Part shown: in pieces, positions 1-64,000 of the stretch
How the letters are laid out: every line of letters starts with the position of its first letter
Position numbering within the stretch: the first letter of the stretch is position 1
DNA from: a virus
Virus record (IMG/VR): IMGVR_UViG_3300005077_000565
Coordinates: 64,001-128,000 of that record
Length of the DNA stretch: 64,000 nucleotides
Reading direction: 5' to 3' (one strand)
Position numbers and translations under genes: made by a program
Notes under the pieces: generated by a model
The model's input: only the letters and a program-made list of their open reading frames with translations
The model's database searches: none
What the model was told of the DNA's origin: nothing

Positions 1-1
1 A

Positions 2-484
2 ACACTGGGACTACGTGGTAGTTCCGAATATAGAATCTATAGAAATTATCTAGAACAACGCCACAATATTTTGGAAACTGATGTTGTAATATTCTGTCAC
101 ACGCATCAGAGCAGAGTATTTCTCAAAGATTCAGACCGAACGTTATCAAGTCGACGACTTGAATCACATCCATGGTGTGATCTCTTGTTCAATGATGTGT
201 TTACTAAAAACGAACGCAAATTTATTAACGTACTTGAACAAATCTGGGACGACGATTATTTTGAGTATATGTATTCAAAAGTAGTTTCAGATTGTCAGTC
301 AGTAAAAAATAGCATACACATTACATTTTTTTCAGACATGGCTGCGAAATATAATTTTGTTGATTTTGGAGATTTTTTCCGTAGTTATCGTGGTAAAATA
401 AATCATCTAACCGATCAGGGAAATTTAGAAATCTATAAAGAGTTACAGAAAATAATTCACGGAGATATGTTACATGTATTTTGA
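2..484 (+). CDS. SGNH/GDSL-like hydrolase, 5'-partial (frame open to window edge)
   Basis: Frame upstream of track start 71 is open (TLGLRGSSEYRIY). C-terminal NHLTDQGN resembles the SGNH block V His region. Neighbours two SGNH-like genes. Confidence 0.5.
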   Translation, partial: TLGLRGSSEYRIYRNYLEQRHNILETDVVIFCHTHQSRVFLKDSDRTLSSRRLESHPWCDLLFNDVFTKNERKFINVLEQIWDDDYFEYMYSKVVSDCQSVKNSIHITFFSDMAAKYNFVDFGDFFRSYRGKINHLTDQGNLEIYKELQKIIHGDMLHVF

Positions 485-1064
485 AAATGAGTTTCAGCTA
501 GATGATTTCAAGAAAACACGTGGTCAACCAGAACTTCTGGGACTAGACGTTGCTGTTGGCTGTAGCTATACTTACGGGGATGGTGTTGATCCTGATCAGG
601 CCTGGCCGTCTCTCTTGAATACATTTAACCTAGGTCAAGGTGGATCTAGTAACGATAGCATTATGCGACGTTTAGTGCATTACATTAACAGATTTAATGA
701 TGTCAAAAATGTATATATATTATGGACACATCGACCAAGACGTGAGTATATTGATACTAATTCAAATGAATTTTGTACTTTTTATCCAAATTTAGCTGAA
801 TCACCAAGACAGATTGACACAGGTATGAAACTGGCGTTCATGGTATTACAAAATAAAAATTACGATGAATATAACATATTAAAAAATAAATTTATAGTAG
901 AAAGTATATGTAAAGTACACAATATAAATTTATTTCAGCTAGAAATAATAAACACAGATCCTTTTAAATTTGGTGTTGGTAGCGACGGATCACACCCAGA
1001 CCATCACTGGCATCGTCATGTTGCTGACATGTTTATTAATATGAAACGTGCGCATAATAATTAA
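474..1064 (+). CDS. SGNH/GDSL-family hydrolase or acyltransferase
   Basis: Motifs VAVGCSYTYG (block I Ser), NLGQGGSSN (block II), DGSHP (DxxH). Confidence 0.7.
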   Translation: MYFENEFQLDDFKKTRGQPELLGLDVAVGCSYTYGDGVDPDQAWPSLLNTFNLGQGGSSNDSIMRRLVHYINRFNDVKNVYILWTHRPRREYIDTNSNEFCTFYPNLAESPRQIDTGMKLAFMVLQNKNYDEYNILKNKFIVESICKVHNINLFQLEIINTDPFKFGVGSDGSHPDHHWHRHVADMFINMKRAHNN

Positions 1065-1078
1065 TTTTGGAGTTATTG

Positions 1079-1669
1079 ATGTTTTTTAAAGAAAAATTTA
1101 ATGAAAATAATTTATATTACCCTGTTAGATATCCTGATCGACTAGGTAGTGATTTGGCAATCGGTTGCGGGTATACATACGGTGTTGGGGTTGAAGATCA
1201 GCAAGACTGGCCGTCAATATTAGGGTTATATAATCTAGGTCAAGAAGGCGTTAGTAATGATTTCATAGTCAGATTAGCAATTCAATACATAAATCGATTC
1301 CCGAAAATTCAAAATGTATACGTGCTGTGGACCCACTACTCAAGACGAGAATATGTAGATGATTCAAAAAAAATTATACCTTATTTTCCTGAGGCAGTTA
1401 CTGACAGTCATTATAAATCATATGAGTGGCTCAACTCAATGAAAGTAATATCAACTGTTGCAAATGATCGTTATAATTATGAAAAAAATAAAGTTATGAT
1501 GGAATTGGCATGCCGGCGACACAATATACGACTGCATCAGATTTCAGTAGAAGAAACGCAGCACTGGGTCGGTCCAAGATCAAGTAACGAATTTTATCCA
1601 GATTACTCCTGGCATTTGAAAGTAGCAACCATGTTCAAAAATATATCAATTACTGGCGTACAACACTGA
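1079..1669 (+). CDS. SGNH-like paralogue with degenerate catalytic residues
   Basis: Colinear paralogue of 474..1064, but GCGYTYG (Ser to Gly) and NEFYP in place of DGSHP. ATG 1079 follows GGAG. Confidence 0.65.
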   Translation: MFFKEKFNENNLYYPVRYPDRLGSDLAIGCGYTYGVGVEDQQDWPSILGLYNLGQEGVSNDFIVRLAIQYINRFPKIQNVYVLWTHYSRREYVDDSKKIIPYFPEAVTDSHYKSYEWLNSMKVISTVANDRYNYEKNKVMMELACRRHNIRLHQISVEETQHWVGPRSSNEFYPDYSWHLKVATMFKNISITGVQH

Positions 1670-1678
1670 CACTACAGA

Positions 1679-2995
1679 ATGCACAACAACTCAATGATTA
1701 CCCAACATTTCTGCTATGCGGCATTTACGCATGCCATGGTGGACAATAATAATTCATTTAGACTTTGTTGTCTGAATGAAACTCCCATGGGGTCTTTGAA
1801 TCAGTCGACCTTTTCCGAAATCTGGCAATCGGAAAAATACCAAAAAGTCAGACAGTCTATGATAGACGGGAAACCAATCCCTGGCTGTGAAATATGTTAT
1901 CGAACTGAACAACTGGGTAGCGTGTCAGACCGACAGACCTACAATCAGCGTTATAGTGATATATTTCCTGATGTAAATGTTGCGACCGGAAACAGTGAAA
2001 ACTTTCCAGTCAGTTATGATCTAAGATCCAGTAATCTATGTAATTTAAAGTGTCTGATGTGTGGCCCGGGAAGCAGCCACTTAATTTCTCGCGAAATTTT
2101 AGAAAACCAGGATTTGTTTTCGTTAAATGCCGACAATACTGGTACAATTGTTCATGATCGCCTAGCGGCAGAACCAATGCCTTTGAAAATGTCCACTAGT
2201 TGGTTTCAGGGCCTGCAGGAAAGCATCGTGTCCACTAAACCACTTAGTCTTACACTTTTGGGTGGTGAGCCCACCGTGATCCCAGAATATTATAATTTAT
2301 TAAACAAATTAATTGATGCCAATAATACCGCGGGTTATCTGATGTTTGTCACCAATCTAACAAATTTAAATGAAAACTTTAGGCGAATTATAACTGAATT
2401 TGACAGCGTTGATGTTGTGTGCAGTCTGGATGGTTTCGGTAAAACTGTAGAGTATATAAGATACCCTTTAAATTTTGAACAATGGCGAACTAATTTTGAG
2501 CGATTAGTAGAAATAGCCGCTGAAAAAAATAAAATTAAACCCAATAGTCTACGAATTGCAATACATTCTGTAATACAGATATTAAATGTACACCGACTTC
2601 CAGATTTTATAGGGTTTATAAAACAATATGAATCTTATGATTTTGTTAGATTCAGTTTCAATAATGTTATAACTGGCTACGGCCGTGGCCCATTTGATCT
2701 AAAGTATATCGATGCCACTGAGCGTGCCGCCATTGTCTCCAGGGTTCGTGCTGTATTTTCAGAAGAATTAATAAAATCCAGCAGACTTTCCAATATCATA
2801 GATCAACTGGAATTAGACCTGCCGGTGCCATCAGAGCAAGACTGGAATAACTTAACAATATTTTTACTCAAGCGCGATATTGCTCGTGGCATATCAGTTG
2901 CCGATTACGCACCCGACGTATATAAATTAATTGCTGACCGTTATAGCAAATATCATAAAATTATGTTAAAATATAAAAAAGGTATAGATCAATGA
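1679..2995 (+). CDS. Radical SAM protein with N-terminal SPASM/twitch-like Cys domain
   Basis: CNLKCLMC, LLGGEP; N-terminal CYAAF..LCC..CEICY. Confidence 0.9.
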   Translation: MHNNSMITQHFCYAAFTHAMVDNNNSFRLCCLNETPMGSLNQSTFSEIWQSEKYQKVRQSMIDGKPIPGCEICYRTEQLGSVSDRQTYNQRYSDIFPDVNVATGNSENFPVSYDLRSSNLCNLKCLMCGPGSSHLISREILENQDLFSLNADNTGTIVHDRLAAEPMPLKMSTSWFQGLQESIVSTKPLSLTLLGGEPTVIPEYYNLLNKLIDANNTAGYLMFVTNLTNLNENFRRIITEFDSVDVVCSLDGFGKTVEYIRYPLNFEQWRTNFERLVEIAAEKNKIKPNSLRIAIHSVIQILNVHRLPDFIGFIKQYESYDFVRFSFNNVITGYGRGPFDLKYIDATERAAIVSRVRAVFSEELIKSSRLSNIIDQLELDLPVPSEQDWNNLTIFLLKRDIARGISVADYAPDVYKLIADRYSKYHKIMLKYKKGIDQ

Positions 2996-4479
2996 TTAGA
3001 TGGGGAATAACTGCGAACAGTCATGATGCCAGTGTGGCAGTTCTTGACGGTGACCGAATATTATTTGCAGCGCACAGTGAACGTTCTAGTGGGGCGAAAA
3101 ACGACCCTTTTTTAAATAAAAAAATATTATCTCAGGCACTGGAATTTGGTGAGCCTGAAGAAGTGCACTGGTATGAAACTGACTGGCTAAAACGAACACG
3201 ACAACTGTATGCCGGGCAGTGGTCCAGCGTGATAGATAACATAACCCCTGCAGAAACACTGGATGCTTTTGGTGTCAGCGCACATTTAACCCAGCATCGG
3301 CATCATGCTAGTCATGCTGCGGCCGGCTGGTATACTGCGCCGTTTCAAGAAGGTGCAATACTGGTAATTGACAGTATTGGTGAATGGGAATCACTGACAA
3401 TGTGGACTGGCCAGGGCACCAGTATGGTTAAACGATTTAGTCAGAATTACCCCGACAGTGTCGGCCTCTGGTACAGTGCCATGACACAACGTATTGGTCT
3501 AAAACCCAACGAAGAAGAATATATACTCATGGGCATGGCGGCCGCAGGCGACCCGGAACGATTTGTCACAGATATATTTGAAGACTTCTTTCATCCACTG
3601 ACGCCGGGAAGTCTAAAAATAAAATTAAAATACAACCTCCATCGCGGCTGTAGATGGTGGCGCCCTGAATTAACAGAATTTCAAGATCTTGCAGATATTG
3701 CAGCCGGAACTCAGGCAGTCTATGAAAAAATATTTGAGCATCTAGTTAAAACCACACAGGAATTGACAGGTCAGCGCAATTTAGTATTAATGGGCGGCTG
3801 TGCACTTAATTGTGTTGCCAACGGCCTAGCCTACAAATATTTTGAAAATGTCTGGATCATGCCCAATCCCGGCGACGCTGGCAGCAGTGTGGGGGCAGTG
3901 TTGAACCATATCAAAACCAAAATAGAGTATGTTACCCCCTATCTTGGCTACAGTATTGCTGGAAAGTATCCAGTTAACAGTGCATTAACGGAATTGCTTG
4001 ATACTGGTATTGTGGGCATTGCCAGCGGCGCGGCAGAATTTGGGCCCAGGGCCCTGGGCAATAGAAGTCTCATTGCCGATCCCCGCGGCCAGGAAATGAA
4101 GGATAAAGTTAATGCCATTAAGAAGCGTCAAGCCTTCCGTCCATTTGCACCAGTGATCAAACAGGAAAATCTACACCAACATTTTGAAATGCCTGCAGGA
4201 TGCAACGCCAGCCCCTACATGCAGTTCGTGGGTCGTTGCCGTCGTCCGGACCTGTACCCTGCAATAACTCACTTGGATGGCACTAGCAGGGTCCAGACTG
4301 TCACTGAACAACAACACCCTGATTTATACAGACTACTAACACTCTGGGAAGATCGTACTGGGTGCCCAATACTGCTGAATACCAGTTTAAATATCAAAGG
4401 CGAACCCATGGTTGATGACGAAGCCGACGCCAACCGCTGGGTAGAAAAATATAAAGTCAACGTAGTGACTTCAGATTAA
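2992..4479 (+). CDS. Carbamoyltransferase (NodU/CmcH/TobZ family)
   Basis: SHDASV, HHASHAA, GGCALNCVAN, EFGPRALGNRS, RPFAP, LNTSLN. Confidence 0.93.
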   Translation: MIRWGITANSHDASVAVLDGDRILFAAHSERSSGAKNDPFLNKKILSQALEFGEPEEVHWYETDWLKRTRQLYAGQWSSVIDNITPAETLDAFGVSAHLTQHRHHASHAAAGWYTAPFQEGAILVIDSIGEWESLTMWTGQGTSMVKRFSQNYPDSVGLWYSAMTQRIGLKPNEEEYILMGMAAAGDPERFVTDIFEDFFHPLTPGSLKIKLKYNLHRGCRWWRPELTEFQDLADIAAGTQAVYEKIFEHLVKTTQELTGQRNLVLMGGCALNCVANGLAYKYFENVWIMPNPGDAGSSVGAVLNHIKTKIEYVTPYLGYSIAGKYPVNSALTELLDTGIVGIASGAAEFGPRALGNRSLIADPRGQEMKDKVNAIKKRQAFRPFAPVIKQENLHQHFEMPAGCNASPYMQFVGRCRRPDLYPAITHLDGTSRVQTVTEQQHPDLYRLLTLWEDRTGCPILLNTSLNIKGEPMVDDEADANRWVEKYKVNVVTSD

Positions 4480-5666
4480 TGACAACGAATAAAAAAACTG
4501 CCAATCATGTAACTGCCAGGCCTTTTGTACAGGAAACATCATTCAAGAAGGATGACTACTGGGGTGAAGTCTGGGACCGCACCAAAAACTTTGGTGCCAA
4601 CGAGCGAGTGGCCAGCACCACCGGTAAATATTGTGCTAAACCATTTACCTGGTTTGAAATACAGATCGACGGTCGTGTGTTCATGTGCTGCCCTACCTGG
4701 CTACCTTATCCTGTGGGTAATGTATTTGAAAACACCATTTCTGAAATATGGAACAGCGAACGTGTGATTAAAATCAGAGAGTCTATCTACGATGGATCTT
4801 TTAAGTATTGTAACAAACCGCTGTGTCCTGATATACAGGCTGGGTATCTGAAAGACTTAAATGAAATACCGGCCGCTGATCGTTGGATAGTTGACCAGAC
4901 TGGGTTTCCGAAAAATATAAATTTTAGCACTGACGAGAGCTGCAATTTAAGTTGCCCCAGTTGCCGTACCAGCAAAATTCTGCATAGTTCTGGTCCTGAT
5001 TACGACCATCGTCAATTATTAGACGATAAAATTTGGTCTGAAATAATGGCAAGACCCAAGGACATAGACATTAATATACACATTACTGGCAGCGGTGACC
5101 CTTTTGGTAGTAAAATATTTCGTGAGCGCCTCCTCAGTCTAGACGCCACAGAGCGCCCAAACATGCGCTTCCATTTTAAAACCAATGGTGTAATGCTGAC
5201 GCCAAAAATCTGGGAACAATTACATCGTATACATCGAAACATAAAAAATATACACATTAGTTTTGATGCCGGCACTGAACAAACCTATAACATAACACGT
5301 CGCGGTGGTGATTGGAATACATTAATTGAAAATATGCGAGCTCTGGACCCAATAGCACGCGACAACGGTATACAATTATTCTATGATTATGTAGTTCAGG
5401 CTGCTAATGCAACTGAAATGCTGGATTTTTGTAAACTAATTAATGAAATTAGTCCAAATTATTATCTCCTACATTTTACACGTATCAGTGACTGGGGGAC
5501 CTGGCCCACACAGGAATTCGAGCGTCAGGCAGTCTGGATGGAGTCACATCCCGATCATCAGGCCTGGTTGCAGCATATTGCCAATCCAGAGTTTGATAAA
5601 TATCGCATTAACTGGGCAAATAATGCGCAGTTTAGAAAAATTGCAATAGAAAAATTCCGAGGTTAA
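4479..5666 (+). CDS. Radical SAM protein with N-terminal SPASM-like domain
   Basis: CNLSCPSC, ITGSGDPF; N-terminal YCAKPF..MCCP..YCNKPLCP. Confidence 0.88.
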   Translation: MTTNKKTANHVTARPFVQETSFKKDDYWGEVWDRTKNFGANERVASTTGKYCAKPFTWFEIQIDGRVFMCCPTWLPYPVGNVFENTISEIWNSERVIKIRESIYDGSFKYCNKPLCPDIQAGYLKDLNEIPAADRWIVDQTGFPKNINFSTDESCNLSCPSCRTSKILHSSGPDYDHRQLLDDKIWSEIMARPKDIDINIHITGSGDPFGSKIFRERLLSLDATERPNMRFHFKTNGVMLTPKIWEQLHRIHRNIKNIHISFDAGTEQTYNITRRGGDWNTLIENMRALDPIARDNGIQLFYDYVVQAANATEMLDFCKLINEISPNYYLLHFTRISDWGTWPTQEFERQAVWMESHPDHQAWLQHIANPEFDKYRINWANNAQFRKIAIEKFRG

Positions 5667-5667
5667 T

Positions 5668-6873
5668 GTGTCCGAGCAAAAACCAAAACAAAAATTAGAC
5701 CACATCACAGCAAAGCCATTTGTTGATGACAATGAAATACTGAACAGCAGATTCTGGGGTAGTGTTCATACTAGAAAACGTAATTTTAACAGTACCGAGC
5801 ATCATATATCTCCGGCTGGTAAGTATTGTGACAAGCCCTTTACCTGGCTGGAGTTTAATGGACACGGTCGAGCCTTTATGTGTTGTCCAACCTGGTTGCC
5901 CTACTCTGTTGGCGACGTTTCCGTGGATAGTATATCATCAATCTGGAACGGCGTACGTGCCAAGATGATAAGGCGTTCAATTTTTGACGGTTCCTACAAA
6001 TACTGTAATGTACCACTGTGTCCGGATATTCAATCTAATATATTACCGGAATTGTCTACTATTGATCAATCGCAACGCTGGACAGTTGACCCCACTGGTT
6101 TCCCTAAACATATTATTTTCAGTACTGATGAAAGTTGTAATCTTTCTTGTCCTAGCTGCAGGATTGGAAAAGTACTGCATGCTGATGGTCCTGAATACGA
6201 AAGGAGAAAACGTCTAGACGACAAAATCTGGGATGAAATACTGGCACAGCCTCTGGATATTGACTTGACTATACATATCACTGGCAGTGGCGATCCTTTT
6301 GGTAGCAAGGTTTTTCGAGAACGTCTACTGGGGCTAGATTTAACTGAGCGTCCAAATATAAAAATAGTTCTTAAGACCAATGGGGTGATGTTAACTCCTA
6401 AAATCTGGGGGCAACTACACCGCATACACCGAAACATAACTGCTATAAACATTAGTTTCGACGCCGCCACTGAAAAAACATACAACCTAATACGTCGCGG
6501 CGGACACTGGCCCACGTTGCTGGAAAATGTCCGGCATCTGGATCCATTGGCTAAAGAACTTGGTATTCGACTTTTCTATGATTACGTAGTACAGTTTAGC
6601 AACTCTGCGGAACTACTGCCCTTCTGTAAACTTATAGCGGAAATAAGTCCCAGCTATCAGCATGTGCAATTTACACGCATCAGTGACTGGGGCACCTGGC
6701 CCAGGCCACAGTTTGAGCACGAAGCTATCTGGATGGCCACTCACCCACATCATGAAAATTGGCTAATGCATATTTCAGATCCCGAGTTCAACAAATACCG
6801 TGTACACTGGTCTAATAATTCTCAATTCAGACGTCAGGCCATTGAAAAATATGGTCCGCGGAGCAACATATGA
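5668..6873 (+). CDS. Radical SAM protein, tandem paralogue of 4479..5666
   Basis: CNLSCPSC, ITGSGDPFGS; colinear with the upstream gene along its length. Confidence 0.88.
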   Translation: MSEQKPKQKLDHITAKPFVDDNEILNSRFWGSVHTRKRNFNSTEHHISPAGKYCDKPFTWLEFNGHGRAFMCCPTWLPYSVGDVSVDSISSIWNGVRAKMIRRSIFDGSYKYCNVPLCPDIQSNILPELSTIDQSQRWTVDPTGFPKHIIFSTDESCNLSCPSCRIGKVLHADGPEYERRKRLDDKIWDEILAQPLDIDLTIHITGSGDPFGSKVFRERLLGLDLTERPNIKIVLKTNGVMLTPKIWGQLHRIHRNITAINISFDAATEKTYNLIRRGGHWPTLLENVRHLDPLAKELGIRLFYDYVVQFSNSAELLPFCKLIAEISPSYQHVQFTRISDWGTWPRPQFEHEAIWMATHPHHENWLMHISDPEFNKYRVHWSNNSQFRRQAIEKYGPRSNI

Positions 6874-7640
6874 AAATTCAGTTACTGTCACTCCCGCGAT
6901 CTGGTAGTACCTATCTTTATGGAGTTCTAAGAAATGCAGTCGCCCCTGCGCAACCAGTGGACATGTTTAACGAACCCTTTAATTTTAATGCTAGGTATCG
7001 TCAAACTATGCCAGACGTCCGTAAAATTGAAATAATACAGCAAAAAATACAGCAATGTAAAAACACCACAGATTTGGTGATAAAAAATCACATAAATCAT
7101 TTTGATAATATTAACCAATATCATCTTAAAGATGAGTTTAACAGTATCAGCTGGGATACTATTGTACTAATACGGCGCGATCTTTTTAAAACTGCTATCA
7201 GCCTATCCACAAGTCGCCTAAATAAAGAATGGATAAAGTATCGAGAAGTACAAACTCCATTTAAAATTGATCCAGAATTTTTTATAGATCAATTACATTA
7301 TGTGGTTAGTATGATTCATGACATAACTCACAATGTGCACAGTTTTAGATATAGTCAGGTGTTGTTTTACGAAGGTCTAACTTTTAATCATGAGTCTGAC
7401 TTTAACCGAATTTCGTTTAATCCGCAATTTGACATTGATCGCAGGCGCGACCTTTTCCCCGATCACCCTATGTTTGTTGAAGAATTACACTGGGTTGACA
7501 AGGCCCCGGATAAGCAATTATTAATTGAAAATTATGGCGAATTGGAATCGTTGGCCAGGCAGACTCTAGCTAAAGTCCGTGATCGAAGATTTGCGATCAG
7601 GGGCACCAAGTTAGTCAATGTAGTTTGTAAAATGAATTGA
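6870..7640 (+). CDS. Sulfotransferase-like protein (P-loop sulfotransferase fold)
   Basis: N-terminal SLPRSGSTYL 5'-PSB loop, FNEPF, LIRRDLFKTAIS (3'-PB-like R..S), FYEGL. Confidence 0.7.
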   Translation: MKIQLLSLPRSGSTYLYGVLRNAVAPAQPVDMFNEPFNFNARYRQTMPDVRKIEIIQQKIQQCKNTTDLVIKNHINHFDNINQYHLKDEFNSISWDTIVLIRRDLFKTAISLSTSRLNKEWIKYREVQTPFKIDPEFFIDQLHYVVSMIHDITHNVHSFRYSQVLFYEGLTFNHESDFNRISFNPQFDIDRRRDLFPDHPMFVEELHWVDKAPDKQLLIENYGELESLARQTLAKVRDRRFAIRGTKLVNVVCKMN

Positions 7641-7664
7641 CTATACTGACATATATGTTATATT
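7637..7664 (+). promoter_or_regulatory. Sigma70-like promoter upstream of the APS kinase gene
   Basis: TTGACT-16 nt-TATATT with extended TG. Confidence 0.45.
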
Positions 7665-7674
7665 ATTACTAATT

Positions 7675-8097
7675 ATGAAAATTCTTATTTTTGGATTACC
7701 CGGCAGCGGCAAGAGCACACTGGCAAAACCTTTTTCAGAACTAATTGGTGGAGTCTGGCTGAATGCCGATCAGGTTCGTGAAGAATACAACGACTGGGAT
7801 TTTACACCCGAGGGGCGTATTCGACAGGCACAACGTATGAGATATCTTGCCGACGGTGTCGTGAAAGCAGGAAAGATTGCAGTGGCAGATTTCGTTTGCC
7901 CTACAGAGAAAGCTCGTCTGGAGTTTGCACCTGACTACACCGTCTGGATGGACACCATCAAGTCTGGTCGTTTTGAAGATACCAATAAAATTTTTGAAAT
8001 CCCGGCCAACTACGACTACCATGTCGCCAATTGGTTTGACGATACACACGAGCAGCTAGCCAAAGTAGTGGCTGCCTATATGCGTCGTGGGGGTTAA
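7675..8097 (+). CDS. cysC: Adenylyl-sulfate (APS) kinase-like protein
   Basis: GLPGSGKSTLA P-loop, LNADQVR, DFTPEGRIRQ, FVCP. Confidence 0.75.
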   Translation: MKILIFGLPGSGKSTLAKPFSELIGGVWLNADQVREEYNDWDFTPEGRIRQAQRMRYLADGVVKAGKIAVADFVCPTEKARLEFAPDYTVWMDTIKSGRFEDTNKIFEIPANYDYHVANWFDDTHEQLAKVVAAYMRRGG

Positions 8098-8292
8098 ATG
8101 GCAGAGTCACAGCGAAGATCACTGCTTAAAGCCATTAGCTGGCGTGTAACTGGTACTGTTGACACTTTCATCATCAGCTGGTTCATCACAGGGGAACCAC
8201 TGTTGGCTACCGGCATAGCCGCCACAGAAGTAGTTACCAAGATAGTCTTATACTATGTTCATGAAAGAGTATGGAGTAAAATAAATGTTTGA
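8098..8292 (+). CDS. DUF2061-type small membrane protein
   Basis: RSLLKAISWR..YYVHERVW signature. Confidence 0.8.
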   Translation: MAESQRRSLLKAISWRVTGTVDTFIISWFITGEPLLATGIAATEVVTKIVLYYVHERVWSKINV

Positions 8293-8326
8293 TTGGAAAA
8301 AACCCACCACCCAGATGCTGGGCTGA
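8285..8326 (+). pseudogene. Orphaned original 5' end of the nucleotidyltransferase gene (MFDWKKPTTQMLG*)
   Basis: 13-codon ORF matching the N-terminus MKKFDWQRPCTQVLG of 9116..9532. Its ATG overlaps the end of the DUF2061 gene. Confidence 0.8.
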
Positions 8327-9160
8327 TGCCACAAAATGATAAATAACTTTGTAGGATAAAAGTTATGGACTCATTTGTATATCGTTGGACTAACAAAACG
8401 CTGAATAAAATTTATATAGGATTCCACAAAGGTACGGAAGATGATGGCTACATTTGTTCGTCTGCTTCCAAAAAGTTTTGGGAAGATTTTAATAACCCCG
8501 CATACGTTTGGCAACGTGAAATATTATACAGGGGTATTATGAAAGAGTGTCAAGAAGTTGAACGTAAATTATTAGATGAGTTAGACATTACGTCAGAAGA
8601 TGTGTATAATCAACGAAATAATTTAATGTTTAATTTAGACAACGAAGTTAGAAATAAACTAAGCGAAGCGGCTAAAAAAAGAAATCAGAATCCTGAATAT
8701 ATTGAAAAGTTAAGGCAAGCAAGTAGAAAACAATGGGAGAATCCAGAACACCGACTTAACGTTAGTAAAGCAAACACTGGAAAAAAACATTCAAGTGAAA
8801 CAAAACAAAAGATAAAAGAAGCAAGGGCAAAACAATTAATCACTCCCGAATCAAGAATGAAAGCTGCTGAAAAATTAAAAGGCCATTCGGTATCAGTTGA
8901 AACACGACAAAAAATCAGTAAAGCACGTTTGGGAAGAAAGGTTGATAAGGAAACAATTTCGAAACGGTATGGAATAGAAACACCATATGGAATTTTTGAA
9001 AGTGTGTCTGCTTTTTTACGATACTCTAAAGAACATAGTTTGTATAAACTTAAAGATAAGTCATCTGTAATGAGACGGTTAAATGACTTCAATAATAACG
9101 AATGGAGATATCTAAATGAAAAAATTTGATTGGCAACGGCCATGTACACAAGTATTAGGA
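8327..9160 (+). mobile_element. Homing-endonuclease insertion carrying a replacement N-terminus for the target gene (boundaries approximate)
   Basis: A-rich segment between two diverged copies of the same 13 codons; encodes a GIY-YIG nuclease. Confidence 0.7.
8365..9129 (+). CDS. GIY-YIG homing endonuclease with NUMOD3-like repeats (Seg-like)
   Basis: FVYRWTN..KIYIGFH..DGYICS, conserved E in QEVERKL, YN; repeats GKKHSSETKQKI and GHSVSVETRQKIS. Confidence 0.88.
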   Translation: MDSFVYRWTNKTLNKIYIGFHKGTEDDGYICSSASKKFWEDFNNPAYVWQREILYRGIMKECQEVERKLLDELDITSEDVYNQRNNLMFNLDNEVRNKLSEAAKKRNQNPEYIEKLRQASRKQWENPEHRLNVSKANTGKKHSSETKQKIKEARAKQLITPESRMKAAEKLKGHSVSVETRQKISKARLGRKVDKETISKRYGIETPYGIFESVSAFLRYSKEHSLYKLKDKSSVMRRLNDFNNNEWRYLNEKI

Positions 9161-9532
9161 AGATTTCAGCCCTGGCATGCTGGTCATACTGCTTTGTTTA
9201 AGCGAGCGCTGCTGGAGACCGGACAGGTGTGTATTATGATTCGCGATGTCGGCGGCATTGTAGGCGCAGATGCTGGTGCAGGGCGCACTGCGGCACAGAC
9301 CGACAACCCGTTTGATTTAGAAACTGTTAAAACCAACATCATTAACGCTCTGGGAGCTGAAGGATTCGTCTACAATAATGACTACATTATTATGTTGGTG
9401 CCCAACATTGTGGACATCAGCTATGGCCGTGGTGTAGGGTACACGTTTACCCAGCATGATCTTGGTGAAGAAATTCACGCTATCAGTGCTACACAAATAC
9501 GTGCGCAACTGCGTGCAGAAGGTAAACTATAA
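9116..9532 (+). CDS. HIGH-superfamily nucleotidyltransferase (cytidylyltransferase-like; possible minimal ATP sulfurylase)
   Basis: GRFQPWHAGH, DNPF, ISATQIR. Confidence 0.8.
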   Translation: MKKFDWQRPCTQVLGRFQPWHAGHTALFKRALLETGQVCIMIRDVGGIVGADAGAGRTAAQTDNPFDLETVKTNIINALGAEGFVYNNDYIIMLVPNIVDISYGRGVGYTFTQHDLGEEIHAISATQIRAQLRAEGKL

Positions 9533-9533
9533 T

Positions 9534-10244
9534 ATGTTAGATGTATTCTTCTTGAGTTATGATGAAGAATTTGCTGATGAAAACTTCGAATTGTTGAAGA
9601 TGTTTGCTCCACACGCTAAACGTGTTCAAGGAGTTAAAGGTATTTTCGAAGCACACCAGGAATGTGCACGCCAGTCCAGCACCAATAACTTTTATGTGTG
9701 CGATGCCGACTGTGTTATTGACGAGCAATTTTCCTTTAAATTCATCCCTAGTAACGTCAAAGAAGCCTATCCTGGAACCAAAGAAAAAGACTGCGTGTTT
9801 ACCTGGCGCAGTGTAAATCCCATAAACAAATTGATCTATGGATACGGCGCAGTTAAATTGTTCCCTAAAGAAAAACTGCTCAACGCCCAGCACTGGAATG
9901 TTGATATGACCACTACTATCGGTGCACCTTTTGTACCGAAGTTTCAGATCAGTAACGTTACAGCATTTAACACTGATCCTTTCAATACCTGGAAGAGCGC
10001 GTTCCGTGAATGTACCAAATTGGCCAGCGCTATTATTCCCAATGGCAATAACCTAGATAACGAGTATCGACTTGGCGTCTGGTGTACACGTGGGGAACGT
10101 GAACGGTTTGGTAAATTCTGTATTGATGGTGCTCAGCAGGGTCGAGATTTTGGCGCATACTATAAAAATAAGCCCGAGGTATTGAAATTAATCAATGACT
10201 TTTCCTGGTTGCGAGAACAATATGACAATACTTACAACGACTAA
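9534..10244 (+). CDS. Glycosyltransferase-like protein (GT-A, DxD)
   Basis: DVFFLSYDE, GIFEAHQ, YVCDAD, YGYGAVKLFP, WKSAFREC. ATG 9534 follows the upstream stop. Confidence 0.65.
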   Translation: MLDVFFLSYDEEFADENFELLKMFAPHAKRVQGVKGIFEAHQECARQSSTNNFYVCDADCVIDEQFSFKFIPSNVKEAYPGTKEKDCVFTWRSVNPINKLIYGYGAVKLFPKEKLLNAQHWNVDMTTTIGAPFVPKFQISNVTAFNTDPFNTWKSAFRECTKLASAIIPNGNNLDNEYRLGVWCTRGERERFGKFCIDGAQQGRDFGAYYKNKPEVLKLINDFSWLREQYDNTYND

Positions 10245-11235
10245 CAATCATCCCGAAGCAGCACTGGATCTTGAAATAGACACTACTGCCACTCTGGATT
10301 TTAATCGAAGTGAAAACTTAGTTAATTTCCACTGGATGTACGGTCTAGAAGAATATTTGACTTACGTCAATCACCCACAATTGGAAAAATTCGTCAGTAT
10401 CAAGAAAGCACTGTTTCATGGCAACGCCTGGAAAATTCGAGAACTACTACTAGATGAAATTCATCGTGGACCCGTAGTATATACTGAAGAATTTACCAAA
10501 ATTATCATGGGCAATTACATTGGATATCAGTATGCTAACCACCGTAAAGTATTACGCTATGTTGCGCACTGTATTGATGATGAGTTTATCAGAAAAATCA
10601 GCGCCTGGAGTATCAAGTGGCAGATGAGGGCCAACCTAAACGATCACTTCAGTCGCGGACAGATGCAGAGTAAGCTCTGGTTAATTCAGGAATTAAAACA
10701 AGTACTGAATAACACTGACCACCAGTTACCGAAAATCAATGAAATAGTTCAATACGGTGGCTGGTATGCCACGGTTGCACATTTTATATTTAAAGAGTTT
10801 AGTCCTAGCCAATACTATAGTCTAGAGTTAGATCCAGTGTGTATAGACATTGCCGACGATTTCAATGCCGAGCAGTGTTATGACGGCTGGAAATTTAAGA
10901 GCATACCCATGGATGTCAATGACATACACTGGCGTGATCGTTCTTTCCCGGCCTATATTCATACACGCGATGGGCGAGAAATTGAATTAAAATTAACACC
11001 GGACCTGATAATCAACACCAGTTGTGAACACATGGACGACAGTTGGTTCAAAAATATCCCACGTGGAACTCTAGTTTGTCTGCAAACCAACAACTATTTT
11101 GAAAACGAGCAGCACGTTAACTGTGTAGCCAGCGTCAATGAAGCCATCTCAAAATACAAATTCAGTAAATTATTCTACAGTGGAGAATTGGACACTCAGA
11201 TGTATAAACGTTTCATGCTGATTGGAATCAGATGA
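10222..11235 (+). CDS. Class I SAM methyltransferase-like protein with N-terminal extension
   Basis: FSRGQMQSKLWL, YGGWYA (motif I-like), LELDP, INTSCEHM. Confidence 0.6.
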   Translation: MTILTTTNNHPEAALDLEIDTTATLDFNRSENLVNFHWMYGLEEYLTYVNHPQLEKFVSIKKALFHGNAWKIRELLLDEIHRGPVVYTEEFTKIIMGNYIGYQYANHRKVLRYVAHCIDDEFIRKISAWSIKWQMRANLNDHFSRGQMQSKLWLIQELKQVLNNTDHQLPKINEIVQYGGWYATVAHFIFKEFSPSQYYSLELDPVCIDIADDFNAEQCYDGWKFKSIPMDVNDIHWRDRSFPAYIHTRDGREIELKLTPDLIINTSCEHMDDSWFKNIPRGTLVCLQTNNYFENEQHVNCVASVNEAISKYKFSKLFYSGELDTQMYKRFMLIGIR

Positions 11236-11459
11236 AGGATATCACTGAATTAACGCTGCGAGAATTACAGACTGAGAGTGCACGTGCTCTGATAATTTTT
11301 GGTGCGACAAATAACAACATTAAAAAATTTAACGATGAAGCACGCCACGACAGCCAGAATTGGTATCGTGCCGTGATATTTGAATATTTAAAACAATACG
11401 GCGGTCTACCAAGCAACGTGGGCCCTGGCCGAGACGTAAAATTAGTCTGCGATGTATAA
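11232..11459 (+). CDS. Hypothetical protein
   Basis: 75-aa ORF overlapping both neighbours in operon fashion. Confidence 0.7.
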   Translation: MKDITELTLRELQTESARALIIFGATNNNIKKFNDEARHDSQNWYRAVIFEYLKQYGGLPSNVGPGRDVKLVCDV

Positions 11460-12528
11460 ATTACAAGACATAAAAACAGTTCATCTGGAGATCACACAGG
11501 CCTGTCAGGCCGCCTGTCCCATGTGCGACCGTAATCAAAACGGTGGTGCACTAAATCCTCACATCAACTTAGACGAACTGACACTGGCGGATTGCCAAAA
11601 GATTTTCTCTCCGGAATTTATTCGTCAGTTGAACACTATGTATATGTGTGGTAATTTAGGTGATCCCATTGTTGCACGTGATACTCTTGAAGTATTTCGT
11701 TATTTTAGGCAGCACAATCCCAAGATGTGGTTATCAATGAATACCAATGCCGGTGCCAGAGACACCGAGTGGTGGACTGAACTTGCTAAAGTTTTTGGGC
11801 GTCAGGGGACTGTGATTTTTTCTGTAGATGGCCTTTCAGACACCAATCACATATACCGGCAAAATGTTCGCTGGGAGGCTGTGGAAAATTCCATGCGTAG
11901 TTTTATCGCCGCCGGCGGCCGAGCACGCTGGGATTTTTTAATATTCGATTATAATCAGCATCAGGTCGAGCATGCACGTGAATTCAGCACAGAGCTGGGA
12001 TTTGAAAAGTTTGTTGCCAAAAAAACCGGACGTTTCGTAACCTCGATGTTTGATAAAAAAGATCAGCATCAGGCAGTAAATCGTCGTGGCGAGCAGACGG
12101 TGATATTAAAGAAACCCAGTGAAGAGTTTCAAAATCCTGCATTAAAAAAATACGACGCAGTTGTTGAAAAGTATGGCACCATAGACGACTACCATGATCA
12201 GACTGCAATACATTGTAAAGTCAAAGATGAAGGTAACTTGTTCATCACAGCAGAGGGTCTGGCCTTGCCCTGTTGCTGGACCGCCGGACGTATGTACAAG
12301 TGGTTTCATGAAGACTACCGAGCTGAACAGATCTGGAATTATATCGATCAAGTCGGTGGTAAATCTGCTTTAGATGCCAGACTGGGTCTGGAGCGTGTTT
12401 TTGACACTGGTATATTTGATCTAATAGAGCAGAGTTGGTCTCAACCCAGTTGCAAGTCTGGAAAACTTAAAGTATGTGCGCAGAAATGCGGTGTTGAACT
12501 GGATCTGTTTAAAGAACAGTTTTCTTGA
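11452..12528 (+). CDS. Radical SAM protein with C-terminal SPASM/twitch-like Cys cluster
   Basis: CQAACPMC, MCGNLGDP, LPCCW, VCAQKCG. Confidence 0.9.
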   Translation: MYKLQDIKTVHLEITQACQAACPMCDRNQNGGALNPHINLDELTLADCQKIFSPEFIRQLNTMYMCGNLGDPIVARDTLEVFRYFRQHNPKMWLSMNTNAGARDTEWWTELAKVFGRQGTVIFSVDGLSDTNHIYRQNVRWEAVENSMRSFIAAGGRARWDFLIFDYNQHQVEHAREFSTELGFEKFVAKKTGRFVTSMFDKKDQHQAVNRRGEQTVILKKPSEEFQNPALKKYDAVVEKYGTIDDYHDQTAIHCKVKDEGNLFITAEGLALPCCWTAGRMYKWFHEDYRAEQIWNYIDQVGGKSALDARLGLERVFDTGIFDLIEQSWSQPSCKSGKLKVCAQKCGVELDLFKEQFS

Positions 12529-13789
12529 TTAGACGATTTCGAAATTCTACTAGTTCGGGAAACGTAGTGGCAAAATCAGTGCCACGTAATCGATCATACT
12601 CAGCGACTCCACGATCAAATGCCTGACAGATTGCCGGTGTGTAAAAACTCTCATCGGCATTTTTAATTGACCTTACTGCACCAATCAGCGGATCTGTCCA
12701 GAATTTTGGTGCACCATCAGTGATAACGTTAGTGAGTTTACTAATGGCAATATCACGATATTCCTGGTCAGCTGAAAATAACGTAACTGCTACGGATCGA
12801 CTAGACCAGGGGACTATTTTTGCCGGGACCTTACTTCCTATACGGCAGTTGTCATGTAGCCATTGTGTCCATTCATCTATAGTAAGGGCGTTGAACACAT
12901 TTAAGCATGATTGTATGGCTACTTTTATGCCATTGCGTTTTATTTTATCAAATGTCTCCAGCCATTTATGATCGCGATAGCCATAACGTATATATGCGCC
13001 GCGATCGCCATGTCCATCATTGCTTAGAGTAATACTGCAACGATCGCCCCAGTGCACTAGATAGTTCTCAATGATATCAACTCCACGATAACTTGTAGTT
13101 ATACTACCATTAGTGTGAGACCATATTTTAATAGTTTTATGTAGTCCACGCTTGATCATTTCCTCTAACAATTCATGAAAGTCTTCACTCATGAAGGGTT
13201 CACCACCATTTAGGTGTATTAGACGTAGACTGTCGCTGTGGTCTAAAATGTATTTCAACATTTTTTTAGAATCATTCTGCCAGATTATTGAACTAGATTT
13301 TCTACTATCGGGATGCAGCGTATAATGTGCATGCTGATAGTTATTTGCGATAGTTGAACTCAGTTCTGGACTACACCCCAGGCAGGCAAAATTGCATTTG
13401 TTGGTCCAGAGTAGGTCTAACCAGACTGGTTTGAACTGATCAGTAGTATTGTATATAATGTCATTCAGATCATTAACGGCATTTTTATTATTAAACAGTC
13501 GGACGTCACTGATAGTATCGGATAGATTTTCCTGCCGCCAGCATGATCGGCATGCGTCAGGCCGTTCTCCTTTTAAGAATGCCGACCTTAATTTTCTGGA
13601 ATTTTCGCTATTGACTATATTTTCCAGTGAATCTGTGTTAAAATTACCCAGTGGGTATCTAGTTTTGCAACAGGGAGATACCAATCCTTCTGGTCCAATA
13701 TGAACACTGCTAAATGGTGCAGCACATAGATGGTCACCGAATTGAGTTGATATATTTTCAGGTAAACTAGACGGTGATTGTTCAGTCAT
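12509..13789 (-). CDS. Radical SAM protein with N-terminal twitch/SPASM domain
   Basis: CNFACLGC, LNGGEP; N-terminal LCAAPF..PCC..CRSCW. Confidence 0.9.
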   Translation of the reverse strand: MTEQSPSSLPENISTQFGDHLCAAPFSSVHIGPEGLVSPCCKTRYPLGNFNTDSLENIVNSENSRKLRSAFLKGERPDACRSCWRQENLSDTISDVRLFNNKNAVNDLNDIIYNTTDQFKPVWLDLLWTNKCNFACLGCSPELSSTIANNYQHAHYTLHPDSRKSSSIIWQNDSKKMLKYILDHSDSLRLIHLNGGEPFMSEDFHELLEEMIKRGLHKTIKIWSHTNGSITTSYRGVDIIENYLVHWGDRCSITLSNDGHGDRGAYIRYGYRDHKWLETFDKIKRNGIKVAIQSCLNVFNALTIDEWTQWLHDNCRIGSKVPAKIVPWSSRSVAVTLFSADQEYRDIAISKLTNVITDGAPKFWTDPLIGAVRSIKNADESFYTPAICQAFDRGVAEYDRLRGTDFATTFPELVEFRNRLIKKTVL

Positions 13790-13802
13790 AAATATATTTA
13801 TA
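13787..13802. promoter_or_regulatory. Divergent T4-type late-promoter boxes
   Basis: TATAAATA on the minus strand (13795-13802) 5 nt before ATG 13789; CATAAATA on the plus strand (13787-13794). Confidence 0.55.
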
Positions 13803-13815
13803 AAATACGCACATA

Positions 13816-14940
13816 ATGAATCTAACTGACGTCAATAAGATAGAATTAGAACTTACCTCTAGATGTAATGCTGCATGCCCAGGCTGTGCCCGCACATTAA
13901 ATCCCGGAAAGTTCCCCATCGCAGACCTAACCATCGCTGATATAAAACGTTTATTTCCTGTTGAATACATAAAAGACAAAAAATTTAAACTCTGCGGAGT
14001 TCTAGGAGACCCGGTGTTCAATGATGATTGTCTGGAAATAACAGAATACATCGTAAGAAACGGTGGATACTGCCAGATTAGTACCAACGCCGGTATCCAA
14101 ACCGCCGGCTGGTGGCGTAAACTGGGTGCGCTGTCAGCTGAAACTGGTTTAGTTGATGTTGCGTTCTGTATTGATGGCCATGCTGAAACCAATCATATAT
14201 ATCGTGTCAATACCTACTTCCCTACTATATTAAGAAATCTAGAATCGTATTATCAGGGCGGCGCCGGCCAGGCCCTGGGGACCTGGGTTTACATTGTATT
14301 TGACCATAACGAACACGAAGTCGATGCTGCACGCGAAACTGCTCAGCGGCTTAATTTGAAATTCGCACTGCGTACAGGAATGCGTAATAGCATGTCTAAT
14401 TGGGTGGCCGAAGTCAAAACAAAAAAATCTGATCATGTTGTTCGAGAACAACGAACGATAACCACCACTGGTGAAAAAGAACACAGCAAAAAACAACAAG
14501 TACAACAAATCGAATCAGTGGTGACACAGTATCAGCAGTCTGTAGTAAACAGTACACCAGTTTCATCAGAAGTGCGCCAGCTGGTTGCAGAAACTGTCAG
14601 TACTATCACATGTAAGTTAGTGCACGAAGGTGAAATTTTCATTGCCAGTAATTTAACCGTCTGGCCCTGTTGTTTCCTCTGGGACAGCTATTTCAAAAAT
14701 AAAGACAGTATTGTAGACAAGTTATCGGATTTTGACTCTGACTGGAACAGTGTGGCCACTAAAAGTATCGCAGACGTCATTGGGCATCGTTGGTTCAGTA
14801 ATGAACTCGGCGAAAGCTGGAATTTTGACCATCCACGACATTTAACACGATGTGTTAAAACTTGTGCACACAACAAAGCATATCACAACGAAGTAAAGAT
14901 AATAGATCAACATGGAAAAACAACAGAAATATCCCAGTAA
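13816..14940 (+). CDS. Radical SAM protein (paralogue of 11452..12528)
   Basis: CNAACPGC, LCGVLGDP, WPCCF, RCVKTC. Confidence 0.9.
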   Translation: MNLTDVNKIELELTSRCNAACPGCARTLNPGKFPIADLTIADIKRLFPVEYIKDKKFKLCGVLGDPVFNDDCLEITEYIVRNGGYCQISTNAGIQTAGWWRKLGALSAETGLVDVAFCIDGHAETNHIYRVNTYFPTILRNLESYYQGGAGQALGTWVYIVFDHNEHEVDAARETAQRLNLKFALRTGMRNSMSNWVAEVKTKKSDHVVREQRTITTTGEKEHSKKQQVQQIESVVTQYQQSVVNSTPVSSEVRQLVAETVSTITCKLVHEGEIFIASNLTVWPCCFLWDSYFKNKDSIVDKLSDFDSDWNSVATKSIADVIGHRWFSNELGESWNFDHPRHLTRCVKTCAHNKAYHNEVKIIDQHGKTTEISQ

Positions 14941-16324
14941 GACATTTTGTATTTTACCCTGGGTACACTTGAGTACGCGGCCTGATGGCCAGATGCGTGT
15001 GTGTTGTACTGCCAATGCCAGTGCAGTAGGACCCACCAACGATAAATTGAACGGTGGTAACATCGGCGTCCTAAAAGACGAAGAAGGTCGTCCAAATAAT
15101 TTAAACGTGTCAGATTTCCTGTCCAGCTGGAATAGTTCATATATGAAGAATGTACGGCGTCAGATGCTCAATGGAGAGGAACCACCTAGTTGTACCAAAT
15201 GCTACAAGGAAGAACGTGCCGGCCACAAGAGTAAGCGAGAATGGGAAACCAAATACTGGAGTGAACGTGTGGATTTAGATCAACTCGTCGCCGATACTGC
15301 CGAAGATGGTAGCATACCTCCCAAACTTAGTTATATTGATCTTCGATTTGGTACCAAGTGTCAGCTGGCCTGTATAATGTGTAGTCCTCATGACAGCAGT
15401 GGCTGGATCAAAGAATGGAAAGCTATTCATCCCACCATTGAAAATAAAAATGTGCGCGAAGTCTGGCAGTGGGACAACAAGGGCAGTGTCAACGGCAGCA
15501 GTTATAACTGGCATAAAAATAATCCGGTGTTCTGGGAACAATTTTATGAACAGATACCTCATATGAAACAGGTTTATTTTGCCGGCGGTGAAAGTTTAAT
15601 CATTGAAGAGCACTACGAAATACTTGAAGAAATTATTCGACAGGGTCGTGCCAACGACATGGAAATTCGCTACAACAGCAATGGCGTTGAATGGCGTGAT
15701 GATCTTTTCGATCTCTGGAAAGAATTTAAAATTGTTAGATTTCACTACAGTGTCGATGATATTGGAGCACGTAATGAATACATACGCTATCCCAGTAAGT
15801 GGGCACGTACAGAAGAAGTATTCCGCATATTAGATGAACAGACCAGTGATAACGTAGAAGTAACAGTGGCCTGCGCAGTTAATGCATTAAATGTCTATTA
15901 TCTGCCGGATTTTCTAAAGTGGAAACTGACACAAAATTTTAAAAAGATCAACATGTGGCCACTGAGCGCCGGCGGCCTAAATTATCACTTTGTCTATTGG
16001 CCGCCCTATTTAAATGTTAAATCATTGCCACAATGGTTCAAAGATGAATGTGAGCGCAAATATGAAGAATTTATACCATGGTGGCGTGAACACTGGCAGC
16101 TTGGTGTTCCCGCGCATCTACAGGGCACAGTACCGCAGGACAAGTGGGAATCCGCTGAATATGGTATTAAAAGACTACGCGGCATAATAAGCTTCATGAA
16201 GTCCGAGGACTGGAGTGTACGGCTTCCAGAAATGCAGGAATATTTGGAAAAGATTGATGCACATCGCGGCACTAGTTTTTATGATACATTTGTTGACATG
16301 AAGGATATTTTTAAAAATGTTTGA
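14912..16324 (+). CDS. Radical SAM protein with N-terminal twitch domain
   Basis: CQLACIMC, FAGGES; N-terminal FCILPW..VCC..CTKCY. Confidence 0.9.
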   Translation: MEKQQKYPSKTFCILPWVHLSTRPDGQMRVCCTANASAVGPTNDKLNGGNIGVLKDEEGRPNNLNVSDFLSSWNSSYMKNVRRQMLNGEEPPSCTKCYKEERAGHKSKREWETKYWSERVDLDQLVADTAEDGSIPPKLSYIDLRFGTKCQLACIMCSPHDSSGWIKEWKAIHPTIENKNVREVWQWDNKGSVNGSSYNWHKNNPVFWEQFYEQIPHMKQVYFAGGESLIIEEHYEILEEIIRQGRANDMEIRYNSNGVEWRDDLFDLWKEFKIVRFHYSVDDIGARNEYIRYPSKWARTEEVFRILDEQTSDNVEVTVACAVNALNVYYLPDFLKWKLTQNFKKINMWPLSAGGLNYHFVYWPPYLNVKSLPQWFKDECERKYEEFIPWWREHWQLGVPAHLQGTVPQDKWESAEYGIKRLRGIISFMKSEDWSVRLPEMQEYLEKIDAHRGTSFYDTFVDMKDIFKNV

Positions 16325-17111
16325 TACATCAAATAAACTATACGACAATATAATAATAGAAAATAAAAATTTACTAAAACTTAACGTTGACGGCCTGGCT
16401 TTTGTCATTGGTAAAGACTGGCGCCGCATCGGTGTTAATTTATCTGGAAGTGCCGACAGTGCTATAGTAACAGCAATCTTGTGCAAATTGATACAGGAGA
16501 ATAATTTACAAATAAAAATATCAGCAATAAGTTTTATTCGTCGCTGGGATACACGACCCTGGCAGGCCTATATTGCCGAGCAGGTGTTTCAGGAATTAAA
16601 AAGAATGTACCCGGAAATTATTGAAGATCAACACTGGCACTACTTGCCACCAGAACTTGAAAGTGGTGCAATTGGTGAAATAATCACTGGTCGTGGATAT
16701 GACGCAATTGCTGTTGCTAGTTTTAACAGGTATATATCAAAACAATTAGACATGGATGCGGTCGTAAATGCCACCAGCATGGCGCCGACGGGCATAGAAA
16801 TAAATAAATCCAGTGAAAATTTCCGCAATAAAACAGCAACACAGGGAACCAGTGATGATTTAATTTACTGTCTAGACGGAATCTGGTACATGTATCCCCT
16901 AAGGTTTGTGACTAAAAACTGGGTAATTCAGCGATATTTCAATGCCGGTTTGCGTGTGTTATTCAATAAGACACGTAGCTGCAAAGCAGACGTAAATGAT
17001 TCAATTATTAATCCCTTTGTACCATCATATGATGATTACAAACCCGGTCAATTCGTCCCAGTCTGTGGTAAGTGTTGGTGGTGTCTAGCAGTGAACTCGG
17101 GGCAGCAGTAA
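16317..17111 (+). CDS. QueC-like PP-loop (adenine nucleotide alpha-hydrolase) protein, divergent
   Basis: GVNLSGSADSA PP-loop variant; TRSC..CGKCWWC Zn-like motif. Confidence 0.6.
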   Translation: MFDTSNKLYDNIIIENKNLLKLNVDGLAFVIGKDWRRIGVNLSGSADSAIVTAILCKLIQENNLQIKISAISFIRRWDTRPWQAYIAEQVFQELKRMYPEIIEDQHWHYLPPELESGAIGEIITGRGYDAIAVASFNRYISKQLDMDAVVNATSMAPTGIEINKSSENFRNKTATQGTSDDLIYCLDGIWYMYPLRFVTKNWVIQRYFNAGLRVLFNKTRSCKADVNDSIINPFVPSYDDYKPGQFVPVCGKCWWCLAVNSGQQ

Positions 17112-19177
17112 TGTCAGAAACCTTTTGTCCAATACCCTGGAACTTTCAGGCAATTAAATCCAATGGGGACCTGCGTGTATGCTGTCAGGCTAATGTCACT
17201 AAAAATCAGGGAGTACTGCGCAAGGATGATGGCACAGCATTCAATGCTGGTGTTGATTCACTGGGTGATTCTAGAAACAACGACATGCTACGTGCGATGC
17301 GTCTTAACATGCTTAACGGAGTCTGGAGTGAAGAATGTGGTCGCTGCAAGTCCGAGGAACAGGCCGGGTTAGTGAGTCGCCGAACATATGAAAACCAGCA
17401 GTGGCAGATGAGCATTGATGAAGTCCGTGCTAAAACCGCCAATGATGGTTCTATCGCCGATGGAGATTTTCCAGTTGTTTACTACGATCTTAGGTTTGGT
17501 AATTTTTGTAATCTTAAGTGTAGAATGTGTGGGCCCACCGACAGTAACTCCTGGTATGAAGACTGGATACAGTTAACTGGTGATAGTAAGTTTAAAGATT
17601 CTGGCAAGATTATTGAAATTAAAGATGCGACCACCAGTAGTTATAACTGGTATGAATATGAACCATTCTGGCAGCAGCTAGAGAACAACATGCATAATAT
17701 TCAGCATGTCTATCTGGCCGGTGGTGAACCACTTCTGATTGATCGGCACTACGATTTTCTAGAAAAATGTGTGACTTCGGGAAATGCTGATCATATTGTT
17801 CTAGAATACAACACTAACATGAGTACGATACCCACACGTGTAACAAATTTGTGGACTAATTTTAAACAGGTTAGAATCGGTGCCAGCATCGACGGAATAG
17901 GCTCAGTCTTCGAATACCAGCGTCACCCGGCTAAATGGGATAAAACTCTGGCAAACTTATACAAGGTTGATGCACTACCTGACAATGTCACTGGTTGGCT
18001 AGCATTCACTGTGACCGCGTATAACGTCAACCACATGATAGATTTCATGAAATGGAAACTCAGTGAAAGTGGCTTCACTAAGCTAAACAGCACTCGACGA
18101 AAACCCATCATTACGCATCATGTTGCACACCACCCACATCACTTGAATATACGAGTGCTTCCGGATGAATATAAAAAACAGATAACCAATAAATTTTCTG
18201 ATTTTATAAACTGGGTTAAACTGCAGGGCTATCCTGATCATGTAGTTAAACACGCCACTGAAATCAGCAACGGTGTGACTAATTACATGAACAGTCAGAG
18301 CTATTATGAATCTGATTGGCCGGAATTTTTAAAATATACTCGTGCACTGGACCGCATCCGTCAGGAAGACATCAGATACGTGGAACCCATGTTGGCACAG
18401 TATTTTGAAAATACCACAGACTCAGTCGCCCAAGAAAAACCTGCCCCGGTGATCGGTGCCACTGCGTCCTTTGATACAGTGGACCTGTTAACTGGAAATG
18501 TATTCCAGGTGACCTGGGATCTAGGACGCAGATGTAACTACGACTGTAGTTATTGCCCAACGCATCGTCATGATAACTTTAGTCCACATGCCACGCTGTA
18601 TGAACTTAAGAAAAATGCAGATTTTACACTTCGTTATATAGATATTTACATGCGCTATAGAAGTTATAAGCATGCTAGTATAAACTTTACCGGAGGCGAG
18701 CCCACGGTTAATCCTAATTTCATCGAGTTTATTGAATATTTGAAATCAAAATATCAGGAAAAATTTTCTGATAGATGGCGTTGTGTTTTCACTGTTACCA
18801 GCAACGGTGCAATGAGTAAAAAGATTGCCAAAGCTGTAATGAAACACTGTGATCATATTACAATAAGCTATCATACCGAGGCCGCCGACCTTATTAAACA
18901 GCAGGTTCGAGATCGCATGGTTCAGTTTTCTAAGGAAGGTCCCAAACATGGCTGTACACTTTCAATTAACGTCATGTTCCACGCCAAATATTTTGACGAA
19001 TGTCAGGAACTATGTAGGTTTTTGGATTCTAAAAATATCAAATATGTACCGCGTGTCATTGGCGAAGACCCTAGCAGTAAACCATCGTTCGCACATCAGT
19101 ATAACGATCAACAACTGGCCTGGTTCAAAGAATACTGGGATAAAAATACGCAGGAGTTGACTAATAATGCAAAATAA
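17111..19177 (+). CDS. Fusion of two radical SAM domains (twitch-rSAM plus a second rSAM)
   Basis: CNLKCRMC/LAGGEP and CNYDCSYC/FTGGEP in one frame. TAATG overlap with the upstream gene. Confidence 0.88.
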   Translation: MSETFCPIPWNFQAIKSNGDLRVCCQANVTKNQGVLRKDDGTAFNAGVDSLGDSRNNDMLRAMRLNMLNGVWSEECGRCKSEEQAGLVSRRTYENQQWQMSIDEVRAKTANDGSIADGDFPVVYYDLRFGNFCNLKCRMCGPTDSNSWYEDWIQLTGDSKFKDSGKIIEIKDATTSSYNWYEYEPFWQQLENNMHNIQHVYLAGGEPLLIDRHYDFLEKCVTSGNADHIVLEYNTNMSTIPTRVTNLWTNFKQVRIGASIDGIGSVFEYQRHPAKWDKTLANLYKVDALPDNVTGWLAFTVTAYNVNHMIDFMKWKLSESGFTKLNSTRRKPIITHHVAHHPHHLNIRVLPDEYKKQITNKFSDFINWVKLQGYPDHVVKHATEISNGVTNYMNSQSYYESDWPEFLKYTRALDRIRQEDIRYVEPMLAQYFENTTDSVAQEKPAPVIGATASFDTVDLLTGNVFQVTWDLGRRCNYDCSYCPTHRHDNFSPHATLYELKKNADFTLRYIDIYMRYRSYKHASINFTGGEPTVNPNFIEFIEYLKSKYQEKFSDRWRCVFTVTSNGAMSKKIAKAVMKHCDHITISYHTEAADLIKQQVRDRMVQFSKEGPKHGCTLSINVMFHAKYFDECQELCRFLDSKNIKYVPRVIGEDPSSKPSFAHQYNDQQLAWFKEYWDKNTQELTNNAK

Positions 19178-19622
19178 AATCATACCAATTGTTGAAGACA
19201 GCGACGAACTTGGGCTTAAGTTTGGTCGCCCCTGCTGTGGTGGTCGAACCATGTGTCTGCACAGTGAAGGTGAAACTAAAAAATCTAAATTTGTGGATTT
19301 CCGTGAATTCGAAGGCTGGTACTGTAGTGTGAACTGGTTCTTCATGCATATAGAGCAGCAGACTAATCGAGTGTTCCATCATCAAACCTGCAAAGCACAG
19401 TTTGGGGGTGGTATTGGCCCGATTGGAGGCCTTGACGATGCTGAACAGATTTTACAGGACCTCGAGCGCACTCTGCAACAACAGCAGATGCCCACTATAA
19501 TATGTCCTAAAAAAACCTGCGGTTGTGGACTGTGTGCGCCCAAGAGTATTGATCAGGACAAATTTAATGCAGTACTGTCAAGTCATATTGACATGTCAGT
19601 GTTTAATTTATCTAACCGTTGA
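19167..19622 (+). CDS. Cys-rich SPASM-like domain protein (likely partner or split C-terminus of the preceding rSAM)
   Basis: PCCGGRTMC, WYCSVN, QTCK, ICPKKTCGCGLCAPK. Confidence 0.65.
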   Translation: MQNKIIPIVEDSDELGLKFGRPCCGGRTMCLHSEGETKKSKFVDFREFEGWYCSVNWFFMHIEQQTNRVFHHQTCKAQFGGGIGPIGGLDDAEQILQDLERTLQQQQMPTIICPKKTCGCGLCAPKSIDQDKFNAVLSSHIDMSVFNLSNR

Positions 19623-19648
19623 CGTTTCAACACTACATATGCTATAAT
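19619..19648 (+). promoter_or_regulatory. Sigma70-like promoter of tctC
   Basis: TTGACG-18 nt-TATAAT with extended TG. Confidence 0.6.
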
Positions 19649-19690
19649 AACATATCTTTTAATTAAAAGATATCTTTTAAGGACATTGTT

Positions 19691-20653
19691 ATGAAAAATT
19701 TTATACAAATTATTTTCGCCGCCGCCCTGTCATTGACATCTGCGGTATCTTTCGCCTGGCAGCCCAGTGGACCTGTTCATGTAGTAATTCCTGCTCCTGC
19801 AGGTTCACTACATGACAAAGCATTTAAAACAATTCAATCAGAGTTTGAACGTCAAACTGGCGTCAGCGTGATTGTTGAATATAAGCCCGGCGCCGCCGGA
19901 GCAGTTGGCACCAATGCATTTATGAAAATGCCAGCCGACGGTCATCACATGTTGGTATCTGGTAGCCTAAGTCACGCACTGGGAGAAATCGCCGCACCCA
20001 AAGTAACATCCTGGAATTTCCGCAGCGATTTTGAATATGCATCAACATTTGCATTTTCAACAATTACACTAGTGTCAGCCAAGGATTCTAAAGTAAATTC
20101 GCTGGACCGGCTACTTTCTAGAATTTCTGCAGGGGATACACTAAAATATGGTATTACCTTCCCTAATCAAGAAGCCCTGATTCGTATAATCTATGAAAAG
20201 TCCGGCGCAGATATTAATCGTGCAGTTTTTGTAAAATACAATGATCCCGCTCAGGCTTTGGTGGATGTTGTCAACAATTCATTAGATGTATTTGTTGGAG
20301 CAGTGCCAGCATCAGTACCACTATATAGATCTGGCAAGGTAGAATTTATTGCAGTGAGCGCCACCGCGCCCATTGAATTTTTACCTAATACGCCAACATT
20401 GGCATCAAAATTTAAAGGACTGACACAAGATACCAATCTAATTGTTTCGTTACGCCAGGGATCACCTGCAGGTGCCGCAGAATGGTGGAACCGTGCTATT
20501 TCGGCCGCGGCACTGTCTGAATCGGCTAAAACGTTGCGTGCCGGATCTTTTCTGTATCTAGACAAAAATACAATGTCAATGCAACAGACTGCTAAAGTTG
20601 TGAGTGATGCACACCGTGAGTGGGCCGGCGTATACCGACAAATTTATAAATGA
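19691..20653 (+). CDS. tctC: Tripartite tricarboxylate transporter substrate-binding protein (Bug/TctC)
   Basis: Signal peptide, WQPSGPVHVVIPAPAGS, VEYKPGAAGAVG, PNTPTL. Confidence 0.85.
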   Translation: MKNFIQIIFAAALSLTSAVSFAWQPSGPVHVVIPAPAGSLHDKAFKTIQSEFERQTGVSVIVEYKPGAAGAVGTNAFMKMPADGHHMLVSGSLSHALGEIAAPKVTSWNFRSDFEYASTFAFSTITLVSAKDSKVNSLDRLLSRISAGDTLKYGITFPNQEALIRIIYEKSGADINRAVFVKYNDPAQALVDVVNNSLDVFVGAVPASVPLYRSGKVEFIAVSATAPIEFLPNTPTLASKFKGLTQDTNLIVSLRQGSPAGAAEWWNRAISAAALSESAKTLRAGSFLYLDKNTMSMQQTAKVVSDAHREWAGVYRQIYK

Positions 20654-20673
20654 TACTTAATTTTATTAGTCAA

Positions 20674-20700
20674 AATAAAAGGGGCGTAGCCCCTTTTATT
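20674..20700. terminator. Bidirectional intrinsic terminator
   Basis: AATAAAAGGGGC-GTA-GCCCCTTTTATT perfect inverted repeat between convergent genes. Confidence 0.85.
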
Positions 20701-21652
20701 ATGCTTCTTCGATGGACCTTAATAATCCAGGGCTAAAAAAGTCATAGTATTTCTGTCTTACTGGCAAACAAGCTTCAACCATACGTTGTTTTTCTTCGGC
20801 CGACATGAATACTGTTGGTATACCAACAGCAGCGGCCTCGGCCTGCACACGTGAATTATCAGCAATACTTTCTAGTCGTTCAACCTTGGCAACTTTAATA
20901 GCGATTTCTCGAATTGTTGCCTGATCTTCAGCCGACATTGAATTAAACACTGGTGCATGCATGATCATTGAAGTTAAAAATAAACTATGTTCCGTGTGAT
21001 TAATAAATTTAGCTGATGTGTTATACCCACCAGAAAAGAATCTGGCGTAGGTAGTTGATCCCATGTCAACCTCTCCGGCATCTAGTTTTTCCTTAAACAA
21101 ATCAATACTTTCAGGATATGGGGTAGCACCCAACGCAGTGAATGTATCTACACTGATTGGTGATTTACTACAAAACATAGTAGCTCCAGTAAAATCCTCT
21201 AAACGCTCAATTCTACGGTCTCCAGCAATTACACGGAACCCACCACTATAGGTAAAGGCCAGCGCCATCAAATCTGAGTCAGCCTGGTGCAACCCGTCTA
21301 GAATTATTCTTCCAATTGCCCCATCAAGAACACGTGTTGCATGGTCATCATCTCTGAATAAAAATGGAACTCCTACGCAGAAAAAATCTTTACTGATAGT
21401 GCCTAAATTTTCAACGTATGTTGTGGCGATATCAATACTGCCGGATTTAACCAGTTTGATGACTTTATGGCGATCTACCGATTTGTATGAAATATCTACA
21501 CCGCGATCTTCGGCCCACTGTGCTAGGCTTACAACATTAACGCTGTACCTGCCGGCAGTTCGTTCAGCCACCTCATCGGCAAATTGTCTGGTGGCATTTA
21601 AAAATAAATCATAGGGCTCGTGTGCAATCACCCAGGTTAATACTTGACTCAT
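20699..21652 (-). CDS. dctP: TRAP transporter DctP-like substrate-binding protein lacking a signal peptide
   Basis: VPFLFRDDDHA, FTYSGGFRVI, IERLEDFTG, FTALGATP, TEHSLFLT; no hydrophobic N-terminus. Confidence 0.8.
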   Translation of the reverse strand: MSQVLTWVIAHEPYDLFLNATRQFADEVAERTAGRYSVNVVSLAQWAEDRGVDISYKSVDRHKVIKLVKSGSIDIATTYVENLGTISKDFFCVGVPFLFRDDDHATRVLDGAIGRIILDGLHQADSDLMALAFTYSGGFRVIAGDRRIERLEDFTGATMFCSKSPISVDTFTALGATPYPESIDLFKEKLDAGEVDMGSTTYARFFSGGYNTSAKFINHTEHSLFLTSMIMHAPVFNSMSAEDQATIREIAIKVAKVERLESIADNSRVQAEAAAVGIPTVFMSAEEKQRMVEACLPVRQKYYDFFSPGLLRSIEEA

Positions 21653-23127
21653 GATGTCTCCTGTTGTTTATCAATTAACTTATTTAGCATAAGTTTTATG
21701 TATGAATACGCTATCACTAGTATTATAGCAGATAGCATCAAAATTGTAATCCAGTTGTGATAGAAAATTGACCAATCTCCGCCGGATATCGTTAGACTAC
21801 GCTTTAACATAGTCTCCAATTTGGGTCCCAGTATAAATCCGATAATAAATGAAACGATTTCCAGTCGTAAACTGGCAAATAGGTATCCGATGACCGAAAG
21901 TATAGCCAGTATAAGAACATCAAATGCGTTATTGCGTACACTATATACTGATATTAGAGATATACTAAATATTAATGGCAACAGGATAGTTCTGGGGATC
22001 AATAGTAAAGAAGTCCAGACACGTATTAGTGGCACGTTTAATACCAATAACAACACATTACCAATTAACATGCTGGCCGCAATCCCCCAGAAAACAGTAG
22101 AATTCTCACTGATAAGAGCTGGGCCCGGAATGATACCCATCATCATTAGTGCACCTAGCATTATTGCCATCACGGCGTTTTCTGGCAGTCCCATGCTTAA
22201 CAACGGAATATATCCGGCATGCGCACTAGCATTGTTGGCGGCTTCCGGTGCGCTCACACCAGCCACTGACCCGGTACCTAAGTCATTGGAATATTTAGAT
22301 TCCACCGAGTATGCGGCGTAGGAACTTATTGTTATACCACCGCCGGGCAGCAGACCTAAAATAGAACCCACCGCAGTACCACGTAACGCCGGCGGTATTA
22401 TTTTTAATAAATTTTGTCTGATATTATCAAATTTAAATTTTTCTTTTATAACCACTGCGACTTTGTCGTTTGAAAAATTGTAGGAGATTTCGCTGACGGC
22501 AAAAAACGCCACTGTCAGTGCAATAAAATTCACACCGTCATATAGATCTGGAATATCTAAACTAAATCTCGAAACTCCAGAAGTTATATCAACACCAATC
22601 ATACCCACTAGACTGCCCAGAAGAGAAAGCATAAATCCTGAAACTATTGTTCCACTGGAGGTCACCGCTGATATAACGATGAACGCCAGCAAAATCATCA
22701 ACGTGTACTCGGGGGGCCCAAATGCAAATGCTACATCAGCAATCGCCGGTGCAAACAAAATCAGTAATATTGTTGCCACGATACCGCCGATGAAACTAGA
22801 AACGCCAGCTGAAAAAATAGCCAGACCAGCCTGCCCGGTCTGTGCTAGACGATGCCCATCTTTGACTGTCATGATGCTAGAAGATTCCCCGGGAATATTA
22901 AATAATATTGCGGTAGTTGATCCACCGTACTGTGATCCATAGTATATACCTGACAAGAATGCAATTCCACTGATGGGTCCTAGTGTTATTGCCACTGGCA
23001 ATAATAAACTGACGGCAGTGGCCGGGCCTAGGCCTGGTAACAATCCCACTGCAGTACCCAGCAGACATCCGATTGCAGTGTAAAGCAGGTGCTGAAAGGT
23101 AAAATCAGTTATTAAATATTCAATCAT
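21649..23127 (-). CDS. tctA: Tripartite tricarboxylate transporter large permease TctA
   Basis: GLLPGLGP, GIYYGSQYGG, NIPGE, APEAANNA, GIIPGP; many TM helices. Confidence 0.92.
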   Translation of the reverse strand: MIEYLITDFTFQHLLYTAIGCLLGTAVGLLPGLGPATAVSLLLPVAITLGPISGIAFLSGIYYGSQYGGSTTAILFNIPGESSSIMTVKDGHRLAQTGQAGLAIFSAGVSSFIGGIVATILLILFAPAIADVAFAFGPPEYTLMILLAFIVISAVTSSGTIVSGFMLSLLGSLVGMIGVDITSGVSRFSLDIPDLYDGVNFIALTVAFFAVSEISYNFSNDKVAVVIKEKFKFDNIRQNLLKIIPPALRGTAVGSILGLLPGGGITISSYAAYSVESKYSNDLGTGSVAGVSAPEAANNASAHAGYIPLLSMGLPENAVMAIMLGALMMMGIIPGPALISENSTVFWGIAASMLIGNVLLLVLNVPLIRVWTSLLLIPRTILLPLIFSISLISVYSVRNNAFDVLILAILSVIGYLFASLRLEIVSFIIGFILGPKLETMLKRSLTISGGDWSIFYHNWITILMLSAIILVIAYSYIKLMLNKLIDKQQETS

Positions 23128-23522
23128 ACTATAACTTGGCGCAACAAAAAGTAATCAATAACAGCAGTTAAGAGCAACGCAGCCGCCAGAGTAATAGTCA
23201 TATTTTTTATGTCTATTCCACGGTTAAACACCACTGATGATAAAATAGCAACAACAGCAACACTGGCGAATATATTTGCCTGCAACGCCTGATAGCCCAG
23301 GAAAAAAATCACAAACACACCGACGGTAGTATATACATTGATTCTCACAGTCTCACTATGCCGTAAAGACGCTGCAAGATTATATACACCATAGACCAGA
23401 CAGCCCAGTGCAACGTAAAGTGGCACTGGGTATTTTTCCTGGTAGTCTCCTAGGTAAATTTGGACTAAAAAATATGCTGAAATTAATACGTAGATTATAC
23501 CGATTAATAATTTTCTATTCAT
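23124..23522 (-). CDS. Small membrane protein, TctB-like by size and position
   Basis: 132 aa with 4-5 hydrophobic segments, directly upstream of and overlapping tctA. Confidence 0.55.
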   Translation of the reverse strand: MNRKLLIGIIYVLISAYFLVQIYLGDYQEKYPVPLYVALGCLVYGVYNLAASLRHSETVRINVYTTVGVFVIFFLGYQALQANIFASVAVVAILSSVVFNRGIDIKNMTITLAAALLLTAVIDYFLLRQVIV

Positions 23523-23525
23523 AAA

Positions 23526-24023
23526 TTACTCTCGACCCGATAACAATGTATACAACAGTGGATTTTTGCTTCGGTCAGTTGATTTGAAATCCAGAATCTG
23601 GTCCAGTGAATTGCCAATGGAGAATTTCTTATTTTGTTCTGAAAACGCACGAATTATTGTTCCGATTTTAACCGGAGTCAATTCCAGACCAACCTTGGGT
23701 GTCATGCCGCCACATGTGATATCAGGTATGATTAAATCGTCCATGATGAAAACATTCTTAGTTTTCGGCAGATTTTTTATAATATGTGCGGCTCCGAAAA
23801 TAATCACTGACAGGTTTTCATCTGTGGCAAGACGTTGTTCAAGACTGAATCTCAGTGAAGAATTTTTCGGGTATACTTGGTCGCAGGAATACACAACTAC
23901 GTCCACACAATAGTCGTAGACGTTTTCCATGAATGCCGCTGCGGCAACATGGTTTGGCAGTATTACTACCGTGCTATATCTGATATAATCAATATTTGTT
24001 GATTGCTGGTATCGAGAGTCCAT
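23526..24023 (-). CDS. Hypothetical protein
   Basis: 165-aa ORF within the minus-strand operon. Confidence 0.6.
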   Translation of the reverse strand: MDSRYQQSTNIDYIRYSTVVILPNHVAAAAFMENVYDYCVDVVVYSCDQVYPKNSSLRFSLEQRLATDENLSVIIFGAAHIIKNLPKTKNVFIMDDLIIPDITCGGMTPKVGLELTPVKIGTIIRAFSEQNKKFSIGNSLDQILDFKSTDRSKNPLLYTLLSGRE

Positions 24024-25284
24024 TTTTTGGAAATTTCCAGGGTATAGGTGATATGATGTCTGAAAGTGCGTCCCTGAACACTTGCTTGTTAAGTTTATAT
24101 TTTGCAGGTATATTGGTTAAGTATTCAACCACAGCCCAGTCAGCGAAGGGGTGCACCCAGTTGACTGCGGTGTCCTGTGTATATGAATATAACCGAAAAC
24201 ACGACTGATCCACTGATTGGATATGCAAAAGACGATTGAAGTAATCAGCAGTTTCCGGGAATCGTTCAAAAGTAGTGCGATAGTAATCCACCGCTTGATC
24301 TGCAATCACCCGCTCGTGGTCCGATCCCAGTAATCCGGCGTCTGTTGTTGCGGCCTTGTGATGAGTCATCACATGCAGTGCCAGGTATTTGCACACACCC
24401 AATAGGTCATCTGGGCGCTGTGCTGCATATACCAACGGTGTCTGTGAGTATACACTAGGCCCAACTTCACCGGTGAATATCGTGTGATCGCTGAAATTGT
24501 AATTATTCACTACGTATTTTTTAGAGCCAAACGGATTTTCACGCCAATAAGAAAAAAAACGATCGTTTTCCTGATCTGACAAAATTTCACCACTGTATTC
24601 GGTCACCGCATACAGTGTATTGGTTCCATAATACTGGTCCAACTGTCGAACAATGTCCACGTCTGAATAAATCTGGCGAGGACTAGTTATCGTAACAGTA
24701 GATATATCACCGATATCTGCCGCCAGCATACAGCCTAATAGACTAGAACTGTCCTTGCCACCACTTAAAAATATTAAGTTTTTATCACCGGCCAGTTTAG
24801 ACACAGCCGACATCAAGAGCGATCGAAAATGATCGGGATCAAACTCATAGGCACTGGCCTGCATTATCTGGCAATAGTGTGTGATTTGTCCGTTTTTAAC
24901 ATAGGTTCCGGGTTCTACACGTAGCACACCTTGAACAGTGGTTCGATTTGATATGTTGTAGCCGCCGAACTGTCGAATAAAATTGACAATTTCTGCATCG
25001 GCCTCGATGTTATCTAAACTGTTGCGAACACGTACAAAAACATCACCTACTGCTTGGTCAGTGTAAAACAGTGATTGTGTTGCATAGTGATCCACGGCAA
25101 AAATTGTTGTCTTGGGGGATACAAATACCAGAGAAAAATTGCCACGTATCTGATGTGGAAATATACCAAGATCCAGATACTTGACTAGTGCACCGGTGTC
25201 CAGTGTTATTTCTCCGGACAGATATAAGTCACCAGTCCGTGTTTTATAATGCTGAAATTGTGTGGATTCTAATAACAGTTTCAT
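23989..25284 (-). CDS. Asparagine-synthetase-like ATP-dependent amide ligase with degenerate glutaminase domain
   Basis: FLSGGKDSS PP-loop, IFTGE, HPFAD, K..FRDA; N-terminal GEI..GNFSLV..VDHYA..LFY but no Cys at position 2. Confidence 0.75.
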   Translation of the reverse strand: MKLLLESTQFQHYKTRTGDLYLSGEITLDTGALVKYLDLGIFPHQIRGNFSLVFVSPKTTIFAVDHYATQSLFYTDQAVGDVFVRVRNSLDNIEADAEIVNFIRQFGGYNISNRTTVQGVLRVEPGTYVKNGQITHYCQIMQASAYEFDPDHFRSLLMSAVSKLAGDKNLIFLSGGKDSSSLLGCMLAADIGDISTVTITSPRQIYSDVDIVRQLDQYYGTNTLYAVTEYSGEILSDQENDRFFSYWRENPFGSKKYVVNNYNFSDHTIFTGEVGPSVYSQTPLVYAAQRPDDLLGVCKYLALHVMTHHKAATTDAGLLGSDHERVIADQAVDYYRTTFERFPETADYFNRLLHIQSVDQSCFRLYSYTQDTAVNWVHPFADWAVVEYLTNIPAKYKLNKQVFRDALSDIISPIPWKFPKNGLSIPAINKY

Positions 25285-26012
25285 TACATGGCATGTAATG
25301 GGTAGTGTTGTTTAACACATCCATCCATATCAAACATTTCTGGTTTAAGTTTGATATACTTGGCAACACTGATGGCATAAAGATCATTAATGAATTCTTC
25401 AGCTAATGCATCGCAACGATCCTGTTGTTCTTGTGTAACACATAGTTCTTCTAGTTTTTTACGACCAATGCTGGAGTGGAATTTTTCATCACGAGCAATT
25501 TCTAAATATTTTTTAGCTAAAAACGGATCCTTGGCAGTACTGGCAATCATACTCCAGTTACGTGCAGCTCGACCCTCGCCGATAAAGTTATAGACTGCCT
25601 GTGCCAGTGGATCTGTTGCAGATTCATACTTGTCCATGAGTTGACTGGGGCCAACAATACCGGTCTGATTACGTTGTTTGATACGTTCGACATGCTGTTG
25701 AATATCAACCGGTGCACCTGTCAGATGCTCGATAATTTCTACACCAATTCTAAAATGTTTGGCTTCGTCCATGGCATGCTTACACAGCGTCCACATTTCT
25801 TCAGGTGTAGTATCATCTGAAAGATTGGATACACGACGTGCAACGCCAACACAATTGCCACGCTCATTGACCATACGTGGGATAAAATATTCAACTAGCT
25901 GGTCAGTGGTAGGGTTGGAATCAAAGAATGCCTTGACCCGTCCTTCAGAAAACTGAAATAGTGGTTCGCATTTTTGTTTTAATTTTTTAACATAATCTTT
26001 AGAATCAATCAT
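25284..26012 (-). CDS. Ferritin-like diiron-carboxylate protein
   Basis: NE..DEAKH..GE..DEKFH paired ExxH motifs. Confidence 0.75.
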   Translation of the reverse strand: MIDSKDYVKKLKQKCEPLFQFSEGRVKAFFDSNPTTDQLVEYFIPRMVNERGNCVGVARRVSNLSDDTTPEEMWTLCKHAMDEAKHFRIGVEIIEHLTGAPVDIQQHVERIKQRNQTGIVGPSQLMDKYESATDPLAQAVYNFIGEGRAARNWSMIASTAKDPFLAKKYLEIARDEKFHSSIGRKKLEELCVTQEQQDRCDALAEEFINDLYAISVAKYIKLKPEMFDMDGCVKQHYPLHAM

Positions 26013-26021
26013 CGTATATCC

Positions 26022-26474
26022 TTAAATTCTTAGAGCCACAAAAATATTTGGGCCGTATTCAACACCTTGGTTGACTACTTCTCCGACTTCGGTAAATCCA
26101 AAAGTCTTATATGCTGAAAGCGCATCTAATCGTGGTAGACTCCAGATCAGTCCGCATCCAGCCTCTATTGCAGATTGTTTAACAAAATTAAACAACAACT
26201 GAGCTACACCCTGTCGCCGATATTCGTCAAATACATATATTCCGCGACTACGGTAGTGCAATTTACTGGTCTGATGACAACTGTTTACCCCGATTATCCG
26301 GCCGTCTAATTCAGCAACTGAAAATCTCGCCGTGTATTTATTATAAATTTCGTTATCATATTCGCCTAGAAAACATAGACTGCTCATGGGACGTAAGTTA
26401 CGACTGTTGGGCCAGAGGTATTCACTCCAGACTGGCAGTACTTCGTTAAAACCAACTTCTTTAACCGTAATCAC
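26022..26474 (-). CDS. GNAT acetyltransferase
   Basis: YVFDEYRRQGVAQLL acetyl-CoA motif A; AYKTFGF. Confidence 0.85.
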   Translation of the reverse strand: MITVKEVGFNEVLPVWSEYLWPNSRNLRPMSSLCFLGEYDNEIYNKYTARFSVAELDGRIIGVNSCHQTSKLHYRSRGIYVFDEYRRQGVAQLLFNFVKQSAIEAGCGLIWSLPRLDALSAYKTFGFTEVGEVVNQGVEYGPNIFVALRI

Positions 26475-27136
26475 ATCAGACTCCGATACATATCTCTGAC
26501 AATTCTTTCAGTTAACCCAATATTAAACACTGCCAGTGTCATGTGATCATACATGCTAAACAGTGAATGTCGTTTGACAGTGTTCATCATGTACATACGC
26601 CCGTTTTCAAAATTTAAAATTTCTTTGTCTTGCCAGATGAAAAAACTAACATCTTTACGAAAGTTAATGGGCAAAATAATTCTGAAAGATGTGTTGTAGA
26701 TGGCGTCTCGGTGTGGTGGGAAATAACCACCGCGTGAGAGCCGTAAAAAATGGCTACGGAATAGTTGGTCGCCAATCAGCTCATTGAAAGGTTGAAAATC
26801 AGGAAGGCCGAGGCCAACTTCGGTCAGATGATGAAAATCATTTTCTATATAATGTGTGTTGTTGGCCTGGTTGTACTGCCGTATACTGTCCAGGCTGATG
26901 GGATCAATTAGACCACCATCAATGCTAGTATAGGGTAACCCATAGCGTGCGATACCACCATCGCGCTGGTTATACTTCTGCCAGCTGGATTCCCAGCGAC
27001 TGAGTTGATTAAGTAACCGATCAGGTTCAAATTTAAATTTAAGCGGTATTAAATCACCAAGAGTGAACAGTCGCTGATATAGATTATTTTTCTCTGGCCA
27101 GGCCTCGATCACTGATTGTTGTATTTGGTGCGCCAT
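26471..27136 (-). CDS. 2OG-Fe(II)/AspH-like oxygenase
   Basis: GGYFPPHRD..NTVKRHS (HxD..H). Confidence 0.75.
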   Translation of the reverse strand: MAHQIQQSVIEAWPEKNNLYQRLFTLGDLIPLKFKFEPDRLLNQLSRWESSWQKYNQRDGGIARYGLPYTSIDGGLIDPISLDSIRQYNQANNTHYIENDFHHLTEVGLGLPDFQPFNELIGDQLFRSHFLRLSRGGYFPPHRDAIYNTSFRIILPINFRKDVSFFIWQDKEILNFENGRMYMMNTVKRHSLFSMYDHMTLAVFNIGLTERIVRDMYRSLM

Positions 27137-27160
27137 GATATGATATTATTGGTATAACCC

Positions 27161-27168
27161 TATTTATA
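27161..27168 (-). promoter_or_regulatory. T4-type late promoter box TATAAATA
   Basis: Exact TATAAATA on the minus strand, 24 nt upstream of ATG 27136, heading the 27136-to-20699 gene run. Confidence 0.55.
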
Positions 27169-27225
27169 GAGTATTTACTATTTTACTTTACGTCATCAAC
27201 TATGTCAATAAAATAAATAATTTTG

Positions 27226-27735
27226 ATGAACATTGATTCTGGAAAACGATATGCATTGACTGGACACACTGGGGGTATTGGTGCCCATCTATTCCAGCAT
27301 CTGCCAGCTGGCTCACTGGGATTCAGTAGATCCCTGGGTTATGATATAAATCGTCGCGCTGATCGTGATCGTATCATTGCTGAGTCTTCGGAAGTTGATA
27401 TTTTTATAAACAACGCATCTGATGGTTTTGGTCAAGTACAGTTGTTTGTTGAACTACTTCAGAACTGGCGTGATCAGGACAAAACGATAATAAATGTCGG
27501 TAGTCGCGTTGCCGAAATTATATTACCTGAACATCGTCTGGAACTAATGAAATACCAATCTGAAAAACTAATACTACGTGAAATGTCACTGCGTGTACCC
27601 AGTGGTATTCGGTGCCGGGTAAATTATCGATGGTTTGGTTATGTAGGCACTGAACGAATACTAAAAAAATATCCGCACTTTACTCCAGATAACTACATAA
27701 CAGTAGAGCAGGCCTGCGAAATAATACTATCATGA
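27226..27735 (+). CDS. Short SDR-like oxidoreductase
   Basis: ALTGHTGGIG, FINNA, IINVGS, YQSEK (YxxxK). Confidence 0.7.
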   Translation: MNIDSGKRYALTGHTGGIGAHLFQHLPAGSLGFSRSLGYDINRRADRDRIIAESSEVDIFINNASDGFGQVQLFVELLQNWRDQDKTIINVGSRVAEIILPEHRLELMKYQSEKLILREMSLRVPSGIRCRVNYRWFGYVGTERILKKYPHFTPDNYITVEQACEIILS

Positions 27736-28325
27736 AATATTTTAAAAAATTAGACCTTCCAATATATCAGAATGTGTTGGGTGAACTAGAGCAATTGTTA
27801 AACTCTGGAAAAATAAATTGGGGGCGACAAAATCAAATTTGTCTAAATACCACAACAGATTTTCCAGACAGTTTTCTATTGGGCGCCGGTAGTCTGGAAT
27901 TTGACTGGTCCAAGGTCAATAATCAGACGGCACAGAGTGGTGTGGTAAAGCAATCGGTACCGCTCAAAGATGTTATATTAAACGAATCTGATTTCACTGA
28001 ATTGTGCCCGCAATTCGAGGGCACTGTTTTTGAAAAAATATATCATGATCTCAAGTCTAGATACCATCTTGGTAGGATCAGGATCATTAAATCAGAGCCC
28101 AAATCCTGCATGAGCTGGCATTATGATCGTACTCCTAGAATACATCTTCCCATCAAGACACAGGAAGGTTGTTTCATGGTCATCAATGATGAAGTTGCCT
28201 TCCTGGAAGCCAACACCTGGTGGGGTACTAACACTGTACTAAAGCACACTGCTTTTAACGGGTCACGGGCTAGTAGGATACACCTAGTGGCTGTAATATT
28301 AGACTGTGAATATGATAACTTCTGA
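27732..28325 (+). CDS. AspH-like 2OG-Fe(II) oxygenase
   Basis: SWHYD..RIHLPIKT..KHTAFNG..RIHLV. Confidence 0.8.
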   Translation: MKYFKKLDLPIYQNVLGELEQLLNSGKINWGRQNQICLNTTTDFPDSFLLGAGSLEFDWSKVNNQTAQSGVVKQSVPLKDVILNESDFTELCPQFEGTVFEKIYHDLKSRYHLGRIRIIKSEPKSCMSWHYDRTPRIHLPIKTQEGCFMVINDEVAFLEANTWWGTNTVLKHTAFNGSRASRIHLVAVILDCEYDNF

Positions 28326-29010
28326 ATTAATACACGAACTTGACCTAGACCTTGACGCTTTTGAGTTCGATCCGGCCGCATTGTCAGTTCCAGAAAAGTC
28401 TAGAAGAACACTGCGCGGCGTTTCATTTTTAAGCGATACTGGTGAATCGACGTCGGGATTTAATTATACGCTGTCTATGTTCAAAGAAAATGAACAGGGC
28501 CAACGATGTTTTGATGTCGGTTATCTGAAGCAACATCAGATTAGGTCACCGAGAGCACATCGAACACCCACTGAATTGTATCATCTAGTAAAGCACAATT
28601 TTGACAAAATAGCAGCTCTGGGTATAGAACTATTCAGAGCTAGACTTAGTGTGATAGGACCCGGCCAGTCGATTCCGCGACATTTGGACTCAACTTCAGA
28701 AGGCGACTATTGTCTAAAGCTACACATACCATTGCGCACAAATCCCGATGCCTGGTTTATGTTTGACGAACATCAGTTTCATCTCAGAGAGAATCGTGCC
28801 TACATTGTCAATGTAGCGCCAGCACACTGGTTTGAAAATCGTGGCACTGTCGCCAGGTACCATATATTAGCTGATTGTATTGTAACAAATAAAAATCTAC
28901 CGTTTTATTGTGAACATTACAACCAACTAATAGAGTACTATGATGACTGGGATCGTCTAGTATTGTCAGATTCCGATCAAACTGAGTTTATTCAGAGGCT
29001 GGTACCTTGA
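28312..29010 (+). CDS. AspH-like 2OG-Fe(II) oxygenase
   Basis: IPRHLD..LHIPLRTN..AHWFENRG..RYHI. Confidence 0.8.
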   Translation: MITSELIHELDLDLDAFEFDPAALSVPEKSRRTLRGVSFLSDTGESTSGFNYTLSMFKENEQGQRCFDVGYLKQHQIRSPRAHRTPTELYHLVKHNFDKIAALGIELFRARLSVIGPGQSIPRHLDSTSEGDYCLKLHIPLRTNPDAWFMFDEHQFHLRENRAYIVNVAPAHWFENRGTVARYHILADCIVTNKNLPFYCEHYNQLIEYYDDWDRLVLSDSDQTEFIQRLVP

Positions 29011-29455
29011 GTGGGTCACCGACATTCTCAACAGCAATACCGAATACTGGTTTGAGTTCCTGAATAATGCGCTGTGGTTGATCAACCACCGACTGAATAA
29101 CAGCCGCTGCCTGTTCTGTAGTGAGTTCGGCAAACTCGTATGAAGCATTCAGGCCCACTGATTCAAAAGCAGCCAGATAATCATCTCTTTTAACTTCGGC
29201 AACAAACGCATCATGTGTTTCCGCGGAATCCCAGATATTGATCAGTTCTAGTTTGTTGTCAGCAACAATCACTGTTTTAGATCTGAACATGAGTCGATCT
29301 TTGTATTTCCTATAAGCCAGGTTATAGAGATTTTTAGAATCCTCATACAGCACAGGCTCCAGCATATTTTGGATTCTGTATTCTTCTTTGGTGAGATAAT
29401 TTGCAGCCCAGTCTGAAGTTGTGGTATGGACTGCTGACAGTTTTGACATAAACAT
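28988..29455 (-). CDS. Hypothetical protein
   Basis: 155-aa ORF with AAGGAG RBS 9 nt upstream. Confidence 0.7.
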   Translation of the reverse strand: MFMSKLSAVHTTTSDWAANYLTKEEYRIQNMLEPVLYEDSKNLYNLAYRKYKDRLMFRSKTVIVADNKLELINIWDSAETHDAFVAEVKRDDYLAAFESVGLNASYEFAELTTEQAAAVIQSVVDQPQRIIQELKPVFGIAVENVGDPLKVPASE

Positions 29456-29469
29456 TTATGTTTGCTCCT

Positions 29470-30009
29470 TTAAATTTTGTTGCCGTGTTTGAATATGTCA
29501 AACACCATAAACACGAAATCTTCATGACTATGATTCTTATATTCATGCGTCATGTACATGTTGAAATCCAGCAGGCAGTTTCCGAGTGTTGATGCATCAA
29601 AGGCACCATTGTCAATGACACATTCAACGCCTGCGGGTATATTTAAGTAAATTTGATAACGATGGCGTATTTTATCAGAAAATCCCAGTTGTTGGTCCTG
29701 GTGTGCATCAATACCACCCCCGGATGGTATACGGTGCCAGTAGGCCCGGCCATAGTCTAGTCCACCAGCGAATTTTTCAATCACAGCCCGACTCACCGGC
29801 ATCTGATCACTGCGATCAAAAGTAATATTGCATTCGCGGTCTATATTGCGTAGCCAGACAGTTTTTCCTGATCGTAGAGCCCCAGTACGTTCATATTCAC
29901 CAGTGAAGTGCGGTCGCCACCAGTTGTCTGGTACTGACATAATTTCATCAGTGATGGATTGCACTTCCTGATCGGAAAATTTATAAACTATTGTTGATGG
30001 GTATTCCAT
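29470..30009 (-). CDS. AspH-like 2OG-Fe(II) oxygenase
   Basis: IDAHQD..RYQIYL..THEYKN. Confidence 0.7.
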   Translation of the reverse strand: MEYPSTIVYKFSDQEVQSITDEIMSVPDNWWRPHFTGEYERTGALRSGKTVWLRNIDRECNITFDRSDQMPVSRAVIEKFAGGLDYGRAYWHRIPSGGGIDAHQDQQLGFSDKIRHRYQIYLNIPAGVECVIDNGAFDASTLGNCLLDFNMYMTHEYKNHSHEDFVFMVFDIFKHGNKI

Positions 30010-30011
30010 GG

Positions 30012-30677
30012 TTAAGCACGCAGACTTTTCGCAATTTCTGGATCCAGATCGTCGAAATGAAATCCAAAAATGGCCACCATGCGTTCCTGATCATCATGGT
30101 TGACCACACGATGACTCCATCCAGTGTTTATAAAATACATTTCACCGGGCTGCATTATCAGTGAATGCTCATCGGTTTTAGTCTTGAATTCAAATACCGA
30201 CCGAGTCGGTGTTAGACAAATTTGTGCTCGGCAGATCACACTGGGGTCGGTGTCAATATGCCAGTTGAGCTCATGATGGCCTTTCATCACTGAAATTCTA
30301 AATCTGTAGACATGCCGAAATATTTTAGCCAGCGTGGGTAAATTTTTAACTAGATCAGCGTCAGCCCATTCCGTGTAAAGGTATTCATCAACATCAGAAC
30401 CATGTACTTCTGGATCTCTGCGTTGTAGCAGAATTTGACGATAATTTTCATTGGCATTGAATACTTCTAGGTAGTGGCAGTGTTTGCTGATATTATATGC
30501 ATCAGACCCAAGATCATTACCAGTGTTGTTTTTACCCAGAGACACTAGATAATCTAACTCGTCTGCAGTGACAGTTGCCAGTTGCTTGTAGACTGCAAGC
30601 TCACGTCGTGATGGCCCAGTACCTTTAACACGCATTTTTTTTGTCTGCTCAATCAAACACTGTTCATTGTTTTCCAT
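30012..30677 (-). CDS. AspH-like 2OG-Fe(II) oxygenase
   Basis: LNWHID..FINTGWSHRVVN..ER. Confidence 0.8.
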   Translation of the reverse strand: MENNEQCLIEQTKKMRVKGTGPSRRELAVYKQLATVTADELDYLVSLGKNNTGNDLGSDAYNISKHCHYLEVFNANENYRQILLQRRDPEVHGSDVDEYLYTEWADADLVKNLPTLAKIFRHVYRFRISVMKGHHELNWHIDTDPSVICRAQICLTPTRSVFEFKTKTDEHSLIMQPGEMYFINTGWSHRVVNHDDQERMVAIFGFHFDDLDPEIAKSLRA

Positions 30678-31224
30678 ATCGTTTCTTCCATTCTTCTATA
30701 CTAATACTATTTAACCTAAGTGACCGTCCAGTGTAGCATACATTCTGCCAGCAATCTAGATGATCTCGCTGGCAGGTCTTTATCATATGAGGATGCACAT
30801 GCCAGTCTAACCCAGTGGCCAACTCCATTTTATTTCTAAAATTAACCATGGATTGTCTTCGACGTACATTTTCCATGGAAACAAACAGCGTGTGATATTC
30901 TGTATAATCCTGAAGTTGCCGCTGTACTAATCGCATACTCGGGCTGTAAAAATCATCGTTTTTTGGTAGTGTAGCGCGACGATATTCGGGAAATATAAAT
31001 GTCCTTGTCAGTACACGGTAACAGCCGGGATAAAATTCCTGGACTGTGGCAAATGCTGCCAGTATATCATCGTCCATTAAAAAATACCAGTTTTTATAAG
31101 ATCGATAGTTTTCCAGCAGTATTGGAAACCATCGTGCATTTCGATCAGTGTTGTTCTCCGCCAGGTCAGCCAGCACTGTTTCAAATTTTTTGTCACCAAA
31201 TTCTTCTAGAGTTATAACCTGCAT
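30664..31224 (-). CDS. Hypothetical protein, possibly GNAT-fold
   Basis: AAFATV..RVLTRTFIFPEYR resembles the GNAT beta3-beta4 region. Start taken at MQVITL. Confidence 0.45.
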   Translation of the reverse strand: MQVITLEEFGDKKFETVLADLAENNTDRNARWFPILLENYRSYKNWYFLMDDDILAAFATVQEFYPGCYRVLTRTFIFPEYRRATLPKNDDFYSPSMRLVQRQLQDYTEYHTLFVSMENVRRRQSMVNFRNKMELATGLDWHVHPHMIKTCQRDHLDCWQNVCYTGRSLRLNSISIEEWKKRYGKQ

Positions 31225-31225
31225 G

Positions 31226-31888
31226 TTATTTTTCCAGTAGATGGTTTTCAACCCACTCGTCTCGAAGCACTGGACGTGTAACATACAGTGCTTGATCTAA
31301 CAGTAGACGATCAGTGTATTTTTTATCCTGCAAATTTCCGTGCCAGGGACTGCCCACGCATATAGTTATTTTTTCAATATCGCTGAGTTCTAAATGGTGA
31401 ACTTGCCCTCCATCCAGCACATAACATCTATGTTCTCTGCTGACTGGGTGATTCTTTAGTTCAGAGTCGACGAAGCAGAGTTTTTCTATTTCTCCCTGGA
31501 GTACAAACCGCCATTTATGTTGTATAGTGCCAACTTCCGATGGAGCGCAATCAATATGCAATGGTAACTTGTTGCCTGCAGGAGTTCGTAGTATAGTGAC
31601 TCTGCCCAGTGGTTCCATGAATGGAATAATCTGGTCTAGAACAAATTGTCTAAGTGTCGGACACTGGTCAGCCACTTCTGAAAAATCAAAAGAATCCTTG
31701 ACTGCTAGATTGATCTGGCCCAATCGCCCGCCGGGATTGAAAAACGAAAGCATGTAGCAGTTTCTAAAAGAATTAAAGTGCCAACGATCCGAATCCAGCG
31801 ACAGTAGTTCATCAAGCATGGCCTGTACCTGAGATTCAGTATAGTCTATCTGAAATGGGCAGTGGGCGAAGGAATAGGGGTCACGCAT
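31226..31888 (-). CDS. 2OG-Fe(II)/AspH-like oxygenase
   Basis: LPLHIDC..LDGGQVHH. Confidence 0.7.
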   Translation of the reverse strand: MRDPYSFAHCPFQIDYTESQVQAMLDELLSLDSDRWHFNSFRNCYMLSFFNPGGRLGQINLAVKDSFDFSEVADQCPTLRQFVLDQIIPFMEPLGRVTILRTPAGNKLPLHIDCAPSEVGTIQHKWRFVLQGEIEKLCFVDSELKNHPVSREHRCYVLDGGQVHHLELSDIEKITICVGSPWHGNLQDKKYTDRLLLDQALYVTRPVLRDEWVENHLLEK

Positions 31889-32603
31889 TGTCAGTTTTGA
31901 TTAACTTAATAAACCAAGCTCCGAGATCAAAATGATACCAGCGACGTCCTATGCGCCAATTTTTGCCGTCCTCATGATGAAACTTATGATACCCTTCACC
32001 AGCAGTCAGTAAATTTGCCAGAATACTGTTGGAGGCCGATCCACCTCGATGCGTCCAGGCATTGATCAGGCCATATCCGTGAAATGCAAATACCATGGGC
32101 ATAGCCATGCCAAACAGCAAAAACATTGGGTCAATAATCAACATGGCCAGTGCTACAGCTACCATTAATTTGAAATAGTTTCTATAGAAGAATACCAGTG
32201 ATGGACGATTGCTGAGATTTTTAAGAAACTTACGATCTATCTCCACTGAATAACCCCAGAAATTGGTGTATACTGTAAAAAATCCCTTGAATTTTGGTGA
32301 GTGTGGGTCTCTGTCTGTGTCGGAATATGCATGATGCATACGATGTGAACTAGCCCAGGTAATGGCTGGTCCAGCATTGGCAAAAATCCCCAGAAACTGT
32401 GCGTAATACTCATACCAACGACCCGTGGAGAATGCATTATGTGAAAAATATCTGTGATAACCGCTGGATATAGAAGTGGTAGCAATCACCTGCCACCATA
32501 AAAATGCCAGCACCCAGTGCCACCATTGACCGTAGATCACTGCTGGTATAATGGATATATGTGCAAGTGTGTTCACTGCAACTAGTTTTGTGGTGGCTTT
32601 CAT
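31881..32603 (-). CDS. Membrane fatty-acid (delta-9-type) desaturase
   Basis: Three His boxes: GYHRYFSH, HRMHH..DPHSP, GEGYHKFHH. Confidence 0.9.
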   Translation of the reverse strand: MKATTKLVAVNTLAHISIIPAVIYGQWWHWVLAFLWWQVIATTSISSGYHRYFSHNAFSTGRWYEYYAQFLGIFANAGPAITWASSHRMHHAYSDTDRDPHSPKFKGFFTVYTNFWGYSVEIDRKFLKNLSNRPSLVFFYRNYFKLMVAVALAMLIIDPMFLLFGMAMPMVFAFHGYGLINAWTHRGGSASNSILANLLTAGEGYHKFHHEDGKNWRIGRRWYHFDLGAWFIKLIKTDNA

Positions 32604-32624
32604 AGTTTTAACACTGTATAGAAA

Positions 32625-32636
32625 TATTTATAAATA
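32625..32636. promoter_or_regulatory. Palindromic double late-promoter box TATTTATAAATA
   Basis: Contains TATAAATA on both strands, between the divergent desaturase and rSAM genes. Confidence 0.55.
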
Positions 32637-32710
32637 TCGCAGATATCAGTTATTTGACTTTTTGTAAAAGTAATATATATTATTGTATACTAAAACACCA
32701 GAAATACAAC

Positions 32711-33865
32711 ATGAGCGATTTAAAATGGAGTGAATACGATTTCACGCAGATACCCTTCGACGATTTAGTCAGGGTAGGCCAGCGAAACATGCTGTACCGT
32801 GATCTGTTCACTGTCAGTTGGCTACTGGGTAGATTCTGTAATTACCGTTGCAGTTATTGCTGGCCCTATGCTCGTAGCGACTCCAAGGACCATAGACCCA
32901 CTGAACTATGCCTGCTCACTATCGATGAAATAAAACGACAGGCACGCGACAACGGCTTCAACAGTTTTCATTTTAGCCTCAGCGGCGGTGAGCCAACGTT
33001 TCATCCCGGCTATCTGGATATTATGAAACATCTAGCAGATGATGTCCCTACCACCAACTACACCAGCGTGCACATGACATCAAATTGTTCTAGAAGCATG
33101 CGGTGGTTTGAGACCTATGTGGATCACGCTAGTAAATTTCATCGTGCCAGCATAACAGCCAGTCTGCACACTGAACACGTCAACACTCCGGAAAAGATGC
33201 AGGTGTTCGCTGATAAGTTGATCTTCTGTCAGGAACATGATGTACAGGTAACCATTAATCAGGTCATGGTTCCCGAGTGGTTTGAACGTGACTGGTCTAA
33301 TGCCATGTTCTTCCATGAACAAGGTATCAACGTTACACTTAAACCACAGAGTGACCCCACTGCCAGTCGCGTAGTATCGGGTTATACACCGGAAATGTTG
33401 GAAAAATTACACAACGGCATGCCGCAACGATCATTCACCAGTGTAAAAAACAAGTATGTTACTAGACCACAGCCTACATTTGTCAAATCCAGTGACCCGC
33501 TCTACTGGGAAGATCATAGCAATGTACCGCAGGATTTTCAGATAGAGTTTGTCGACAAACAGGGGAAATACTGGTACATGGATCAGGCTGAACGTTTCAA
33601 TGCCTTTAACTTCAATCGTTTTACCGGCTGGGAATGTTCCAGTGGATACCGCAGTATTATCATACGCGAGCCTGATGGTAGTATTAAACGTAGTTATAGT
33701 TGTCACGATCAGCCCATCGGAAACATTGAAACTGGATTTAAGTTATTTGACAGTCCACGCCCCTGTGTAAGTCCCAGTTGTGTATCCAGTGCCGACAGTA
33801 AAATACCTAAACGTGCGCCGGGCACTAAACTGCCGCTGTGGCCCGGCGACACAACATTTTCATGA
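32711..33865 (+). CDS. Radical SAM protein with C-terminal Cys cluster
   Basis: CNYRCSYC, LSGGEP, WECSSG, YSC, PCVSPSCVS. Confidence 0.9.
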   Translation: MSDLKWSEYDFTQIPFDDLVRVGQRNMLYRDLFTVSWLLGRFCNYRCSYCWPYARSDSKDHRPTELCLLTIDEIKRQARDNGFNSFHFSLSGGEPTFHPGYLDIMKHLADDVPTTNYTSVHMTSNCSRSMRWFETYVDHASKFHRASITASLHTEHVNTPEKMQVFADKLIFCQEHDVQVTINQVMVPEWFERDWSNAMFFHEQGINVTLKPQSDPTASRVVSGYTPEMLEKLHNGMPQRSFTSVKNKYVTRPQPTFVKSSDPLYWEDHSNVPQDFQIEFVDKQGKYWYMDQAERFNAFNFNRFTGWECSSGYRSIIIREPDGSIKRSYSCHDQPIGNIETGFKLFDSPRPCVSPSCVSSADSKIPKRAPGTKLPLWPGDTTFS

Positions 33866-34416
33866 AGATACTAATAGCAGGTAATCCCAGATATGGCCTA
33901 GCTCAGGCACTGTCTAAGAGTCTAGCAGAACATGAGCTGGAATTTGTAAGTAGAAGCACACACGGTCTGGATTTAACCAAGGCAGAAAATCAGCAACGGT
34001 TTGCTGAACTCAGTGAATCTTACGATATAGTTATTCTATGCAGTGCTCTCTGGAAGTTTAATCAAACCCTGTTGCTGGAAGCCACATACAAACGGCTCAG
34101 AACTCTCGACAAGCGCACGAAAATTATCTGCATAGGCAGTACTACTGATAGAGTTAAAAAAGCGACAGACTGGCTGTATAACGCTGAAAAGAAAGCACTG
34201 CGTGATTTTTGTAACAGTCTTACATTGACAGGCGTCTGGAATACGGGTCCACTGGTTACTCTGATTAGTTTCGGGACTCTGAGTAATATGCAACACAAGC
34301 ACCCCGATCGAAAAACTATGTCAATAGAAAAGGCTGCTGATTACGTTAACTGGGTAATACAACAGCCATGTGAACTACATGTCAATGAAATCAGCATTGA
34401 CCCTGTACAGATTTAA
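33862..34416 (+). CDS. Short SDR-like oxidoreductase
   Basis: LIAGNPRYGLA, ICIGS, YNAEK (YxxxK), VNEISIDP. Confidence 0.7.
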   Translation: MKILIAGNPRYGLAQALSKSLAEHELEFVSRSTHGLDLTKAENQQRFAELSESYDIVILCSALWKFNQTLLLEATYKRLRTLDKRTKIICIGSTTDRVKKATDWLYNAEKKALRDFCNSLTLTGVWNTGPLVTLISFGTLSNMQHKHPDRKTMSIEKAADYVNWVIQQPCELHVNEISIDPVQI

Positions 34417-35330
34417 ACTGCCATGGGTGCGCTGATACTGGGCATGGGATGGTAGTCTACTAGAACATAATCATTGACTGTGGTATTCATGAGCTCGTTG
34501 AGAGTCGTAAACTTCGGCATCGTTAACACTGGAATGTTTCCTGGTTGACGAGCAATCTGTTCTGATACTTGTTCTAGATGATTCAGATAAATGTGACAGT
34601 CACCACCAGTCCAGACAAAATCTCCTACTTCTAGATTACAGATCTGTGCAATCATATGTGTAAGTAGGCTATAACTGGCAATGTTAAAGGGCACACCCAA
34701 AAACATATCACAGCTACGCTGATACAGTTGACAACTTAGTTTACCCTGTGACACGTAAAATTGTGCCATGACATGACAGGGTGGCAGCGCCATCTGATTC
34801 AGTTCGCCGGGATTCCAGGCTGATAAAATATGACGACGACTATGTGGGTCTTGTTTGACGCCGTCGATTAAACGCTGTAGTTGGTCAATCTCCTGGACAT
34901 GAAAAGATCCCTGACGATTATAGTAATTACCAAACTCATCCCTAAATGTATCCTGTGTGTGGAATACCGGTGTCTGCCAGTGTCGCCACTGTACACCATA
35001 GACGCGGCCCAGGTCCCCGTCAAATTTAGCTCGTGGTTTCCAGTAATCTGCTTCTGCATTGGCGGTCCAGATTGTTTTACGATCAGTGTCTCTAGATCCG
35101 TGTAGTATTTCTGCCAGCCTACGTTCGTCACCAGATCCTTCGATAAACCACAGTAATTCCGACACCACTGCACGCCAGGCCAGTCGTTTTGTGGTGACTG
35201 CTGGAAATCCTTCAGCAAGATTAAACCTCATCTGATGACCGAACACTGACTTTGTACCTACACCAGTTCGGTCAGGCACATCAGTTCCGTGTTCCAGTAT
35301 GTGTTTTAGCGCATTAATATATTGTTTCAT
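34413..35330 (-). CDS. thyA: Thymidylate synthase
   Basis: DRTGVGT, ELLWF, YGVQWR, SRR, MALPPCH, YQRSCDMFLGVPFNIASY. Confidence 0.97.
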   Translation of the reverse strand: MKQYINALKHILEHGTDVPDRTGVGTKSVFGHQMRFNLAEGFPAVTTKRLAWRAVVSELLWFIEGSGDERRLAEILHGSRDTDRKTIWTANAEADYWKPRAKFDGDLGRVYGVQWRHWQTPVFHTQDTFRDEFGNYYNRQGSFHVQEIDQLQRLIDGVKQDPHSRRHILSAWNPGELNQMALPPCHVMAQFYVSQGKLSCQLYQRSCDMFLGVPFNIASYSLLTHMIAQICNLEVGDFVWTGGDCHIYLNHLEQVSEQIARQPGNIPVLTMPKFTTLNELMNTTVNDYVLVDYHPMPSISAPMAV

Positions 35331-35800
35331 TATCTTTTCTTCCAAATTTCAACATGTAGTCCAGACACATCAGTGTAAGAATCCGGATAAAACGAAGAAA
35401 ATATTTCGTCACGTGGTAGATGTACGTCACACTGATATGTTCCAGAAATTTTACTTAGATGAAACTCCTCAATAAAATCCAGAAGTTCTGATACTAGATG
35501 TGAACCGCCAATGATCCAGACGTCGCCACCACGTGACAGGGTCGGCAATGCTGTTTTTATTTCATCAATAGTGTACGCAGTGGCACCGTCTATCATGGCA
35601 GCAGTTGTAATAACGATGTTATCGCGTCCCGGGAGTGGCCGTTTCGGCAAGCTCTCCCAGGTATGCCGTCCCATGACAACCGTACTGCCCAGCGTCGATT
35701 GACGAAACCAGGCTAGGTCAGCCTGGTTTGATGGCCAGGGCAAATTGCCCTGATACCCGATACCCCAGTTGTCATCACATGCTAGAATCGCTCGAATCAT
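35330..35800 (-). CDS. folA: Dihydrofolate reductase
   Basis: GIGYQGNLPW..DLAWF, VMGRHTWESLP.RPLPGR, IIGG. Confidence 0.95.
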   Translation of the reverse strand: MIRAILACDDNWGIGYQGNLPWPSNQADLAWFRQSTLGSTVVMGRHTWESLPKRPLPGRDNIVITTAAMIDGATAYTIDEIKTALPTLSRGGDVWIIGGSHLVSELLDFIEEFHLSKISGTYQCDVHLPRDEIFSSFYPDSYTDVSGLHVEIWKKR

Positions 35801-36092
35801 TCTTTTCCTGATCCTTTGACAGCAGGCGGTTGACTTTATCTGTGACATTTTCTTCGATCAGATCAAAATCCAATTCGATGCTCATGTCAACAATGTTGTT
35901 TTCTTCGTTAAATTTACTGATCAAGAGTTCTTCAATAGTATCAATTTTTTTGAGATCCTGCTTGTTCAGCTCCATTAACGAGCCGTCTTCAAAATTAATA
36001 ATAATCGTTTTAATGTAGTGGACAGGAATAGCTTCCATGTCCACTTCATCGATAATTTTACTAAACGACCTATCTCGACGATGCACTGCCAT
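35775..36092 (-). CDS. Hypothetical protein
   Basis: Acidic 105-aa ORF in the operon. Confidence 0.7.
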   Translation of the reverse strand: MAVHRRDRSFSKIIDEVDMEAIPVHYIKTIIINFEDGSLMELNKQDLKKIDTIEELLISKFNEENNIVDMSIELDFDLIEENVTDKVNRLLSKDQEKNDSSDSSM

Positions 36093-36094
36093 GA

Positions 36095-36715
36095 TTATGC
36101 TTTTACTCGGCGTTTAGCCTTGAGCTTGGGATTAAGAGCATAGGCTTCTTGCTTGAGGCGCTCAGCTTCAGCCAAGTAAAATTCTGCCTGCTTTAACCGC
36201 TGTTCGGCAATGGCATTGTCATCTAAAACGCCGGGTTCAGTTTCAGCTGATTGATTGCTGACCGGGGCAACTGTACGACTCGCCTCACGTGGTGGTTGGT
36301 CAGTATCGTCACGCATGGCATTTTCGATGTCAGCCTGACTGCGACCATCCTTCTGCATGCGGATAATAGTATTCAATTTATCCAGACGCAGGCTGGTGCC
36401 GCTGGTGGGCGTCATGACAATCTGTTTAGTGGGATACTTGCGCAGTCTACCACTCTGGTGCAACCAAGTCAGTGCAATATTACCGTCACTGAAGCGTTCT
36501 CGTGCCAGCACATTAAAAACGTCACCATCACGCTGTGCTGGTTCGCTTTCAATAATGCGCATTAGGTCCTGATGTTGCATGTCAGGCAATGAATCTGTCT
36601 CGACTACGAGGCAGTTATCACTCTCAAGAACTTCGCCTTTTTCGTTATAAATTTCGCGAAATACAACTACGCAACGGCGACCGGTATTAGTGACCTGTCC
36701 TACGTGTTTTAACAT
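36095..36715 (-). CDS. Hypothetical phage protein
   Basis: 206-aa ORF with AAGGAG RBS. Confidence 0.75.
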   Translation of the reverse strand: MLKHVGQVTNTGRRCVVVFREIYNEKGEVLESDNCLVVETDSLPDMQHQDLMRIIESEPAQRDGDVFNVLARERFSDGNIALTWLHQSGRLRKYPTKQIVMTPTSGTSLRLDKLNTIIRMQKDGRSQADIENAMRDDTDQPPREASRTVAPVSNQSAETEPGVLDDNAIAEQRLKQAEFYLAEAERLKQEAYALNPKLKAKRRVKA

Positions 36716-36744
36716 TTAAATCTCCTTAGCCTCTACTAGGCTGG

Positions 36745-36990
36745 TTATTGTGCTGATGTTTCAGCAGGTGCTTGGCCTTCAGCCTTGGCTTTAGCTTCGG
36801 CTTCGGCTTTTTGTTGATCGGCAACAAATTGTACGAACGCGGCGACCCTTTCAAAAGTCTCGCCGACTTGTTTAGCTTCAGTAGCACGGAACGCACCGCG
36901 TTGGACTGCTAGGTCAATGATGTTTGCCACGGCCGCCAAGTCGTTGACGCTCAGTGATGGTGCTGAATTCTGTTGTGCTGTTTCTGACAT
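36745..36990 (-). CDS. Hypothetical phage protein
   Basis: 81-aa ORF with AAGGAG RBS; IIDLAVQRGAF. Confidence 0.75.
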   Translation of the reverse strand: MSETAQQNSAPSLSVNDLAAVANIIDLAVQRGAFRATEAKQVGETFERVAAFVQFVADQQKAEAEAKAKAEGQAPAETSAQ

Positions 36991-37019
36991 TTAGTTTCTC
37001 CTTAAAAATAAACTATATT

Positions 37020-37307
37020 TTATTTAGCATCATTATCTGGTGCTTTAATTTTGTATTCGTGCAGTGCCTGCTCGAATTCTTCTAGATCCTGTTCGTGCTT
37101 AAACCAGAACTGTAAAATACTTTTACCTATTATTTTAATATGATAAAAGTCCCGGGTGTGCTCTAGGCCAAGGTCGTCAAAACTGGCGACTTTCTTCTCA
37201 TTAAAATCTACAGTAACACGATTGTGCATCATCTTCTCGATAGTAGAAGTGTGTGCTAGTAGTTCCATGTCGGATTCGGATAAATTTTTATTTAAATACC
37301 AATACAC
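37020..37307 (-). CDS. Hypothetical protein
   Basis: 95-aa ORF in the operon. Confidence 0.6.
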   Translation of the reverse strand: MYWYLNKNLSESDMELLAHTSTIEKMMHNRVTVDFNEKKVASFDDLGLEHTRDFYHIKIIGKSILQFWFKHEQDLEEFEQALHEYKIKAPDNDAK

Positions 37308-37310
37308 TGG

Positions 37311-38507
37311 TCAAGTCCTTGCTCGTTCGTAGTATACTGTGGTACCAAATGGTGCCACTGGCGGTTTCCCCCGTCCCTGGCTGTGTACTAGAAAGACAGT
37401 ATCACAATAATCGGGATTACCCCAACTACCCCAGGGGTAGCCGTCGGTGAATACAATTAGTTGTTTTGGTTGTATATCCAGGTCCCCCATGTGTTTCCAG
37501 TTGACCATGAAGTCTGTGCCACCACCACCGGTGATTCGATAATCGTTGACGTTACGGCCATCATCATGTGTAAAGGTATCATACCCATAGACAGCAGTGT
37601 CAAACTGCCAGATCTGGATTCGATAGTTCCCAAATTGTTCCATGATTCCAGCCACTTCACTGACAAAGTCGGTGAGCATGACATTATCGATACTTCCTGA
37701 AGTGTCAATGGCTAGACAGATATCAATTTCCTCATCGCGATTCATGCCAGGCAACACTGCACCAGTGTGCCAGCCCTTGCGGCTAGGTCGCTGCCAGGTA
37801 AAATCGTTTTTAATAGTGCTTTCAATGCTGGCACGAATAAGCTCACGCCAATTCATTTTAGGTTCCACCAGCTGATTGATAATTTTTTGTATTTCGCCAG
37901 GAACATTACCAGCGCCGGCACTCTGTGCAGCCTGCAATAACGCTTCTTTGAGATCGTCCTGTAATTGTTTACGTTCAGCCGGTGTCATAGGACTAGGACG
38001 TCCCGAGCTCTGGTCTTTGCTGGATCCCGAACTCTGATCACTGTTTTCACTCATGTCCAGATGCATGTCCAGCGTCTGTATTTGTGAGACATTATTCTGA
38101 ATTAGATCGTCGTAGACTTGTTCAGTGGTCCAGTCGGCGTATTTGGGATCTAGACAGATCTGAACTTTGGTGATCACTTTGCCAATTCGCTCTCGCTTTA
38201 AAATCCAGTTGATCACATAGTCACCGGCCATGTTCCAGATACCAGCATCACGCTCGCCACGGCGCAGGAAGTGCTCAAACATACAATGGCCCAGTTCGTG
38301 ACCCACCAAAAACACCAGTTCTTCGGGATCGAGTTGTCTGACAAATTCTGAGTTGTAATAAAAATTACGCCCATCCACTGCGGCAGTGGGACACCAGTCA
38401 CTGGCTTCAACCAATTTCAATCGCAGGGCCAACTGTCCAAAAAACGGATGTTTGAACAGCATTTTAACACGAGCTTGAATAATCTTGTTTTCGATTTCGG
38501 TTGCCAC
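37311..38507 (-). CDS. HExxH metallopeptidase-like (DUF2201-type) plus vWA domain protein
   Basis: PTAAVDG, HELGH, DTSGSI MIDAS, GGGGTDF, VFTDG. Confidence 0.85.
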   Translation of the reverse strand: MATEIENKIIQARVKMLFKHPFFGQLALRLKLVEASDWCPTAAVDGRNFYYNSEFVRQLDPEELVFLVGHELGHCMFEHFLRRGERDAGIWNMAGDYVINWILKRERIGKVITKVQICLDPKYADWTTEQVYDDLIQNNVSQIQTLDMHLDMSENSDQSSGSSKDQSSGRPSPMTPAERKQLQDDLKEALLQAAQSAGAGNVPGEIQKIINQLVEPKMNWRELIRASIESTIKNDFTWQRPSRKGWHTGAVLPGMNRDEEIDICLAIDTSGSIDNVMLTDFVSEVAGIMEQFGNYRIQIWQFDTAVYGYDTFTHDDGRNVNDYRITGGGGTDFMVNWKHMGDLDIQPKQLIVFTDGYPWGSWGNPDYCDTVFLVHSQGRGKPPVAPFGTTVYYERART

Positions 38508-38532
38508 AGCCAGATCCTTTACGATAGCTATT

Positions 38533-38561
38533 ATAATAACACAGCCGTGATTTTATGTCAA
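38533..38561 (-). promoter_or_regulatory. Sigma70-like promoter of the vWA gene
   Basis: TTGACA-17 nt-TATTAT. Confidence 0.6.
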
Positions 38562-38887
38562 ATCTTATTATACATCAGTTTAAAGAGTATAAGATCCTCA
38601 GTTCTGTAAAATCTAACTACCTTTTCCACTAATAGATTATCGGGATTATGATAATATCCGATCTTATATAATAGCTCGGGTATTTCCTGCTCTTTTAATA
38701 CTTGCCTGGCAGATCGACGGTCTGATATACTTACAACATTTTCACTAGGCCAGGTTTCAATCCAGGCCGCGATTTGCTGTGGCCGTGGGTTGGGTACGCC
38801 TAGATATTCAATGCATAATTTTGATGTATACAGACGCTCGTTTATATTTGCTCGAACATCTGTATACTGTTTTTCAAGACCCATCAT
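38558..38887 (-). CDS. Hypothetical protein
   Basis: 109-aa ORF between the AAA and vWA genes. Confidence 0.65.
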   Translation of the reverse strand: MMGLEKQYTDVRANINERLYTSKLCIEYLGVPNPRPQQIAAWIETWPSENVVSISDRRSARQVLKEQEIPELLYKIGYYHNPDNLLVEKVVRFYRTEDLILFKLMYNKI

Positions 38888-39990
38888 GCTTCTTTGATTA
38901 GGTGACCGTAATTTTTCATAAATTCTGGCCAGTGCTTCATTTTACGCAGGTTAGCGCTGACGCCATAGTTAATGAACACTAGACGAGTTGCCATGATGAT
39001 CATTTCTGGATCGAAATTGTTCATCCAGAATCCCAGGCAGTTGTCCAGCATGTCGTCAAACTCTTCTTTTTTCAGAGTCTTACCAATGTTGTCGTACTGC
39101 GCCTTGAGTTCGTAGGCCATGTTAGTGCTCAGTGAATACAAGGCACTGATTTCCTTGGTCTTGAGTTCAGTAATTTCACCGCGCAGGATCAGTGTGGGGT
39201 TGGGCAATTTGCTGGCAACCTTACGATGTGCCTTGAACTTGAGAGCAGTACCTTCACCCACTGCACCAGCCACCATGTCAGTGACTTCTTCATCACTAAA
39301 GTCTTCGGCATCACGCAGTGTCTCGCTAACAAAGCTCCAGCTACGTGGTGTAGCGAACGAACGATCGTTGCTCTGTGGATCAAAATTATAGAGGTCGCTT
39401 TTGCTGAATGTCAGATAGCCTACGACATCGGGATGAATATTTTTACCGGCTGCCCAGTTCAGCCAATCATCAAAGTCAACACGAATTTCATAGTGAACGA
39501 AACGATTGGCCAGTGGCTTGGGCATACGATAGGTGACGCCTTTGTCAGTTTCACGATTACCGGCCGCGACAATAACCACATTATCGGGCAGACGATATGT
39601 ACCAACACGACGATTCAGAATCAACTGGTAGGCAGCAGCCTGAACTGCCGGCGCCGCACCGTTGAGTTCGTCCAGAAATAAAACTACGATGTCGTACTTG
39701 TCAGCAGTTTCCTTGCTGGGGAGTTCGCTAGGTGGTGCCCACTCCATGGTATTGGATGTGGAATTATAGTAGGGAATACCTTTGATGTCAGTGGGCTCCC
39801 AGAGCGGAAGGCGAACGTCAATCAGTAGACTGTTACTGTATTCTTCGGCAATACCAGCAACCAAATCACTTTTACCGATGCCAGGAGCACCCCAGATCAT
39901 AACTGGGCGTTGATGTTTAAAATGGTGTTTGATGTATTTTTTGGCTTCGCTCAGTCGTACTGTGCGAGCATTGGTATCATTTGCTGACAT
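38884..39990 (-). CDS. MoxR-like AAA+ ATPase
   Basis: WGAPGIGKS Walker A, LFLDELN Walker B, AAGNR, LANRF, TPRSW. Confidence 0.9.
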   Translation of the reverse strand: MSANDTNARTVRLSEAKKYIKHHFKHQRPVMIWGAPGIGKSDLVAGIAEEYSNSLLIDVRLPLWEPTDIKGIPYYNSTSNTMEWAPPSELPSKETADKYDIVVLFLDELNGAAPAVQAAAYQLILNRRVGTYRLPDNVVIVAAGNRETDKGVTYRMPKPLANRFVHYEIRVDFDDWLNWAAGKNIHPDVVGYLTFSKSDLYNFDPQSNDRSFATPRSWSFVSETLRDAEDFSDEEVTDMVAGAVGEGTALKFKAHRKVASKLPNPTLILRGEITELKTKEISALYSLSTNMAYELKAQYDNIGKTLKKEEFDDMLDNCLGFWMNNFDPEMIIMATRLVFINYGVSANLRKMKHWPEFMKNYGHLIKEA

Positions 39991-40019
39991 GCTGGTCCTT
40001 TGCGTATTGTCGTGGTTAA

Positions 40020-40048
40020 ATGATATAATGAATGCGATTTTTTGTCAA
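40020..40048 (-). promoter_or_regulatory. Sigma70-like promoter (proximal) of the AAA ATPase
   Basis: TTGACA-17 nt-TATCAT. Confidence 0.65.
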
Positions 40049-40083
40049 CACAACAAAAAACTCTAACTTGTTGATTGATATAA

Positions 40084-40112
40084 ATTATAGCAGATCTGCT
40101 ATTTTGTGTCAA
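40084..40112 (-). promoter_or_regulatory. Consensus sigma70 promoter (distal) of the AAA ATPase
   Basis: TTGACA-17 nt-TATAAT with extended TG. Confidence 0.8.
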
Positions 40113-40450
40113 TTTACACTACGAACCCAGTTTTGATAACCGCCCACTAATTTAATAATGGTGGCATCATCTTCACTGTACAGTACCAAAATATCACGAT
40201 GTATATAGTAGGGCCACTGCATGCCACGATCCAGACGTAACAGGTCGCCGGCGGTAATCTTTTGATCACGATCAATGACAAATTCGTAATGATCGAACTC
40301 CTGACGCATCAGCTGATGACCGAATTTAGTCAGGCGTAGACCCTGTCGTTGGTAATTGTAGAATATTTGTCGTGGATGCTTGACTACAGCATCGCTGTAA
40401 GTTTGCAGTAGGTAATTGTAAATCTGATCATGAATCGAAATCTGATTCAT
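40109..40450 (-). CDS. Hypothetical phage protein
   Basis: [24 protein letters not shown]. Confidence 0.7.
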
Positions 40451-40730
40451 TGATTTGTTCACCCTGGGTTAATTTTACCACAGTAAAGTCGGAAGTTTTA
40501 AACATCTTATTTAGACGTTCAGCCAGGTTGAATGCGTGCCCAGGATTGGAGAAACTTACTTTTTTATATTTTGGGCCAGGATAATTTACCAGGTTGTTTA
40601 GGCTTCGTAAGTTTATTGGCTGATTCTGATAAAAAACTGCGTAGATGGCTTCGGCATTTAACACCTGCTCACTACGATAAGTTTTACTGTTTGTTTGTTC
40701 GAGAATTATTGTTGGTTTAGGTCTCGCCAT
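40428..40730 (-). CDS. Hypothetical phage protein
   Basis: [24 protein letters not shown]; AGGAG RBS. Confidence 0.8.
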
Positions 40731-40780
40731 CCTGACTCCTGCTTGTTCTTAATATTTATTAAGAATGCAGTTTTTTAATG

Positions 40781-41113
40781 TCAGGAACTTGGGCCGCGCC
40801 GGCCTTGAATTATCAGGTCACTACCGGTAACCAGGACACAGGTTCTACCGCTGGTTTTTCCTGATACAGTTATAGTGTAGGTTTGACGCTTACTGTTGAC
40901 CCACATCAGCATAGTGCCGGTAAATGTTTTTTTCTCCGAAGTCAACATCTCAGCTTCACCCATCATCATGGGTTCCTCGTCGTATTCCTGCTGAATTACA
41001 TTAAATACTGCTTCGGTATCCCCACAGATCACGGTCTGTGAGTAATAGTCAGCTGCCTGTGACGACACTGTTAGCATTGCCAATGCCACCAGTGTTGCTA
41101 TCTTGAGTGTCAT
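40781..41113 (-). CDS. Hypothetical secreted or periplasmic protein
   Basis: N-terminal signal-like peptide ending SQA; two Cys. Confidence 0.7.
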   Translation of the reverse strand: MTLKIATLVALAMLTVSSQAADYYSQTVICGDTEAVFNVIQQEYDEEPMMMGEAEMLTSEKKTFTGTMLMWVNSKRQTYTITVSGKTSGRTCVLVTGSDLIIQGRRGPSS

Positions 41114-41567
41114 TACGTTTCCTTTTTATTGCCAGATTAACATCTGATTCAGTTTTGTATGGACCAATAAATGGATACGTTTTTAATGTACGTACTCGTG
41201 GGCAGAATGCCGAGCTCCATTTAATACCGGGAAAAAATATAGCATAATGTCCCGCGGCATAATACATTGAACTAGCTTCTGACTTGGTGTATACTGGTAT
41301 ATTATCATCAGTCCCGACATTGAACACCGATTCAGAATTTGCCGGATACCCTAGTACATTGGCAAACACTGCTGGTGCTCTATTGGTATTTACAACAGTG
41401 AATGTTTTTTCAAAGGCCGCCTGATCGAGAATCTCTGAGGTTCCCTGAATTCTGTTAAAAAATTCAAACTCTCCGGAATCGTTGGATTTAATTGTACCGA
41501 TTTTTTGACTGCCGGACTCTACTATCCAGAATTTACCGTTGATAATGGGACTGGCGGAATATTTCAC
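41049..41567 (-). CDS. Hypothetical phage protein
   Basis: KFWIVE..YAAGHY..FCPR..YPFIGPYKT ORF. Confidence 0.7.
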   Translation of the reverse strand: MKYSASPIINGKFWIVESGSQKIGTIKSNDSGEFEFFNRIQGTSEILDQAAFEKTFTVVNTNRAPAVFANVLGYPANSESVFNVGTDDNIPVYTKSEASSMYYAAGHYAIFFPGIKWSSAFCPRVRTLKTYPFIGPYKTESDVNLAIKRKRNDTQDSNTGGIGNANSVVTGS

Positions 41568-42559
41568 GATTTCACTGAGCTATATGCGGCATTCAGATAG
41601 GTGGCATGGTCATTGGATTGCTCACTGACTTTGATGAGGTTATGCTTACCACAGAACTTCATGAATTTAATTCCAACCTGCGCCACCGGTGGTCGTTGTA
41701 CTTGTTCCAGGATAGCCTGGTCCAGAATACCCTTGATGTCGTCGGGCTGACACTTGAGATCAATCAGCATGCGATTACGGTGATAGTCATCCAACACCCG
41801 ATGTTCAACACCTTCGTGATCAGTCCAGCGTTGCAACATGAAGTTATTCCAGTTAAATCCGCGTGTATCACGATCAGCAAAGGCCTCTCTCATACCTACA
41901 CGATTTTTAGTGCCACGCTCACGTGCCCCAGGGAAGGCTGAGAATACATTATCCCCGCCGTCGCCACGAACACACTTTTCAAACAGCAGCCATTCAGGAT
42001 CTTCAATCATCTTCTGTCCCCCAGTCTTTTTGTCCTTCACTGGGCGACCACGATCATCAAAAATGCCGGAAATTGTGATATGCTGATTCTGAATCCCATT
42101 ATACTGCGATACATTCTCGTTAATCAGCTGATAGAAGTCACTGTCACTGCTGACAATTACATGCTTGCTGTCAGGATGATTTTGAATCCATCGAGCAATA
42201 AAGTCATCGGCCTCGCATCGCGGATGTTGTAATACTGTGCAGTTAGTGCGCTCTTGTATGAATTCCTTGAACTCATCAAATGCCGCCCAGAACGCACGAT
42301 CCTCCTCGGCCTCGGATTCAGTCAGCGCCGCACGTGCCACAGCACGATTAGCTTTATAGGGCTCATAGACATCCTTGCGCCAACTACGACCTTCAAGGCA
42401 GACCACAACATGACTACCATTAAAATCACGCCAGGCCTTATTGATACTGCTGAACATAATGTGTAGCGCCATGCCAATTTTAGTATCAATGTCGTCTCCA
42501 CGCACTACATAGCGTGCACGAAAAAACATGTTGGCGGCATCAACTAGAATGTAACTCAT
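41564..42559 (-). CDS. rnh: T4 RNase H-like 5'-3' exonuclease / flap endonuclease
   Basis: ILVDAAN, SWRKD.Y..YKANR, EADD, SSDSDFYQL, GDGGDNV. Confidence 0.9.
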   Translation of the reverse strand: MSYILVDAANMFFRARYVVRGDDIDTKIGMALHIMFSSINKAWRDFNGSHVVVCLEGRSWRKDVYEPYKANRAVARAALTESEAEEDRAFWAAFDEFKEFIQERTNCTVLQHPRCEADDFIARWIQNHPDSKHVIVSSDSDFYQLINENVSQYNGIQNQHITISGIFDDRGRPVKDKKTGGQKMIEDPEWLLFEKCVRGDGGDNVFSAFPGARERGTKNRVGMREAFADRDTRGFNWNNFMLQRWTDHEGVEHRVLDDYHRNRMLIDLKCQPDDIKGILDQAILEQVQRPPVAQVGIKFMKFCGKHNLIKVSEQSNDHATYLNAAYSSVKS

Positions 42560-42568
42560 CGGGATATA

Positions 42569-42862
42569 TTATTCAATGTTATTGTTGCCATATTCGTCAG
42601 TGACGATACCACGGCACAAATCGTTAAACCATTGGTCGACAACATCTTCGGGGTTTCGACCGCTATAACCGGCATTATACAACATTTCGACAAATTTGTC
42701 ATTCCAGTCAAGTTCAAAGAATCCTGAGCTAGGATCACGTGGGTCTGCCATGTGCACATTGATAACCTTAACCCAGGGCTGCTCTTCAATGGTAGCCAGT
42801 TCTTTTTCCAGCGCCGCGTCCTTGAGCCGTGCTCTTGCAAAAAGCTTCTTGATAAATTTCAT
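42569..42862 (-). CDS. Hypothetical phage protein
   Basis: GFFELDWN..VVDQWFNDLC ORF. Confidence 0.75.
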   Translation of the reverse strand: MKFIKKLFARARLKDAALEKELATIEEQPWVKVINVHMADPRDPSSGFFELDWNDKFVEMLYNAGYSGRNPEDVVDQWFNDLCRGIVTDEYGNNNIE

Positions 42863-42864
42863 TT

Positions 42865-43104
42865 TTAAGGTTCAATCCACAGTTCTTCGTCATATTTGAC
42901 TGTCTGTGTTAGATATTTAATTTTAAACGGGGAACTACTAGTAGTACCGCCTTCACCGCGCTCGAGAGAAAATCTAACTCCCTCAGACTGCAATTGTGCA
43001 TCCAGGGAATTTAATTCTTTAACTAAATTACCTAGATTGGTCACCAACTCAACTACTTTTGGATCTTTCATTTTATACTCCTTGATTATTTCTTCAGTTG
43101 CCAT
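42865..43104 (-). CDS. Hypothetical protein
   Basis: Short ORF in the operon; the true start may be the internal MKDPKV. Confidence 0.6.
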   Translation of the reverse strand: MATEEIIKEYKMKDPKVVELVTNLGNLVKELNSLDAQLQSEGVRFSLERGEGGTTSSSPFKIKYLTQTVKYDEELWIEP

Positions 43105-43349
43105 ATTACAAACTCATCTCGATCAATCCAGTAATGCTTTACTACAGGTTCTCCGGGACCAGTAATCCAACACTCACCGTGATAGGCCAGTCGGCCCCAC
43201 AGTGTTTTTCCTGTTAAGTAACACTGTTTAGGAAGCCAGCAGAATTTTAACCTCCACCATTTTGCTCGATTCAGTCCCCAATCTTCTGACGGTGGACTAC
43301 ATTGTACATCACTTTCGAATGAGTTATCTAGTGGCATCATGTGCCCCAT
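43086..43349 (-). CDS. Hypothetical Trp-rich protein
   Basis: Short ORF in the operon. Confidence 0.6.
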   Translation of the reverse strand: MGHMMPLDNSFESDVQCSPPSEDWGLNRAKWWRLKFCWLPKQCYLTGKTLWGRLAYHGECWITGPGEPVVKHYWIDRDEFVIWQLKK

Positions 43350-44218
43350 GCATTCTTATACAAAGGTACCTGAAGTCTATCGCTGTAGCGTAGTCCGTAC
43401 TTAGTGGCAAGTTCGGCCACCTGACGATTGTTCATTGAGTAAACACTTTCAACACCGCCCACGGGCATAAGATATACAGGACCAGTAAAACCATTGGCGC
43501 GATAGACATCCACCGCCGCCAGTGCTTCTTCGGCATCCTGTGCTGTGGCAATTACAAACTTCAAATATGTATAACCATATTCTTCATATTCACAGACTAC
43601 ATCGGGTTGAATTGCTTCGTGTTGTGCTTCACCACTGCAACTGAGCTTGGCACTGACACTGAAAGTAATACTGTTCACGCCACGTCCCAGGTCAATACCG
43701 CCATTATGGTGCCACTCACGATGAATCCAAGTTTTGAAATCATCTGTGAGCTGTTGCGTGCCATTGGTTTCAAATGTTAGTTCTTTTAGACTACGCATTT
43801 TAGGATGCTCGAGTAATTCAGGATACGCACGTTGCCAACCTAACAGTGGTTCACCACCAGTGATAACCAAGTGCTCGTCTCGCCATTCTTTGTAGGGCAA
43901 TGTTTCGACAATCTGCTCGGCTAGATCAGCAGTGTCAATCATTGGGCTCAGGTCCTTAAATTCAGGATAGACTGCCGCATAACTGTCACAACCAGTGGTG
44001 ACCAGAGGTAATTCATTGTAGTTGTTGTATTTTTCGATATTATTAATAACCGCCAGCACTTCGGGATTATGCGACTCGCCAGCAGGAACATCGCTACGCC
44101 CAAATCCACGACATCTAAAGTTACAACCAAAAGTGCGCAGGAATACGCTGGGAACACCCATGTAGCGTCCCTCACCCTGGATTGAATAAAATAATTCTGA
44201 AACTTTAATTTTGCTCAT
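43337..44218 (-). CDS. queE: 7-carboxy-7-deazaguanine synthase (radical SAM)
   Basis: ELFYSIQGEG..GVPSVFLRTFGCNFRC..GCDS, ITGGEP, FETNGT, LKFV, RLQV. Confidence 0.88.
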   Translation of the reverse strand: MSKIKVSELFYSIQGEGRYMGVPSVFLRTFGCNFRCRGFGRSDVPAGESHNPEVLAVINNIEKYNNYNELPLVTTGCDSYAAVYPEFKDLSPMIDTADLAEQIVETLPYKEWRDEHLVITGGEPLLGWQRAYPELLEHPKMRSLKELTFETNGTQQLTDDFKTWIHREWHHNGGIDLGRGVNSITFSVSAKLSCSGEAQHEAIQPDVVCEYEEYGYTYLKFVIATAQDAEEALAAVDVYRANGFTGPVYLMPVGGVESVYSMNNRQVAELATKYGLRYSDRLQVPLYKNAWGT

Positions 44219-44258
44219 GATAAATTGTTGTGTTGCAAATCTTGACAATAATAGATTT

Positions 44259-44287
44259 ATTGTACTACAGGTGATATTTTATGTCAA
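44259..44287 (-). promoter_or_regulatory. Sigma70-like promoter of queE
   Basis: TTGACA-17 nt-TACAAT. Confidence 0.7.
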
Positions 44288-44289
44288 AA

Positions 44290-44475
44290 TTATTTTTTCT
44301 TGATCAGAGACCAAGTACCGTCCTGATTGTCATTCCACTCAATGACATCACCGACATCCCAGCCGGCAATTTGTAGTGCTTCGTCAGGGATCTGTAAAAA
44401 TAACTCACCAGACTCTGGATCTTCTTGTACATCAATAGTCCAGTGTTTTGAGTCCTGTGATTTTAAATTACTCAT
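44290..44475 (-). CDS. AbrB/MazE/SpoVT-like small DNA-binding protein
   Basis: LFLQIPDEALQIAGWDVGDVIEW. Confidence 0.65.
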   Translation of the reverse strand: MSNLKSQDSKHWTIDVQEDPESGELFLQIPDEALQIAGWDVGDVIEWNDNQDGTWSLIKKK

Positions 44476-44890
44476 TATTTTTCCTTCGATCTGCAACACG
44501 GTTGCGCAGATCACCGGAACTAAAACGATGATCACGCTTGTTGAAATATAAATCAATGTCGCGTTTACGGCAGATATCTTTGCCAGTAAAATCCTTGTCA
44601 CGATATTCTTCACCTAGAATCCTGACATCTATATGATACATACTGAGAATGTCCTCTAGGTCCTGCTCGGTGACATAGGGGATAATTTCGTCAACGTACC
44701 CCACGGCCTTGAGTTGTGTGTAGCGCTCGACTATAGTTTGTATAGGAGAATTTTTAGACGGGCGATCTATACTGGGGTCTACTTGTAGCCCGCAAATTAA
44801 ATAATCGCATTGACTCTTGGCATCGCGCAACATTTGTACGTGCCCGGCATGCAAGAGGTCAAAAGCAGAGCAGGTAAAACCAACCTTCAT
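44468..44890 (-). CDS. tagD: Glycerol-3-phosphate cytidylyltransferase-like protein
   Basis: SAFDLLHAGH, CDYLICGL, ER..L.AVGYVDE, FSSGDLR. Confidence 0.8.
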   Translation of the reverse strand: MKVGFTCSAFDLLHAGHVQMLRDAKSQCDYLICGLQVDPSIDRPSKNSPIQTIVERYTQLKAVGYVDEIIPYVTEQDLEDILSMYHIDVRILGEEYRDKDFTGKDICRKRDIDLYFNKRDHRFSSGDLRNRVADRRKNNE

Positions 44891-45126
44891 TTATTTCCCT
44901 CGATGATTTTTAATAATTTTAAATTTAGAACAAAGTTTTCCACCAACAGATGTGTAATTACTGCTTTGAGTACAGTGATATCTTCGTCCATTTCAATTAC
45001 GTGCCCGGCCATCAATTGGTATGCAGTGTGTTCGTCGACTGCAAGATCAGCCCAGTCTATAGGGTCAGCACGTTCAGACTCTAGAGCTAGTTCTACGATG
45101 TCATTGACTGTGGGTTTACCATTCAT
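44887..45126 (-). CDS. Hypothetical phage protein
   Basis: AAGGAG RBS before MNGKPTV; DPIDWADL..LLVENFVLNLKL. Confidence 0.7.
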   Translation of the reverse strand: MNGKPTVNDIVELALESERADPIDWADLAVDEHTAYQLMAGHVIEMDEDITVLKAVITHLLVENFVLNLKLLKIIEGNK

Positions 45127-46462
45127 ACCAAAACTCCTTAAATTCCGGGCATGCTTCAAGTATACTGGTTTTCCTTACAGCGTCAAGAGCACCAACATGT
45201 CGCCGCGCCAGTTTTCTAAGTTCAACTACATTGTCGGGCTCGGGCTCCTGTAGTGTACGTTCAATGATCGACCATTGACTGGGCCAGCCAGCCCGCCCGG
45301 ATCGATCTCCACCCTGTGTATATTTTTCATGATTTGGCAACGAGAAAATATAAGAACGCAAAGATTCCAGCAGTGCTAGGCGATATTCCATTGGCAGTAC
45401 CTTGACTTGGAAATGCTCGGGCATTCTTAATATGCTTGACATTGTAATATGACCGGGTATCCCTGTAGATTCAAACCACTCAATTAGTTCAGCAAGTCCT
45501 GCCACCGTATACATACTGACTGTGGCATTTATGTTTAGGCCAATGTTTGGCTTCACTGTGCTGATGTAATGTTTTATTTGTTCTATATTTGCGTGAATGT
45601 TCGCCCAACGTGTGCCGTTTCTGGCCCATTCGGCCCGAGCACCAGTGCAGTCTATACTGGCACCAATGCCGATATAATTAAATTTAGACCAGTATTGATT
45701 CAATATATCAATGTTTTGATAATTTAATTTCAGCAAATTAGTATTGTAGGACAACATACAATCAAATCTCTGATGCTCTGCTAGCAGATCCAAAATTTCG
45801 TAATGCAGGCGACTGATCATTGGTTCGCCGCCGGCAAAATATATTTCCTGAATAGTTTCTATATTATCTAACACTGACTGTCTGATATTCACTAACCCCT
45901 GATCTGAAACATTTAACACAGCACCGTCAGTATTTGCCGCCTTTATCGGTGCCACTGGATAATCCCGCTTAAACCCAAAATTATCAAGAGCTTCCTGTTG
46001 TATCATGCTACTATATCCCGGAGAGCACATCACACATTTCATATTGCATAGATTCGTGTTGCGTACATCCCAGTATATCAGCGGTGTGTCTATAGAGACT
46101 GCACCAGTCTCATCATAGTCCAGTGATACTAGACTGCTGGAGAATTTTTCATTGGTCTGCATTCGATAACTACTGCCAATTTGTCGCTCCATGTCCCAGC
46201 ATGTTTTACAGATTGAATTTTCAACACCGGAAATCATGTCGCGTCTTAGTGACTTCCAGACGCCACTGTTCCTGGCTGATATAATATTGTTTTTGTTGAT
46301 GTTTATAGATTCTAAATCATCACTGTCTAGTTTATACCGATTATCGAATACTACACCTGCAGTATGGCAACAGGGTAAAAATTCACCGCCAGGCAGAACA
46401 TGCGCACCCTGCCAGGCACGCACACATATTTTATTATTTCCAGGTAGCTTGTCGTACTGCAT
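45116..46462 (-). CDS. Radical SAM protein with N-terminal twitch domain
   Basis: CNMKCVMC, FAGGEP; ICVRAW..PCC..CKTCW. Confidence 0.9.
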   Translation of the reverse strand: MQYDKLPGNNKICVRAWQGAHVLPGGEFLPCCHTAGVVFDNRYKLDSDDLESININKNNIISARNSGVWKSLRRDMISGVENSICKTCWDMERQIGSSYRMQTNEKFSSSLVSLDYDETGAVSIDTPLIYWDVRNTNLCNMKCVMCSPGYSSMIQQEALDNFGFKRDYPVAPIKAANTDGAVLNVSDQGLVNIRQSVLDNIETIQEIYFAGGEPMISRLHYEILDLLAEHQRFDCMLSYNTNLLKLNYQNIDILNQYWSKFNYIGIGASIDCTGARAEWARNGTRWANIHANIEQIKHYISTVKPNIGLNINATVSMYTVAGLAELIEWFESTGIPGHITMSSILRMPEHFQVKVLPMEYRLALLESLRSYIFSLPNHEKYTQGGDRSGRAGWPSQWSIIERTLQEPEPDNVVELRKLARRHVGALDAVRKTSILEACPEFKEFWYEW

Positions 46463-47826
46463 CACCAAGTATCCCAGAACTCATTGAATTCCGGACATGC
46501 TTTGAGAATACTAGTGTTTCTCATGGAATCCAGTGATGTTATGTACATTTTAGCACGTGCACGCAATTCTGAAACATTATCAGGTTCTGGTGATTCCATT
46601 ATCTTACGTAACAAATCCCACTGATCCGGCCATTTAGTTGCAGTATTAGTCTTGCCACTACTGGTATATCTGCGTTTGCGTTCTGGTTCCAGTGTTACAA
46701 TAAAGCTATCTAACTCGTGCATTAGTCGACGTCGATATTCCAGTGGTAATACAGTGATCTGATAAAAATTAGGAAACTGCAAGAAGTTGGTAATTGTTAC
46801 ATTACCATTAAACTGATGAGTTTCGCACCATTCGATGAGTTGTCGTAGTCCCGCAACAGTGTACATACTTAGCGTTACGTTTAACCCCATGTCAATACCG
46901 TTGTTTCCTGAATTCACTGCCTGCATAATTCTAGTAACATTTCGATCAATAACATCCCACTTGGTGCCGGCTCTGGCCCACTCAGCACGAGCTCCAACTG
47001 CATCTAGACTACCACGTAGTATAATTTTATCGAATTTGTTCCAATATTCAGTGATCACATCCTTGCCAAATTGATTTAGCTTTAATAAGTTGCTAGTATA
47101 AGTAAGTCTACAATCAGTTCTATTGGCGGCCAGCAATATATCCAATATGTCGTAGTGTGTCTGATTGATCAATGGCTCACCACCGGCGAAATATATTTCT
47201 TTAGTGATATCGACATTTTTCTTTAAATGTGTGATAATTTCGTTTTTTCCGAAATCACCAATATCGATTACTGCAGATATATTACCCCTAGTATCTGGAT
47301 ACGGGGGTTTGAAGTAATTAATTTTGTTTTCTTTATGTGCTTCTATAGTTTCTTGACAAAGCAAACTACTATAACCAGGTGAACACATAATACACTTCAT
47401 ATTACATAGGTTAGTGTCTCGTATATCCCAGTAGGAAATTTCATCAGTGTCTAGGGTACCGTCTGCATGATAATCAATTTCGTGCACAGTTTCTGAATGT
47501 TCAAAATTCGCCTGAATTCGATGACTGCCACCATGGGAATTTTCTAGATCCCAGCAGGACTTACAAATTGGATTTTGAACTCCATTAATTAAATCTTTTC
47601 TAAGTTGTTGCCAGACGTTGTGGTTTCTAATAGATGTAAGGTTGTTCTTGGATATGTTTATTTCATCCTGAACTTGTCTAGTAGTCAGTTCCTGACTCAT
47701 TGATTTTACATGTATTGCTGAACTAGTAAAGCAACAGGGTAGTACATGCCCGTCGGGTACTATATGCGCACCTCGCCAGGCCCGGACGCAGATTTTATTA
47801 TTTTTCGGTAATTCTGAATATTTCAT
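46462..47826 (-). CDS. Radical SAM protein with N-terminal twitch domain (tandem paralogue)
   Basis: CNMKCIMC, FAGGEP; ICVRAW..PCC..CKSCW. Confidence 0.9.
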   Translation of the reverse strand: MKYSELPKNNKICVRAWRGAHIVPDGHVLPCCFTSSAIHVKSMSQELTTRQVQDEINISKNNLTSIRNHNVWQQLRKDLINGVQNPICKSCWDLENSHGGSHRIQANFEHSETVHEIDYHADGTLDTDEISYWDIRDTNLCNMKCIMCSPGYSSLLCQETIEAHKENKINYFKPPYPDTRGNISAVIDIGDFGKNEIITHLKKNVDITKEIYFAGGEPLINQTHYDILDILLAANRTDCRLTYTSNLLKLNQFGKDVITEYWNKFDKIILRGSLDAVGARAEWARAGTKWDVIDRNVTRIMQAVNSGNNGIDMGLNVTLSMYTVAGLRQLIEWCETHQFNGNVTITNFLQFPNFYQITVLPLEYRRRLMHELDSFIVTLEPERKRRYTSSGKTNTATKWPDQWDLLRKIMESPEPDNVSELRARAKMYITSLDSMRNTSILKACPEFNEFWDTW

Positions 47827-48401
47827 TTTGGGCTCCAATGTACATTGCATCTGGGTTCGTATACGCCAGTACTACCCACAAGCAGCCGATCCCCGACTTC
47901 GGAAACTCGATAAGTTTTTGTGGCATCTCGGCCGCATACTGTACAAACTGCTTTAATTTTTTCAACAGTGTCGGCCAGGCCCATGAGTAGTGATGTCGTT
48001 TCAAAAGGTTCGCCTCGACTATCCTGATCTAAGCCGCCGACAACTACGTTTACGCCGGAGTTTAGCCATTGTGTTATGTGCCTGACAGTCTCATGAGTAT
48101 CTAAAAATTGAACCTCATCAAGAAACACCGTGTGATAGTTATAGGGCATGATCTTGTATTTCTCATCGATCTCTTTAAAAGAAGTAAAGCTCACTGATGG
48201 ATAACTTAGTTTATTGTGGGTTACAATGTGATCTTCACTGTATCGATCGTCACGTGCTGGTTTTAATACCAGCACACGCTGACGCTGGTGATCCAACCAG
48301 AGTACACGTTTCAGCAGGCTACTAGTTTTACCGGCGTACATGGGTCCACAGTATACTTCTAGTGTTCCGCGAACGACTTCGTATTTTTTATTTTCTGCCA
48401 T
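47823..48401 (-). CDS. tdk: Thymidine kinase
   Basis: GPMYAGKT, LDEVQF, GLDQD, CTVCG, YEPRC. Confidence 0.95.
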   Translation of the reverse strand: MAENKKYEVVRGTLEVYCGPMYAGKTSSLLKRVLWLDHQRQRVLVLKPARDDRYSEDHIVTHNKLSYPSVSFTSFKEIDEKYKIMPYNYHTVFLDEVQFLDTHETVRHITQWLNSGVNVVVGGLDQDSRGEPFETTSLLMGLADTVEKIKAVCTVCGRDATKTYRVSEVGDRLLVGSTGVYEPRCNVHWSPK

Positions 48402-48406
48402 ATATT

Positions 48407-48429
48407 AAAAAGGCCAGACGAATCTGGCC
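48407..48429 (-). terminator. Intrinsic terminator with UUCG loop after yhhQ
   Basis: GGCCAGA-TTCG-TCTGGCC-TTTTT on the minus strand. Confidence 0.75.
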
Positions 48430-48454
48430 CTGCGTGTTTACGATTTAACTAATA

Positions 48455-49063
48455 TTAATCGTTAAGTTTGCCATGTATGTATTTAAGCAAAACACCGTAG
48501 GCTGGCAGGAAGAATACTAGACCAACTACGATCTTAAGCACAGTCTGTGAACCTGCGATCTCCATCCAGTGTTCAGCCATGTAAGGATCTGCAGAATTCT
48601 GGAATGCCACAGCAAAGAATGTATAGCTGTCAATGACGTTGGCTACAATAGTGCTCAGTGCAGGAGCAGCCCACCATTGTTGCGTCCAGCGTTCACGAAT
48701 GTACTGGAATACGTATACGTCCAACAGTGTACCAATCAGGTAGGCAGTTGCTGAAGCAAAGCCAATGCGCAGTGCTACACTAGAGGGAGCGCCTTCCAGC
48801 AATACCACTAAAATACTTGTTAGGATGGCAAAGGGATAGGCGGCCGCAATAGTGGCACGAGCAATGCTCTTGCCAATTAAACGCACAGTGAGGTCAGTGG
48901 CCAGGATCACCAATGGGAATGTAAAAGCAGCCCAGGTTAACTTAACGCCCATGATTTCTACAGGGATACTAACAAGTGCGTTGGAAATTGTGATGATCAC
49001 AACATGCAACAATGCTAGTTTGAGCATCATTGCTCGATCGATATCTTTAAATAATGAAAACAT
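48455..49063 (-). CDS. yhhQ: preQ0/preQ1 (queuosine precursor) transporter
   Basis: LTWAAFTFPLVILATDLTVRLIG, RIGFASATAYLIGTLLDVYVF, IDSYTFFAVAF. Confidence 0.9.
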   Translation of the reverse strand: MFSLFKDIDRAMMLKLALLHVVIITISNALVSIPVEIMGVKLTWAAFTFPLVILATDLTVRLIGKSIARATIAAAYPFAILTSILVVLLEGAPSSVALRIGFASATAYLIGTLLDVYVFQYIRERWTQQWWAAPALSTIVANVIDSYTFFAVAFQNSADPYMAEHWMEIAGSQTVLKIVVGLVFFLPAYGVLLKYIHGKLND

Positions 49064-49078
49064 TTTTTTCTCCTTGAA

Positions 49079-49309
49079 TTATTTTTTCTTTTTACTGACA
49101 GTGGATTTAGTTTTGGGTTTGACTGGTGTCACATACACTGCGTTTTGCATGGCCAGCTGTACATCTTTTAATAGCTGCGCATCATCCCAGACTAGCTCAG
49201 TACGTCCGTTTTCGTAAGTCTTCACTGTTAGGTGAGAGCCCTGAACTACTTTGGGCCAGTCACCACTGTCGGCAGTTATTGTCACAGATTTCTTTTTACT
49301 AGTTGCCAT
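49079..49309 (-). CDS. Hypothetical protein
   Basis: 76-aa ORF with a basic C-terminus. Confidence 0.65.
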   Translation of the reverse strand: MATSKKKSVTITADSGDWPKVVQGSHLTVKTYENGRTELVWDDAQLLKDVQLAMQNAVYVTPVKPKTKSTVSKKKK

Positions 49310-49314
49310 TGTTA

Positions 49315-50019
49315 TTACCTCGGAGCAAATTCTTGTTGCATTTTAATATTGTCGAAGAATTCTTTCTTCGTACCGGCATCGGAATAAAAGCTACCCTTGA
49401 GCACAGTGGTCTGAGTCAAACTACTATGTGCCATGATACCACGATTCTCGCAACACCCATGGGTGGCCTGAATATAGACACCTAGGTTTTTTGCCCCGGT
49501 CGCACGCTCAATTTCTCGAGCAATATCGTTGGCTAATTCTTCCTGCAGAGTTCCTCGACGTGCACACCACTGTGCGATACGTGTATACTTGCTCAGTCCA
49601 ATAAGTTTATCAGCGGCAATAATACCAATATAGGCAACACCATTAACGGGCTGGTGATGATGGCTACACATACTGCGAATTTCACTGCGAACAACTAACA
49701 TACCCTCGTACCGATCAGTGGAATCGTTTGGAAATGCCGTTGCACTGGGAGCAGGATCATAGCGTCCACTCATGATCTCGTTAAAATACATCTTGGCCAA
49801 ACGGCGTGCTGTACCGTGACTGTTGGGATCATTTTCTCGATCAATCAGGAGATGATCCAGTACTAGTTCGAACGCACCAGTGGCTTCATCAATGAGTTTG
49901 TGTTTGATGTCCGGTGTGATGTATTCGCTGATGTTATCACCGGCCCAGAATCGTTTGTTATCCTGCTTCATGCGCTCACGAATCGCCTGAGCTAGGTTTT
50001 TTTCGGAAGTATTTCCCAT
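49315..50019 (-). CDS. folE: GTP cyclohydrolase I
   Basis: SMCSHH, IGLSKYTR, LQEEL, ATHGCCENRG. Confidence 0.93.
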   Translation of the reverse strand: MGNTSEKNLAQAIRERMKQDNKRFWAGDNISEYITPDIKHKLIDEATGAFELVLDHLLIDRENDPNSHGTARRLAKMYFNEIMSGRYDPAPSATAFPNDSTDRYEGMLVVRSEIRSMCSHHHQPVNGVAYIGIIAADKLIGLSKYTRIAQWCARRGTLQEELANDIAREIERATGAKNLGVYIQATHGCCENRGIMAHSSLTQTTVLKGSFYSDAGTKKEFFDNIKMQQEFAPR

Positions 50020-50040
50020 GCACTAAGTTCCTTTTTAGTT

Positions 50041-51114
50041 TTATTTCAAAATGTTATTAATCATAACAGTACTATTTAGATAATTGTCAATCAAAATCTG
50101 CTGTTGTCGGCGGATACTGTCCTGATATTTTTCTATATTATTAATGCGTTCACTGATAAAGTCAACGATATTTTGCCTATTAGTACGATAGGCGTCCAAA
50201 CTGGAGGTCCACTCTGCGGGGTATTTAAACTCCGGCAGATACATTTCATGATAACTGGCGCGATCTGGTACGATTGGTACTGCCCCGGTCAAGACTGCTT
50301 CCATGACACTGATGCCTAGATTTTCATGTAGTGCACAACTAAAAATAGCGGCACTCTCGCCCATGACACGATAGTAATCGGCCTTGTTCAGTGACATCTT
50401 CTGTGTGATGACCATGTCGAAAGATTTAGCTAAATCTTCTGCAATCTCTGGTTGTTTGTCGGCGTTGTATCGATGAGGCCACATGACACGACGCTTCTTT
50501 TCAGTATTCTGATAGGGCGTCAACTGATCCACAATTAGTTCATGTGGCTGACCACTACGAACTGCACGGCCATGGAATTCTGGCAGAATATTCAAATTCT
50601 TTAGGAACATGTCCTTGTGGAAATCTGTGGCGTAATAGTTATAGTCACTGGCATAAAACCAACTACGTTCAGCCTCCCAGGGCCAGGGCTTCTTCATTTT
50701 GTATCCCAGGATGTCTGTGGGATCATAGGCGCCAGCATGCCAGATACTGTGAATTTCCACTGGGATATCCAGCAGATCACTCATGTATTTGATGGGTGTA
50801 ATTACAAAGTTCCAGGCGTCAGTCACTAAAAATTTATCACCAGGGCGAATTCGCCCCTGGCTGAACCATTTGGAAATTTCCAGGGCCTGTGACGCTTTAT
50901 AGACGTTGGTGGCACCGAAGTCCAGGAATGCGCCACTGGATGTTTTATCCTCGATGCCGGCACCGTAGACTGTTACTACATCATAGCTCAGTCCGCGACG
51001 CTGAATCTCACATTCTAAAATTTTAGGAATATTATCGTACCACTGACGTGTGTAACGCTGATCAATTGGTTCAATGGGTACAATATAAATTGTGTTATTT
51101 GCCATAGTTTTCAT
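50041..51114 (-). CDS. GT-B (GT4-like) glycosyltransferase
   Basis: WPHRYNADKQPE, HENLGISVMEAVLTGAVPIVP (Ex7E motif). Start may be 51105. Confidence 0.8.
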   Translation of the reverse strand: MKTMANNTIYIVPIEPIDQRYTRQWYDNIPKILECEIQRRGLSYDVVTVYGAGIEDKTSSGAFLDFGATNVYKASQALEISKWFSQGRIRPGDKFLVTDAWNFVITPIKYMSDLLDIPVEIHSIWHAGAYDPTDILGYKMKKPWPWEAERSWFYASDYNYYATDFHKDMFLKNLNILPEFHGRAVRSGQPHELIVDQLTPYQNTEKKRRVMWPHRYNADKQPEIAEDLAKSFDMVITQKMSLNKADYYRVMGESAAIFSCALHENLGISVMEAVLTGAVPIVPDRASYHEMYLPEFKYPAEWTSSLDAYRTNRQNIVDFISERINNIEKYQDSIRRQQQILIDNYLNSTVMINNILK

Positions 51115-51880
51115 CTACACCTTGTCGTTCAATATCTGATTCAATGCAATCATCACCATATTGTATTTCAACAACCCTGCAGGGCACGTCGAAGGGATTG
51201 GTGAGTTGATGCCATTCACCAACAAGTATAACATGAGAACGGTGTTTATTTAACTCTATTGCTGGTAAAAGATAGCCATTGGCAGTCTGTGAATTTAGAA
51301 TACTAGCACCCTCACTGACAATCCAGTATTCGTTTCGCTTATTGTGCCGTTGCATGCTTAACTTCTGGCCGGGATCTACAGTAATTTCCTTGACTTTCAT
51401 TCCTGGTACTTCGTGCAATACACGGTAGTAGCCCCAGGGGCGATGTGTTTTTGGTGCCTTCCATTCCTGAAGAATCCAGCTGGAACTGTTCTTTTTGTCT
51501 TCGCCACCGACTCCAAACACAAACTCCAGATTGTCATCTTGAATATCCATTTCTGGAATATTAGTCTTGGTTCGATCACCACCATTGGCAAAGATGATTC
51601 GGTCCTGTGGATAGCTCTGCCGAACCATACGAATTGCATCCTTGGCAGACCCGTCATCATCATTAAATGTAATGACAAAGTCTACTCCGGTGATGTTCTT
51701 GACAATTTCACATCGCTCGGAAGACGGCATAAACGGAGCACCCTTTTTACGAGTCAACCAAGGGTCGCTGTTAACACCCACAACTAGAATATCTCCTAGT
51801 TTTTTTGCTGCCTTGAAGTACGCAATATGCCCACTATGCAGTGGGTCAAATCCTCCAGTAATTAATACCACTTTTTTCAT
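51095..51880 (-). CDS. Cytidylyltransferase-like (RfaE II-type) plus mannose-6-phosphate-isomerase-like cupin fusion
   Basis: TGGFDPLHSGH, FANGGDR, NSSSWIL; RPWGYY..LSMQRHNKRNEYW..VEIQYG..EsDIER. Confidence 0.85.
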   Translation of the reverse strand: MKKVVLITGGFDPLHSGHIAYFKAAKKLGDILVVGVNSDPWLTRKKGAPFMPSSERCEIVKNITGVDFVITFNDDDGSAKDAIRMVRQSYPQDRIIFANGGDRTKTNIPEMDIQDDNLEFVFGVGGEDKKNSSSWILQEWKAPKTHRPWGYYRVLHEVPGMKVKEITVDPGQKLSMQRHNKRNEYWIVSEGASILNSQTANGYLLPAIELNKHRSHVILVGEWHQLTNPFDVPCRVVEIQYGDDCIESDIERQGVDENYGK

Positions 51881-51882
51881 TG

Positions 51883-53391
51883 TTATTCTCCGAGATTTTC
51901 TAAGAATTCTTCAGCCGCGTCTTCCTGTTCCGGGGACATTTCGTCAGCCTCACCAATATATTGATCTTCAACTTCAAACAGGCAGTTAAAACTGTCAGTG
52001 GAACTGGTCAAAGACTTAGAGCCGTTGAAGTTAGCCAACATTGGTGCGGCCTCGTCCAGCATCTGCATGGGTGTCTCGCTACGGAATAGCTCGTCAATAA
52101 ACTGTGTCATGTAGATGATATTTCTGGGAACATAAGGACTGAACTGCTCTTCTTTACTGCCAGATTTAAGTTTACGCCAGTGACGATGATTGGTGGTCAC
52201 AGTGGACGATACTACGTCAGTCAGTGCATTCGCACGTTGAACACTTTCAATGTGCTGATATACATTGTGTGCCATGAGCAAGAAATAACTGAAACTATCC
52301 CAGCTGGTTTTGCCTTCTTTACCGACCTTGTTGAGCATGCCGGGTTTGTAGTGGCAGATATCGCCCAGTGTCAGACGCTCTGCGATGGGCCCACCGTAGG
52401 GGAAGGGAATAGTACTACCCGACAGCGCCTTGTTATCAAACGCACGATCCATGACATAACCAAATCTATCAGACTTGTGCACGTGCTGTGTATACATGGT
52501 GCCGTTGGCAGTGGCCAGGAATGGACTAGCACAGTCAAACATAACTTCAATGTCAGAGTTTACATGCTCACGTAACGCACGTTTGATGGCAGTATAGGCC
52601 ACGGCCCACTCTAGGCGACTGATACCTAGATAGTGTAGTAGATCTCGTTTACCACGCTCCAGCTGATGATCATCACGCATTTTGATCAGTGTGCGTAACA
52701 CGATATTAATGTCGTTCTTGGCACTACCTCCGAAGGCAAAACCGTCTAGATCATGATGCTTCATGTGCTCGTACCAGTATTCGGCTTCAGCCCAGTTACG
52801 GCCCTGCATGACGTTTAGGTACTTGGTCTGCCACTTGCGATTACGTTTAAACCACTCTACGTTGAAATCAGTGAATTCCAGACATTGATTAAAACTAGTG
52901 ATACCGGTACGTTTACTGAATGTAGGGTCGGCAGCCAGAGTGGGGATATCCAGAATCATTGAGTAATCACTGGTGTGCTCCAGCCAGTTCAAGATTGTAT
53001 GACGTAGGCTGTCATCAGTTTTAAAGTTGGGCCAGTCGCACTGAATAACGCCCTTGATGATCTGGAACCCACCGCTGTCACCCAGCATGAACGTATTTTT
53101 GCGATCGCGTTGCTGGACCATGGCGTCGTCAACATCAGCCTTGTTTAAATTAAGCTGAGCGTGGCCAGCTGAATACAACCCCCATTTGTAGGTAAAGTAC
53201 CCGGCATCCTGATTCAGAAAGTTGCAACCTTCAATGCCGTTTTCAAATCCCTGTGGGATTCTTTCCTGCGGCACAGCCACAGGATTGGCACGTTGCCGCG
53301 CAATGTAGTTATTGTAAAACGTACTGATACTAGGCAGAAAGACTGCATAGTCGCGGTTACGTTCAGTTAGATTAATACGTGTGGCAGACAT
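51883..53391 (-). CDS. dpdA: tRNA-guanine-transglycosylase-fold protein, DpdA-like (7-deazaguanine insertion into DNA)
   Basis: LGDSGGFQ, ILDIP, MQG, GFAFGG, HYLG, FDCASPF, AHN; linked to folE, queD, queE and yhhQ. Confidence 0.72.
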   Translation of the reverse strand: MSATRINLTERNRDYAVFLPSISTFYNNYIARQRANPVAVPQERIPQGFENGIEGCNFLNQDAGYFTYKWGLYSAGHAQLNLNKADVDDAMVQQRDRKNTFMLGDSGGFQIIKGVIQCDWPNFKTDDSLRHTILNWLEHTSDYSMILDIPTLAADPTFSKRTGITSFNQCLEFTDFNVEWFKRNRKWQTKYLNVMQGRNWAEAEYWYEHMKHHDLDGFAFGGSAKNDINIVLRTLIKMRDDHQLERGKRDLLHYLGISRLEWAVAYTAIKRALREHVNSDIEVMFDCASPFLATANGTMYTQHVHKSDRFGYVMDRAFDNKALSGSTIPFPYGGPIAERLTLGDICHYKPGMLNKVGKEGKTSWDSFSYFLLMAHNVYQHIESVQRANALTDVVSSTVTTNHRHWRKLKSGSKEEQFSPYVPRNIIYMTQFIDELFRSETPMQMLDEAAPMLANFNGSKSLTSSTDSFNCLFEVEDQYIGEADEMSPEQEDAAEEFLENLGE

Positions 53392-53400
53392 TTACATTCC

Positions 53401-54144
53401 TTAGACAGTCAAAGCTGGTAGAATGTAGTCGTATTTCCCAATCCCACTGTCAACGCTGATCTGAAGAGCACCACGACGGCTGATCTGCATCACGCAAGTA
53501 CCGCTCATGCCCAGTTTAAGAATAGCCAGAACCTGTGTCAGTGGCCAAGAGTAGCCTTCATTCAAGTCACCGTCTACGTTGGTGGCAAACGTTCTACGAC
53601 CAGTATAAGATCCATCAGCTGCACCCACTGTGATGATTAAATTACCGCCTTCAGTTTTAACTGTAAAGTTGGGTTCAATGCCACCATAGATACCAGCAAC
53701 CTGTGTCAATTCGCTGACCTTGGCTTTGGTGGGCTGGAATGTAACGTCCCACTCAACACCCTTGAACTTGACAGTCTGTAGTGTCTGATCGATGATTTCC
53801 TTGCTCATGAAGCGATAGCGGTCAGTGTTGCCGGCGGAATCCTTAAACAGCAGATGATCAGGAGATTCAACTCCGTTGCGTTCACGCTTTACCACGGTGA
53901 CACTGGAATCCTCTCCACTGTAGTTGGGTAGTTTGCTCACGCCACTCAGGAAGGGTAGATTCCCTAGGCCAAATTCCCCAACAAAGTCGGGTTCAGCGTT
54001 GTGTAGCTTTGCTTTAAGAATAACCGTGCGCTCACTGTCCATGGCATCCAGTAAAGTTTCGTCGTCAGTACCAGTGACCTTGACATTTTCAATAAAGCCT
54101 AGACCAGCAGTATGTTTCACGATATCAGCAATAACGTCTTTCAT
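53401..54144 (-). CDS. Sliding clamp (gp45/PCNA-like)
   Basis: About 247 aa, beta-rich two-lobed pattern, C-terminal GALQISVDSGIGKYDYILPA; near polB; strong RBS. Confidence 0.65.
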   Translation of the reverse strand: MKDVIADIVKHTAGLGFIENVKVTGTDDETLLDAMDSERTVILKAKLHNAEPDFVGEFGLGNLPFLSGVSKLPNYSGEDSSVTVVKRERNGVESPDHLLFKDSAGNTDRYRFMSKEIIDQTLQTVKFKGVEWDVTFQPTKAKVSELTQVAGIYGGIEPNFTVKTEGGNLIITVGAADGSYTGRRTFATNVDGDLNEGYSWPLTQVLAILKLGMSGTCVMQISRRGALQISVDSGIGKYDYILPALTV

Positions 54145-54173
54145 CAAGACTCTCCTTTAATATTAATAAGTTA

Positions 54174-54201
54174 AGTATATGTTATATTTAGATCAAGTCA
54201 A
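54174..54201 (-). promoter_or_regulatory. Sigma70-like promoter upstream of the clamp-dpdA operon
   Basis: TTGACT-16 nt-TATACT. Confidence 0.45.
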
Positions 54202-54226
54202 GATCTACCTAGAGTTATCCTGACAG

Positions 54227-54249
54227 ATTTCGGGGCTGGGCCCCGAAAT
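54227..54249 (-). terminator. GC-rich hairpin, probable terminator
   Basis: ATTTCGGGGC-TGG-GCCCCGAAAT immediately after the stop at 54253; no clear U-tract. Confidence 0.5.
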
Positions 54250-54252
54250 TGA

Positions 54253-54546
54253 TCACTTGTTTCTGTAATAGCCGCCGTTGGTCCAGGGAAACTGGAATGT
54301 ACCCACGTGAATTTTTAATTTCTTAGGGCTACGGTCAGCACTAAATTTAATATTCACATCGTAGGTGATGGCAGTTTCGCGATCAAAACTGTAGATGCTG
54401 AATTCACGAATCTTACCCTCGGCTCTGAGGTCGCTGAGGTAAGCGGCAAAAAGTTTATAAACTGGGCCACTCTGGCGTTGTTCCAGTACGCCGTCCCAGG
54501 GCTCGATGATCTTTAGAAGATCGTATTTTACATCATTAATGTTCAT
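54253..54546 (-). CDS. Hypothetical protein
   Basis: ORF starting MNINDVK. Confidence 0.65.
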   Translation of the reverse strand: MNINDVKYDLLKIIEPWDGVLEQRQSGPVYKLFAAYLSDLRAEGKIREFSIYSFDRETAITYDVNIKFSADRSPKKLKIHVGTFQFPWTNGGYYRNK

Positions 54547-54562
54547 GTAATGACTTGACATA

Positions 54563-54943
54563 TTATGCCTCAAACTTAACAATTGCACCATTTTCATTAT
54601 CTTCGCTGACAGAAATAGTCATACGTCGGCCAGGATAACGATCGTTGATCGAAGTTGCTAGATCTTCTGCGATCATTTCACAAGATTTGTGGTTCAGCAC
54701 CAGCGTACCTTGATCGTACAGTCGCTCCATCCAGCGTTTGAATTGAATGAATTCCACATCGCGGTCGTCATGAAATACTTCAAGTTCAACACGAAAGTGA
54801 AAAATATGACGATGTGGATATGCTAGAAAGCTAACATCATCCCAATCACCAGTGGCCAATTTAGGATCAGTCTCGGCTGCGGGATATCGGTGGATACCTT
54901 CTTTCTGAAACGTAACCCAAATTTTTGTCTTGGTTTTTTTCAT
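54563..54943 (-). CDS. queD: QueD/6-pyruvoyl-tetrahydropterin-synthase-like T-fold protein
   Basis: GIHRYP, HRHIFH, DVEF, SCEMIA, VSEDNENGA. Confidence 0.7.
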   Translation of the reverse strand: MKKTKTKIWVTFQKEGIHRYPAAETDPKLATGDWDDVSFLAYPHRHIFHFRVELEVFHDDRDVEFIQFKRWMERLYDQGTLVLNHKSCEMIAEDLATSINDRYPGRRMTISVSEDNENGAIVKFEA

Positions 54944-54947
54944 ATTA

Positions 54948-55112
54948 TTATTCAACTGCTAGTTTTTTTTCTAGACGCTGCATGATCTGTAGAATTTCCC
55001 ACAGTTTCCAGTCAATTGACTTTGCAAGCTCCATGAGCTGCTCAGCGGCGTCGCGTTTATCTTGTTCTTCATCAGGTACCTGATCCTCTACAAGACGAAT
55101 TTTTTTAACCAT
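54948..55112 (-). CDS. Small hypothetical protein not in the ORF track (54 aa)
   Basis: GGAG RBS; MVKKIRLVEDQ..AKSIDWKLWEILQIMQRLEKKLAVE*; fills the gap between neighbours. Confidence 0.75.
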   Translation of the reverse strand: MVKKIRLVEDQVPDEEQDKRDAAEQLMELAKSIDWKLWEILQIMQRLEKKLAVE

Positions 55113-55133
55113 TATTTTCTCCGAAATAATATA

Positions 55134-55334
55134 TTATACACATTGATTAAGTCGTTGCTTAATCAGCTTAATTTCATCGTTAATTTTAACTTTTTCCATT
55201 TTAAGTTCGTTAACGATTTCATCTTTGACATGACTAGAATACAACAATTCCATTCGTTTGTCAAGATCTTTTTTCTTCAACAACAAGTGGTCCAGGTGGT
55301 GTTGAAGTTTGTCTGGATGTAGATTTTTCGACAT
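55134..55334 (-). CDS. Small coiled-coil protein (DUF465/YdcH-like)
   Basis: HL..K..DLD..LKMEKVKINDEI. Confidence 0.55.
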   Translation of the reverse strand: MSKNLHPDKLQHHLDHLLLKKKDLDKRMELLYSSHVKDEIVNELKMEKVKINDEIKLIKQRLNQCV

Positions 55335-55346
55335 AAATTTTTCCTA

Positions 55347-57989
55347 TCAACCAAAATCAAATAAATCACTGAAGGTATTCTTTTCACTGGCACTCATTAG
55401 GTCCCAGTTCATAACGCCCAGGAGGTTGTCAATTTTCTGTGTAATGATGGCATCCTCCATGGCCTCGTCGTCAAAGGGCAAGTCCTTGAACCATTGCGGT
55501 ATTCGTTTTTCGTCGGTGGGTATACCGATACTGGTCATTCCCAGTGGGTTTGATTTGAGTTTGCACACAATAGTTTTCATACCATCAGTGATCTCCATGC
55601 TATAGGAATCACTGTTCATCTTGCGTAGACGGTTATAGTTGATGGCAGCCAGAGCGTGTCCAACACCACACTTACCGGTCTTTTCGTAGATTTTGGTGTG
55701 ATTGGTTAGATTGTTCACACGCTTGGGTGTGCCCTTTTCCCAGCTGGGCATCTGACGGAATGGTTTACGGAACTCTTTGATGCGTTCAATAACACTGCGT
55801 TCGCCCTGCCCGGTCAGTGTCATAACCAGCAATTCATTTAGGAAATCCTGTATGTATTTGGGTGTGTCACTGCGTTTAAGGTCCAGACCCATGGCTTTGA
55901 TCTTTCCAGGTTTACCTTCCTGATCTTCACGATAGCCTTCGTTATCATATACTAGGATAGCATAACGTTTTTTAGTAATGAAGATACCGGCTAGACCTAC
56001 AATTTCTCGACCAGCGGCAATAATTTTACCTAGCTCAGCGGGGCAATTGTGACCCTGATTCATATATTGACTAAATGTATCGTTGGCAGCTTCACAGACT
56101 GCGTCGTAATATTTTACAACACTGTCACGAGTCCATTCTAGTTCACCGCGTTGAATTTGGTCCTTGAGTACTGGGTATGCGCTGAAATAACAAGAGTCAG
56201 TGTCGCCGTAGATAATACTGCGTCCCGTGTGATTATATTCACCATCAATGATGCGATTGACTTCAGCCGCCATGTGTCGAGCAATACAACGGCCAGTCAG
56301 TGTAGTACTCTGCCCTAGACGTTGATCAAAAAAGCGACAACCGGCATTAAGTAGAGCACCGTATAGACTGTTTAGGTTAATCTTTTTAACCAGCTGACGC
56401 TTGTCCCAGAATGCATATTGTTTATCATCAACACCCTTGAAGCTCTTGGCTTTTTTCTGTAGTTCTTTACGTTCAGCGTACCAGCGTTCTAGTAGACCAG
56501 GAATCACACCCTGTACATCATGACGGAAGATTGTGGCATTGGCACTCAAGATCCAGGGCTGGCCGCTTAAAAACACTAGATCATATATTTCAGCCCCGGT
56601 GGCCTGAATACTAGAGCCATCTTCAAAATCAACTACAAGAATAGTCGAACGATCCTTGTCCATGATTAGCTCATACTCTGGACAGGCAAAACGACCTTCC
56701 CAGGCTTCAGACACCGTTTTATGGCTGGCCAAAAGTTCTTCAGTCAGCGTTTGTCGCACCTGGCCCACAATGGTTTCAGTGCTCATGTTGCCACTTCTGA
56801 GAATCGACGGGTACAAGCTGTTCAAGTCCATGCTGCCAATCCACTCGTGCATGCCTTTGACTGGTGTAGCCACGTATGCACCAGCTGCCTGCGTGCTGCC
56901 TTCATGACTGCGCTTGTCTGGAACTTGCATGCCTCGACGATGTGCTTCGTTGATAATAGCCTGTTCAGTCTGAGCCACGGCACCCATGGTGGTCTGCAAC
57001 AGCACGGTGTTGGCGTGCGCCAGGACGTTGGCTAGATCAATGAACTGAAGTTTTTTGTCTAGTTTAACCAGCAAGTCCACGTCCTGACGGTTATAGCCGA
57101 TAAACTTTTCAAAGTCATTGTTATATAACTGGTCCAGTGTACCTTCGTATTCTACTTTATGTTCTTTGAGTTCGTATTCGGCAATGGCATCTAGACTGTA
57201 GCTATGCATTTCATGGTAAGTATACTTGCGATACAGTTCCAGATAGTCCAGGTGTACACGCCCTACAGTTTCATAGGTTTCCTGAATCTTACCAAATTTT
57301 TCATATTCTTTGCGCTTGGGGTACTGATCCCAGAGGCAGAATTTTCTAGTATATTCTTTGCCTAGAACACGAGCAACTCGATTGACCAGATAGGGCACGT
57401 CGAACCCCTCACTGTTCCATCCGCTGATGACGTCAGCATCATCAATCAGCTCCAGGAATGTGGTCAGTAGATCTTCTTCGGACTCCATGAGCAGAGTGTC
57501 AGGGAATTTGTCTACAATGGCTTGCGCCTGATCGGCAGTTAATGTTTTTGGCGCTCGTACCAGACAGATAGTGCGCTCCAGCCAATTCAAATGAACTGCT
57601 ACTGCAGTCACTGGGTTAAAGGGGTCGCTGGGATCAGCAAACCCTAGTTCTTTGTTGAAGTCAACCTCAATGTCGAAAAATACAATGTGTAGGTCTGGTG
57701 CGTCGGCATTTAGATAATTTTCCTCAATACAACGGAATACTGGATTAATATCGCTCTCGTAGAGTTGCTTGTGGCTATATATTTTCTTCTCACGCTGAAA
57801 AATCTTGCCATTAGTAGTAACCACACGTGTCAGTGGCTCACCCCAGATACTTTTAAATTTTCCCTTGGGGTCGGGATAGTAGAATACATAGCGTGCTGGG
57901 AATTGCACATATTTTCTAACACCATCGCGGCGTTCCACAATATTGATCACATCACGATTGCGATCAATAATACCATCTACATAGCTCAT
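55347..57989 (-). CDS. Family B DNA polymerase (gp43-like)
   Basis: FFDIEV exo I, GWNSEGFD exo II, YNRQD exo III, DLNSLYPS, KINLNSLYG, YGDTDS, KKRY. Confidence 0.97.
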   Translation of the reverse strand: MSYVDGIIDRNRDVINIVERRDGVRKYVQFPARYVFYYPDPKGKFKSIWGEPLTRVVTTNGKIFQREKKIYSHKQLYESDINPVFRCIEENYLNADAPDLHIVFFDIEVDFNKELGFADPSDPFNPVTAVAVHLNWLERTICLVRAPKTLTADQAQAIVDKFPDTLLMESEEDLLTTFLELIDDADVISGWNSEGFDVPYLVNRVARVLGKEYTRKFCLWDQYPKRKEYEKFGKIQETYETVGRVHLDYLELYRKYTYHEMHSYSLDAIAEYELKEHKVEYEGTLDQLYNNDFEKFIGYNRQDVDLLVKLDKKLQFIDLANVLAHANTVLLQTTMGAVAQTEQAIINEAHRRGMQVPDKRSHEGSTQAAGAYVATPVKGMHEWIGSMDLNSLYPSILRSGNMSTETIVGQVRQTLTEELLASHKTVSEAWEGRFACPEYELIMDKDRSTILVVDFEDGSSIQATGAEIYDLVFLSGQPWILSANATIFRHDVQGVIPGLLERWYAERKELQKKAKSFKGVDDKQYAFWDKRQLVKKINLNSLYGALLNAGCRFFDQRLGQSTTLTGRCIARHMAAEVNRIIDGEYNHTGRSIIYGDTDSCYFSAYPVLKDQIQRGELEWTRDSVVKYYDAVCEAANDTFSQYMNQGHNCPAELGKIIAAGREIVGLAGIFITKKRYAILVYDNEGYREDQEGKPGKIKAMGLDLKRSDTPKYIQDFLNELLVMTLTGQGERSVIERIKEFRKPFRQMPSWEKGTPKRVNNLTNHTKIYEKTGKCGVGHALAAINYNRLRKMNSDSYSMEITDGMKTIVCKLKSNPLGMTSIGIPTDEKRIPQWFKDLPFDDEAMEDAIITQKIDNLLGVMNWDLMSASEKNTFSDLFDFG

Positions 57990-58210
57990 GCGTACAAAAG
58001 ACCTAGAATATAAATTACAGTTAATCCAATGTTAAACCATAACAGGCTGTTCTCATGCCAGAGATAGCCCACTAAAATCCACAAAGAGTTTCCGATAATA
58101 AAGAAGTAGTGATGAATGTATAATTCTGGTTTAAAACTGGCAAAAGCTGCCGCGGCGATTACCACTGCAGTACTGAGCCAGGCCAACCATTGATAGGGTT
58201 TTACAACCAT
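57986..58210 (-). CDS. Small membrane protein
   Basis: 74 aa, three hydrophobic segments. Confidence 0.65.
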   Translation of the reverse strand: MVVKPYQWLAWLSTAVVIAAAAFASFKPELYIHHYFFIIGNSLWILVGYLWHENSLLWFNIGLTVIYILGLLYA

Positions 58211-58485
58211 GTCATAGCCCTCGCGAATCCAAATATATTAACAAATGCGAAGTAACCTGTCAACAACAGCGGCCAGACTAGTTTTCTACGATAGTAGGCA
58301 ACGACTGCTGTAACACTACCGACAAAAAATCCCGGATACACCAGTGTAAGATCAGGATCACGTGCGGTGATAGCCAGTGTCAGACTTGCCGACACAGTGA
58401 ATACAAAACTTACTACCTCTAACCAGAAGCTAGTGGTGTCAGTTTCGTAGCTGTGTCGCCAAAAATTAATTATACGCTGAATCAA
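58201..58485 (-). CDS. Small membrane protein
   Basis: 94 aa, three hydrophobic segments. Confidence 0.7.
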   Translation of the reverse strand: MIQRIINFWRHSYETDTTSFWLEVVSFVFTVSASLTLAITARDPDLTLVYPGFFVGSVTAVVAYYRRKLVWPLLLTGYFAFVNIFGFARAMTWL

Positions 58486-58736
58486 AGTGTACGTCCGACT
58501 TTTTCTAGAATAACTTCTAGTTCGTCAAATTCTTCACGTTTCTTGCCGAATTCGGCTTTGTAGGCAATATTGATTGCCTTGTTAAGTACTGCTGGTTTGA
58601 TTTCCAGTTCCTCGGCCACGGCAGTGACAGCATCCTTGAGACCGTCACGCAGAGCCTCCATTTCACTTTTTACCTGAATGCCTTCATTGATAATCTGCTT
58701 TAGTTTAGTTACGTCTGCTTCACCAAAGGTTTTCAT
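58482..58736 (-). CDS. T4 DsbA-like double-stranded DNA-binding protein
   Basis: LKQIINEG..LKDAV..VAEELEIKPAVLNKAI; GGAG RBS. Confidence 0.55.
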   Translation of the reverse strand: MKTFGEADVTKLKQIINEGIQVKSEMEALRDGLKDAVTAVAEELEIKPAVLNKAINIAYKAEFGKKREEFDELEVILEKVGRTL

Positions 58737-58834
58737 GTGTGTAAATCTCCGTTTAATTAAATTGAACAATACAAAATACCAGGACAGTATCTTGCATGTT
58801 CAGATTATACAACGGAAATTTGAAAAAGCAACTG

Positions 58835-59110
58835 TTATTTTTTTCTAGATTCCAGTGCCGCAATTCTAGACTCTAGATCGTCTATTTTTTCAGCTAGATT
58901 GGGTTCTTGCTGGCGCCAGGCATCCACTGGTTGATCCAACCAGCGCCAGCCGTATCTTTCTCTGAAAAAGTCCAGTAGTTGATCAAATTTTCGATAACCC
59001 CAGATGCCCAATTTAGTATCTTTGAGGTAGGCCAACGCGGTTGCGCCGACAATCGAACCTAGAATAGCAGTGTAAATCCAGAGGGTGTCGTCAAAAAGTC
59101 TTGATAGCAT
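58835..59110 (-). CDS. Small protein with N-terminal TM helix and C-terminal coiled coil
   Basis: LWIYTAILGSIVGATAL..KIDDLESRIAALE. Confidence 0.65.
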   Translation of the reverse strand: MLSRLFDDTLWIYTAILGSIVGATALAYLKDTKLGIWGYRKFDQLLDFFRERYGWRWLDQPVDAWRQQEPNLAEKIDDLESRIAALESRKK

Positions 59111-59124
59111 ATTAATATATTGTT

Positions 59125-59220
59125 AGTGCTCACTTTTAACATATACTCGGTAGCGAATCTTTCCATGTTAGCCCAGCAGCCGGGCGCCCTCGCAACTAAG
59201 TGCGGTCCTAAGGGTGTTCT
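59125..59220 (-). ncRNA. Candidate structured RNA (unassigned)
   Basis: GC-rich intergenic segment with stems CCCU/AGGG enclosing CGCA/UGCG, GCCCGG/CUGGGC, UAACAU/AUGUUA, and a possible UUCGCU/AGUGAG pseudoknot. Confidence 0.5.
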
Positions 59221-59859
59221 TTACTTCCAGGCAACTAATTTAAACCGTTCTTCAACGATTCCGAAATAGTTACACTTCCAGGCACTCTGCCCAAAAAAAT
59301 CTAGGTTAATCCACTGATCTTTATGTGCTATAAGGTATTTAGCGCCGTCAATCCAGTCAATATTACGTAAAATTTTCTCGGCTGTGAATTTATTATCCAC
59401 TGCCTCCTGGTAATCAAAACAATCGTATTCCCAGTGTAATAATTCAAAGCAATTACCACTGCGATCCACGTAGTCCAGACTAAAATCCAGACCCCACTTG
59501 GGTTTTAAATTTATTAATTTGTAACATAATGGTACTACCCCGGCCCAACGAGATAATTCCTCCAGTGCCGGCCCAGTGTAGCCCTTACGCTCAAAAAGTA
59601 AACTATGATTCAATACCGGGCCCGACACTGACTCATCTTGTAAGAACCAGGGTTTTTTAATTGCCAGCTGATGTTCGCGATGATTGCTGTATGCGGTCTG
59701 ATTTGCATCAGCATATAGTTGTTCGATGGGTGTTAGTTCATAGCCGTTCTGATCAAATAAATGAAAGTCCTTGGCAATGGGTGGAAAAGACTTGCCAATG
59801 GGAACATCCCAGAACCCATTGGCATCGAATAAATTGTCAGAACTATATATGGAATTCAT
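59221..59859 (-). CDS. Hypothetical phage protein
   Basis: 212-aa ORF (FDQNGYEL..LNHSLLFERKGY..PKWGLDFSLDY). Confidence 0.75.
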   Translation of the reverse strand: MNSIYSSDNLFDANGFWDVPIGKSFPPIAKDFHLFDQNGYELTPIEQLYADANQTAYSNHREHQLAIKKPWFLQDESVSGPVLNHSLLFERKGYTGPALEELSRWAGVVPLCYKLINLKPKWGLDFSLDYVDRSGNCFELLHWEYDCFDYQEAVDNKFTAEKILRNIDWIDGAKYLIAHKDQWINLDFFGQSAWKCNYFGIVEERFKLVAWK

Positions 59860-59883
59860 TGTGTCTGTGTGTAGTATAGTAAT

Positions 59884-60723
59884 TTAAACGATTCCCAGTG
59901 CACGCAACGATGCAGGACCAACAATACCGTCAGGGACTAATCCTTGGCTGCGCTGCCAGGCCATGACTGCTTTTTCTGTACCAGGACCAAAATTACCATC
60001 AGCAGCCAAGCCTAGTGCCTGTTGCACTGCTACTACCGTTGGACCATTGCTTCCACGCTTGACAGTTTCATGTGAAACCTCTGCTGGTTGCCAATCACCA
60101 CCTAAAATGTGCAGAGCATGTTCGTAATGCTTCTTACGATCTTCCAGCCCAATGGTCCCGCCGTTGATTCTTTTGGTCATACCGAGAATATCGCCGGCAT
60201 CGGCCCACTTATTCAGTTTATTGACATCCCAGAACCAGCATGCGCTCTCGAGTGCACCTTTTTTAGTGCCCAGATACTTTATAGCATCATCAATGCTGAT
60301 ACTTAAACTTTCGGCAAATTTTGAATAATTATCATGACCAGTGAGCTGTATTACACCACGTCCACGATACTTCCATCCATCACCACTGGCAGTGTCGCCG
60401 TTGCCCATGCGATTTGCGTATACAATATTGGCAATTCTTTCTGGTTGGCGATGGTATTGCTGTGCATCACGTCCAGCCTTGACAAAGTATTTGGGGAATA
60501 CTGCGTTCAGTGAAGTTGCACTGTAATTTAAGTTCTCTTCGAGAACTCTGAAATTTCCACTTTCATGAGCACACTGCGCGATAAACCCAGCGACACGTGG
60601 AACGGTGTTGATATCATAGTGTGGGAAAATTTCATACATGGCCTCAAACCATTGATCAGCATCATTATTGCCATGAAGAATTTCTCTAACTTGCTCCACA
60701 GTAAAATCAAACTCAAAACTCAT
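59884..60723 (-). CDS. GH19-family endolysin with C-terminal peptidoglycan-binding domain
   Basis: FIAQCAHESG, EENLNYS, YRGRGVIQLTG..NY; ADGNFGPGTE..WQ..GLVPDGIVGP; AAGGAG RBS. Confidence 0.92.
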   Translation of the reverse strand: MSFEFDFTVEQVREILHGNNDADQWFEAMYEIFPHYDINTVPRVAGFIAQCAHESGNFRVLEENLNYSATSLNAVFPKYFVKAGRDAQQYHRQPERIANIVYANRMGNGDTASGDGWKYRGRGVIQLTGHDNYSKFAESLSISIDDAIKYLGTKKGALESACWFWDVNKLNKWADAGDILGMTKRINGGTIGLEDRKKHYEHALHILGGDWQPAEVSHETVKRGSNGPTVVAVQQALGLAADGNFGPGTEKAVMAWQRSQGLVPDGIVGPASLRALGIV

Positions 60724-60770
60724 GTTATCTCCTTGCGTACATTTTGTACGTATATATTTATTTTCCATCA

Positions 60771-60796
60771 AAGAAAAGCCAGATTAATCTGGCTTT
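60771..60796 (-). terminator. Intrinsic terminator after the 60813..62387 gene
   Basis: Palindrome AAAGCCAGATTAATCTGGCTTT followed by TCTTT. Confidence 0.65.
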
Positions 60797-60812
60797 GTAG
60801 AATATTTAACGA

Positions 60813-62387
60813 TTATTTTTCGTTAATTTTACTCTTGATGCTAGTATAAAAGTCATTGGCCTGTTGCTCTAGTTGCTCAGTGGTCGATTCACTTTTGGCA
60901 ACTTTGTCGGCAATTTTGTGTGCCTTTTTAATGGTGGACTTTTTCAACGGTGGACGATCTCCAGTGGTTTTCATCGCCTGTGACATACCCACAGCGTAGG
61001 GGTTTTTTGCACGCTCTTCAATTTGGGATTCTTTGACACCGGGTCGACGACCAGTTACTGGGACACCGGATTTTTTCTGAAGATCTCTGATAAGTTCCTC
61101 ATCATCGGGTGCAATCATATTGGCAACACGACGTGCTCCGGATTTGATTCGATCAACAACACCAGGACGGTCACCGGCTCTGCGCATACTGGGATTTAGG
61201 TCCAGCGCAGTCTGTGTGTGGCCTCCTTCAGACATGGCATCAGCAGCCGCGGGCACTGTGGTGTGGTGGTGATGTGGATTCAGTGCCATATATTCAAGAT
61301 AATGTTTGACCGCACTTAAATCTTCACTGGCACGTGTAATTTTTGCTTGAATCCAGGGCTCTAGATTATCAGTGTCCTGAATCATACCATGTAAACCAAT
61401 GGCATACTTGGCAGTTTTATATAATTGGCTCTTGGCCATCCAGCCGTCTTCATCAGTGTCGTCTAGCACACCTTCGGAAATATTTTTTTTGTTTGACATA
61501 GTTGTTTCACCTATTTTGTTTTGTTGTTCTGGGACCCAGTTACGACGATCAGCGTCATGATCATAATTGTCAGCGTCTTCCTGATCACTGTCTGCATAAT
61601 CATTGTAACTTACATCGCTGCTATGAAATGCCCGTTTACCATGGTTATATAAGTTTACTATTACAAATAATTTATCTTTTCCAAATTCTGCAATTTCACC
61701 AGTGGCACCACTGAAACGGACACCGCGCCCGGTGATTACTACAGGATCTCCGATGTTCAATGTCTCGGCATTTTCGTGCATCATGTCAACGTCGGGTTCA
61801 CCAAAAACACTGACATAGTCGGACATGTCAAGAGTATCACCGTCAACTGCTGCCTGGATCATACGATCTACCACCACATGTAGATCAACATCAGTCTTGG
61901 CGTCTTCGCGTGCATATTCCAGAGCACGCAACAAGAACGGAACATCCATTTTTACAATATCCTGGACATTCTTCTCTACTGCTTCGGCGGACATTTGTGG
62001 GCGATTGTAGGATTCTAGATCTTGTTCCACTTGTCGAACCCAGTTACTCACATCGCTGGTGCCAATTTCATCGACGTCGCCGACCCAGTCAGCAACGTTG
62101 TCCACTGCTTGCATAACAACCTCGGGCCCGTATTTGGCTAATAGATCTGTACGTTGCATTAGGATACGACGAATAATAGATTGTGCCACTGGACCATCGT
62201 CTTCGCCGGCATTGTCTAGATAACCTTCTTTTATTAGGCCCTGTCTGATGTATTCCTGACGCTGATGCTCAAGTTCTTGTAGTTTGGCATCCCAGTGACG
62301 GGCACGCTCATCCATGTCATAACCAGATTTTTTTAATTGCTTGCTTAGTTTGTCTGCAAATTTGTTTTTTATTTGTTTGTTTGACAT
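60813..62387 (-). CDS. Modular, probably head-packaged (internal) protein
   Basis: Unrelated charged modules separated by [ILVM]-x-E motifs (LIKEG, MHEN, ISEG, MSEG, VKES, IEE). Confidence 0.55.
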   Translation of the reverse strand: MSNKQIKNKFADKLSKQLKKSGYDMDERARHWDAKLQELEHQRQEYIRQGLIKEGYLDNAGEDDGPVAQSIIRRILMQRTDLLAKYGPEVVMQAVDNVADWVGDVDEIGTSDVSNWVRQVEQDLESYNRPQMSAEAVEKNVQDIVKMDVPFLLRALEYAREDAKTDVDLHVVVDRMIQAAVDGDTLDMSDYVSVFGEPDVDMMHENAETLNIGDPVVITGRGVRFSGATGEIAEFGKDKLFVIVNLYNHGKRAFHSSDVSYNDYADSDQEDADNYDHDADRRNWVPEQQNKIGETTMSNKKNISEGVLDDTDEDGWMAKSQLYKTAKYAIGLHGMIQDTDNLEPWIQAKITRASEDLSAVKHYLEYMALNPHHHHTTVPAAADAMSEGGHTQTALDLNPSMRRAGDRPGVVDRIKSGARRVANMIAPDDEELIRDLQKKSGVPVTGRRPGVKESQIEERAKNPYAVGMSQAMKTTGDRPPLKKSTIKKAHKIADKVAKSESTTEQLEQQANDFYTSIKSKINEK

Positions 62388-62388
62388 T

Positions 62389-63102
62389 TTATCTTCCGGT
62401 ATTGAATTTGTTTTTTAGAGCATTTATAGCAACTGTTTTATGCTCGGGCGATGCATCACTTGACGCGATGTCGCGGATCATTTTATTTAATCTTTGCTCG
62501 AATTCCCATTCAGGATCAGTGTCTGCTACGGGCATATCACGCACGGGTTCATCTTTAGGGCGTATATTGGATAGATCATGTCTCACAGCACCGGCTCCGA
62601 ATGTATGACCATGTGGGTTAATTGGATTGACAAATTTTAAAGATTCGCCAGTTACCTCTTCGACACTGACAATCTTAGCCCGGCTGTAGTGGCGTGCAAA
62701 ACGTTCGCGTGCTGTGCGTTCTGATTGTGCGTGAACACGGAATCGTTTACGTCCGCCTTCGGCTAGGTCAGCGGTAATGATGAAACTGCGATTCATAGTA
62801 CGAGCAGCGTGTAGCAGTCCGCTGGGATCACTTTCCTGTACGCCTTGCTCATCTAATGCATCGCCGACGTTCATAGGTTCATCGCCCACAGACGGTTTAT
62901 ACTCTGCTGGCTCTAGTCCACGGATAGCACGATAGGCAGCATCTAGAATTTCCATCTTTGTAGGATGATCCAAACCTGCGTACCAGGATTCTCGTTGCAG
63001 TTGATCAAACACTTCTCGGCGTTCTGCGTTCTCAAAATCTTCGTCATAGTCCCAGTAAGTGAACTGCTTTCTCTGGCCTTCGATGTCAAAAGTCAGCACC
63101 AT
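62389..63102 (-). CDS. Modular internal-protein-like ORF (frame continues upstream to about 63200)
   Basis: LDEQGVQES and VTGES motifs; the upstream in-frame sequence reads SEGISVVKSDYDLDQMVLTF. Confidence 0.55.
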   Translation of the reverse strand: MVLTFDIEGQRKQFTYWDYDEDFENAERREVFDQLQRESWYAGLDHPTKMEILDAAYRAIRGLEPAEYKPSVGDEPMNVGDALDEQGVQESDPSGLLHAARTMNRSFIITADLAEGGRKRFRVHAQSERTARERFARHYSRAKIVSVEEVTGESLKFVNPINPHGHTFGAGAVRHDLSNIRPKDEPVRDMPVADTDPEWEFEQRLNKMIRDIASSDASPEHKTVAINALKNKFNTGR

Positions 63103-63107
63103 CTGAT

Positions 63108-63998
63108 CTAAATCGTAGTCTGATTTAACAACACTGATGCCTTCCGACGATCGTCCTGGCCCACCATGTGCTTGGGAGTACGATACAACCAGTAGCGTGG
63201 CTCACCTTTACCAGCACTCTGTGTGCGTGTCCACAGCGTGTATCCACTCTGATAACTAGTGACATCATCGCTGCCCCAGCCTTCCGCCACACCTTGCTGA
63301 CCATATTCGTCTTCAAGACGATCCATCATGTGATCCTGTATTTTTTCAAAGTCGTCATCAGGGTGCAATCCATGGGTCCTAGAAATTTCATCATACATGT
63401 CTTGAAGTGTGCGTTGCACGCCGTGACCCAGTGAACCGCTGAGGCCAGCATAAATCATTTCGTAACCGTCGGCACCGGCGGCCGCAATTTGGGCCAGTGC
63501 CGCATCAATTTCTAACCCGACTTCTTCGTTTACATTCTTACTGGCATTAGGTACGCAGTTGGGGACTGTTTTCCCATTTTTTTTCTTGGTTCCTACTGGA
63601 TGGTATCCCCGCCAGCAAGGGTTGTCTTCGGGATCCTTCAATCCTTCAGTTGTTGAGGCGTTGTCTACTGGAACATTTTTATAGACACGCTTCGCAGGAT
63701 CATAGACAGTTTTCATAGGTCCTTGGCTAGCTAATTTTTTAACCTTGGCTATTTTTTCGTCCCATTCTGGACCGTATTCTGTTTCTTTCGCTTCTTCAAC
63801 ACTTAGTTGCTTTTTAATATAAGCGATACGTTTTGCAATAGCATCTTGCTTGGACCAAAAACTATAGTCGTCGCTGTATTGATACTGTGGATCAAACTCG
63901 GCCTGCAGTTGTTTTAGCTCTGCTGCAAGTGCTGCACGATCCACTGGAGCCGCTGGTTGTGGTGCGGCAGGTGCAGCGGCAGGTTTTCGTGTCTGCGG
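63108..63998 (-). CDS. Modular internal-protein-like ORF, 5'-partial
   Basis: Frame open to the window edge; motifs VEEA, TTEG, VNEE, QQGVAEG; module PCWRGYHPVGTKKKNGKTVPNCVP. Confidence 0.6.
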   Translation of the reverse strand, partial: PQTRKPAAAPAAPQPAAPVDRAALAAELKQLQAEFDPQYQYSDDYSFWSKQDAIAKRIAYIKKQLSVEEAKETEYGPEWDEKIAKVKKLASQGPMKTVYDPAKRVYKNVPVDNASTTEGLKDPEDNPCWRGYHPVGTKKKNGKTVPNCVPNASKNVNEEVGLEIDAALAQIAAAGADGYEMIYAGLSGSLGHGVQRTLQDMYDEISRTHGLHPDDDFEKIQDHMMDRLEDEYGQQGVAEGWGSDDVTSYQSGYTLWTRTQSAGKGEPRYWLYRTPKHMVGQDDRRKASVLLNQTTI

Positions 63999-64000
63999 TC

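Follow-up and report, generated by a model that had tools for sequence, protein, structure and literature searches.

What do the many radical-SAM (rSAM) enzymes encoded behind the tail-fibre genes of an uncultured marine jumbo phage act on? These genes lie in an island of ~49 kb in IMG/VR record IMGVR_UViG_3300005077_000565, and the window analysed here is the 64,000-nucleotide stretch from position 64,001 to 128,000 of that record; coordinates refer to the window unless given as genome positions. We tentatively favour, at somewhat less than even probability, the view that the island enzymes tailor a sugar or glycan in multiple radical steps, a reading based on the observed gene content, architecture, conservation, gene fusions and genomic neighbourhoods. 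The building or editing of an unusual sugar structure is the most likely role because the island is centred on sugar-transferase modules that also occur in hundreds of other phages and in predatory Bdellovibrio-like bacteria.

The first-pass annotation had the island starting at the first base of the window; its left edge instead lies at genome 49.5 kb, ~14.5 kb upstream. Ahead of this edge lie baseplate genes, the gene of a giant protein of 3501 aa, and a tail-fibre gene carrying an intramolecular-chaperone domain, and the linkage to tail-fibre genes considered in that annotation is borne out, with the island directly behind them. The phage is a marine jumbo myophage whose replication core is of the T4 type, and the island is the variable tailoring region behind its tail-fibre genes; this position matches that of the published 'host recognition cluster', which contains glycosyltransferases (GTs), LPS genes and rSAM cassettes (PMC7029224). 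Since the literature already describes comparable islands (PMC5332604, PMC7029224), with T4-like marine phages noted as rich in rSAM genes and host recognition clusters as containing rSAM cassettes, the finding is less novel than initially implied. One fibre-like protein contains a (YGG)8 repeat found only in this phage. The features of the window are as follows.

2-484, 474-1064 and 1067-1669, + strand: three small paralog-type SGNH-like ORFs (N-terminal GDS/GxSxxxG motif only)
1679-2995, +: N_Twi_rSAM, accessory paralog (NF033640, 259 bits)
2992-4479, +: O-carbamoyltransferase, NodU/CmcH type (Carbam_trans_N E 1e-38, Carbam_trans_C E 7e-52)
4479-5666 and 5668-6873, +: tandem divergent N-twitch rSAM pair (NF033640, 62-81 bits, below cut-off)
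6870-7640, +: sulfotransferase-like gene (Sulfotransfer_3 E 0.0025, below cut-off)
7675-8097, +: partial APS-kinase-like P-loop kinase (APS_kinase, 32.8 vs 21.1 bits)
8098-8292, +: 64-aa ORF
8365-9129, +: homing-endonuclease-like gene inserted in the island (NUMOD3 match)
9116-9532, +: small HxGH nucleotidyltransferase-like protein (CTP_transf_like, 21.9 bits vs cut-off of 21)
9456-10244, +: core GT-A-fold, NDP-sugar-dependent transferase with DxD motif (AlphaFold model, Foldseek)
10195-11235, +: class-I-methyltransferase-like protein (Atlas lead)
11232-11459, +: conserved 75-aa protein
11452-12528, +: core rSAM with C-terminal twitch, C-x18-CC... (Radical_SAM match, Cys pattern)
12509-13789, -: N_Twi_rSAM paralog on the opposite strand (NF033640, 243 bits)
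13816-14940, +: second C-terminal-twitch rSAM (paralog of 11452-12528, 29% identity)
14912-16324, +: core N_Twi_rSAM ortholog, the best conserved member (NF033640, 424 bits)
16317-17111, +: QueC-like PP-loop ATP pyrophosphatase (SGxxDS motif, C-terminal C...CxxCxxC)
17072-19177, +: in-frame fusion of N_Twi_rSAM and a viperin/MoaA-like rSAM core (NF033640, 406 bits)
19167-19622, +: Cys-rich twitch of the second 17072 core, a separate overlapping ORF
19691-23522, both strands: transporter cassette of TctC-like (+), DctP TRAP (-), TctA permease (-) and 5-TM TctB-like (-) proteins
23526-26474, -: accessory cassette of unknown ORF, Asn-synthetase-like amidoligase, rubrerythrin-like protein and GNAT acetyltransferase (Pfam)
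26471 (-), 27732 (+), 28306 (+), 29470 (-), 30012 (-) and 31226 (-): six cupin/AspH-like Fe(II)/2OG oxygenase genes (Pfam Asp_Arg_Hydrox)
27223, +: SDR-like gene (weak), with unknown ORFs also in 26471-31888
31881-32603, -: membrane fatty-acid-desaturase-like protein (DesA family E 6e-15, well below cut-off)
32654-33865, +: core viperin/MoaA-like rSAM with C-terminal 4-Cys cluster, Cys invariant (homologs)
33838-34416, +: short SDR-like partner of the 32654 rSAM (weak)
34413-35345, -: canonical thymidylate synthase ThyA, the right-hand island border (NF002497, 351.7 bits vs cut-off of 327)
43337-44248, -: QueE-like rSAM outside the island (Pfam)
45116-46468 and 46462-47850, -: two N_Twi_rSAM paralogs outside the island (NF033640, 285 and 290 bits)

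The whole 168-kb record carries 14 rSAM genes among ~210 ORFs, far above chance, and 11 of these are inside the island, two of them upstream of the window; the other three are found at 43337-47850. The initial count of nine rSAM genes and ten domains in 1-34416 holds: Pfam Radical_SAM is present in nine genes (those starting at 1679, 4479, 5668, 11452, 12509 on the minus strand, 13816, 14912, 17072 with two domains, and 32654), with ten CxxxCxxC motifs, and extra Cys clusters, claimed as SPASM/twitch-like for nearly all, occur in all of them. The island has a mosaic organisation with three components. Module A, extending from genome 52.9 kb as far as window 8.3 kb, contains genes for two GT8-like proteins, a GT-A fusion protein, N-twitch rSAMs and a carbamoyltransferase, together with sulfotransferase-like and kinase-like genes and SGNH-like paralogs. 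Module B (9.1-19.6 kb and 32.6-34.4 kb) comprises the nucleotidyltransferase-like protein, GT-A transferase, methyltransferase-like protein, 75-aa protein, 5-6 rSAM genes, QueC-like PP-loop enzyme and short SDR-like protein, and is interrupted by a 13-kb accessory block (19.7-32.6 kb) encoding a TTT/TRAP uptake system, AsnB-like amidoligase, GNAT, six AspH-like oxygenases and desaturase.

A conserved core of two GT-A-fold transferases, the methyltransferase-like protein, the QueC-like PP-loop enzyme and ~5 rSAMs is found again in at least 533 IMG/VR stretches as well as on chromosomes of Bdellovibrionota, and 78 of 80 related viral loci carry three or more rSAM genes (median 6). The island is genuine phage DNA, not a chimeric or host-derived segment absent from relatives: it is conserved in related phages, and independent contigs again show it linked to phage core genes. 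The GT predicted at 9456-10244 is confirmed by fold: Foldseek matches to its AlphaFold model (pLDDT 88) are all GT-A glycosyltransferases, and VIA gives a Z of 11.3 to B4GALNT1, followed by WrtF and SpsA, with the nucleotidyltransferases IspD and MobA at nearly the same Z, a point against the sugar reading. Of 80 viral loci, 38 contain a homolog, and homologs from Bdellovibrionota are 36-40% identical. The neighbouring 9116-9532 protein has weak NMNAT-type NCBIfam matches and 73% identity in L018-20. The methyltransferase annotated at 10195-11235 is a lead, to Methyltransf_31/PCMT in the Atlas. Of the 80 viral loci, 61 have a homolog of it and 30 have one of the PP-loop protein at 16317-17111, which the Atlas groups with viral QueC-like clusters. 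In L111 the methyltransferase-like protein is fused to two GT-A domains within one 1090-aa ORF, and in L109 the QueC-like domain is fused to an N-twitch rSAM within one 827-aa ORF; such fusions link the functions to one another.

The neighbourhoods of the core point in the same direction. In Bdellovibrionota it sits beside GT2 glycosyltransferases, and in Halobacteriovoraceae four GT2 genes are interleaved with the same rSAM core, one of them encoding a pair of TM helices at the C-terminus, as is typical of polyprenyl-phosphate GTs, and lying near the gene of an 8-TM protein. Recurrent neighbours are sugar enzymes, including UDP-glucose dehydrogenase, GT2, O-carbamoyltransferase and epimerase-like SDRs. 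The GT-A-fold core and the GT2 setting in Bdellovibrionota therefore favour decoration of a sugar-based structure, and to this extent the macromolecule decoration proposed in the first-pass annotation stands, although a small nucleotide-sugar-derived product is also conceivable. Soluble enzymes of the cytoplasm would use the GT-A transferases to build a sugar or short glycan linked to a nucleotide or lipid, and could then edit it in many steps. Carbohydrate-type substrates are known for twitch rSAMs such as BtrN, and the twitch rSAMs of the island may abstract hydrogen so that sugar carbons are oxidised, epimerised, dehydrated or C-C-modified. AsnB-like amidotransferases make uronamides in O-antigen synthesis, and the QueC-like and AsnB-like ATP-dependent ligases might likewise convert carboxylates into amides, with the remaining enzymes adding carbamoyl, sulfo, methyl and acyl groups and hydroxyls. 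The product would decorate a surface structure that takes part in cell-to-cell attack; the phage's own fibres or virion are the most likely candidates, with the envelope of the infected cell as the other option. Against the sugar reading, no flippase, polymerase, initiating GT or exporter is present in the phage island, so an envelope glycan would depend on host machinery.

Ten of the rSAM genes in the record are paralogs whose products carry the auxiliary Fe-S 'twitch' domain N-terminally; eight of them pass the 170-bit cut-off of NCBIfam NF033640 (N_Twi_rSAM), a family in which we know of no member with a tested activity. SPASM precedes Radical_SAM in 1679-2995 (residues 12-73 and 118-278, Pfam) and in the 4479-5666 and 5668-6873 proteins, which are tandem duplicates (63% identical by BLAST). 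The 12509-13789 paralog has 219 metagenomic homologs, and 14912-16324 reaches 81% identity in IMG/VR contigs and 51-60% in Bdellovibrionota MAGs. The solved structures nearest the N-twitch model (14912-16324, pLDDT 75) are the peptide/protein-modifying CteB, SkfB and anSME, with the sugar/nucleotide enzymes BlsE, DesII, viperin and MoaA only slightly lower, so the fold does not discriminate. These neighbours bear on an alternative that we consider unlikely, in which the rSAMs and AspH-like hydroxylases modify virion proteins (fibres or the 3501-aa protein) or a RiPP-like peptide, with the GT-As glycosylating the polypeptide. Secondary NCBIfam matches are to peptide maturases, enzymes of the AspH type classically hydroxylate proteins, and the island abuts fibre genes, one fibre-like product being the (YGG)8 protein. 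Fold matches of 9456-10244 include the peptide S-glycosyltransferases SunS and ThuS and a PBCV-1 capsid GT, and the capacity of GT-A enzymes to glycosylate peptides counts against the sugar reading. However, the structural matches are of low TM (~0.3) and generic for the rSAM fold, the (YGG)8 repeat is restricted to this phage, and no recurrent precursor, repeat or tail motif occurs within 10 kb of the arrays in ~160 loci. Conservation of the 75-aa protein is uniform, with neither Cys nor a leader/core pattern in it, and Pfam identified no RRE/PqqD domain, leader peptidase or exporter in 1-34416. The first-pass observation that NRPS, PKS and precursor peptide are lacking in 1-34416 is upheld, and its designation of a phage post-translational modification system exceeds the evidence, there being no precursor, recurrent repeat/tail motif or RRE.

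Other rSAMs raise the possibility of nucleotide chemistry. The second Radical_SAM domain of 17072-19177 (residues 485-608, Pfam) is separated from its twitch (19167-19622) by a split in an A-rich tract, and in L109 core and twitch are united in one 425-aa ORF. The 32654-33865 protein shows 75-78% identity in phages and 59-65% in Bdellovibrionota; with its SDR-like partner it lies a 13-kb accessory block away from the rest of the core, and in L015 the pair directly adjoins other core genes. By these identities, 14912 and 32654 are orthologs of old standing, each conserved in its own right. The C-terminal-twitch proteins are conserved too, 11452-12528 at 62-72% identity in phages and 41-45% in Bdellovibrionota, and 13816-14940 at 45-51% to its counterparts in related contigs. 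Because the best secondary matches of 32654 and the C-half of 17072 are viperin, MoaA and QueE models, these cores and the QueC-like enzymes could act on a purine, deazapurine or NTP, with GTs glycosylating the modified base or nucleoside, for example adding sugars to 7-deazaguanine in phage DNA or yielding a soluble nucleoside product. We regard this as decidedly improbable. The PP-loop enzyme falls in a QueC-like viral clade, ThyA or ThyX is a frequent core neighbour, and the rSAM genes at 43337-47850 sit in a 7-deazaguanine, DpdA and sugar-gene block, where two N-twitch paralogs (45% identical) accompany FolE, QueD, QueE and DpdA; that pair counts against the sugar reading. Nevertheless, the nucleotide-type matches are far under the family cut-offs (viperin 62 vs 180 bits, MoaA 50 vs 284), none of 80 related viral loci has a DpdA, FolE, QueD or QueE homolog within 10 kb of its core, and the Bdellovibrionota core lies among GT2 genes. 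By its NF002497 score the phage ThyA (34413-35345) is also canonical rather than a hydroxymethylase.

Support for the annotations of genes outside the core differs. The carbamoyltransferase is strongly supported, and its homologs next to rSAM arrays in L018-20, L080, L110 and L127 share 48-55% identity with it. The APS kinase exceeds its Pfam cut-off over part of the profile (5-90/152), with NCBIfam APS-kinase models far under theirs. The first SGNH-like ORF begins upstream of the window, next to two further paralogs, and paralog pairs share 39-42% identity (BLAST), with nothing or a weak GT4 match in Pfam. The weak sulfotransferase, SGNH, SDR and rubrerythrin annotations count against the sugar reading: the sulfotransferase is below cut-off, the three SGNH and two SDR genes first listed are at or below cut-off or by motif only, and the diiron ferritin-like protein is a weak rubrerythrin-like match (25284-26012, -, E 4e-4).

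Within the accessory block, Pfam confirms the Asn-synthetase-like ligase (23989-25284, -), the clearer of the two proposed GNATs (26022-26474, -), the second being weak, and the transporters TctC (19691, E 4e-13), DctP (20699, -, E 3e-35) and TctA (21649, -, E 1e-126). Four of the six proposed HxD..H oxygenases score above the Pfam cut-off (27732, 28306, 29470- and 30012-), one below (26471-) and one by motif only (31226-), and two of the AspH-like families turn up repeatedly, one in 25 and the other in 17 of the viral loci. The desaturase call is upheld by the NCBIfam DesA-family match, three His boxes and 2 TM segments. LpxO, which hydroxylates lipid A, belongs to the AspH family, and such hydroxylases, with the desaturase, acyl-transfer enzymes and rSAM lipid chemistry, might remodel lipid or lipid A in the membrane of the infected cell. 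DesA-family desaturase, GNAT and SGNH-like genes in the island and the co-occurrence of a desaturase and two oxygenases with the core in cellular contig L025 are consistent with this very improbable role, but the lipid-type genes lie in the accessory block, outside a conserved core of GT-A, rSAM and PP-loop enzymes, and Pfam found no acyl carrier, acyl-ACP or Lpx-type genes in 1-34416. The unknown ORF, AsnB-like gene and GNAT have homologs in L066, a Bdellovibrionales contig with core rSAM genes whose non-overlapping gene map holds, of these three, the AsnB-like ORF only. The TctB-like protein has five TM segments by TM scan, and the nearest TctA homologs are ~50% identical.

The radical SAM (rSAM) tailoring island extends over approximately 49 kb (genome 49.5-98.4 kb) and ends on the right at a canonical thymidylate synthase; its true start lies upstream of the window, not at base 1 as in the first-pass annotation, which had confined it to 1-34416. 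Ahead of window base 1, gp5-like and gp6-like baseplate genes are followed by genes for a 3501-aa protein and an IMC-domain fibre protein, then by unknown and GT8-like ORFs, a 595-aa GT-A fusion protein and two rSAM genes. A PHROGs search of ten upstream ORFs returned weak tail-fibre or structural matches for one ORF only. A fibre-like 428-aa protein at genome 51185-52471 (2185-3471 of L012, the upstream part of the same record) carries a perfect (YGG)8 repeat near its C-terminus that was not seen in approximately 160 related loci. G+C content is even, at 0.40-0.44, over the island and its flanks, and no tRNAs were found in the window. The record encodes 14 rSAM genes with 15 domains, or approximately 7% of all ORFs in this incomplete genome; the nine rSAM genes and ten CxxxCxxC motifs previously counted in 1-34416 are confirmed by Pfam and by motif count. 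Three features outside window 1-34416 are listed below, with coordinates referring to the window unless stated otherwise; genes in the text are named by their start.

Genome 56360-59627: two upstream rSAM genes, in module A, before window base 1
43337-47850, minus strand: QueE-like gene and two N-twitch rSAM genes (three further rSAM genes), within the 7-deazaguanine block
55347-57989, minus strand: DNA polymerase, family B, whose best cultured matches are 340-470-kb jumbo myophages

The source record is linear, 168,158 bp in length and 47% complete as estimated by CheckV. Among the best cultured matches, the family B polymerase is 49% identical to that of Sinorhizobium phage Phosso and approximately 44% identical to those of GAP32/Rak2-type phages, and megablast with 44 kb of the window found no near-identical DNA in cultured phages. 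These results mark the carrier as an uncultured jumbo phage whose replication core is of the T4 type; its genome is probably approximately 350 kb long. Adjoining the island on the minus strand (37311-39990) are genes for a DUF2201 metallopeptidase/VWA-like protein and a MoxR-type AAA ATPase, a CobT/CobS-like pair that is kept together with the island in two related contigs (L112 and L121).

Grouping of the rSAM proteins by all-against-all BLAST and NCBIfam models identified ten genes with an N-terminal Cys module ahead of the rSAM core. Of the record's rSAM genes, eight score over the 170-bit threshold (243-424 bits) of NF033640, the NCBIfam model for rSAM enzymes with an N-terminal auxiliary Fe-S "twitch" domain (N-twitch), and share with that family the order of an N-terminal four-Cys twitch followed by a CxxxCxxC core; Pfam likewise places SPASM before Radical_SAM in the N-twitch genes. 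Genes 4479 and 5668 have the N-twitch layout but remain under the cut-off at 62-81 bits, and 11452 and 13816 depart from the family in carrying a similar Cys module (C-x18-CC) at the C-terminus, so that both permutations coexist in the island. All 14 aligned sequences have C13, C32, C94 and C97, followed by the core residues C150, C154 and C157, which are also invariant; the invariance of the four N-terminal Cys residues suggests that the auxiliary cluster is fully ligated. To our knowledge, no member of NF033640 has a tested activity, and the family has only been catalogued. Recent tandem duplication is evident in 4479/5668 (63% identical), the upstream pair (45%) and 45116/46462 (45%); the remaining rSAM paralogs are old, at 20-30% identity.

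A third rSAM type comprises 32654 and the C-terminal half of 17072, with a C-terminal four-Cys cluster. Its best secondary NCBIfam matches are weak and all far under the cut-offs, namely Viperin_w_prok (61.6 and 39.7 bits against 180), MoaA (49.8 and 35 against 284) and QueE_Clost (26 and 20 against 260). The ORF at 17072-19177 joins an N-twitch enzyme in frame to a third-type core, the twitch of which sits on a separate ORF (19167-19622) with an 11-nt overlap at an A-rich tract (19160-19180). Core and twitch form a single 425-aa ORF in a relative; a frameshift, a sequencing error or a natural split may explain their separation in 17072-19622.

The island enzymes share a partial TIM-barrel rSAM core and an auxiliary [4Fe-4S] site with BtrN, anSME, CteB, SkfB, MoaA, viperin, DesII and BlsE. 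They differ from the solved twitch/SPASM enzymes in that the auxiliary domain is permuted to the N-terminus, in structural similarity of only TM ~0.3, and in scores far under the family HMM cut-offs; the maturase families SkfB, PapB, RumMC, CefB, HxsB, MftC and PqqE reach 18-48 bits against cut-offs of 265-720. The best folds for an N-twitch model (pLDDT 75) are CteB, SkfB and anSME, then viperin, BlsE, DesII and MoaA, and because all of these neighbours score TM ~0.3, the modelled fold does not separate sugar from peptide substrates.

The rSAM module is widespread in phages. Gene 12509-13789 has 219 homologs in a set of 5.8 billion proteins, nearly all unnamed and many on contigs of 50-350 kb, where tandem rSAM genes occur with a carbamoyltransferase, an APS-kinase-like gene and UDP-glucose dehydrogenase. 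In the same set a search for relatives of 14912-16324 that are longer and fused scored none, which is weak evidence. An alignment-based scan of IMG/VR identified at least 533 confirmed stretches, the orthologs of 14912 among them reaching 81% identity on viral contigs 211-328 kb long; a scan of IMG/VR with the single protein 4479-5666 returned nothing. At least three rSAM genes are present in 78 of the 80 best loci; the median is six and the highest count twelve. Core genes occur in most of these loci (14912 in 80, 11452 in 73, 32654 in 65, 10195 in 61, 9456 in 38 and 16317 in 30), whereas accessory genes, including those for carbamoyltransferase, kinase, oxygenase and transporters, occur in few. 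The commonest further neighbours are two AspH-like families, a second QueC-like family, UDP-glucose dehydrogenase, GT2, a B12-rSAM and ThyX. In one related contig (L015) the 32654/33838 pair directly adjoins other core genes; in this phage a 13-kb accessory block (19691-32603) is inserted between that pair and the remaining core. With regard to the proposed check of synteny in related phages, related contigs repeat the rSAM module and, in several loci, the ThyA and DUF2201/AAA genes linked to it (45-58% identity). Because this linkage recurs in independent contigs, assembly chimerism of the island was ruled out. A sequencing-run search listed no runs, RNA-based ones included.

When the search was extended to GTDB, with one genome per species, matches to 14912 came overwhelmingly from metagenome-assembled genomes of Bdellovibrionota (51-60% identity), some on contigs of 0.9-3 Mb, with a few in Haliscomenobacter, WWE3, Paenibacillus and Verrucomicrobiota. 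Phage DNA binned in error probably accounts for some of the short "cellular" contigs, such as one that begins with a fibre gene (L081). Five Bdellovibrionota genomes of 2.3-4 Mb (G001-G005) contain 7-14 N-twitch copies each, in several clusters, and none of 14 control genomes passed the NF033640 cut-off. As only 12 of 61 genomes in an even sample of the phylum are positive, the trait is, on this sampling, patchy and accessory. The core held in common with Bdellovibrionota comprises 14912 (58% identity), 11452 (44%), 32654 (60-65%), the N-terminal half of 17072 (48%), its C-terminal half plus 19167, 9456 (36-40%) and 10195. One Halobacteriovoraceae genome has four GT2 glycosyltransferase genes, together with genes for a QueC-like protein and an amine-oxidase-type flavoprotein, interspersed among these core genes; one GT2 carries two TM helices at its C-terminus and an adjacent protein has eight TM segments, an arrangement that would match the layout of polyprenyl-phosphate sugar systems. 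The gene order of module A (genome 52.9 kb to window 8.3 kb) is reproduced in a Haliscomenobacter locus (L080), with a GT8-like pair, a GT-A protein, N-twitch genes and a 48% identical carbamoyltransferase. An M16 insulinase-like protease encoded approximately 6 kb away from one of the Bdellovibrionota clusters was regarded as unrelated. A literature search linking Bdellovibrio, radical SAM and glycosyltransferase found nothing relevant.

Among the non-rSAM core proteins, 9456-10244 has a GT-A/NDP-sugar-transferase fold with a DxD motif formed by D83 (at least 90% conserved) and the invariant D85. Foldseek with its model (pLDDT 88) gave 45 matches at E<=0.001, and all among the matches listed are GT-A enzymes. 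By VIA comparison the closest structure is B4GALNT1 (Z 11.3, rmsd 2.8 Å over 139 residues), followed by WrtF and SpsA, and the nucleotidyltransferases IspD and MobA of the same superfold score Z ~10. The protein is a putative GT-A glycosyltransferase by modelled fold, and sugar transfer is predicted. Gene product 16317-17111 contains a PP-loop motif and a QueC-type C...CxxCxxC site and belongs to a large viral QueC-like clade; it has no Pfam QueC match of its own. Profile searches against the PDB gave no significant match for the GT-A-like and PP-loop alignments, and generic rSAM N-terminal matches only for the 32654 alignment. The resemblance of 10195-11235 to class I methyltransferases is a lead only. 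Fusions in relatives include GT-A+GT-A+methyltransferase-like (1090 aa), GT-A+GT-A (494-528 aa) and N-twitch rSAM+QueC-like (827 aa) proteins, providing Rosetta-stone links among the core functions.

Much of the remaining first-pass inventory was supported. Pfam matches are strong for the carbamoyltransferase and also cover the Asn-synthase-like ligase, GNAT, TctA, TctC-like and DctP proteins; the desaturase matches the DesA family in NCBIfam, and no NRPS or PKS domain was found in the Pfam scan, as had been stated. Among six proposed HxD..H oxygenases, four are AspH-like and over the Pfam cut-off, but one falls under it and one is recognized by motif only. Support for the sulfotransferase, rubrerythrin-like, SGNH and SDR proteins is weak. 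The APS-kinase-like protein exceeds its Pfam cut-off but as a partial match; the ORF aligns with no more than the initial two thirds of the kinase profile and is directly followed by a 64-aa ORF (7675-8292), and the two may represent a truncated or split gene. A NUMOD3-type homing-endonuclease gene (8365-9129) is inserted between the kinase-like and nucleotidyltransferase-like genes. The phage also encodes a full TTT-type uptake set (19691-23522) consisting of TctC-like, TctA and 5-TM TctB-like proteins, and with it the TRAP-type binding protein DctP. TctA is only approximately 50% identical to its nearest homologs, which are mostly unnamed; the named ones are from Alpha- and Betaproteobacteria, and host assignment from TctA was dropped. 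In a TM scan the island enzymes are soluble except for TctA, the TctB-like and TctC-like proteins (the latter with one N-terminal hydrophobic segment) and the desaturase.

The first-pass annotation had regarded the island as a phage system that modifies virion proteins, their glycans or the host envelope. The GT-A core, the fusions, the GT2 neighbourhood in predatory bacteria and the sugar-nucleotide enzymes, together with enzymes for O-carbamoyl transfer, sulfo transfer and amide formation and the location after the fibre genes, point to multi-step tailoring of a sugar or glycan, a reading held tentatively and at somewhat under an even chance. As in RiPP/HXS-type systems, several rSAM genes stand in a row without a scaffold synthase; in contrast to those systems, no precursor or repeat protein was found near the arrays. 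A substrate could be encoded elsewhere. Direct modification of a protein or peptide is considered unlikely. Across approximately 160 loci no protein of the tandem-repeat, Ser-run or CHxS type was seen repeatedly near the arrays, the search for repeats, tails and Ser-runs recovered only the (YGG)8 protein of this phage, a conserved 75-aa ORF is uniformly conserved, Cys-free and not precursor-like, and no RRE, leader peptidase or exporter was found in the island. Remodelling of lipids is a very improbable role.

A nucleotide-derived or DNA-base product would be suggested by the 7-deazaguanine and sugar-gene block, in which two N-twitch paralogs of this phage are located, but the thymidylate synthase at 34413-35345 is canonical (equivalog score of 351.7 against 327 bits) and not of the pyrimidine hydroxymethylase type, and no DpdA, FolE, QueD or QueE homologs occur near the core in the best 80 viral loci, which speaks against DNA modification. 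A nucleotide-derived or DNA-base product is considered decidedly unlikely. The 7-deazaguanine block itself (43337-54955, minus strand) is interleaved with a GT-B, a nucleotidyltransferase-cupin and the two N-twitch paralogs (45116-47850); nowhere else do N-twitch enzymes adjoin a DNA-modification pathway.

Sugar or glycan tailoring can be compared with known phage gene clusters. Nishimura et al. (2017) described a 183-kb T4-like marine genome with 12 rSAM genes (PMC5332604), and Zaragoza-Solas et al. (2020) defined a "host recognition cluster" behind the giant VrlC protein in pelagimyophages and cyanomyophages, containing glycosyltransferases, LPS genes, transport genes and rSAM cassettes, with AspH-like genes core to the phage group (PMC7029224). 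Neither study assigns a function to the rSAM genes, and the core module, the N-twitch family and the connection with Bdellovibrionota are described in neither (PMC7029224, PMC5332604). The island resembles the host recognition cluster as a large hypervariable block behind a giant protein and tail-fibre genes, with glycosyltransferases, LPS-type and transport genes, rSAM cassettes and frequent AspH-like genes; unlike the carriers of that cluster, this phage is neither a pelagimyophage nor a cyanomyophage, its polymerase being nearest to jumbo phages. Cyanophage P-SSM2 encodes 24 LPS genes proposed to alter the cell surface (PMC1079782). The likeness to such clusters is that of a lytic T4-type marine phage with tens of sugar-handling genes; however, theirs are ordinary epimerases, transferases and synthases, whereas rSAM enzymes dominate here. 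No flippase, polymerase or initiating glycosyltransferase was found in the phage island, where Pfam identified no Wzx, Wzy or ABC genes and the TM scan identified TctA, the TctB-like protein and the desaturase as the only multi-TM proteins.

As the carriers (phages, predatory bacteria and a CPR genome) all attach to other cells, it may be speculated that the product decorates the attacker's own surface or the envelope of the prey. In its fullest form, the proposal is that the N-twitch rSAM/GT-A/QueC-like module constitutes an undescribed multi-step radical glycan-editing pathway common to cell-attaching jumbo/T4-like phages, predatory Bdellovibrionota and some CPR, which in the phage would decorate fibres or virion and so tune adsorption or evade host defences; this is doubtful as a whole. 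The system is real, well conserved and biochemically unexplored, with the NF033640 family found in hundreds of uncultured phages and in up to 14 copies per Bdellovibrionota genome. Knowledge of the core's product would add new radical enzymology and account for a large, recurrent and hitherto unexplained portion of the variable region that follows the tail-fibre genes in abundant aquatic phages; it would thereby be relevant to how hosts are recognized, to superinfection exclusion and to surface chemistry between phage and host. Small rSAM clusters in cultured Vibrio phages, along with culturable predators, offer a route to tests. The cultured 255-kb Vibrio phage K566 (L183) encodes three to four rSAM genes among hypotheticals at 161.5-168 kb of its record, approximately 27% identical to the N-twitch family, and is a possible experimental entry point.

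Follow-up and report, generated by a model that had tools for sequence, protein, structure and literature searches.

A candidate GIY-YIG homing cassette in a large T4-like phage that carries a re-spelled start of its target nucleotidyltransferase gene

Gene organization of the locus

The window, i.e., the whole stretch of 64,000 nt of DNA that was analysed, derives from a large T4-like phage whose IMG/VR record spans 168 kb and is about 47% complete. The genes and features of the locus are collected in Table 1. The original ATG of the nucleotidyltransferase (NT) gene, at 8285, overlaps the stop of the DUF2061 gene (8290-8292), and the same overlap is found in the contig L019, which carries no endonuclease. 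The working NT gene begins further downstream, overlapping the stop of the endonuclease gene by 14 nt, and a GGAG contained in the last endonuclease codons, 9 nt 5' of the new ATG (9116), would serve as the ribosome-binding site of this new start. The coordinates and sequences given in a preliminary description of this DNA were correct, including the 13-codon ORF at 8285, its overlap with the end of the upstream gene, and the ORF that overlaps the nuclease stop.

Table 1. Coordinates of the features of the locus within the window.
Feature	Position	Strand	Evidence
DUF2061 membrane-protein gene	8098-8292	+	Pfam PF09834, E 1.9e-22
Stranded original NT 5' end, 15 codons and CA	8285-8331	+	Alignment with relatives
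Element leader	8332-8364	+	GATAAATA box at 8338-8345, AGGA ribosome-binding site
Free-standing homing endonuclease gene, intact, 254 aa	8365-9129	+	phrog_314, NUMOD3, Foldseek
Element-borne replacement NT 5' end, new codons 1-17 and Gln-Pro	9116-9172	+	Junction alignment, GC3
Working NT gene, 138 aa, HxGH motif	9116-9532	+	Pfam PF01467
Whole inserted element, about 841 nt	8332-9172	+	Inferred by analogy with L008 4216-5057

The NT protein is cytidylyltransferase-like, and its motif region, GRFQPxHxGH, is NMNAT-like and resembles that of archaeal NMN adenylyltransferases according to NCBIfam and PDB motif matches. A search of GenBank phage DNA with positions 7675-9532 gave no match and thus no cultured relative, and the protein search yielded only relatives of 33-38% identity that are fused to kinases. 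APS-kinase-like, DUF2061, and sulfotransferase-like genes cluster with the NT gene. Since the NT motif is NMNAT-like and not ATP-sulfurylase-like, the reading of this cluster as a "PAPS pathway" calls for caution. The APS-kinase-like gene and the small HxGH NT gene are separate in the window (6870-9532), and they form a single fused protein in L117 (115-960) and in phrog_10255, a profile with the kinase at positions 2-124 and the NT at positions 123-228. The DUF2061 gene lies on either side of the NT gene, depending on the phage, and there are extra genes at the kinase/DUF2061/NT junctions of L045 (4436-5005; a 189-aa protein), L059 (3914-4125; a 96-aa ORF), and L081 (4440-4790; a 116-aa membrane protein), the cluster being a rearrangement hotspot. 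These three inserts have been considered as decayed endonucleases and rejected, the genes being unrelated.

The endonuclease ORF is AT-rich (GC 0.33). Its product matches phrog_314, "homing endonuclease" (2.2e-22), as well as NUMOD3 in three stretches (Pfam; E 6.3e-07), i.e., it has a modular DNA-binding region; its match to the Pfam GIY-YIG family is weak (E 0.02-0.5), and a PDB sequence search with the endonuclease profile gave no match. We have built an AF2 model from 14 homologues, the N-terminal domain of which reaches a pLDDT of 83-93. The top Foldseek matches of this model are the catalytic domain of I-TevI, 1LN0 and 1MK0 (prob 0.99, TM 0.60, 24-26% identity, E 0.037), followed by other GIY-YIG nucleases, and the residues Tyr6, Tyr17, Gly19, Arg51, Glu66, and Asn82 are invariant in the 14 homologues. 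The enzyme is predicted to have an I-TevI-like GIY-YIG catalytic domain, an assignment made mainly from the predicted fold, with a modest E value of 0.037.

The architecture of the endonuclease comprises the GIY-YIG domain, NUMOD3 linkers, and a C-terminal helical domain, and two kinds of C-termini were found among its relatives. The helical one is present in the window and in L008 (254 aa), and a Cys4 zinc-finger-like one is present in L084, L085, L086, L110, and L113 (207 aa). The endonucleases of L116 and L117 also have a zinc-finger-like C-terminus, with longer linkers, while the contig of L118 ends inside the endonuclease, so that its C-terminal part is absent. The dN/dS values among the copies range from 0.05 to 0.5, with most pairs at or below 0.3 and dS often saturated; these ratios indicate that the endonuclease is under purifying selection.

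The stranded start, the junction, and the replacement start

The stub of the NT gene is a 13-codon ORF (8285-8323) followed by a TGA (8324-8326). Its peptide is identical, in 13 out of 13 residues, to the NT starts of the endonuclease-free L004 and L007, and its DNA differs from that of endonuclease-free relatives in 7-11 of 47 nt and from the window's own new start in 20 of 47 nt. The homology continues past the TGA to 8331, and the TGA-TGC of the window aligns with Arg-Trp in L008, indicating that the stub once comprised 15 codons plus CA and has since decayed. Stop codons interrupt the stub in the window and in the cassettes of the zinc-finger type, and the stub is untranslatable or dead. 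It had been proposed that the same peptide is encoded twice with diverged DNA. The divergence of the DNA stands (20 of 47 nt), but the two peptides are only similar, i.e., PTTQML versus PCTQVL. Neither has the endonuclease split the gene, as was also proposed, since there are not two working parts: the stub is dead, and the whole NT is encoded downstream.

In L008 the stub is in frame with the endonuclease, forming an ORF of 279 aa (4169-5008), and the L008 enzyme could also be translated from the resident NT start, a start coupled to DUF2061. We have considered this fusion as a designed expression route and judged it incidental, because the stub is out of frame or has stops in the window, in L118, and in the zinc-finger type.

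The exact junction can be read in L008, whose NT protein after the insertion is identical to those of the endonuclease-free L019, L023, and L026. Between L008 and these three contigs, the left flanks share 97.1% identity over 3.8 kb and the right ones 99.0-99.5% over 3.7-4.1 kb. In the left arm L008 and L019 are the same through the TGGCA of codons 15-16, and in the right arm they are the same from the TGGCA of codons 18-19 on. Between them lies a foreign tract of 842 nt (L008 4216-5057) that comprises the leader, the endonuclease, and the new start, its last foreign codons being Gln-Pro. The 4 nt ACCT, replaced by the element in L008, are present only in the empty allele, so L019 did not arise from L008 by deletion. 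Co-conversion near the junction is almost absent: the left side has 2 mismatches in 900 nt, and the right side has 0 in about 770 nt.

This alignment places the cassette inside codon 16, in the conserved DNA that encodes G-R-W-Q-P-W-H. No 24-nt windows of the gene are more conserved than those that hold the insertion point (1.55-1.58 bits versus a gene mean of 1.18), and this conserved stretch encodes the HxGH nucleotide-binding motif. Since the window has no near-isogenic empty partner (the nearest has an 87% identical protein), its junction was transferred from L008. The break had been located earlier just before the R-x-QP motif, after Gly13; it actually lies two codons later, inside codon 16, after G-R-W and CA. 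The foreign tract also includes the Gln-Pro of the motif. On the other hand, the idea that the element inserts and restores the gene with its own 5' end agrees with the clean insertion, with a foreign 5' end, observed in L008 when compared with L019, L023, and L026.

In the window, GC3 is 0.18 in the new start, 0.25 in the endonuclease, 0.45 in the NT body, and 0.69 in the stub. Three features are common to the new starts of the window and L008: one additional residue after Met, Cys10 (for Thr), and Phe17 (for Trp, at the junction). None of the 79 empty alleles described below has the first two, and only that of L032 has Phe17. The low GC3, similar to that of the endonuclease, and the residues foreign to the empty alleles indicate that the replacement start is part of the cassette. 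The superfamily motif canonically has Phe, and thus the change from Trp to Phe should be tolerated. The rebuilt NT gene is a hybrid of a resident body and a cassette-derived start that is translationally coupled to the endonuclease.

The two types of cassettes have different starts. In the start that accompanies the helical C-terminus, TGG is changed to TTT at the junction. In the zinc-finger form, Q-M-L becomes M-L-L/M and the upstream block is shifted by 3 nt. Over 20 nt, the start of the zinc-finger type is present letter for letter in the endonuclease-free L081 and nearly so in L080, suggesting that the "recoded" start of this type may be a natural resistant allele beside which the endonuclease rides.

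Empty and filled sites among related phages

We have analysed the best 80 of 276 loci with NT relatives in viral contigs, all of these relatives being metagenomic contigs. In 79 of these 80 loci the endonuclease is absent and the NT start is uninterrupted. The empty alleles have the same start residues as the stub and lead straight into G-R-W-Q-P-W-H, with a Phe for the Trp of G-R-W in L032, so that the uninterrupted allele expected by the preliminary description in endonuclease-free relatives was indeed found.

Protein and pattern scans revealed related endonucleases in about eight further distinct contigs, i.e., L008, L118, L084, L085/L086, L113, L110-112, L116, and L117. In six backgrounds (window, L008, L084, L085/L086, L113, and L110-112) the NT gene directly follows the endonuclease, its start overlapping the endonuclease stop. 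L118 has the same left junction. In L116 and L117 the endonuclease is located downstream of a kinase-NT fusion and there is no replacement start, indicating that the cassette form is not universal in this endonuclease family. The resident's own NT start piece is stranded upstream in the window, L008, L084, L085/L086, L113, and L118. In L110-112 only half-sites of the element type are found upstream, where the neighbour is a carbamoyltransferase gene. An exact-pattern scan of the viral contigs for the element leader retrieved only four contigs, all of them already known.

The first ~173 residues of the endonucleases, which comprise the catalytic domain and the linker, are 71-73% identical to those of the window, and the identity of the accompanying NT proteins ranges from 49% to 81%. 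In the tree of the NT bodies the carriers are scattered: at least three changes are forced by well-supported branches, six being the most parsimonious number, and for three carriers the nearest kin in the tree is endonuclease-free. There is, in fact, a polymorphism of presence and absence at one fixed site among related genomes. As the contig comparison shows, near-identical phages may have or lack the cassette, and it is also found in distant NT backgrounds.

An 18-nt motif (8315-8332 in the window) is located 5' of every endonuclease copy and encodes M-L-G-R-W plus CA-Y, i.e., the left half of the target. This half-site is kept even in L110-112, L116, and L117. A search for it in all loci detected none away from the endonuclease copies, and no orphan half-sites, as traces of loss, were found in the endonuclease-free loci. 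The zinc-finger form has two copies of the half-site 20 nt apart (L084 2328-2365, L085 2932-2969, L113 593-630, and L110 1642-1679). The inner copy is identical across backgrounds and has a TAA at the Arg codon, and the outer one is native-like in L084, L085, and L113 and element-like in L110-112.

The leader contains, about 20 nt before the endonuclease start, a GATAAATA box (88% identical to L008, compared with 70% in the coding part) that is also found in L008, L084, L085, L110, L113, L117, and L118. This box matches 7 of the 8 positions of the T4 late promoter TATAAATA, and it may be the element's own late promoter. The counts of TATAAATA and GATAAATA in the window are not above chance, and thus the promoter reading rests only on the conservation of the box in the leader.

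Proposed mobility of the cassette and its relation to known systems

We consider it likely that the locus is a free-standing GIY-YIG homing cassette composed of a leader, an endonuclease, and the re-spelled first ~17 codons of the target NT gene. In the mechanism that we propose, the enzyme would cut both strands of the empty allele near TGGCA-ACCT-TGGCA, where CCTTG fits CNNNG, the cleavage motif of I-TevI. The break would be repaired from a co-infecting carrier, with the NT body as the right homology arm and the 18-47 nt of the stub or half-site as the left one; the retention of a half-site by every copy would be explained in this way. The re-spelled start would block both the self-cleavage of the carrier and the recombination between its two start copies, the blocking changes being presumably TGG to TTT in the helical type and the 3-nt register shift in the zinc-finger type. 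A likely origin would be an endonuclease that was located beside a naturally resistant allele and first entered a sensitive one by one-sided repair.

It is possible, although we regard it as doubtful, that the 18-20 nt half-site is a working part of the element, i.e., a built-in left homology arm and not debris. If true, the cassette would be self-sufficient for homing into phages with another upstream gene order. By analogy with I-TevI, which reportedly acts also as an autorepressor, the enzyme might use the half-site as an operator to repress its own promoter.

The free-standing endonucleases of phages are mostly intergenic and cut a neighbouring gene (PMC2988022), and in line with this habit the locus could be read as the scar of a single one-sided illegitimate recombination that was inherited vertically, with a Seg-like intergenic gene that cuts elsewhere and a duplicated start without any role in mobility. 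The intergenic arrangement of L116 and L117 and the existence of the zinc-finger type start as a natural allele in L080-82 agree with such a history. However, the same junction occurs in at least five NT backgrounds, with endonuclease-free nearest kin, and the cassette is the only difference between L008 and L019, the flanks showing essentially no conversion. The half-site is retained even at ectopic positions, and if there had been a single origin, each of the many exact losses after it would have needed to restore the ACCT and the native start. We thus find a vertically inherited scar unlikely. The frequent decay of homing endonuclease genes once they are fixed would fit instead a domesticated or inactive enzyme, e.g., a DNA-binding regulator of the sulfation-like cluster, or a frozen relic. 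I-TevI is said to double as an autorepressor, and the target-like half-site adjoins a late-promoter-like box. This option appears still less probable, given the intact ORFs, the low dN/dS, and the GIY, YIG, Arg, Glu, and Asn positions that are invariant across the 14 homologues; moreover, phages that are 99% identical differ in having the cassette, which speaks for a recent movement.

Many phage GIY-YIG enzymes are encoded within introns, and the endonuclease has a faint match, below the cut-off, to an NCBIfam group I intron endonuclease (E 0.0024), so that a self-splicing intron, an intein, or a ribosome-bypass element could be imagined to join the stub to the NT body in RNA or protein. We give almost no credence to this possibility. 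No Rfam family, and in particular no group I intron, matched positions 7600-9700 at E values up to 1, in agreement with the intron-less insertion postulated in the preliminary description, and the downstream NT is complete at its N-terminus and is equipped with a start and a ribosome-binding site of its own. A product joined to the stub would contain 15 residues twice, and the stub has stops in the window and in the zinc-finger-type cassettes.

The homing cassette that we favour resembles the mORFs of fungal mitochondria, which create hybrid genes in atp6 of Allomyces macrogynus and in atp6, atp9, cox2, and nad3 of Glomus (Beaudet et al., 2013, PMC3630166, citing Paquin et al., 1994). In both cases an endonuclease ORF moves together with a foreign and diverged version of one segment of the target gene, the native counterpart of this segment is displaced and unexpressed or dead, and the hybrid gene is functional without splicing; in both, the displaced copy resembles close relatives and the expressed copy is foreign (PMC3630166). 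However, the segment exchanged by the mORFs is the C-terminus, read in the same phase as the native gene upstream, and the native end is left stranded downstream. Here the exchange concerns the N-terminus and comes with a new start, whose start codon and ribosome-binding site are supplied, unlike in the mORFs, from inside the endonuclease gene. In addition, the mORFs are mostly LAGLIDADG and organellar, and here the enzyme is a GIY-YIG of a large T4-like phage.

The second similar system is the MobA cassette of T4-like phages, formed by an HNH endonuclease and the gene 60 bypass element (Bonocora et al., 2011, via bioRxiv 10.1101/2022.08.31.505936). The cassette swaps 55-75 nt of the topoisomerase gene for its own diverged homR (bioRxiv 10.1101/2022.08.31.505936). 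MobA shares with our locus a free-standing phage endonuclease in a highly conserved coding stretch, the deletion of a few dozen nt of the target, and a diverged replacement, as well as many independent insertions; an insert that protects against self-cleavage is a feature of MobA. It differs in its HNH enzyme, in the splitting of the topoisomerase into two functional polypeptides, and in the 50-nt bypass needed for protection. Compared with MobA, the locus has a GIY-YIG enzyme, a discarded 15-codon stub, and a whole protein encoded downstream, with no coding gap and no bypass.

The Seg endonucleases of T4, known for intronless homing, and mobE in nrdA of Aeh1 are also free-standing, reside in T4-like hosts, and have conserved targets (PMC2988022). 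The Seg enzymes share in addition the GIY-YIG and NUMOD-type architecture, but they are intergenic and spread by long co-conversion of the flanks, and mobE splits nrdA into two working parts (PMC2988022). This review of T4 mobile elements describes split genes but no duplicated or re-spelled gene start (PMC2988022), and a 2023 paper on an ICP1 nuclease describes none either. A literature search, limited in its reach, yielded no paper on an N-terminal form in phages. The mORFs and the MobA cassette are the closest described kinds.

The usual view is that a homing endonuclease can enter an essential or conserved gene harmlessly only by way of an intron, an intein, or an intergenic site. The locus would represent a third route in phages, in which the element carries a re-spelled gene start, with junctions resolved to the nucleotide and several independent insertions. 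It also offers a tractable natural system, since there are an intact enzyme, empty and filled alleles, and two variants of the DNA-binding domain, each with its own start, and the co-evolution of target immunity and gene rescue can be studied with it. The locus is also of use for annotation, since cassettes of this kind can be betrayed by tiny stub ORFs and hybrid gene starts in the genomes of phages.

Finally, a second ORF of 296 aa was detected in the same phage, outside the window (G000:C1:163921-164013 (-), L002). It matches residues 3-33 of the endonuclease with 55% identity (E 2.8e-6), and it is probably another GIY-YIG homing endonuclease.

Follow-up and report, generated by a model that had tools for sequence, protein, structure and literature searches.

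The locus and its genes

The locus considered here lies in a stretch of 64,000 nucleotides (the window), part of a 168-kb marine jumbo-phage fragment whose record is 47% complete, and the region has no nucleotide match to phage genomes by megablast. On the minus strand a gene for a family-B replicative DNA polymerase is followed, 1.2 kb further on, by that for a predicted sliding clamp and then, after 9 nt, by the gene for a 502-amino-acid protein with the predicted fold of a tRNA-guanine transglycosylase (TGT), the direct succession of the last two being as an earlier note on this DNA had described it. The same record encodes enzymes for synthesis of the 7-deazaguanine precursor, namely FolE, a QueE-like protein and QueD, and QueC was not found in the 47% of the genome that it holds (Table 1).

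Table 1. Features of the locus and of the 7-deazaguanine pathway; positions are those of the window except where G000 marks the whole record
Feature	Position	Strand	Basis
QueE-like radical-SAM enzyme (7-carboxy-7-deazaguanine synthase)	43337..44248	-	phrog_2076, E 4e-48
Vut_1/YhhQ-type transporter (queuosine-precursor transporter family)	48455..49063	-	Pfam Vut_1, E 2.5e-25
GTP cyclohydrolase I (FolE), entry enzyme of the 7-deazaguanine pathway	49315..50019	-	Pfam GTP_cyclohydroI, E 8e-37
Predicted DpdA-like guanine transglycosylase, 502 aa, unannotated TGT-superfamily subfamily	51883..53391	-	predicted fold
Conserved acidic amphipathic C-terminal helix of the enzyme, residues 487-501	51889..51933	-	helix in model
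Predicted disordered linker holding the motif, residues 459-482	51946..52017	-	pLDDT <50 (AlphaFold)
Short linear motif SFNCLFE, residues 467-473 of 502	51973..51993	-	conservation; consensus [ST]-F-x-[SND]-L-F-[DE]
Predicted TGT-fold catalytic core, residues ~12-437	52081..53358	-	model range aligned to TGT structures; D105 (GDSGGFQ), D148 (MILDIP), D286 (MFDC)
Predicted PCNA-like sliding clamp, two domains in a 248-aa protomer	53401..54147	-	predicted fold and structure comparison
Family-B replicative DNA polymerase, RB69/T4 gp43 type, 880 aa	55347..57989	-	Pfam DNA_pol_B and DNA_pol_B_exo1; phrog_262, E 1e-197
Polymerase C-terminal peptide NTFSDLFDFG, presumed clamp-binding tail	55350..55379	-	sequence, type in related contigs, T4 precedent
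QueD/PTPS	G000:164111-164524		same record

A predicted PCNA-like clamp

Identification from sequence failed for both the clamp and the enzyme, and so fold prediction was needed. The clamp gene product has no Pfam match, its only PHROG match is phrog_12062 (‘unknown function’), and phmmer and hmmsearch found nothing like it among PDB sequences. Its AlphaFold2 monomer model (pLDDT 96.6, pTM 0.92) has PCNA for all its top Foldseek matches (E 1e-12, TM 0.65-0.72) and superimposes with VIA-align on yeast, human and archaeal PCNA with Z of 18-19 over ~226 of the 248 residues at an rmsd of ~3 Å. The alignment to PCNA over residues 1-248 takes in both of the topologically repeated clamp domains of the protomer. 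As modeled, the product of 53401-54147 has the PCNA sliding-clamp fold, in keeping with the earlier proposal that the gene at 53401..54144 encodes a clamp; the structural matches listed for it are all cellular PCNAs, with T4/RB69 gp45 absent among the top ones. Elsewhere in the same genome there is an RFC-like clamp loader of 306 amino acids (G000:156964-157884; PF13177, 36.6 bits) with RFC-type Walker motifs, so that an AAA+ loader and a replicative polymerase accompany the clamp. Another AAA+ gene, at 38884-39990, was considered as a loader gene and rejected, its product being MoxR-like.

A probable transglycosylase of the TGT/DpdA superfamily

The enzyme matches no Pfam family at E<=0.01, PF01702 (TGT) included, and no PHROG, and phmmer and hmmsearch found nothing like it among PDB sequences. 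Its AlphaFold2 model (pLDDT 88.3) has tRNA-guanine transglycosylases for all of its best 50 Foldseek matches, the best with E of ~3e-8, and aligns with TGT structures (VIA) with Z of 19-20 over ~300 residues at an rmsd of 4.1-4.6 Å, which gives it a TGT-type (beta/alpha)8 barrel and bears out its designation as TGT/DpdA-like. D105, D148 (within SMILDIP) and D286 are invariant in a family alignment of 52 sequences and stand in the same local motifs as D89 (TDSGGFQ), D143 (MIFDEC) and D264 (MFDC) of E. coli TGT, with which the family profile has a local match only (hhalign, E 0.0016). Three such aspartates, serving as general acid/base, in base recognition and as nucleophile, define both TGT and DpdA (PMC10164549). 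The CxCxxC zinc motif (CxCxxC...H in tRNA TGTs) is absent from the enzyme sequence; its absence argues against a canonical tRNA TGT and is neutral on the superfamily fold. The enzyme is probably a member of the TGT/DpdA superfamily that acts as a guanine transglycosylase on DNA, a more plausible substrate for it than tRNA.

With the described DpdA transglycosylases (bDpdA and DpdA1-4) the enzyme has in common the TGT-type barrel, the three invariant aspartates and the co-encoded FolE, QueD and QueE (PMC10516641, PMC10164549), but it differs from them in its ~500-amino-acid length with a long tail, in lacking a Pfam TGT match and in lacking CxCxxC. Bacterial DpdA requires an ATPase partner (PMC10164549), whereas no DpdB-like partner is evident here. 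Sequence does not assign the enzyme to any of DpdA1-4, and no Cellulophaga or Campylobacter DpdA3 appeared in tblastn. Relatives are numerous, with 7209 homologues in metagenomes. One of them is in PA5oct, a phage with restriction-resistant DNA that probably contains modified G (PMC12191111). The DpdA3 of Campylobacter phage CP220, from the ‘complete replacement’ subfamily, was sought as a possible further carrier of a clamp peptide; neither Pfam TGT, the family profile nor inspection of two annotated regions brought it to light. The CP220 polymerase tail ends …TETLEEW and is not of the LF type.

A peptide in common with the polymerase end

The polymerase aligns nearly end to end with RB69 gp43 chains (phmmer, E 3e-70), and its last 100 residues alone have no match among PDB sequences by phmmer. 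It ends in NTFSDLFDFG, and polymerases of related contigs also end in tails of the [ST]-F-x-x-L-F type. T4 gp43 ends in SLDFLFG, and tails of this type bind gp45 (PMC2988020), so the comparison with a T4/RB69 gp43-type LF tail drawn in the earlier note was apt. The peptide to which that note had likened the polymerase end is where it had been placed on the minus strand, as is the polymerase end itself. It occupies residues 466-475 of the enzyme (DSFNCLFEVE), within a linker that AlphaFold predicts to be disordered.

Conservation of this motif in DpdA homologues had been set beforehand as a test of its relevance, and it is kept down to ~35% identity, PA5oct included. Among 145 non-redundant homologues of 35-92% identity, F472 is present in 100%, L471 in 88%, F468 in 87% and an acidic residue at 473 in 87%, corresponding to 3.5-4.3 bits, while the linker columns on either side (465-466 and 474-483) are nearly random at ~0.8-1.7 bits. 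The pattern [TS]F[SN].LF[DE] has an expectation of 0.01 per window proteome, a low value that is circular because these same two peptides had served to build the pattern. With the looser [ST]F..[LIMF]F[DEST], the polymerase and the enzyme are the only matches among the 94 ORFs of the window, where 0.32 are expected. A still looser pattern gave six further matches among the 225 ORFs of the 168-kb record, none of them in a comparable tail, and F..[LIMF]F alone shows no enrichment in the window proteome, with 10 matches against 12 expected. The post hoc pattern and this lack of enrichment are what could be said for a functionless chance match of two low-complexity tails. Such a match is extremely improbable, and is effectively refuted by conservation, given an invariant F472 and near-invariant L471 and F468 in an otherwise unconstrained linker across the 145 homologues, with the motif recurring in several distant lineages. 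The resemblance between enzyme and polymerase is, on this comparative evidence, a conserved short linear motif and not chance.

As to its type, SFNCLFE has neither the Q nor the in-register aromatic pair of the canonical PIP box, Qxx[LIVM]xx[FY][FY]. It does resemble T4-type clamp peptides in its hydrophobic-acidic character, its L-F core and the variable and disordered linker that carries it, but not in position, as it is internal and stops 30 residues short of the C-terminus. In the polymerase, and in the lineage of the Sinorhizobium phage Phosso, the motif stands at the very end. The Phosso homologue (27% identity), whose gene is ~175 kb from the Phosso clamp gene, ends IVEGLF, and a relative 70% identical to it ends IIGGIFS after an unrelated linker. 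The PA5oct homologue (EST35_0316, 35% identity) has NSFNSLFD, and the PA5oct polymerase tail is HFDSLFGW; no PA5oct-like relatives were found in IMG/VR. More distant still are TGT-like proteins of Vibrio phage GR7B and Pseudomonas putida phages with [ST][ST]LFG in their tails, and in the genomes of these phages no PolB or clamp homologue was found. A third client bearing the motif was sought in the 168-kb record (47% complete) and in ~150 related loci, with only weak or unconserved candidates emerging. One ORF of 172 amino acids with FSELFD, adjoining the clamp loader, was rejected as it is without detectable relatives.

Linkage to the clamp gene and co-variation

The clamp gene precedes the enzyme gene on the same strand in every one of the 147 related loci with both genes, and in 82 of them the two are within 150 nt of each other; a search for longer proteins found no clamp fusions, which is weak evidence. 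For 42 distinct genome pairs, which are phylogenetically non-independent, the enzyme 7-mer is closer to the polymerase tail of its own genome (BLOSUM 11.0) than to those of shuffled partners (7.2), a difference equaled in 0 of 20000 permutations (p<5e-5). Polymerase was also sought on ten further contigs and is absent from nine, all of them short fragments. Much of the co-variation comes from a clade with a very divergent clamp (no more than 29-34% identity) and in which enzyme and polymerase motifs are both [VI]-x-D-[LI]-F; without it p is only 0.03-0.05, and because most of the signal is from this one clade the co-variation may reflect few evolutionary events. In some lineages the polymerase retains F although the first aromatic of the enzyme motif has become H, M or N.

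Several lineages thus alter this residue without a matching polymerase change, which is one of the reasons for considering that the motif might serve the enzyme itself, either by forming, together with the acidic helix, a lid or DNA mimic within the molecule that regulates the active site, or in oligomerization, with its likeness to the polymerase convergent and functionally unrelated. Hydrophobic-acidic peptides are common, and the conserved helix that follows the motif (E488 in 85%, A493 in 80% and L497 in 88% of the 145 homologues; 10-residue blocks of residues 481-502 averaging pLDDT ~60-75 in the model) could bend back over the face that binds DNA. Such a role is nevertheless unlikely, for AlphaFold leaves the segment undocked on the barrel (pLDDT <50), and internal packing would predict neither co-variation with the polymerase tail, nor the shift of the motif to the very end of the protein in the Phosso lineage, nor the conserved linkage to the clamp gene.

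The consensus for binding to the bacterial beta clamp is QL[SD]LF, and the phage motif has its S-L-F end in common with it. The x-S-L-F part of the motif resembles the beta-clamp pentapeptide, and the [ST][ST]LFG tails of GR7B and the P. putida phages, where PolB and clamp were not found, hint that an LF peptide can work without a phage clamp. The motif could accordingly dock on some other partner also used by the polymerase tail, such as host beta clamp, clamp loader or single-strand-binding protein, and bring about recruitment to replication without the phage clamp. That there is such a partner instead is improbable: the phage encodes its own clamp and RFC-like loader, its polymerase is a homologue of RB69 gp43 and the gp43 tail binds gp45 (PMC2988020), the clamp and enzyme genes stay in synteny throughout the family, and motif and polymerase tail shift together precisely in the clade with the most divergent phage clamp.

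A proposed tether between transglycosylase and clamp

The reading preferred here, and a rather likely one, is that the motif is a clamp-interaction peptide that anchors this base-exchange enzyme on the phage clamp. The enzyme would swap guanine in phage DNA for a 7-deazaguanine made with the help of phage FolE, QueD and QueE. The flexible linker after its catalytic barrel would display [ST]-F-x-x-L-F-[DE], the same type of peptide as the polymerase end, for docking in a hydrophobic pocket of the PCNA-like clamp. With the RFC-like loader placing clamps on replicating phage DNA, the enzyme would be held there, would scan or modify the fresh duplex that the fork leaves behind, and might prefer phage to host DNA.

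The closest parallel is among the clients of the T4 clamp, as gp43, gp55 and gp33 bind gp45 through hydrophobic-acidic ends that can be exchanged for one another and that follow divergent linkers (PMC2988020). Alike are the [ST]-hydrophobic-x-x-L-F peptide, its acidic neighbors, the divergent flexible linker and the occurrence of one peptide in polymerase and non-polymerase proteins of a single phage (PMC2988020). Here, however, the client would be a DNA base-exchange enzyme instead of a polymerase or transcription factor, and its motif is internal and followed by an extra acidic helix.

A second parallel is conceptual. In eukaryotes PCNA recruits DNMT1 and UNG2 via the canonical PIP box, and these are also base-modifying or editing enzymes brought to newly replicated duplex DNA by a short clamp-binding peptide. 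Their PIP box is unlike the enzyme motif, and they carry out methylation or excision and not base exchange. No report of a link between DpdA and a clamp, or of a clamp-binding peptide in any described DpdA, was found in the literature.

Implications for phage DNA modification

Insertion of 7-deazaguanine has been treated as post-replicative, and DpdA subfamilies are very unequal in efficiency, some not having been reconstituted in E. coli (PMC10516641). A clamp peptide offers a concrete mechanism by which phage transglycosylases might get to all the target guanines of a several-hundred-kb genome in one infection, with a replisome toolbelt recruiting the enzyme to freshly replicated phage DNA as happens with DNMT1 and UNG2. 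A large new DpdA-like subfamily is defined, and two proteins of PA5oct-like therapeutic-candidate phages, hitherto ‘hypothetical’ or ‘structural’, can now be annotated as clamp and DpdA-like enzyme. More tentatively, and with some doubt, the whole of this unannotated subfamily, from marine and soil jumbo phages including the P. aeruginosa phage PA5oct and with >7000 metagenomic members, might be sliding-clamp clients. In that case base exchange would proceed processively and along with replication instead of as a free-diffusion ‘post-replication’ event, the clamp would take the DNA-tracking role proposed for the DpdB ATPase of bacterial Dpd systems, and hypermodification would be confined to the DNA of the phage replisome. 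A further suggestion from the clamp peptide is that such enzymes may not work in heterologous tests that leave out their cognate clamp and loader.

Replication proteins and gene order

The source record is a single 168,158-bp IMG/VR virus sequence estimated to be 47% complete, and so a jumbo phage origin is indicated. Its family-B DNA polymerase matches the Pfam DNA_pol_B domain, the accompanying exonuclease domain and phrog_262, and RB69 gp43 structures align with it almost end to end (E 3e-70). The 248-aa protein has no Pfam match and its sole PHROG match is unnamed. Its AlphaFold2 monomer model, built from a 124-sequence alignment from a representative search, has a pLDDT of 96.6 and a pTM of 0.92. 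The top Foldseek matches of the model are all PCNAs (E 1e-12, TM 0.65-0.72), with a Z of 18-19 and about 226 of the 248 residues aligned at ~3 Å (VIA-align). Elsewhere in the record a 306-aa ORF encodes an RFC-like AAA+ clamp loader (PF13177, 36.6 bits, with RFC-type motifs). Because the top fold matches are all PCNAs and an RFC-like loader is present in the same record, the 248-aa protein is, on its predicted structure, a sliding clamp, as the earlier note held.

The 130-aa protein encoded between polymerase and clamp matches phrog_17812 (unknown function), has an HRHIFHF-type signature and resembles a T-fold/QueD paralogue, different from the genuine QueD; a homologous ORF also adjoins the clamp gene in phage Phosso (L088). 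A large HNH endonuclease (phrog_1314, E 1e-110) lies inside the replication and nucleotide-metabolism module and is probably a homing endonuclease, and in phage PA5oct a homing-endonuclease gene splits the polymerase. Three genes upstream of the clamp loader a 172-aa ORF has FSELFD at residues 42-47 and a C-terminal GRGS...L-G motif reminiscent of DnaE; no relatives of it were found in IMG/VR.

Features of the window, of the rest of the record (G000 coordinates) and of related phages
Feature	Coordinates	Strand	Remarks
HNH endonuclease	37311-38507	-
QueE-like	43337-44248	-	interleaved with other genes
Cytidylyltransferase-like	44468-44890	-
Radical-SAM/SPASM protein	45116-46468	-
Radical-SAM/SPASM protein	46462-47850	-
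Vut_1/YhhQ-type transporter	48455-49063	-
FolE	49315-50019	-
357-aa protein	50041-51114	-	of unknown kind
Cytidylyltransferase-like	51095-51880	-	fused to mannose-6-P-isomerase-type cupin
DpdA-like enzyme, 502 aa	51883-53391	-	predicted TGT fold; 9 nt beyond clamp gene
Enzyme acidic helix	51889-51933	-	residues 487-501
Enzyme peptide DSFNCLFEVE	51973-51993 (core SFNCLFE)	-	residues 466-475
Sliding clamp, 248 aa	53401-54147	-	predicted PCNA fold
Three small genes		-	between polymerase and clamp
130-aa protein	54563-54955	-	between polymerase and clamp
Polymerase C-terminal peptide NTFSDLFDFG	55350-55379	-
Family-B polymerase, 880 aa	55347-57989	-	Pfam, phrog_262, RB69 gp43 alignment
172-aa ORF	G000:158558-159076 (L167 2639-3157)	-	L167 is a stretch of G000
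QueD	G000:164111-164524		elsewhere in record
PA5oct clamp homologue	L001 (MK797984.1) 7912-8658		40% identity; annotated 'structural protein'
PA5oct DpdA-like enzyme	L001 (MK797984.1) 8995-10617		annotated 'hypothetical protein'
Vibrio phage GR7B TGT-like protein	L083 7614-9230		23% identical to the window's
P. putida phage Aura TGT-like protein	L084 7869-9239		23% identical to the window's

A DpdA-like transglycosylase

The 502-aa enzyme has no Pfam or PHROG match. The 50 best Foldseek matches of its AlphaFold2 monomer model (pLDDT 88.3) are all tRNA-guanine or archaeosine transglycosylases (best E ~3e-8), and comparison with TGT structures gives a Z of 19-20 over ~300 residues. Three aspartates, D105 (GDSGGFQ), D148 (SMILDIP) and D286 (MFDC), are all invariant in its family and sit in the same local motifs as D89, D143 and D264 of E. 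coli TGT; the same three define catalysis in TGT and DpdA alike (PMC10164549). The enzyme lacks the CxCxxC zinc motif found in tRNA TGTs. Its subfamily has 7209 metagenomic homologues, and among cultured relatives the nearest, 35% identical over its full length, is EST35_0316 of PA5oct. PA5oct DNA withstands several restriction enzymes, and the pattern of resistance suggests modified G (PMC12191111), and a deazaguanine synthesis and incorporation system in that phage was noted by Iyer et al. (PMC7824862). With the TGT fold, the aspartates, the deazaguanine genes and the evidence from the PA5oct relative, the DpdA-like label is well founded, and the TGT/DpdA-like identity earlier given to this protein stands. 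The enzyme belongs to a subfamily that Pfam and PHROGs, as searched here, fail to recognise.

Interleaved with the deazaguanine genes are two genes for radical-SAM/SPASM proteins, two that are cytidylyltransferase-like and one for a 357-aa protein. The interleaved genes at 43337-51880 suggest further decoration of the inserted base. A similar gene set occurs near QueE in Campylobacter phage CP220 (L169), a phage in which searches did not locate DpdA3, of the 'complete replacement' subfamily.

A conserved motif in the enzyme tail

Both the polymerase and the enzyme peptides are present with the positions and sequences that the earlier note reported. T4 gp43 ends ...EEKASLDFLFG. In the RB69 clamp co-crystal the 11 C-terminal residues of the RB69 polymerase are bound in a hydrophobic patch, and a review of T4 late transcription treats such clamp-binding ends as interchangeable, on divergent linkers (PMC2988020). 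The enzyme motif, SFNCLFE at residues 467-473, fits the T4-type clamp peptide ([ST]-hydrophobic-x-x-L-F with acidic residues) but not the canonical PIP box.

The rarity of the regular expression first used to relate the two peptides is a circular argument, as the expression was made from them. Whether their resemblance is due to chance is better judged from the conservation in homologues that the earlier note had wished to see examined. Among 145 non-redundant homologues of 35-92% identity, drawn from a protein search and IMG/VR loci, F468 is kept in 87%, L471 in 88%, F472 in 100% and [DE]473 in 87% (3.5-4.3 bits), with ~0.8-1.7 bits in columns 465-466 before and 474-483 after the motif. AlphaFold gives residues 459-482 a pLDDT below 50. 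Such a sharp conservation peak in a stretch of low pLDDT is what marks a short linear interaction motif, here on what is predicted to be a flexible linker, and the conservation effectively excludes chance. PA5oct keeps the motif as NSFNSLFD, and homologues at 36-43% identity have FRVLFE and YFNLFE. The Sinorhizobium phage Phosso homologue (27% identity) ends IVEGLF, and in a relative 70% identical to that of Phosso an entirely different linker precedes the terminal IIGGIFS.

Beyond the LF motif the tail has a second conserved element, an acidic amphipathic helix with the consensus E-x-E-x-A-x-x-F-L-E-x-L (E488 85%, A493 80%, L497 88%). This helix may mimic DNA, act as a lid or provide a second place for docking. 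In one rival reading the LF motif and the helix would act jointly within the enzyme or in its regulation. A clamp-interaction motif is the best-supported reading of the linker peptide.

Gene order and co-variation with the polymerase tail

In 147 of 147 related loci with both genes, the clamp gene is upstream of the enzyme gene on the same strand, with a gap of 150 nt or less in 82 and never more than ~1.5 kb. In Phosso the two genes are ~175 kb apart and the enzyme tail motif is kept. Where the polymerase C-terminus is present in the same locus, it carries a motif of the enzyme's type (polymerase/enzyme pairs TFNSLFE/VFNSLFE, TFNSLFD/SFNSLFE and, in PA5oct, HFDSLFGW/SFNSLFD).

Co-variation was assessed with 42 distinct pairs, scoring six variable positions of the 7-mer by BLOSUM62 against shuffled partners. 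The enzyme 7-mer is closer to the polymerase tail of its own genome (mean 11.0 versus 7.2), a value reached in 0 of 20000 permutations, though such p values overstate independence because the genomes are related. A single clade, with a clamp only 29-34% identical to that of the window, supplies most of the signal; when this clade is left out the signal is weak (p = 0.03-0.05). In this clade polymerase tails read [FYL]-[VI]-[DN]-[DE]-[LI]-F and enzyme tails [AS]-[VI]-[HDN]-D-[IL]-F, both motifs having swapped the first F for V/I and fixed D before [LI]-F. Some lineages retain F in the polymerase, but in their enzyme H, M or N has replaced the first aromatic.

The LF peptide of enzyme and polymerase might instead bind a different partner common to both, for example the host beta clamp, the clamp loader or SSB. 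The bacterial beta-clamp consensus, QL[SD]LF, overlaps the S-L-F of the motif. TGT-like proteins that are more distant, in Vibrio phage GR7B and in P. putida phages, have [ST][ST]LFG in their tails; a Lys-rich end follows KTLFG in GR7B and SSLFG in Aura. No PolB or clamp homologue was found in the GR7B and P. putida phage genomes searched, which keeps this alternative alive, and these proteins may use the LF peptide with a different partner. A fusion search found no clamp fusion proteins, and the 168-kb record and ~150 related loci gave no convincing third motif-bearing clamp client.

Proposed clamp tethering and base exchange

Insertion by DpdA is regarded as post-replicative, and its efficiency ranges between subfamilies from <0.1% to 100% of G (PMC10516641). 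Bacterial DpdA needs DpdB to hydrolyse ATP, for a reason as yet unexplained (PMC10164549). Full-text searches found no paper linking DpdA to a sliding clamp or a clamp-binding motif. The earlier note's interpretation, that the enzyme is loaded on the sliding clamp, has the support that sequence, structure prediction and comparative genomics can give, and we infer clamp binding, a DNA substrate, coupling to replication and selectivity for phage DNA. What appears to be new here is a DpdA-like subfamily and a putative class of sliding-clamp client. Through the linker peptide the transglycosylase would be held on the PCNA-like clamp of the phage, and base exchange would then take place on DNA just made by the phage replisome.
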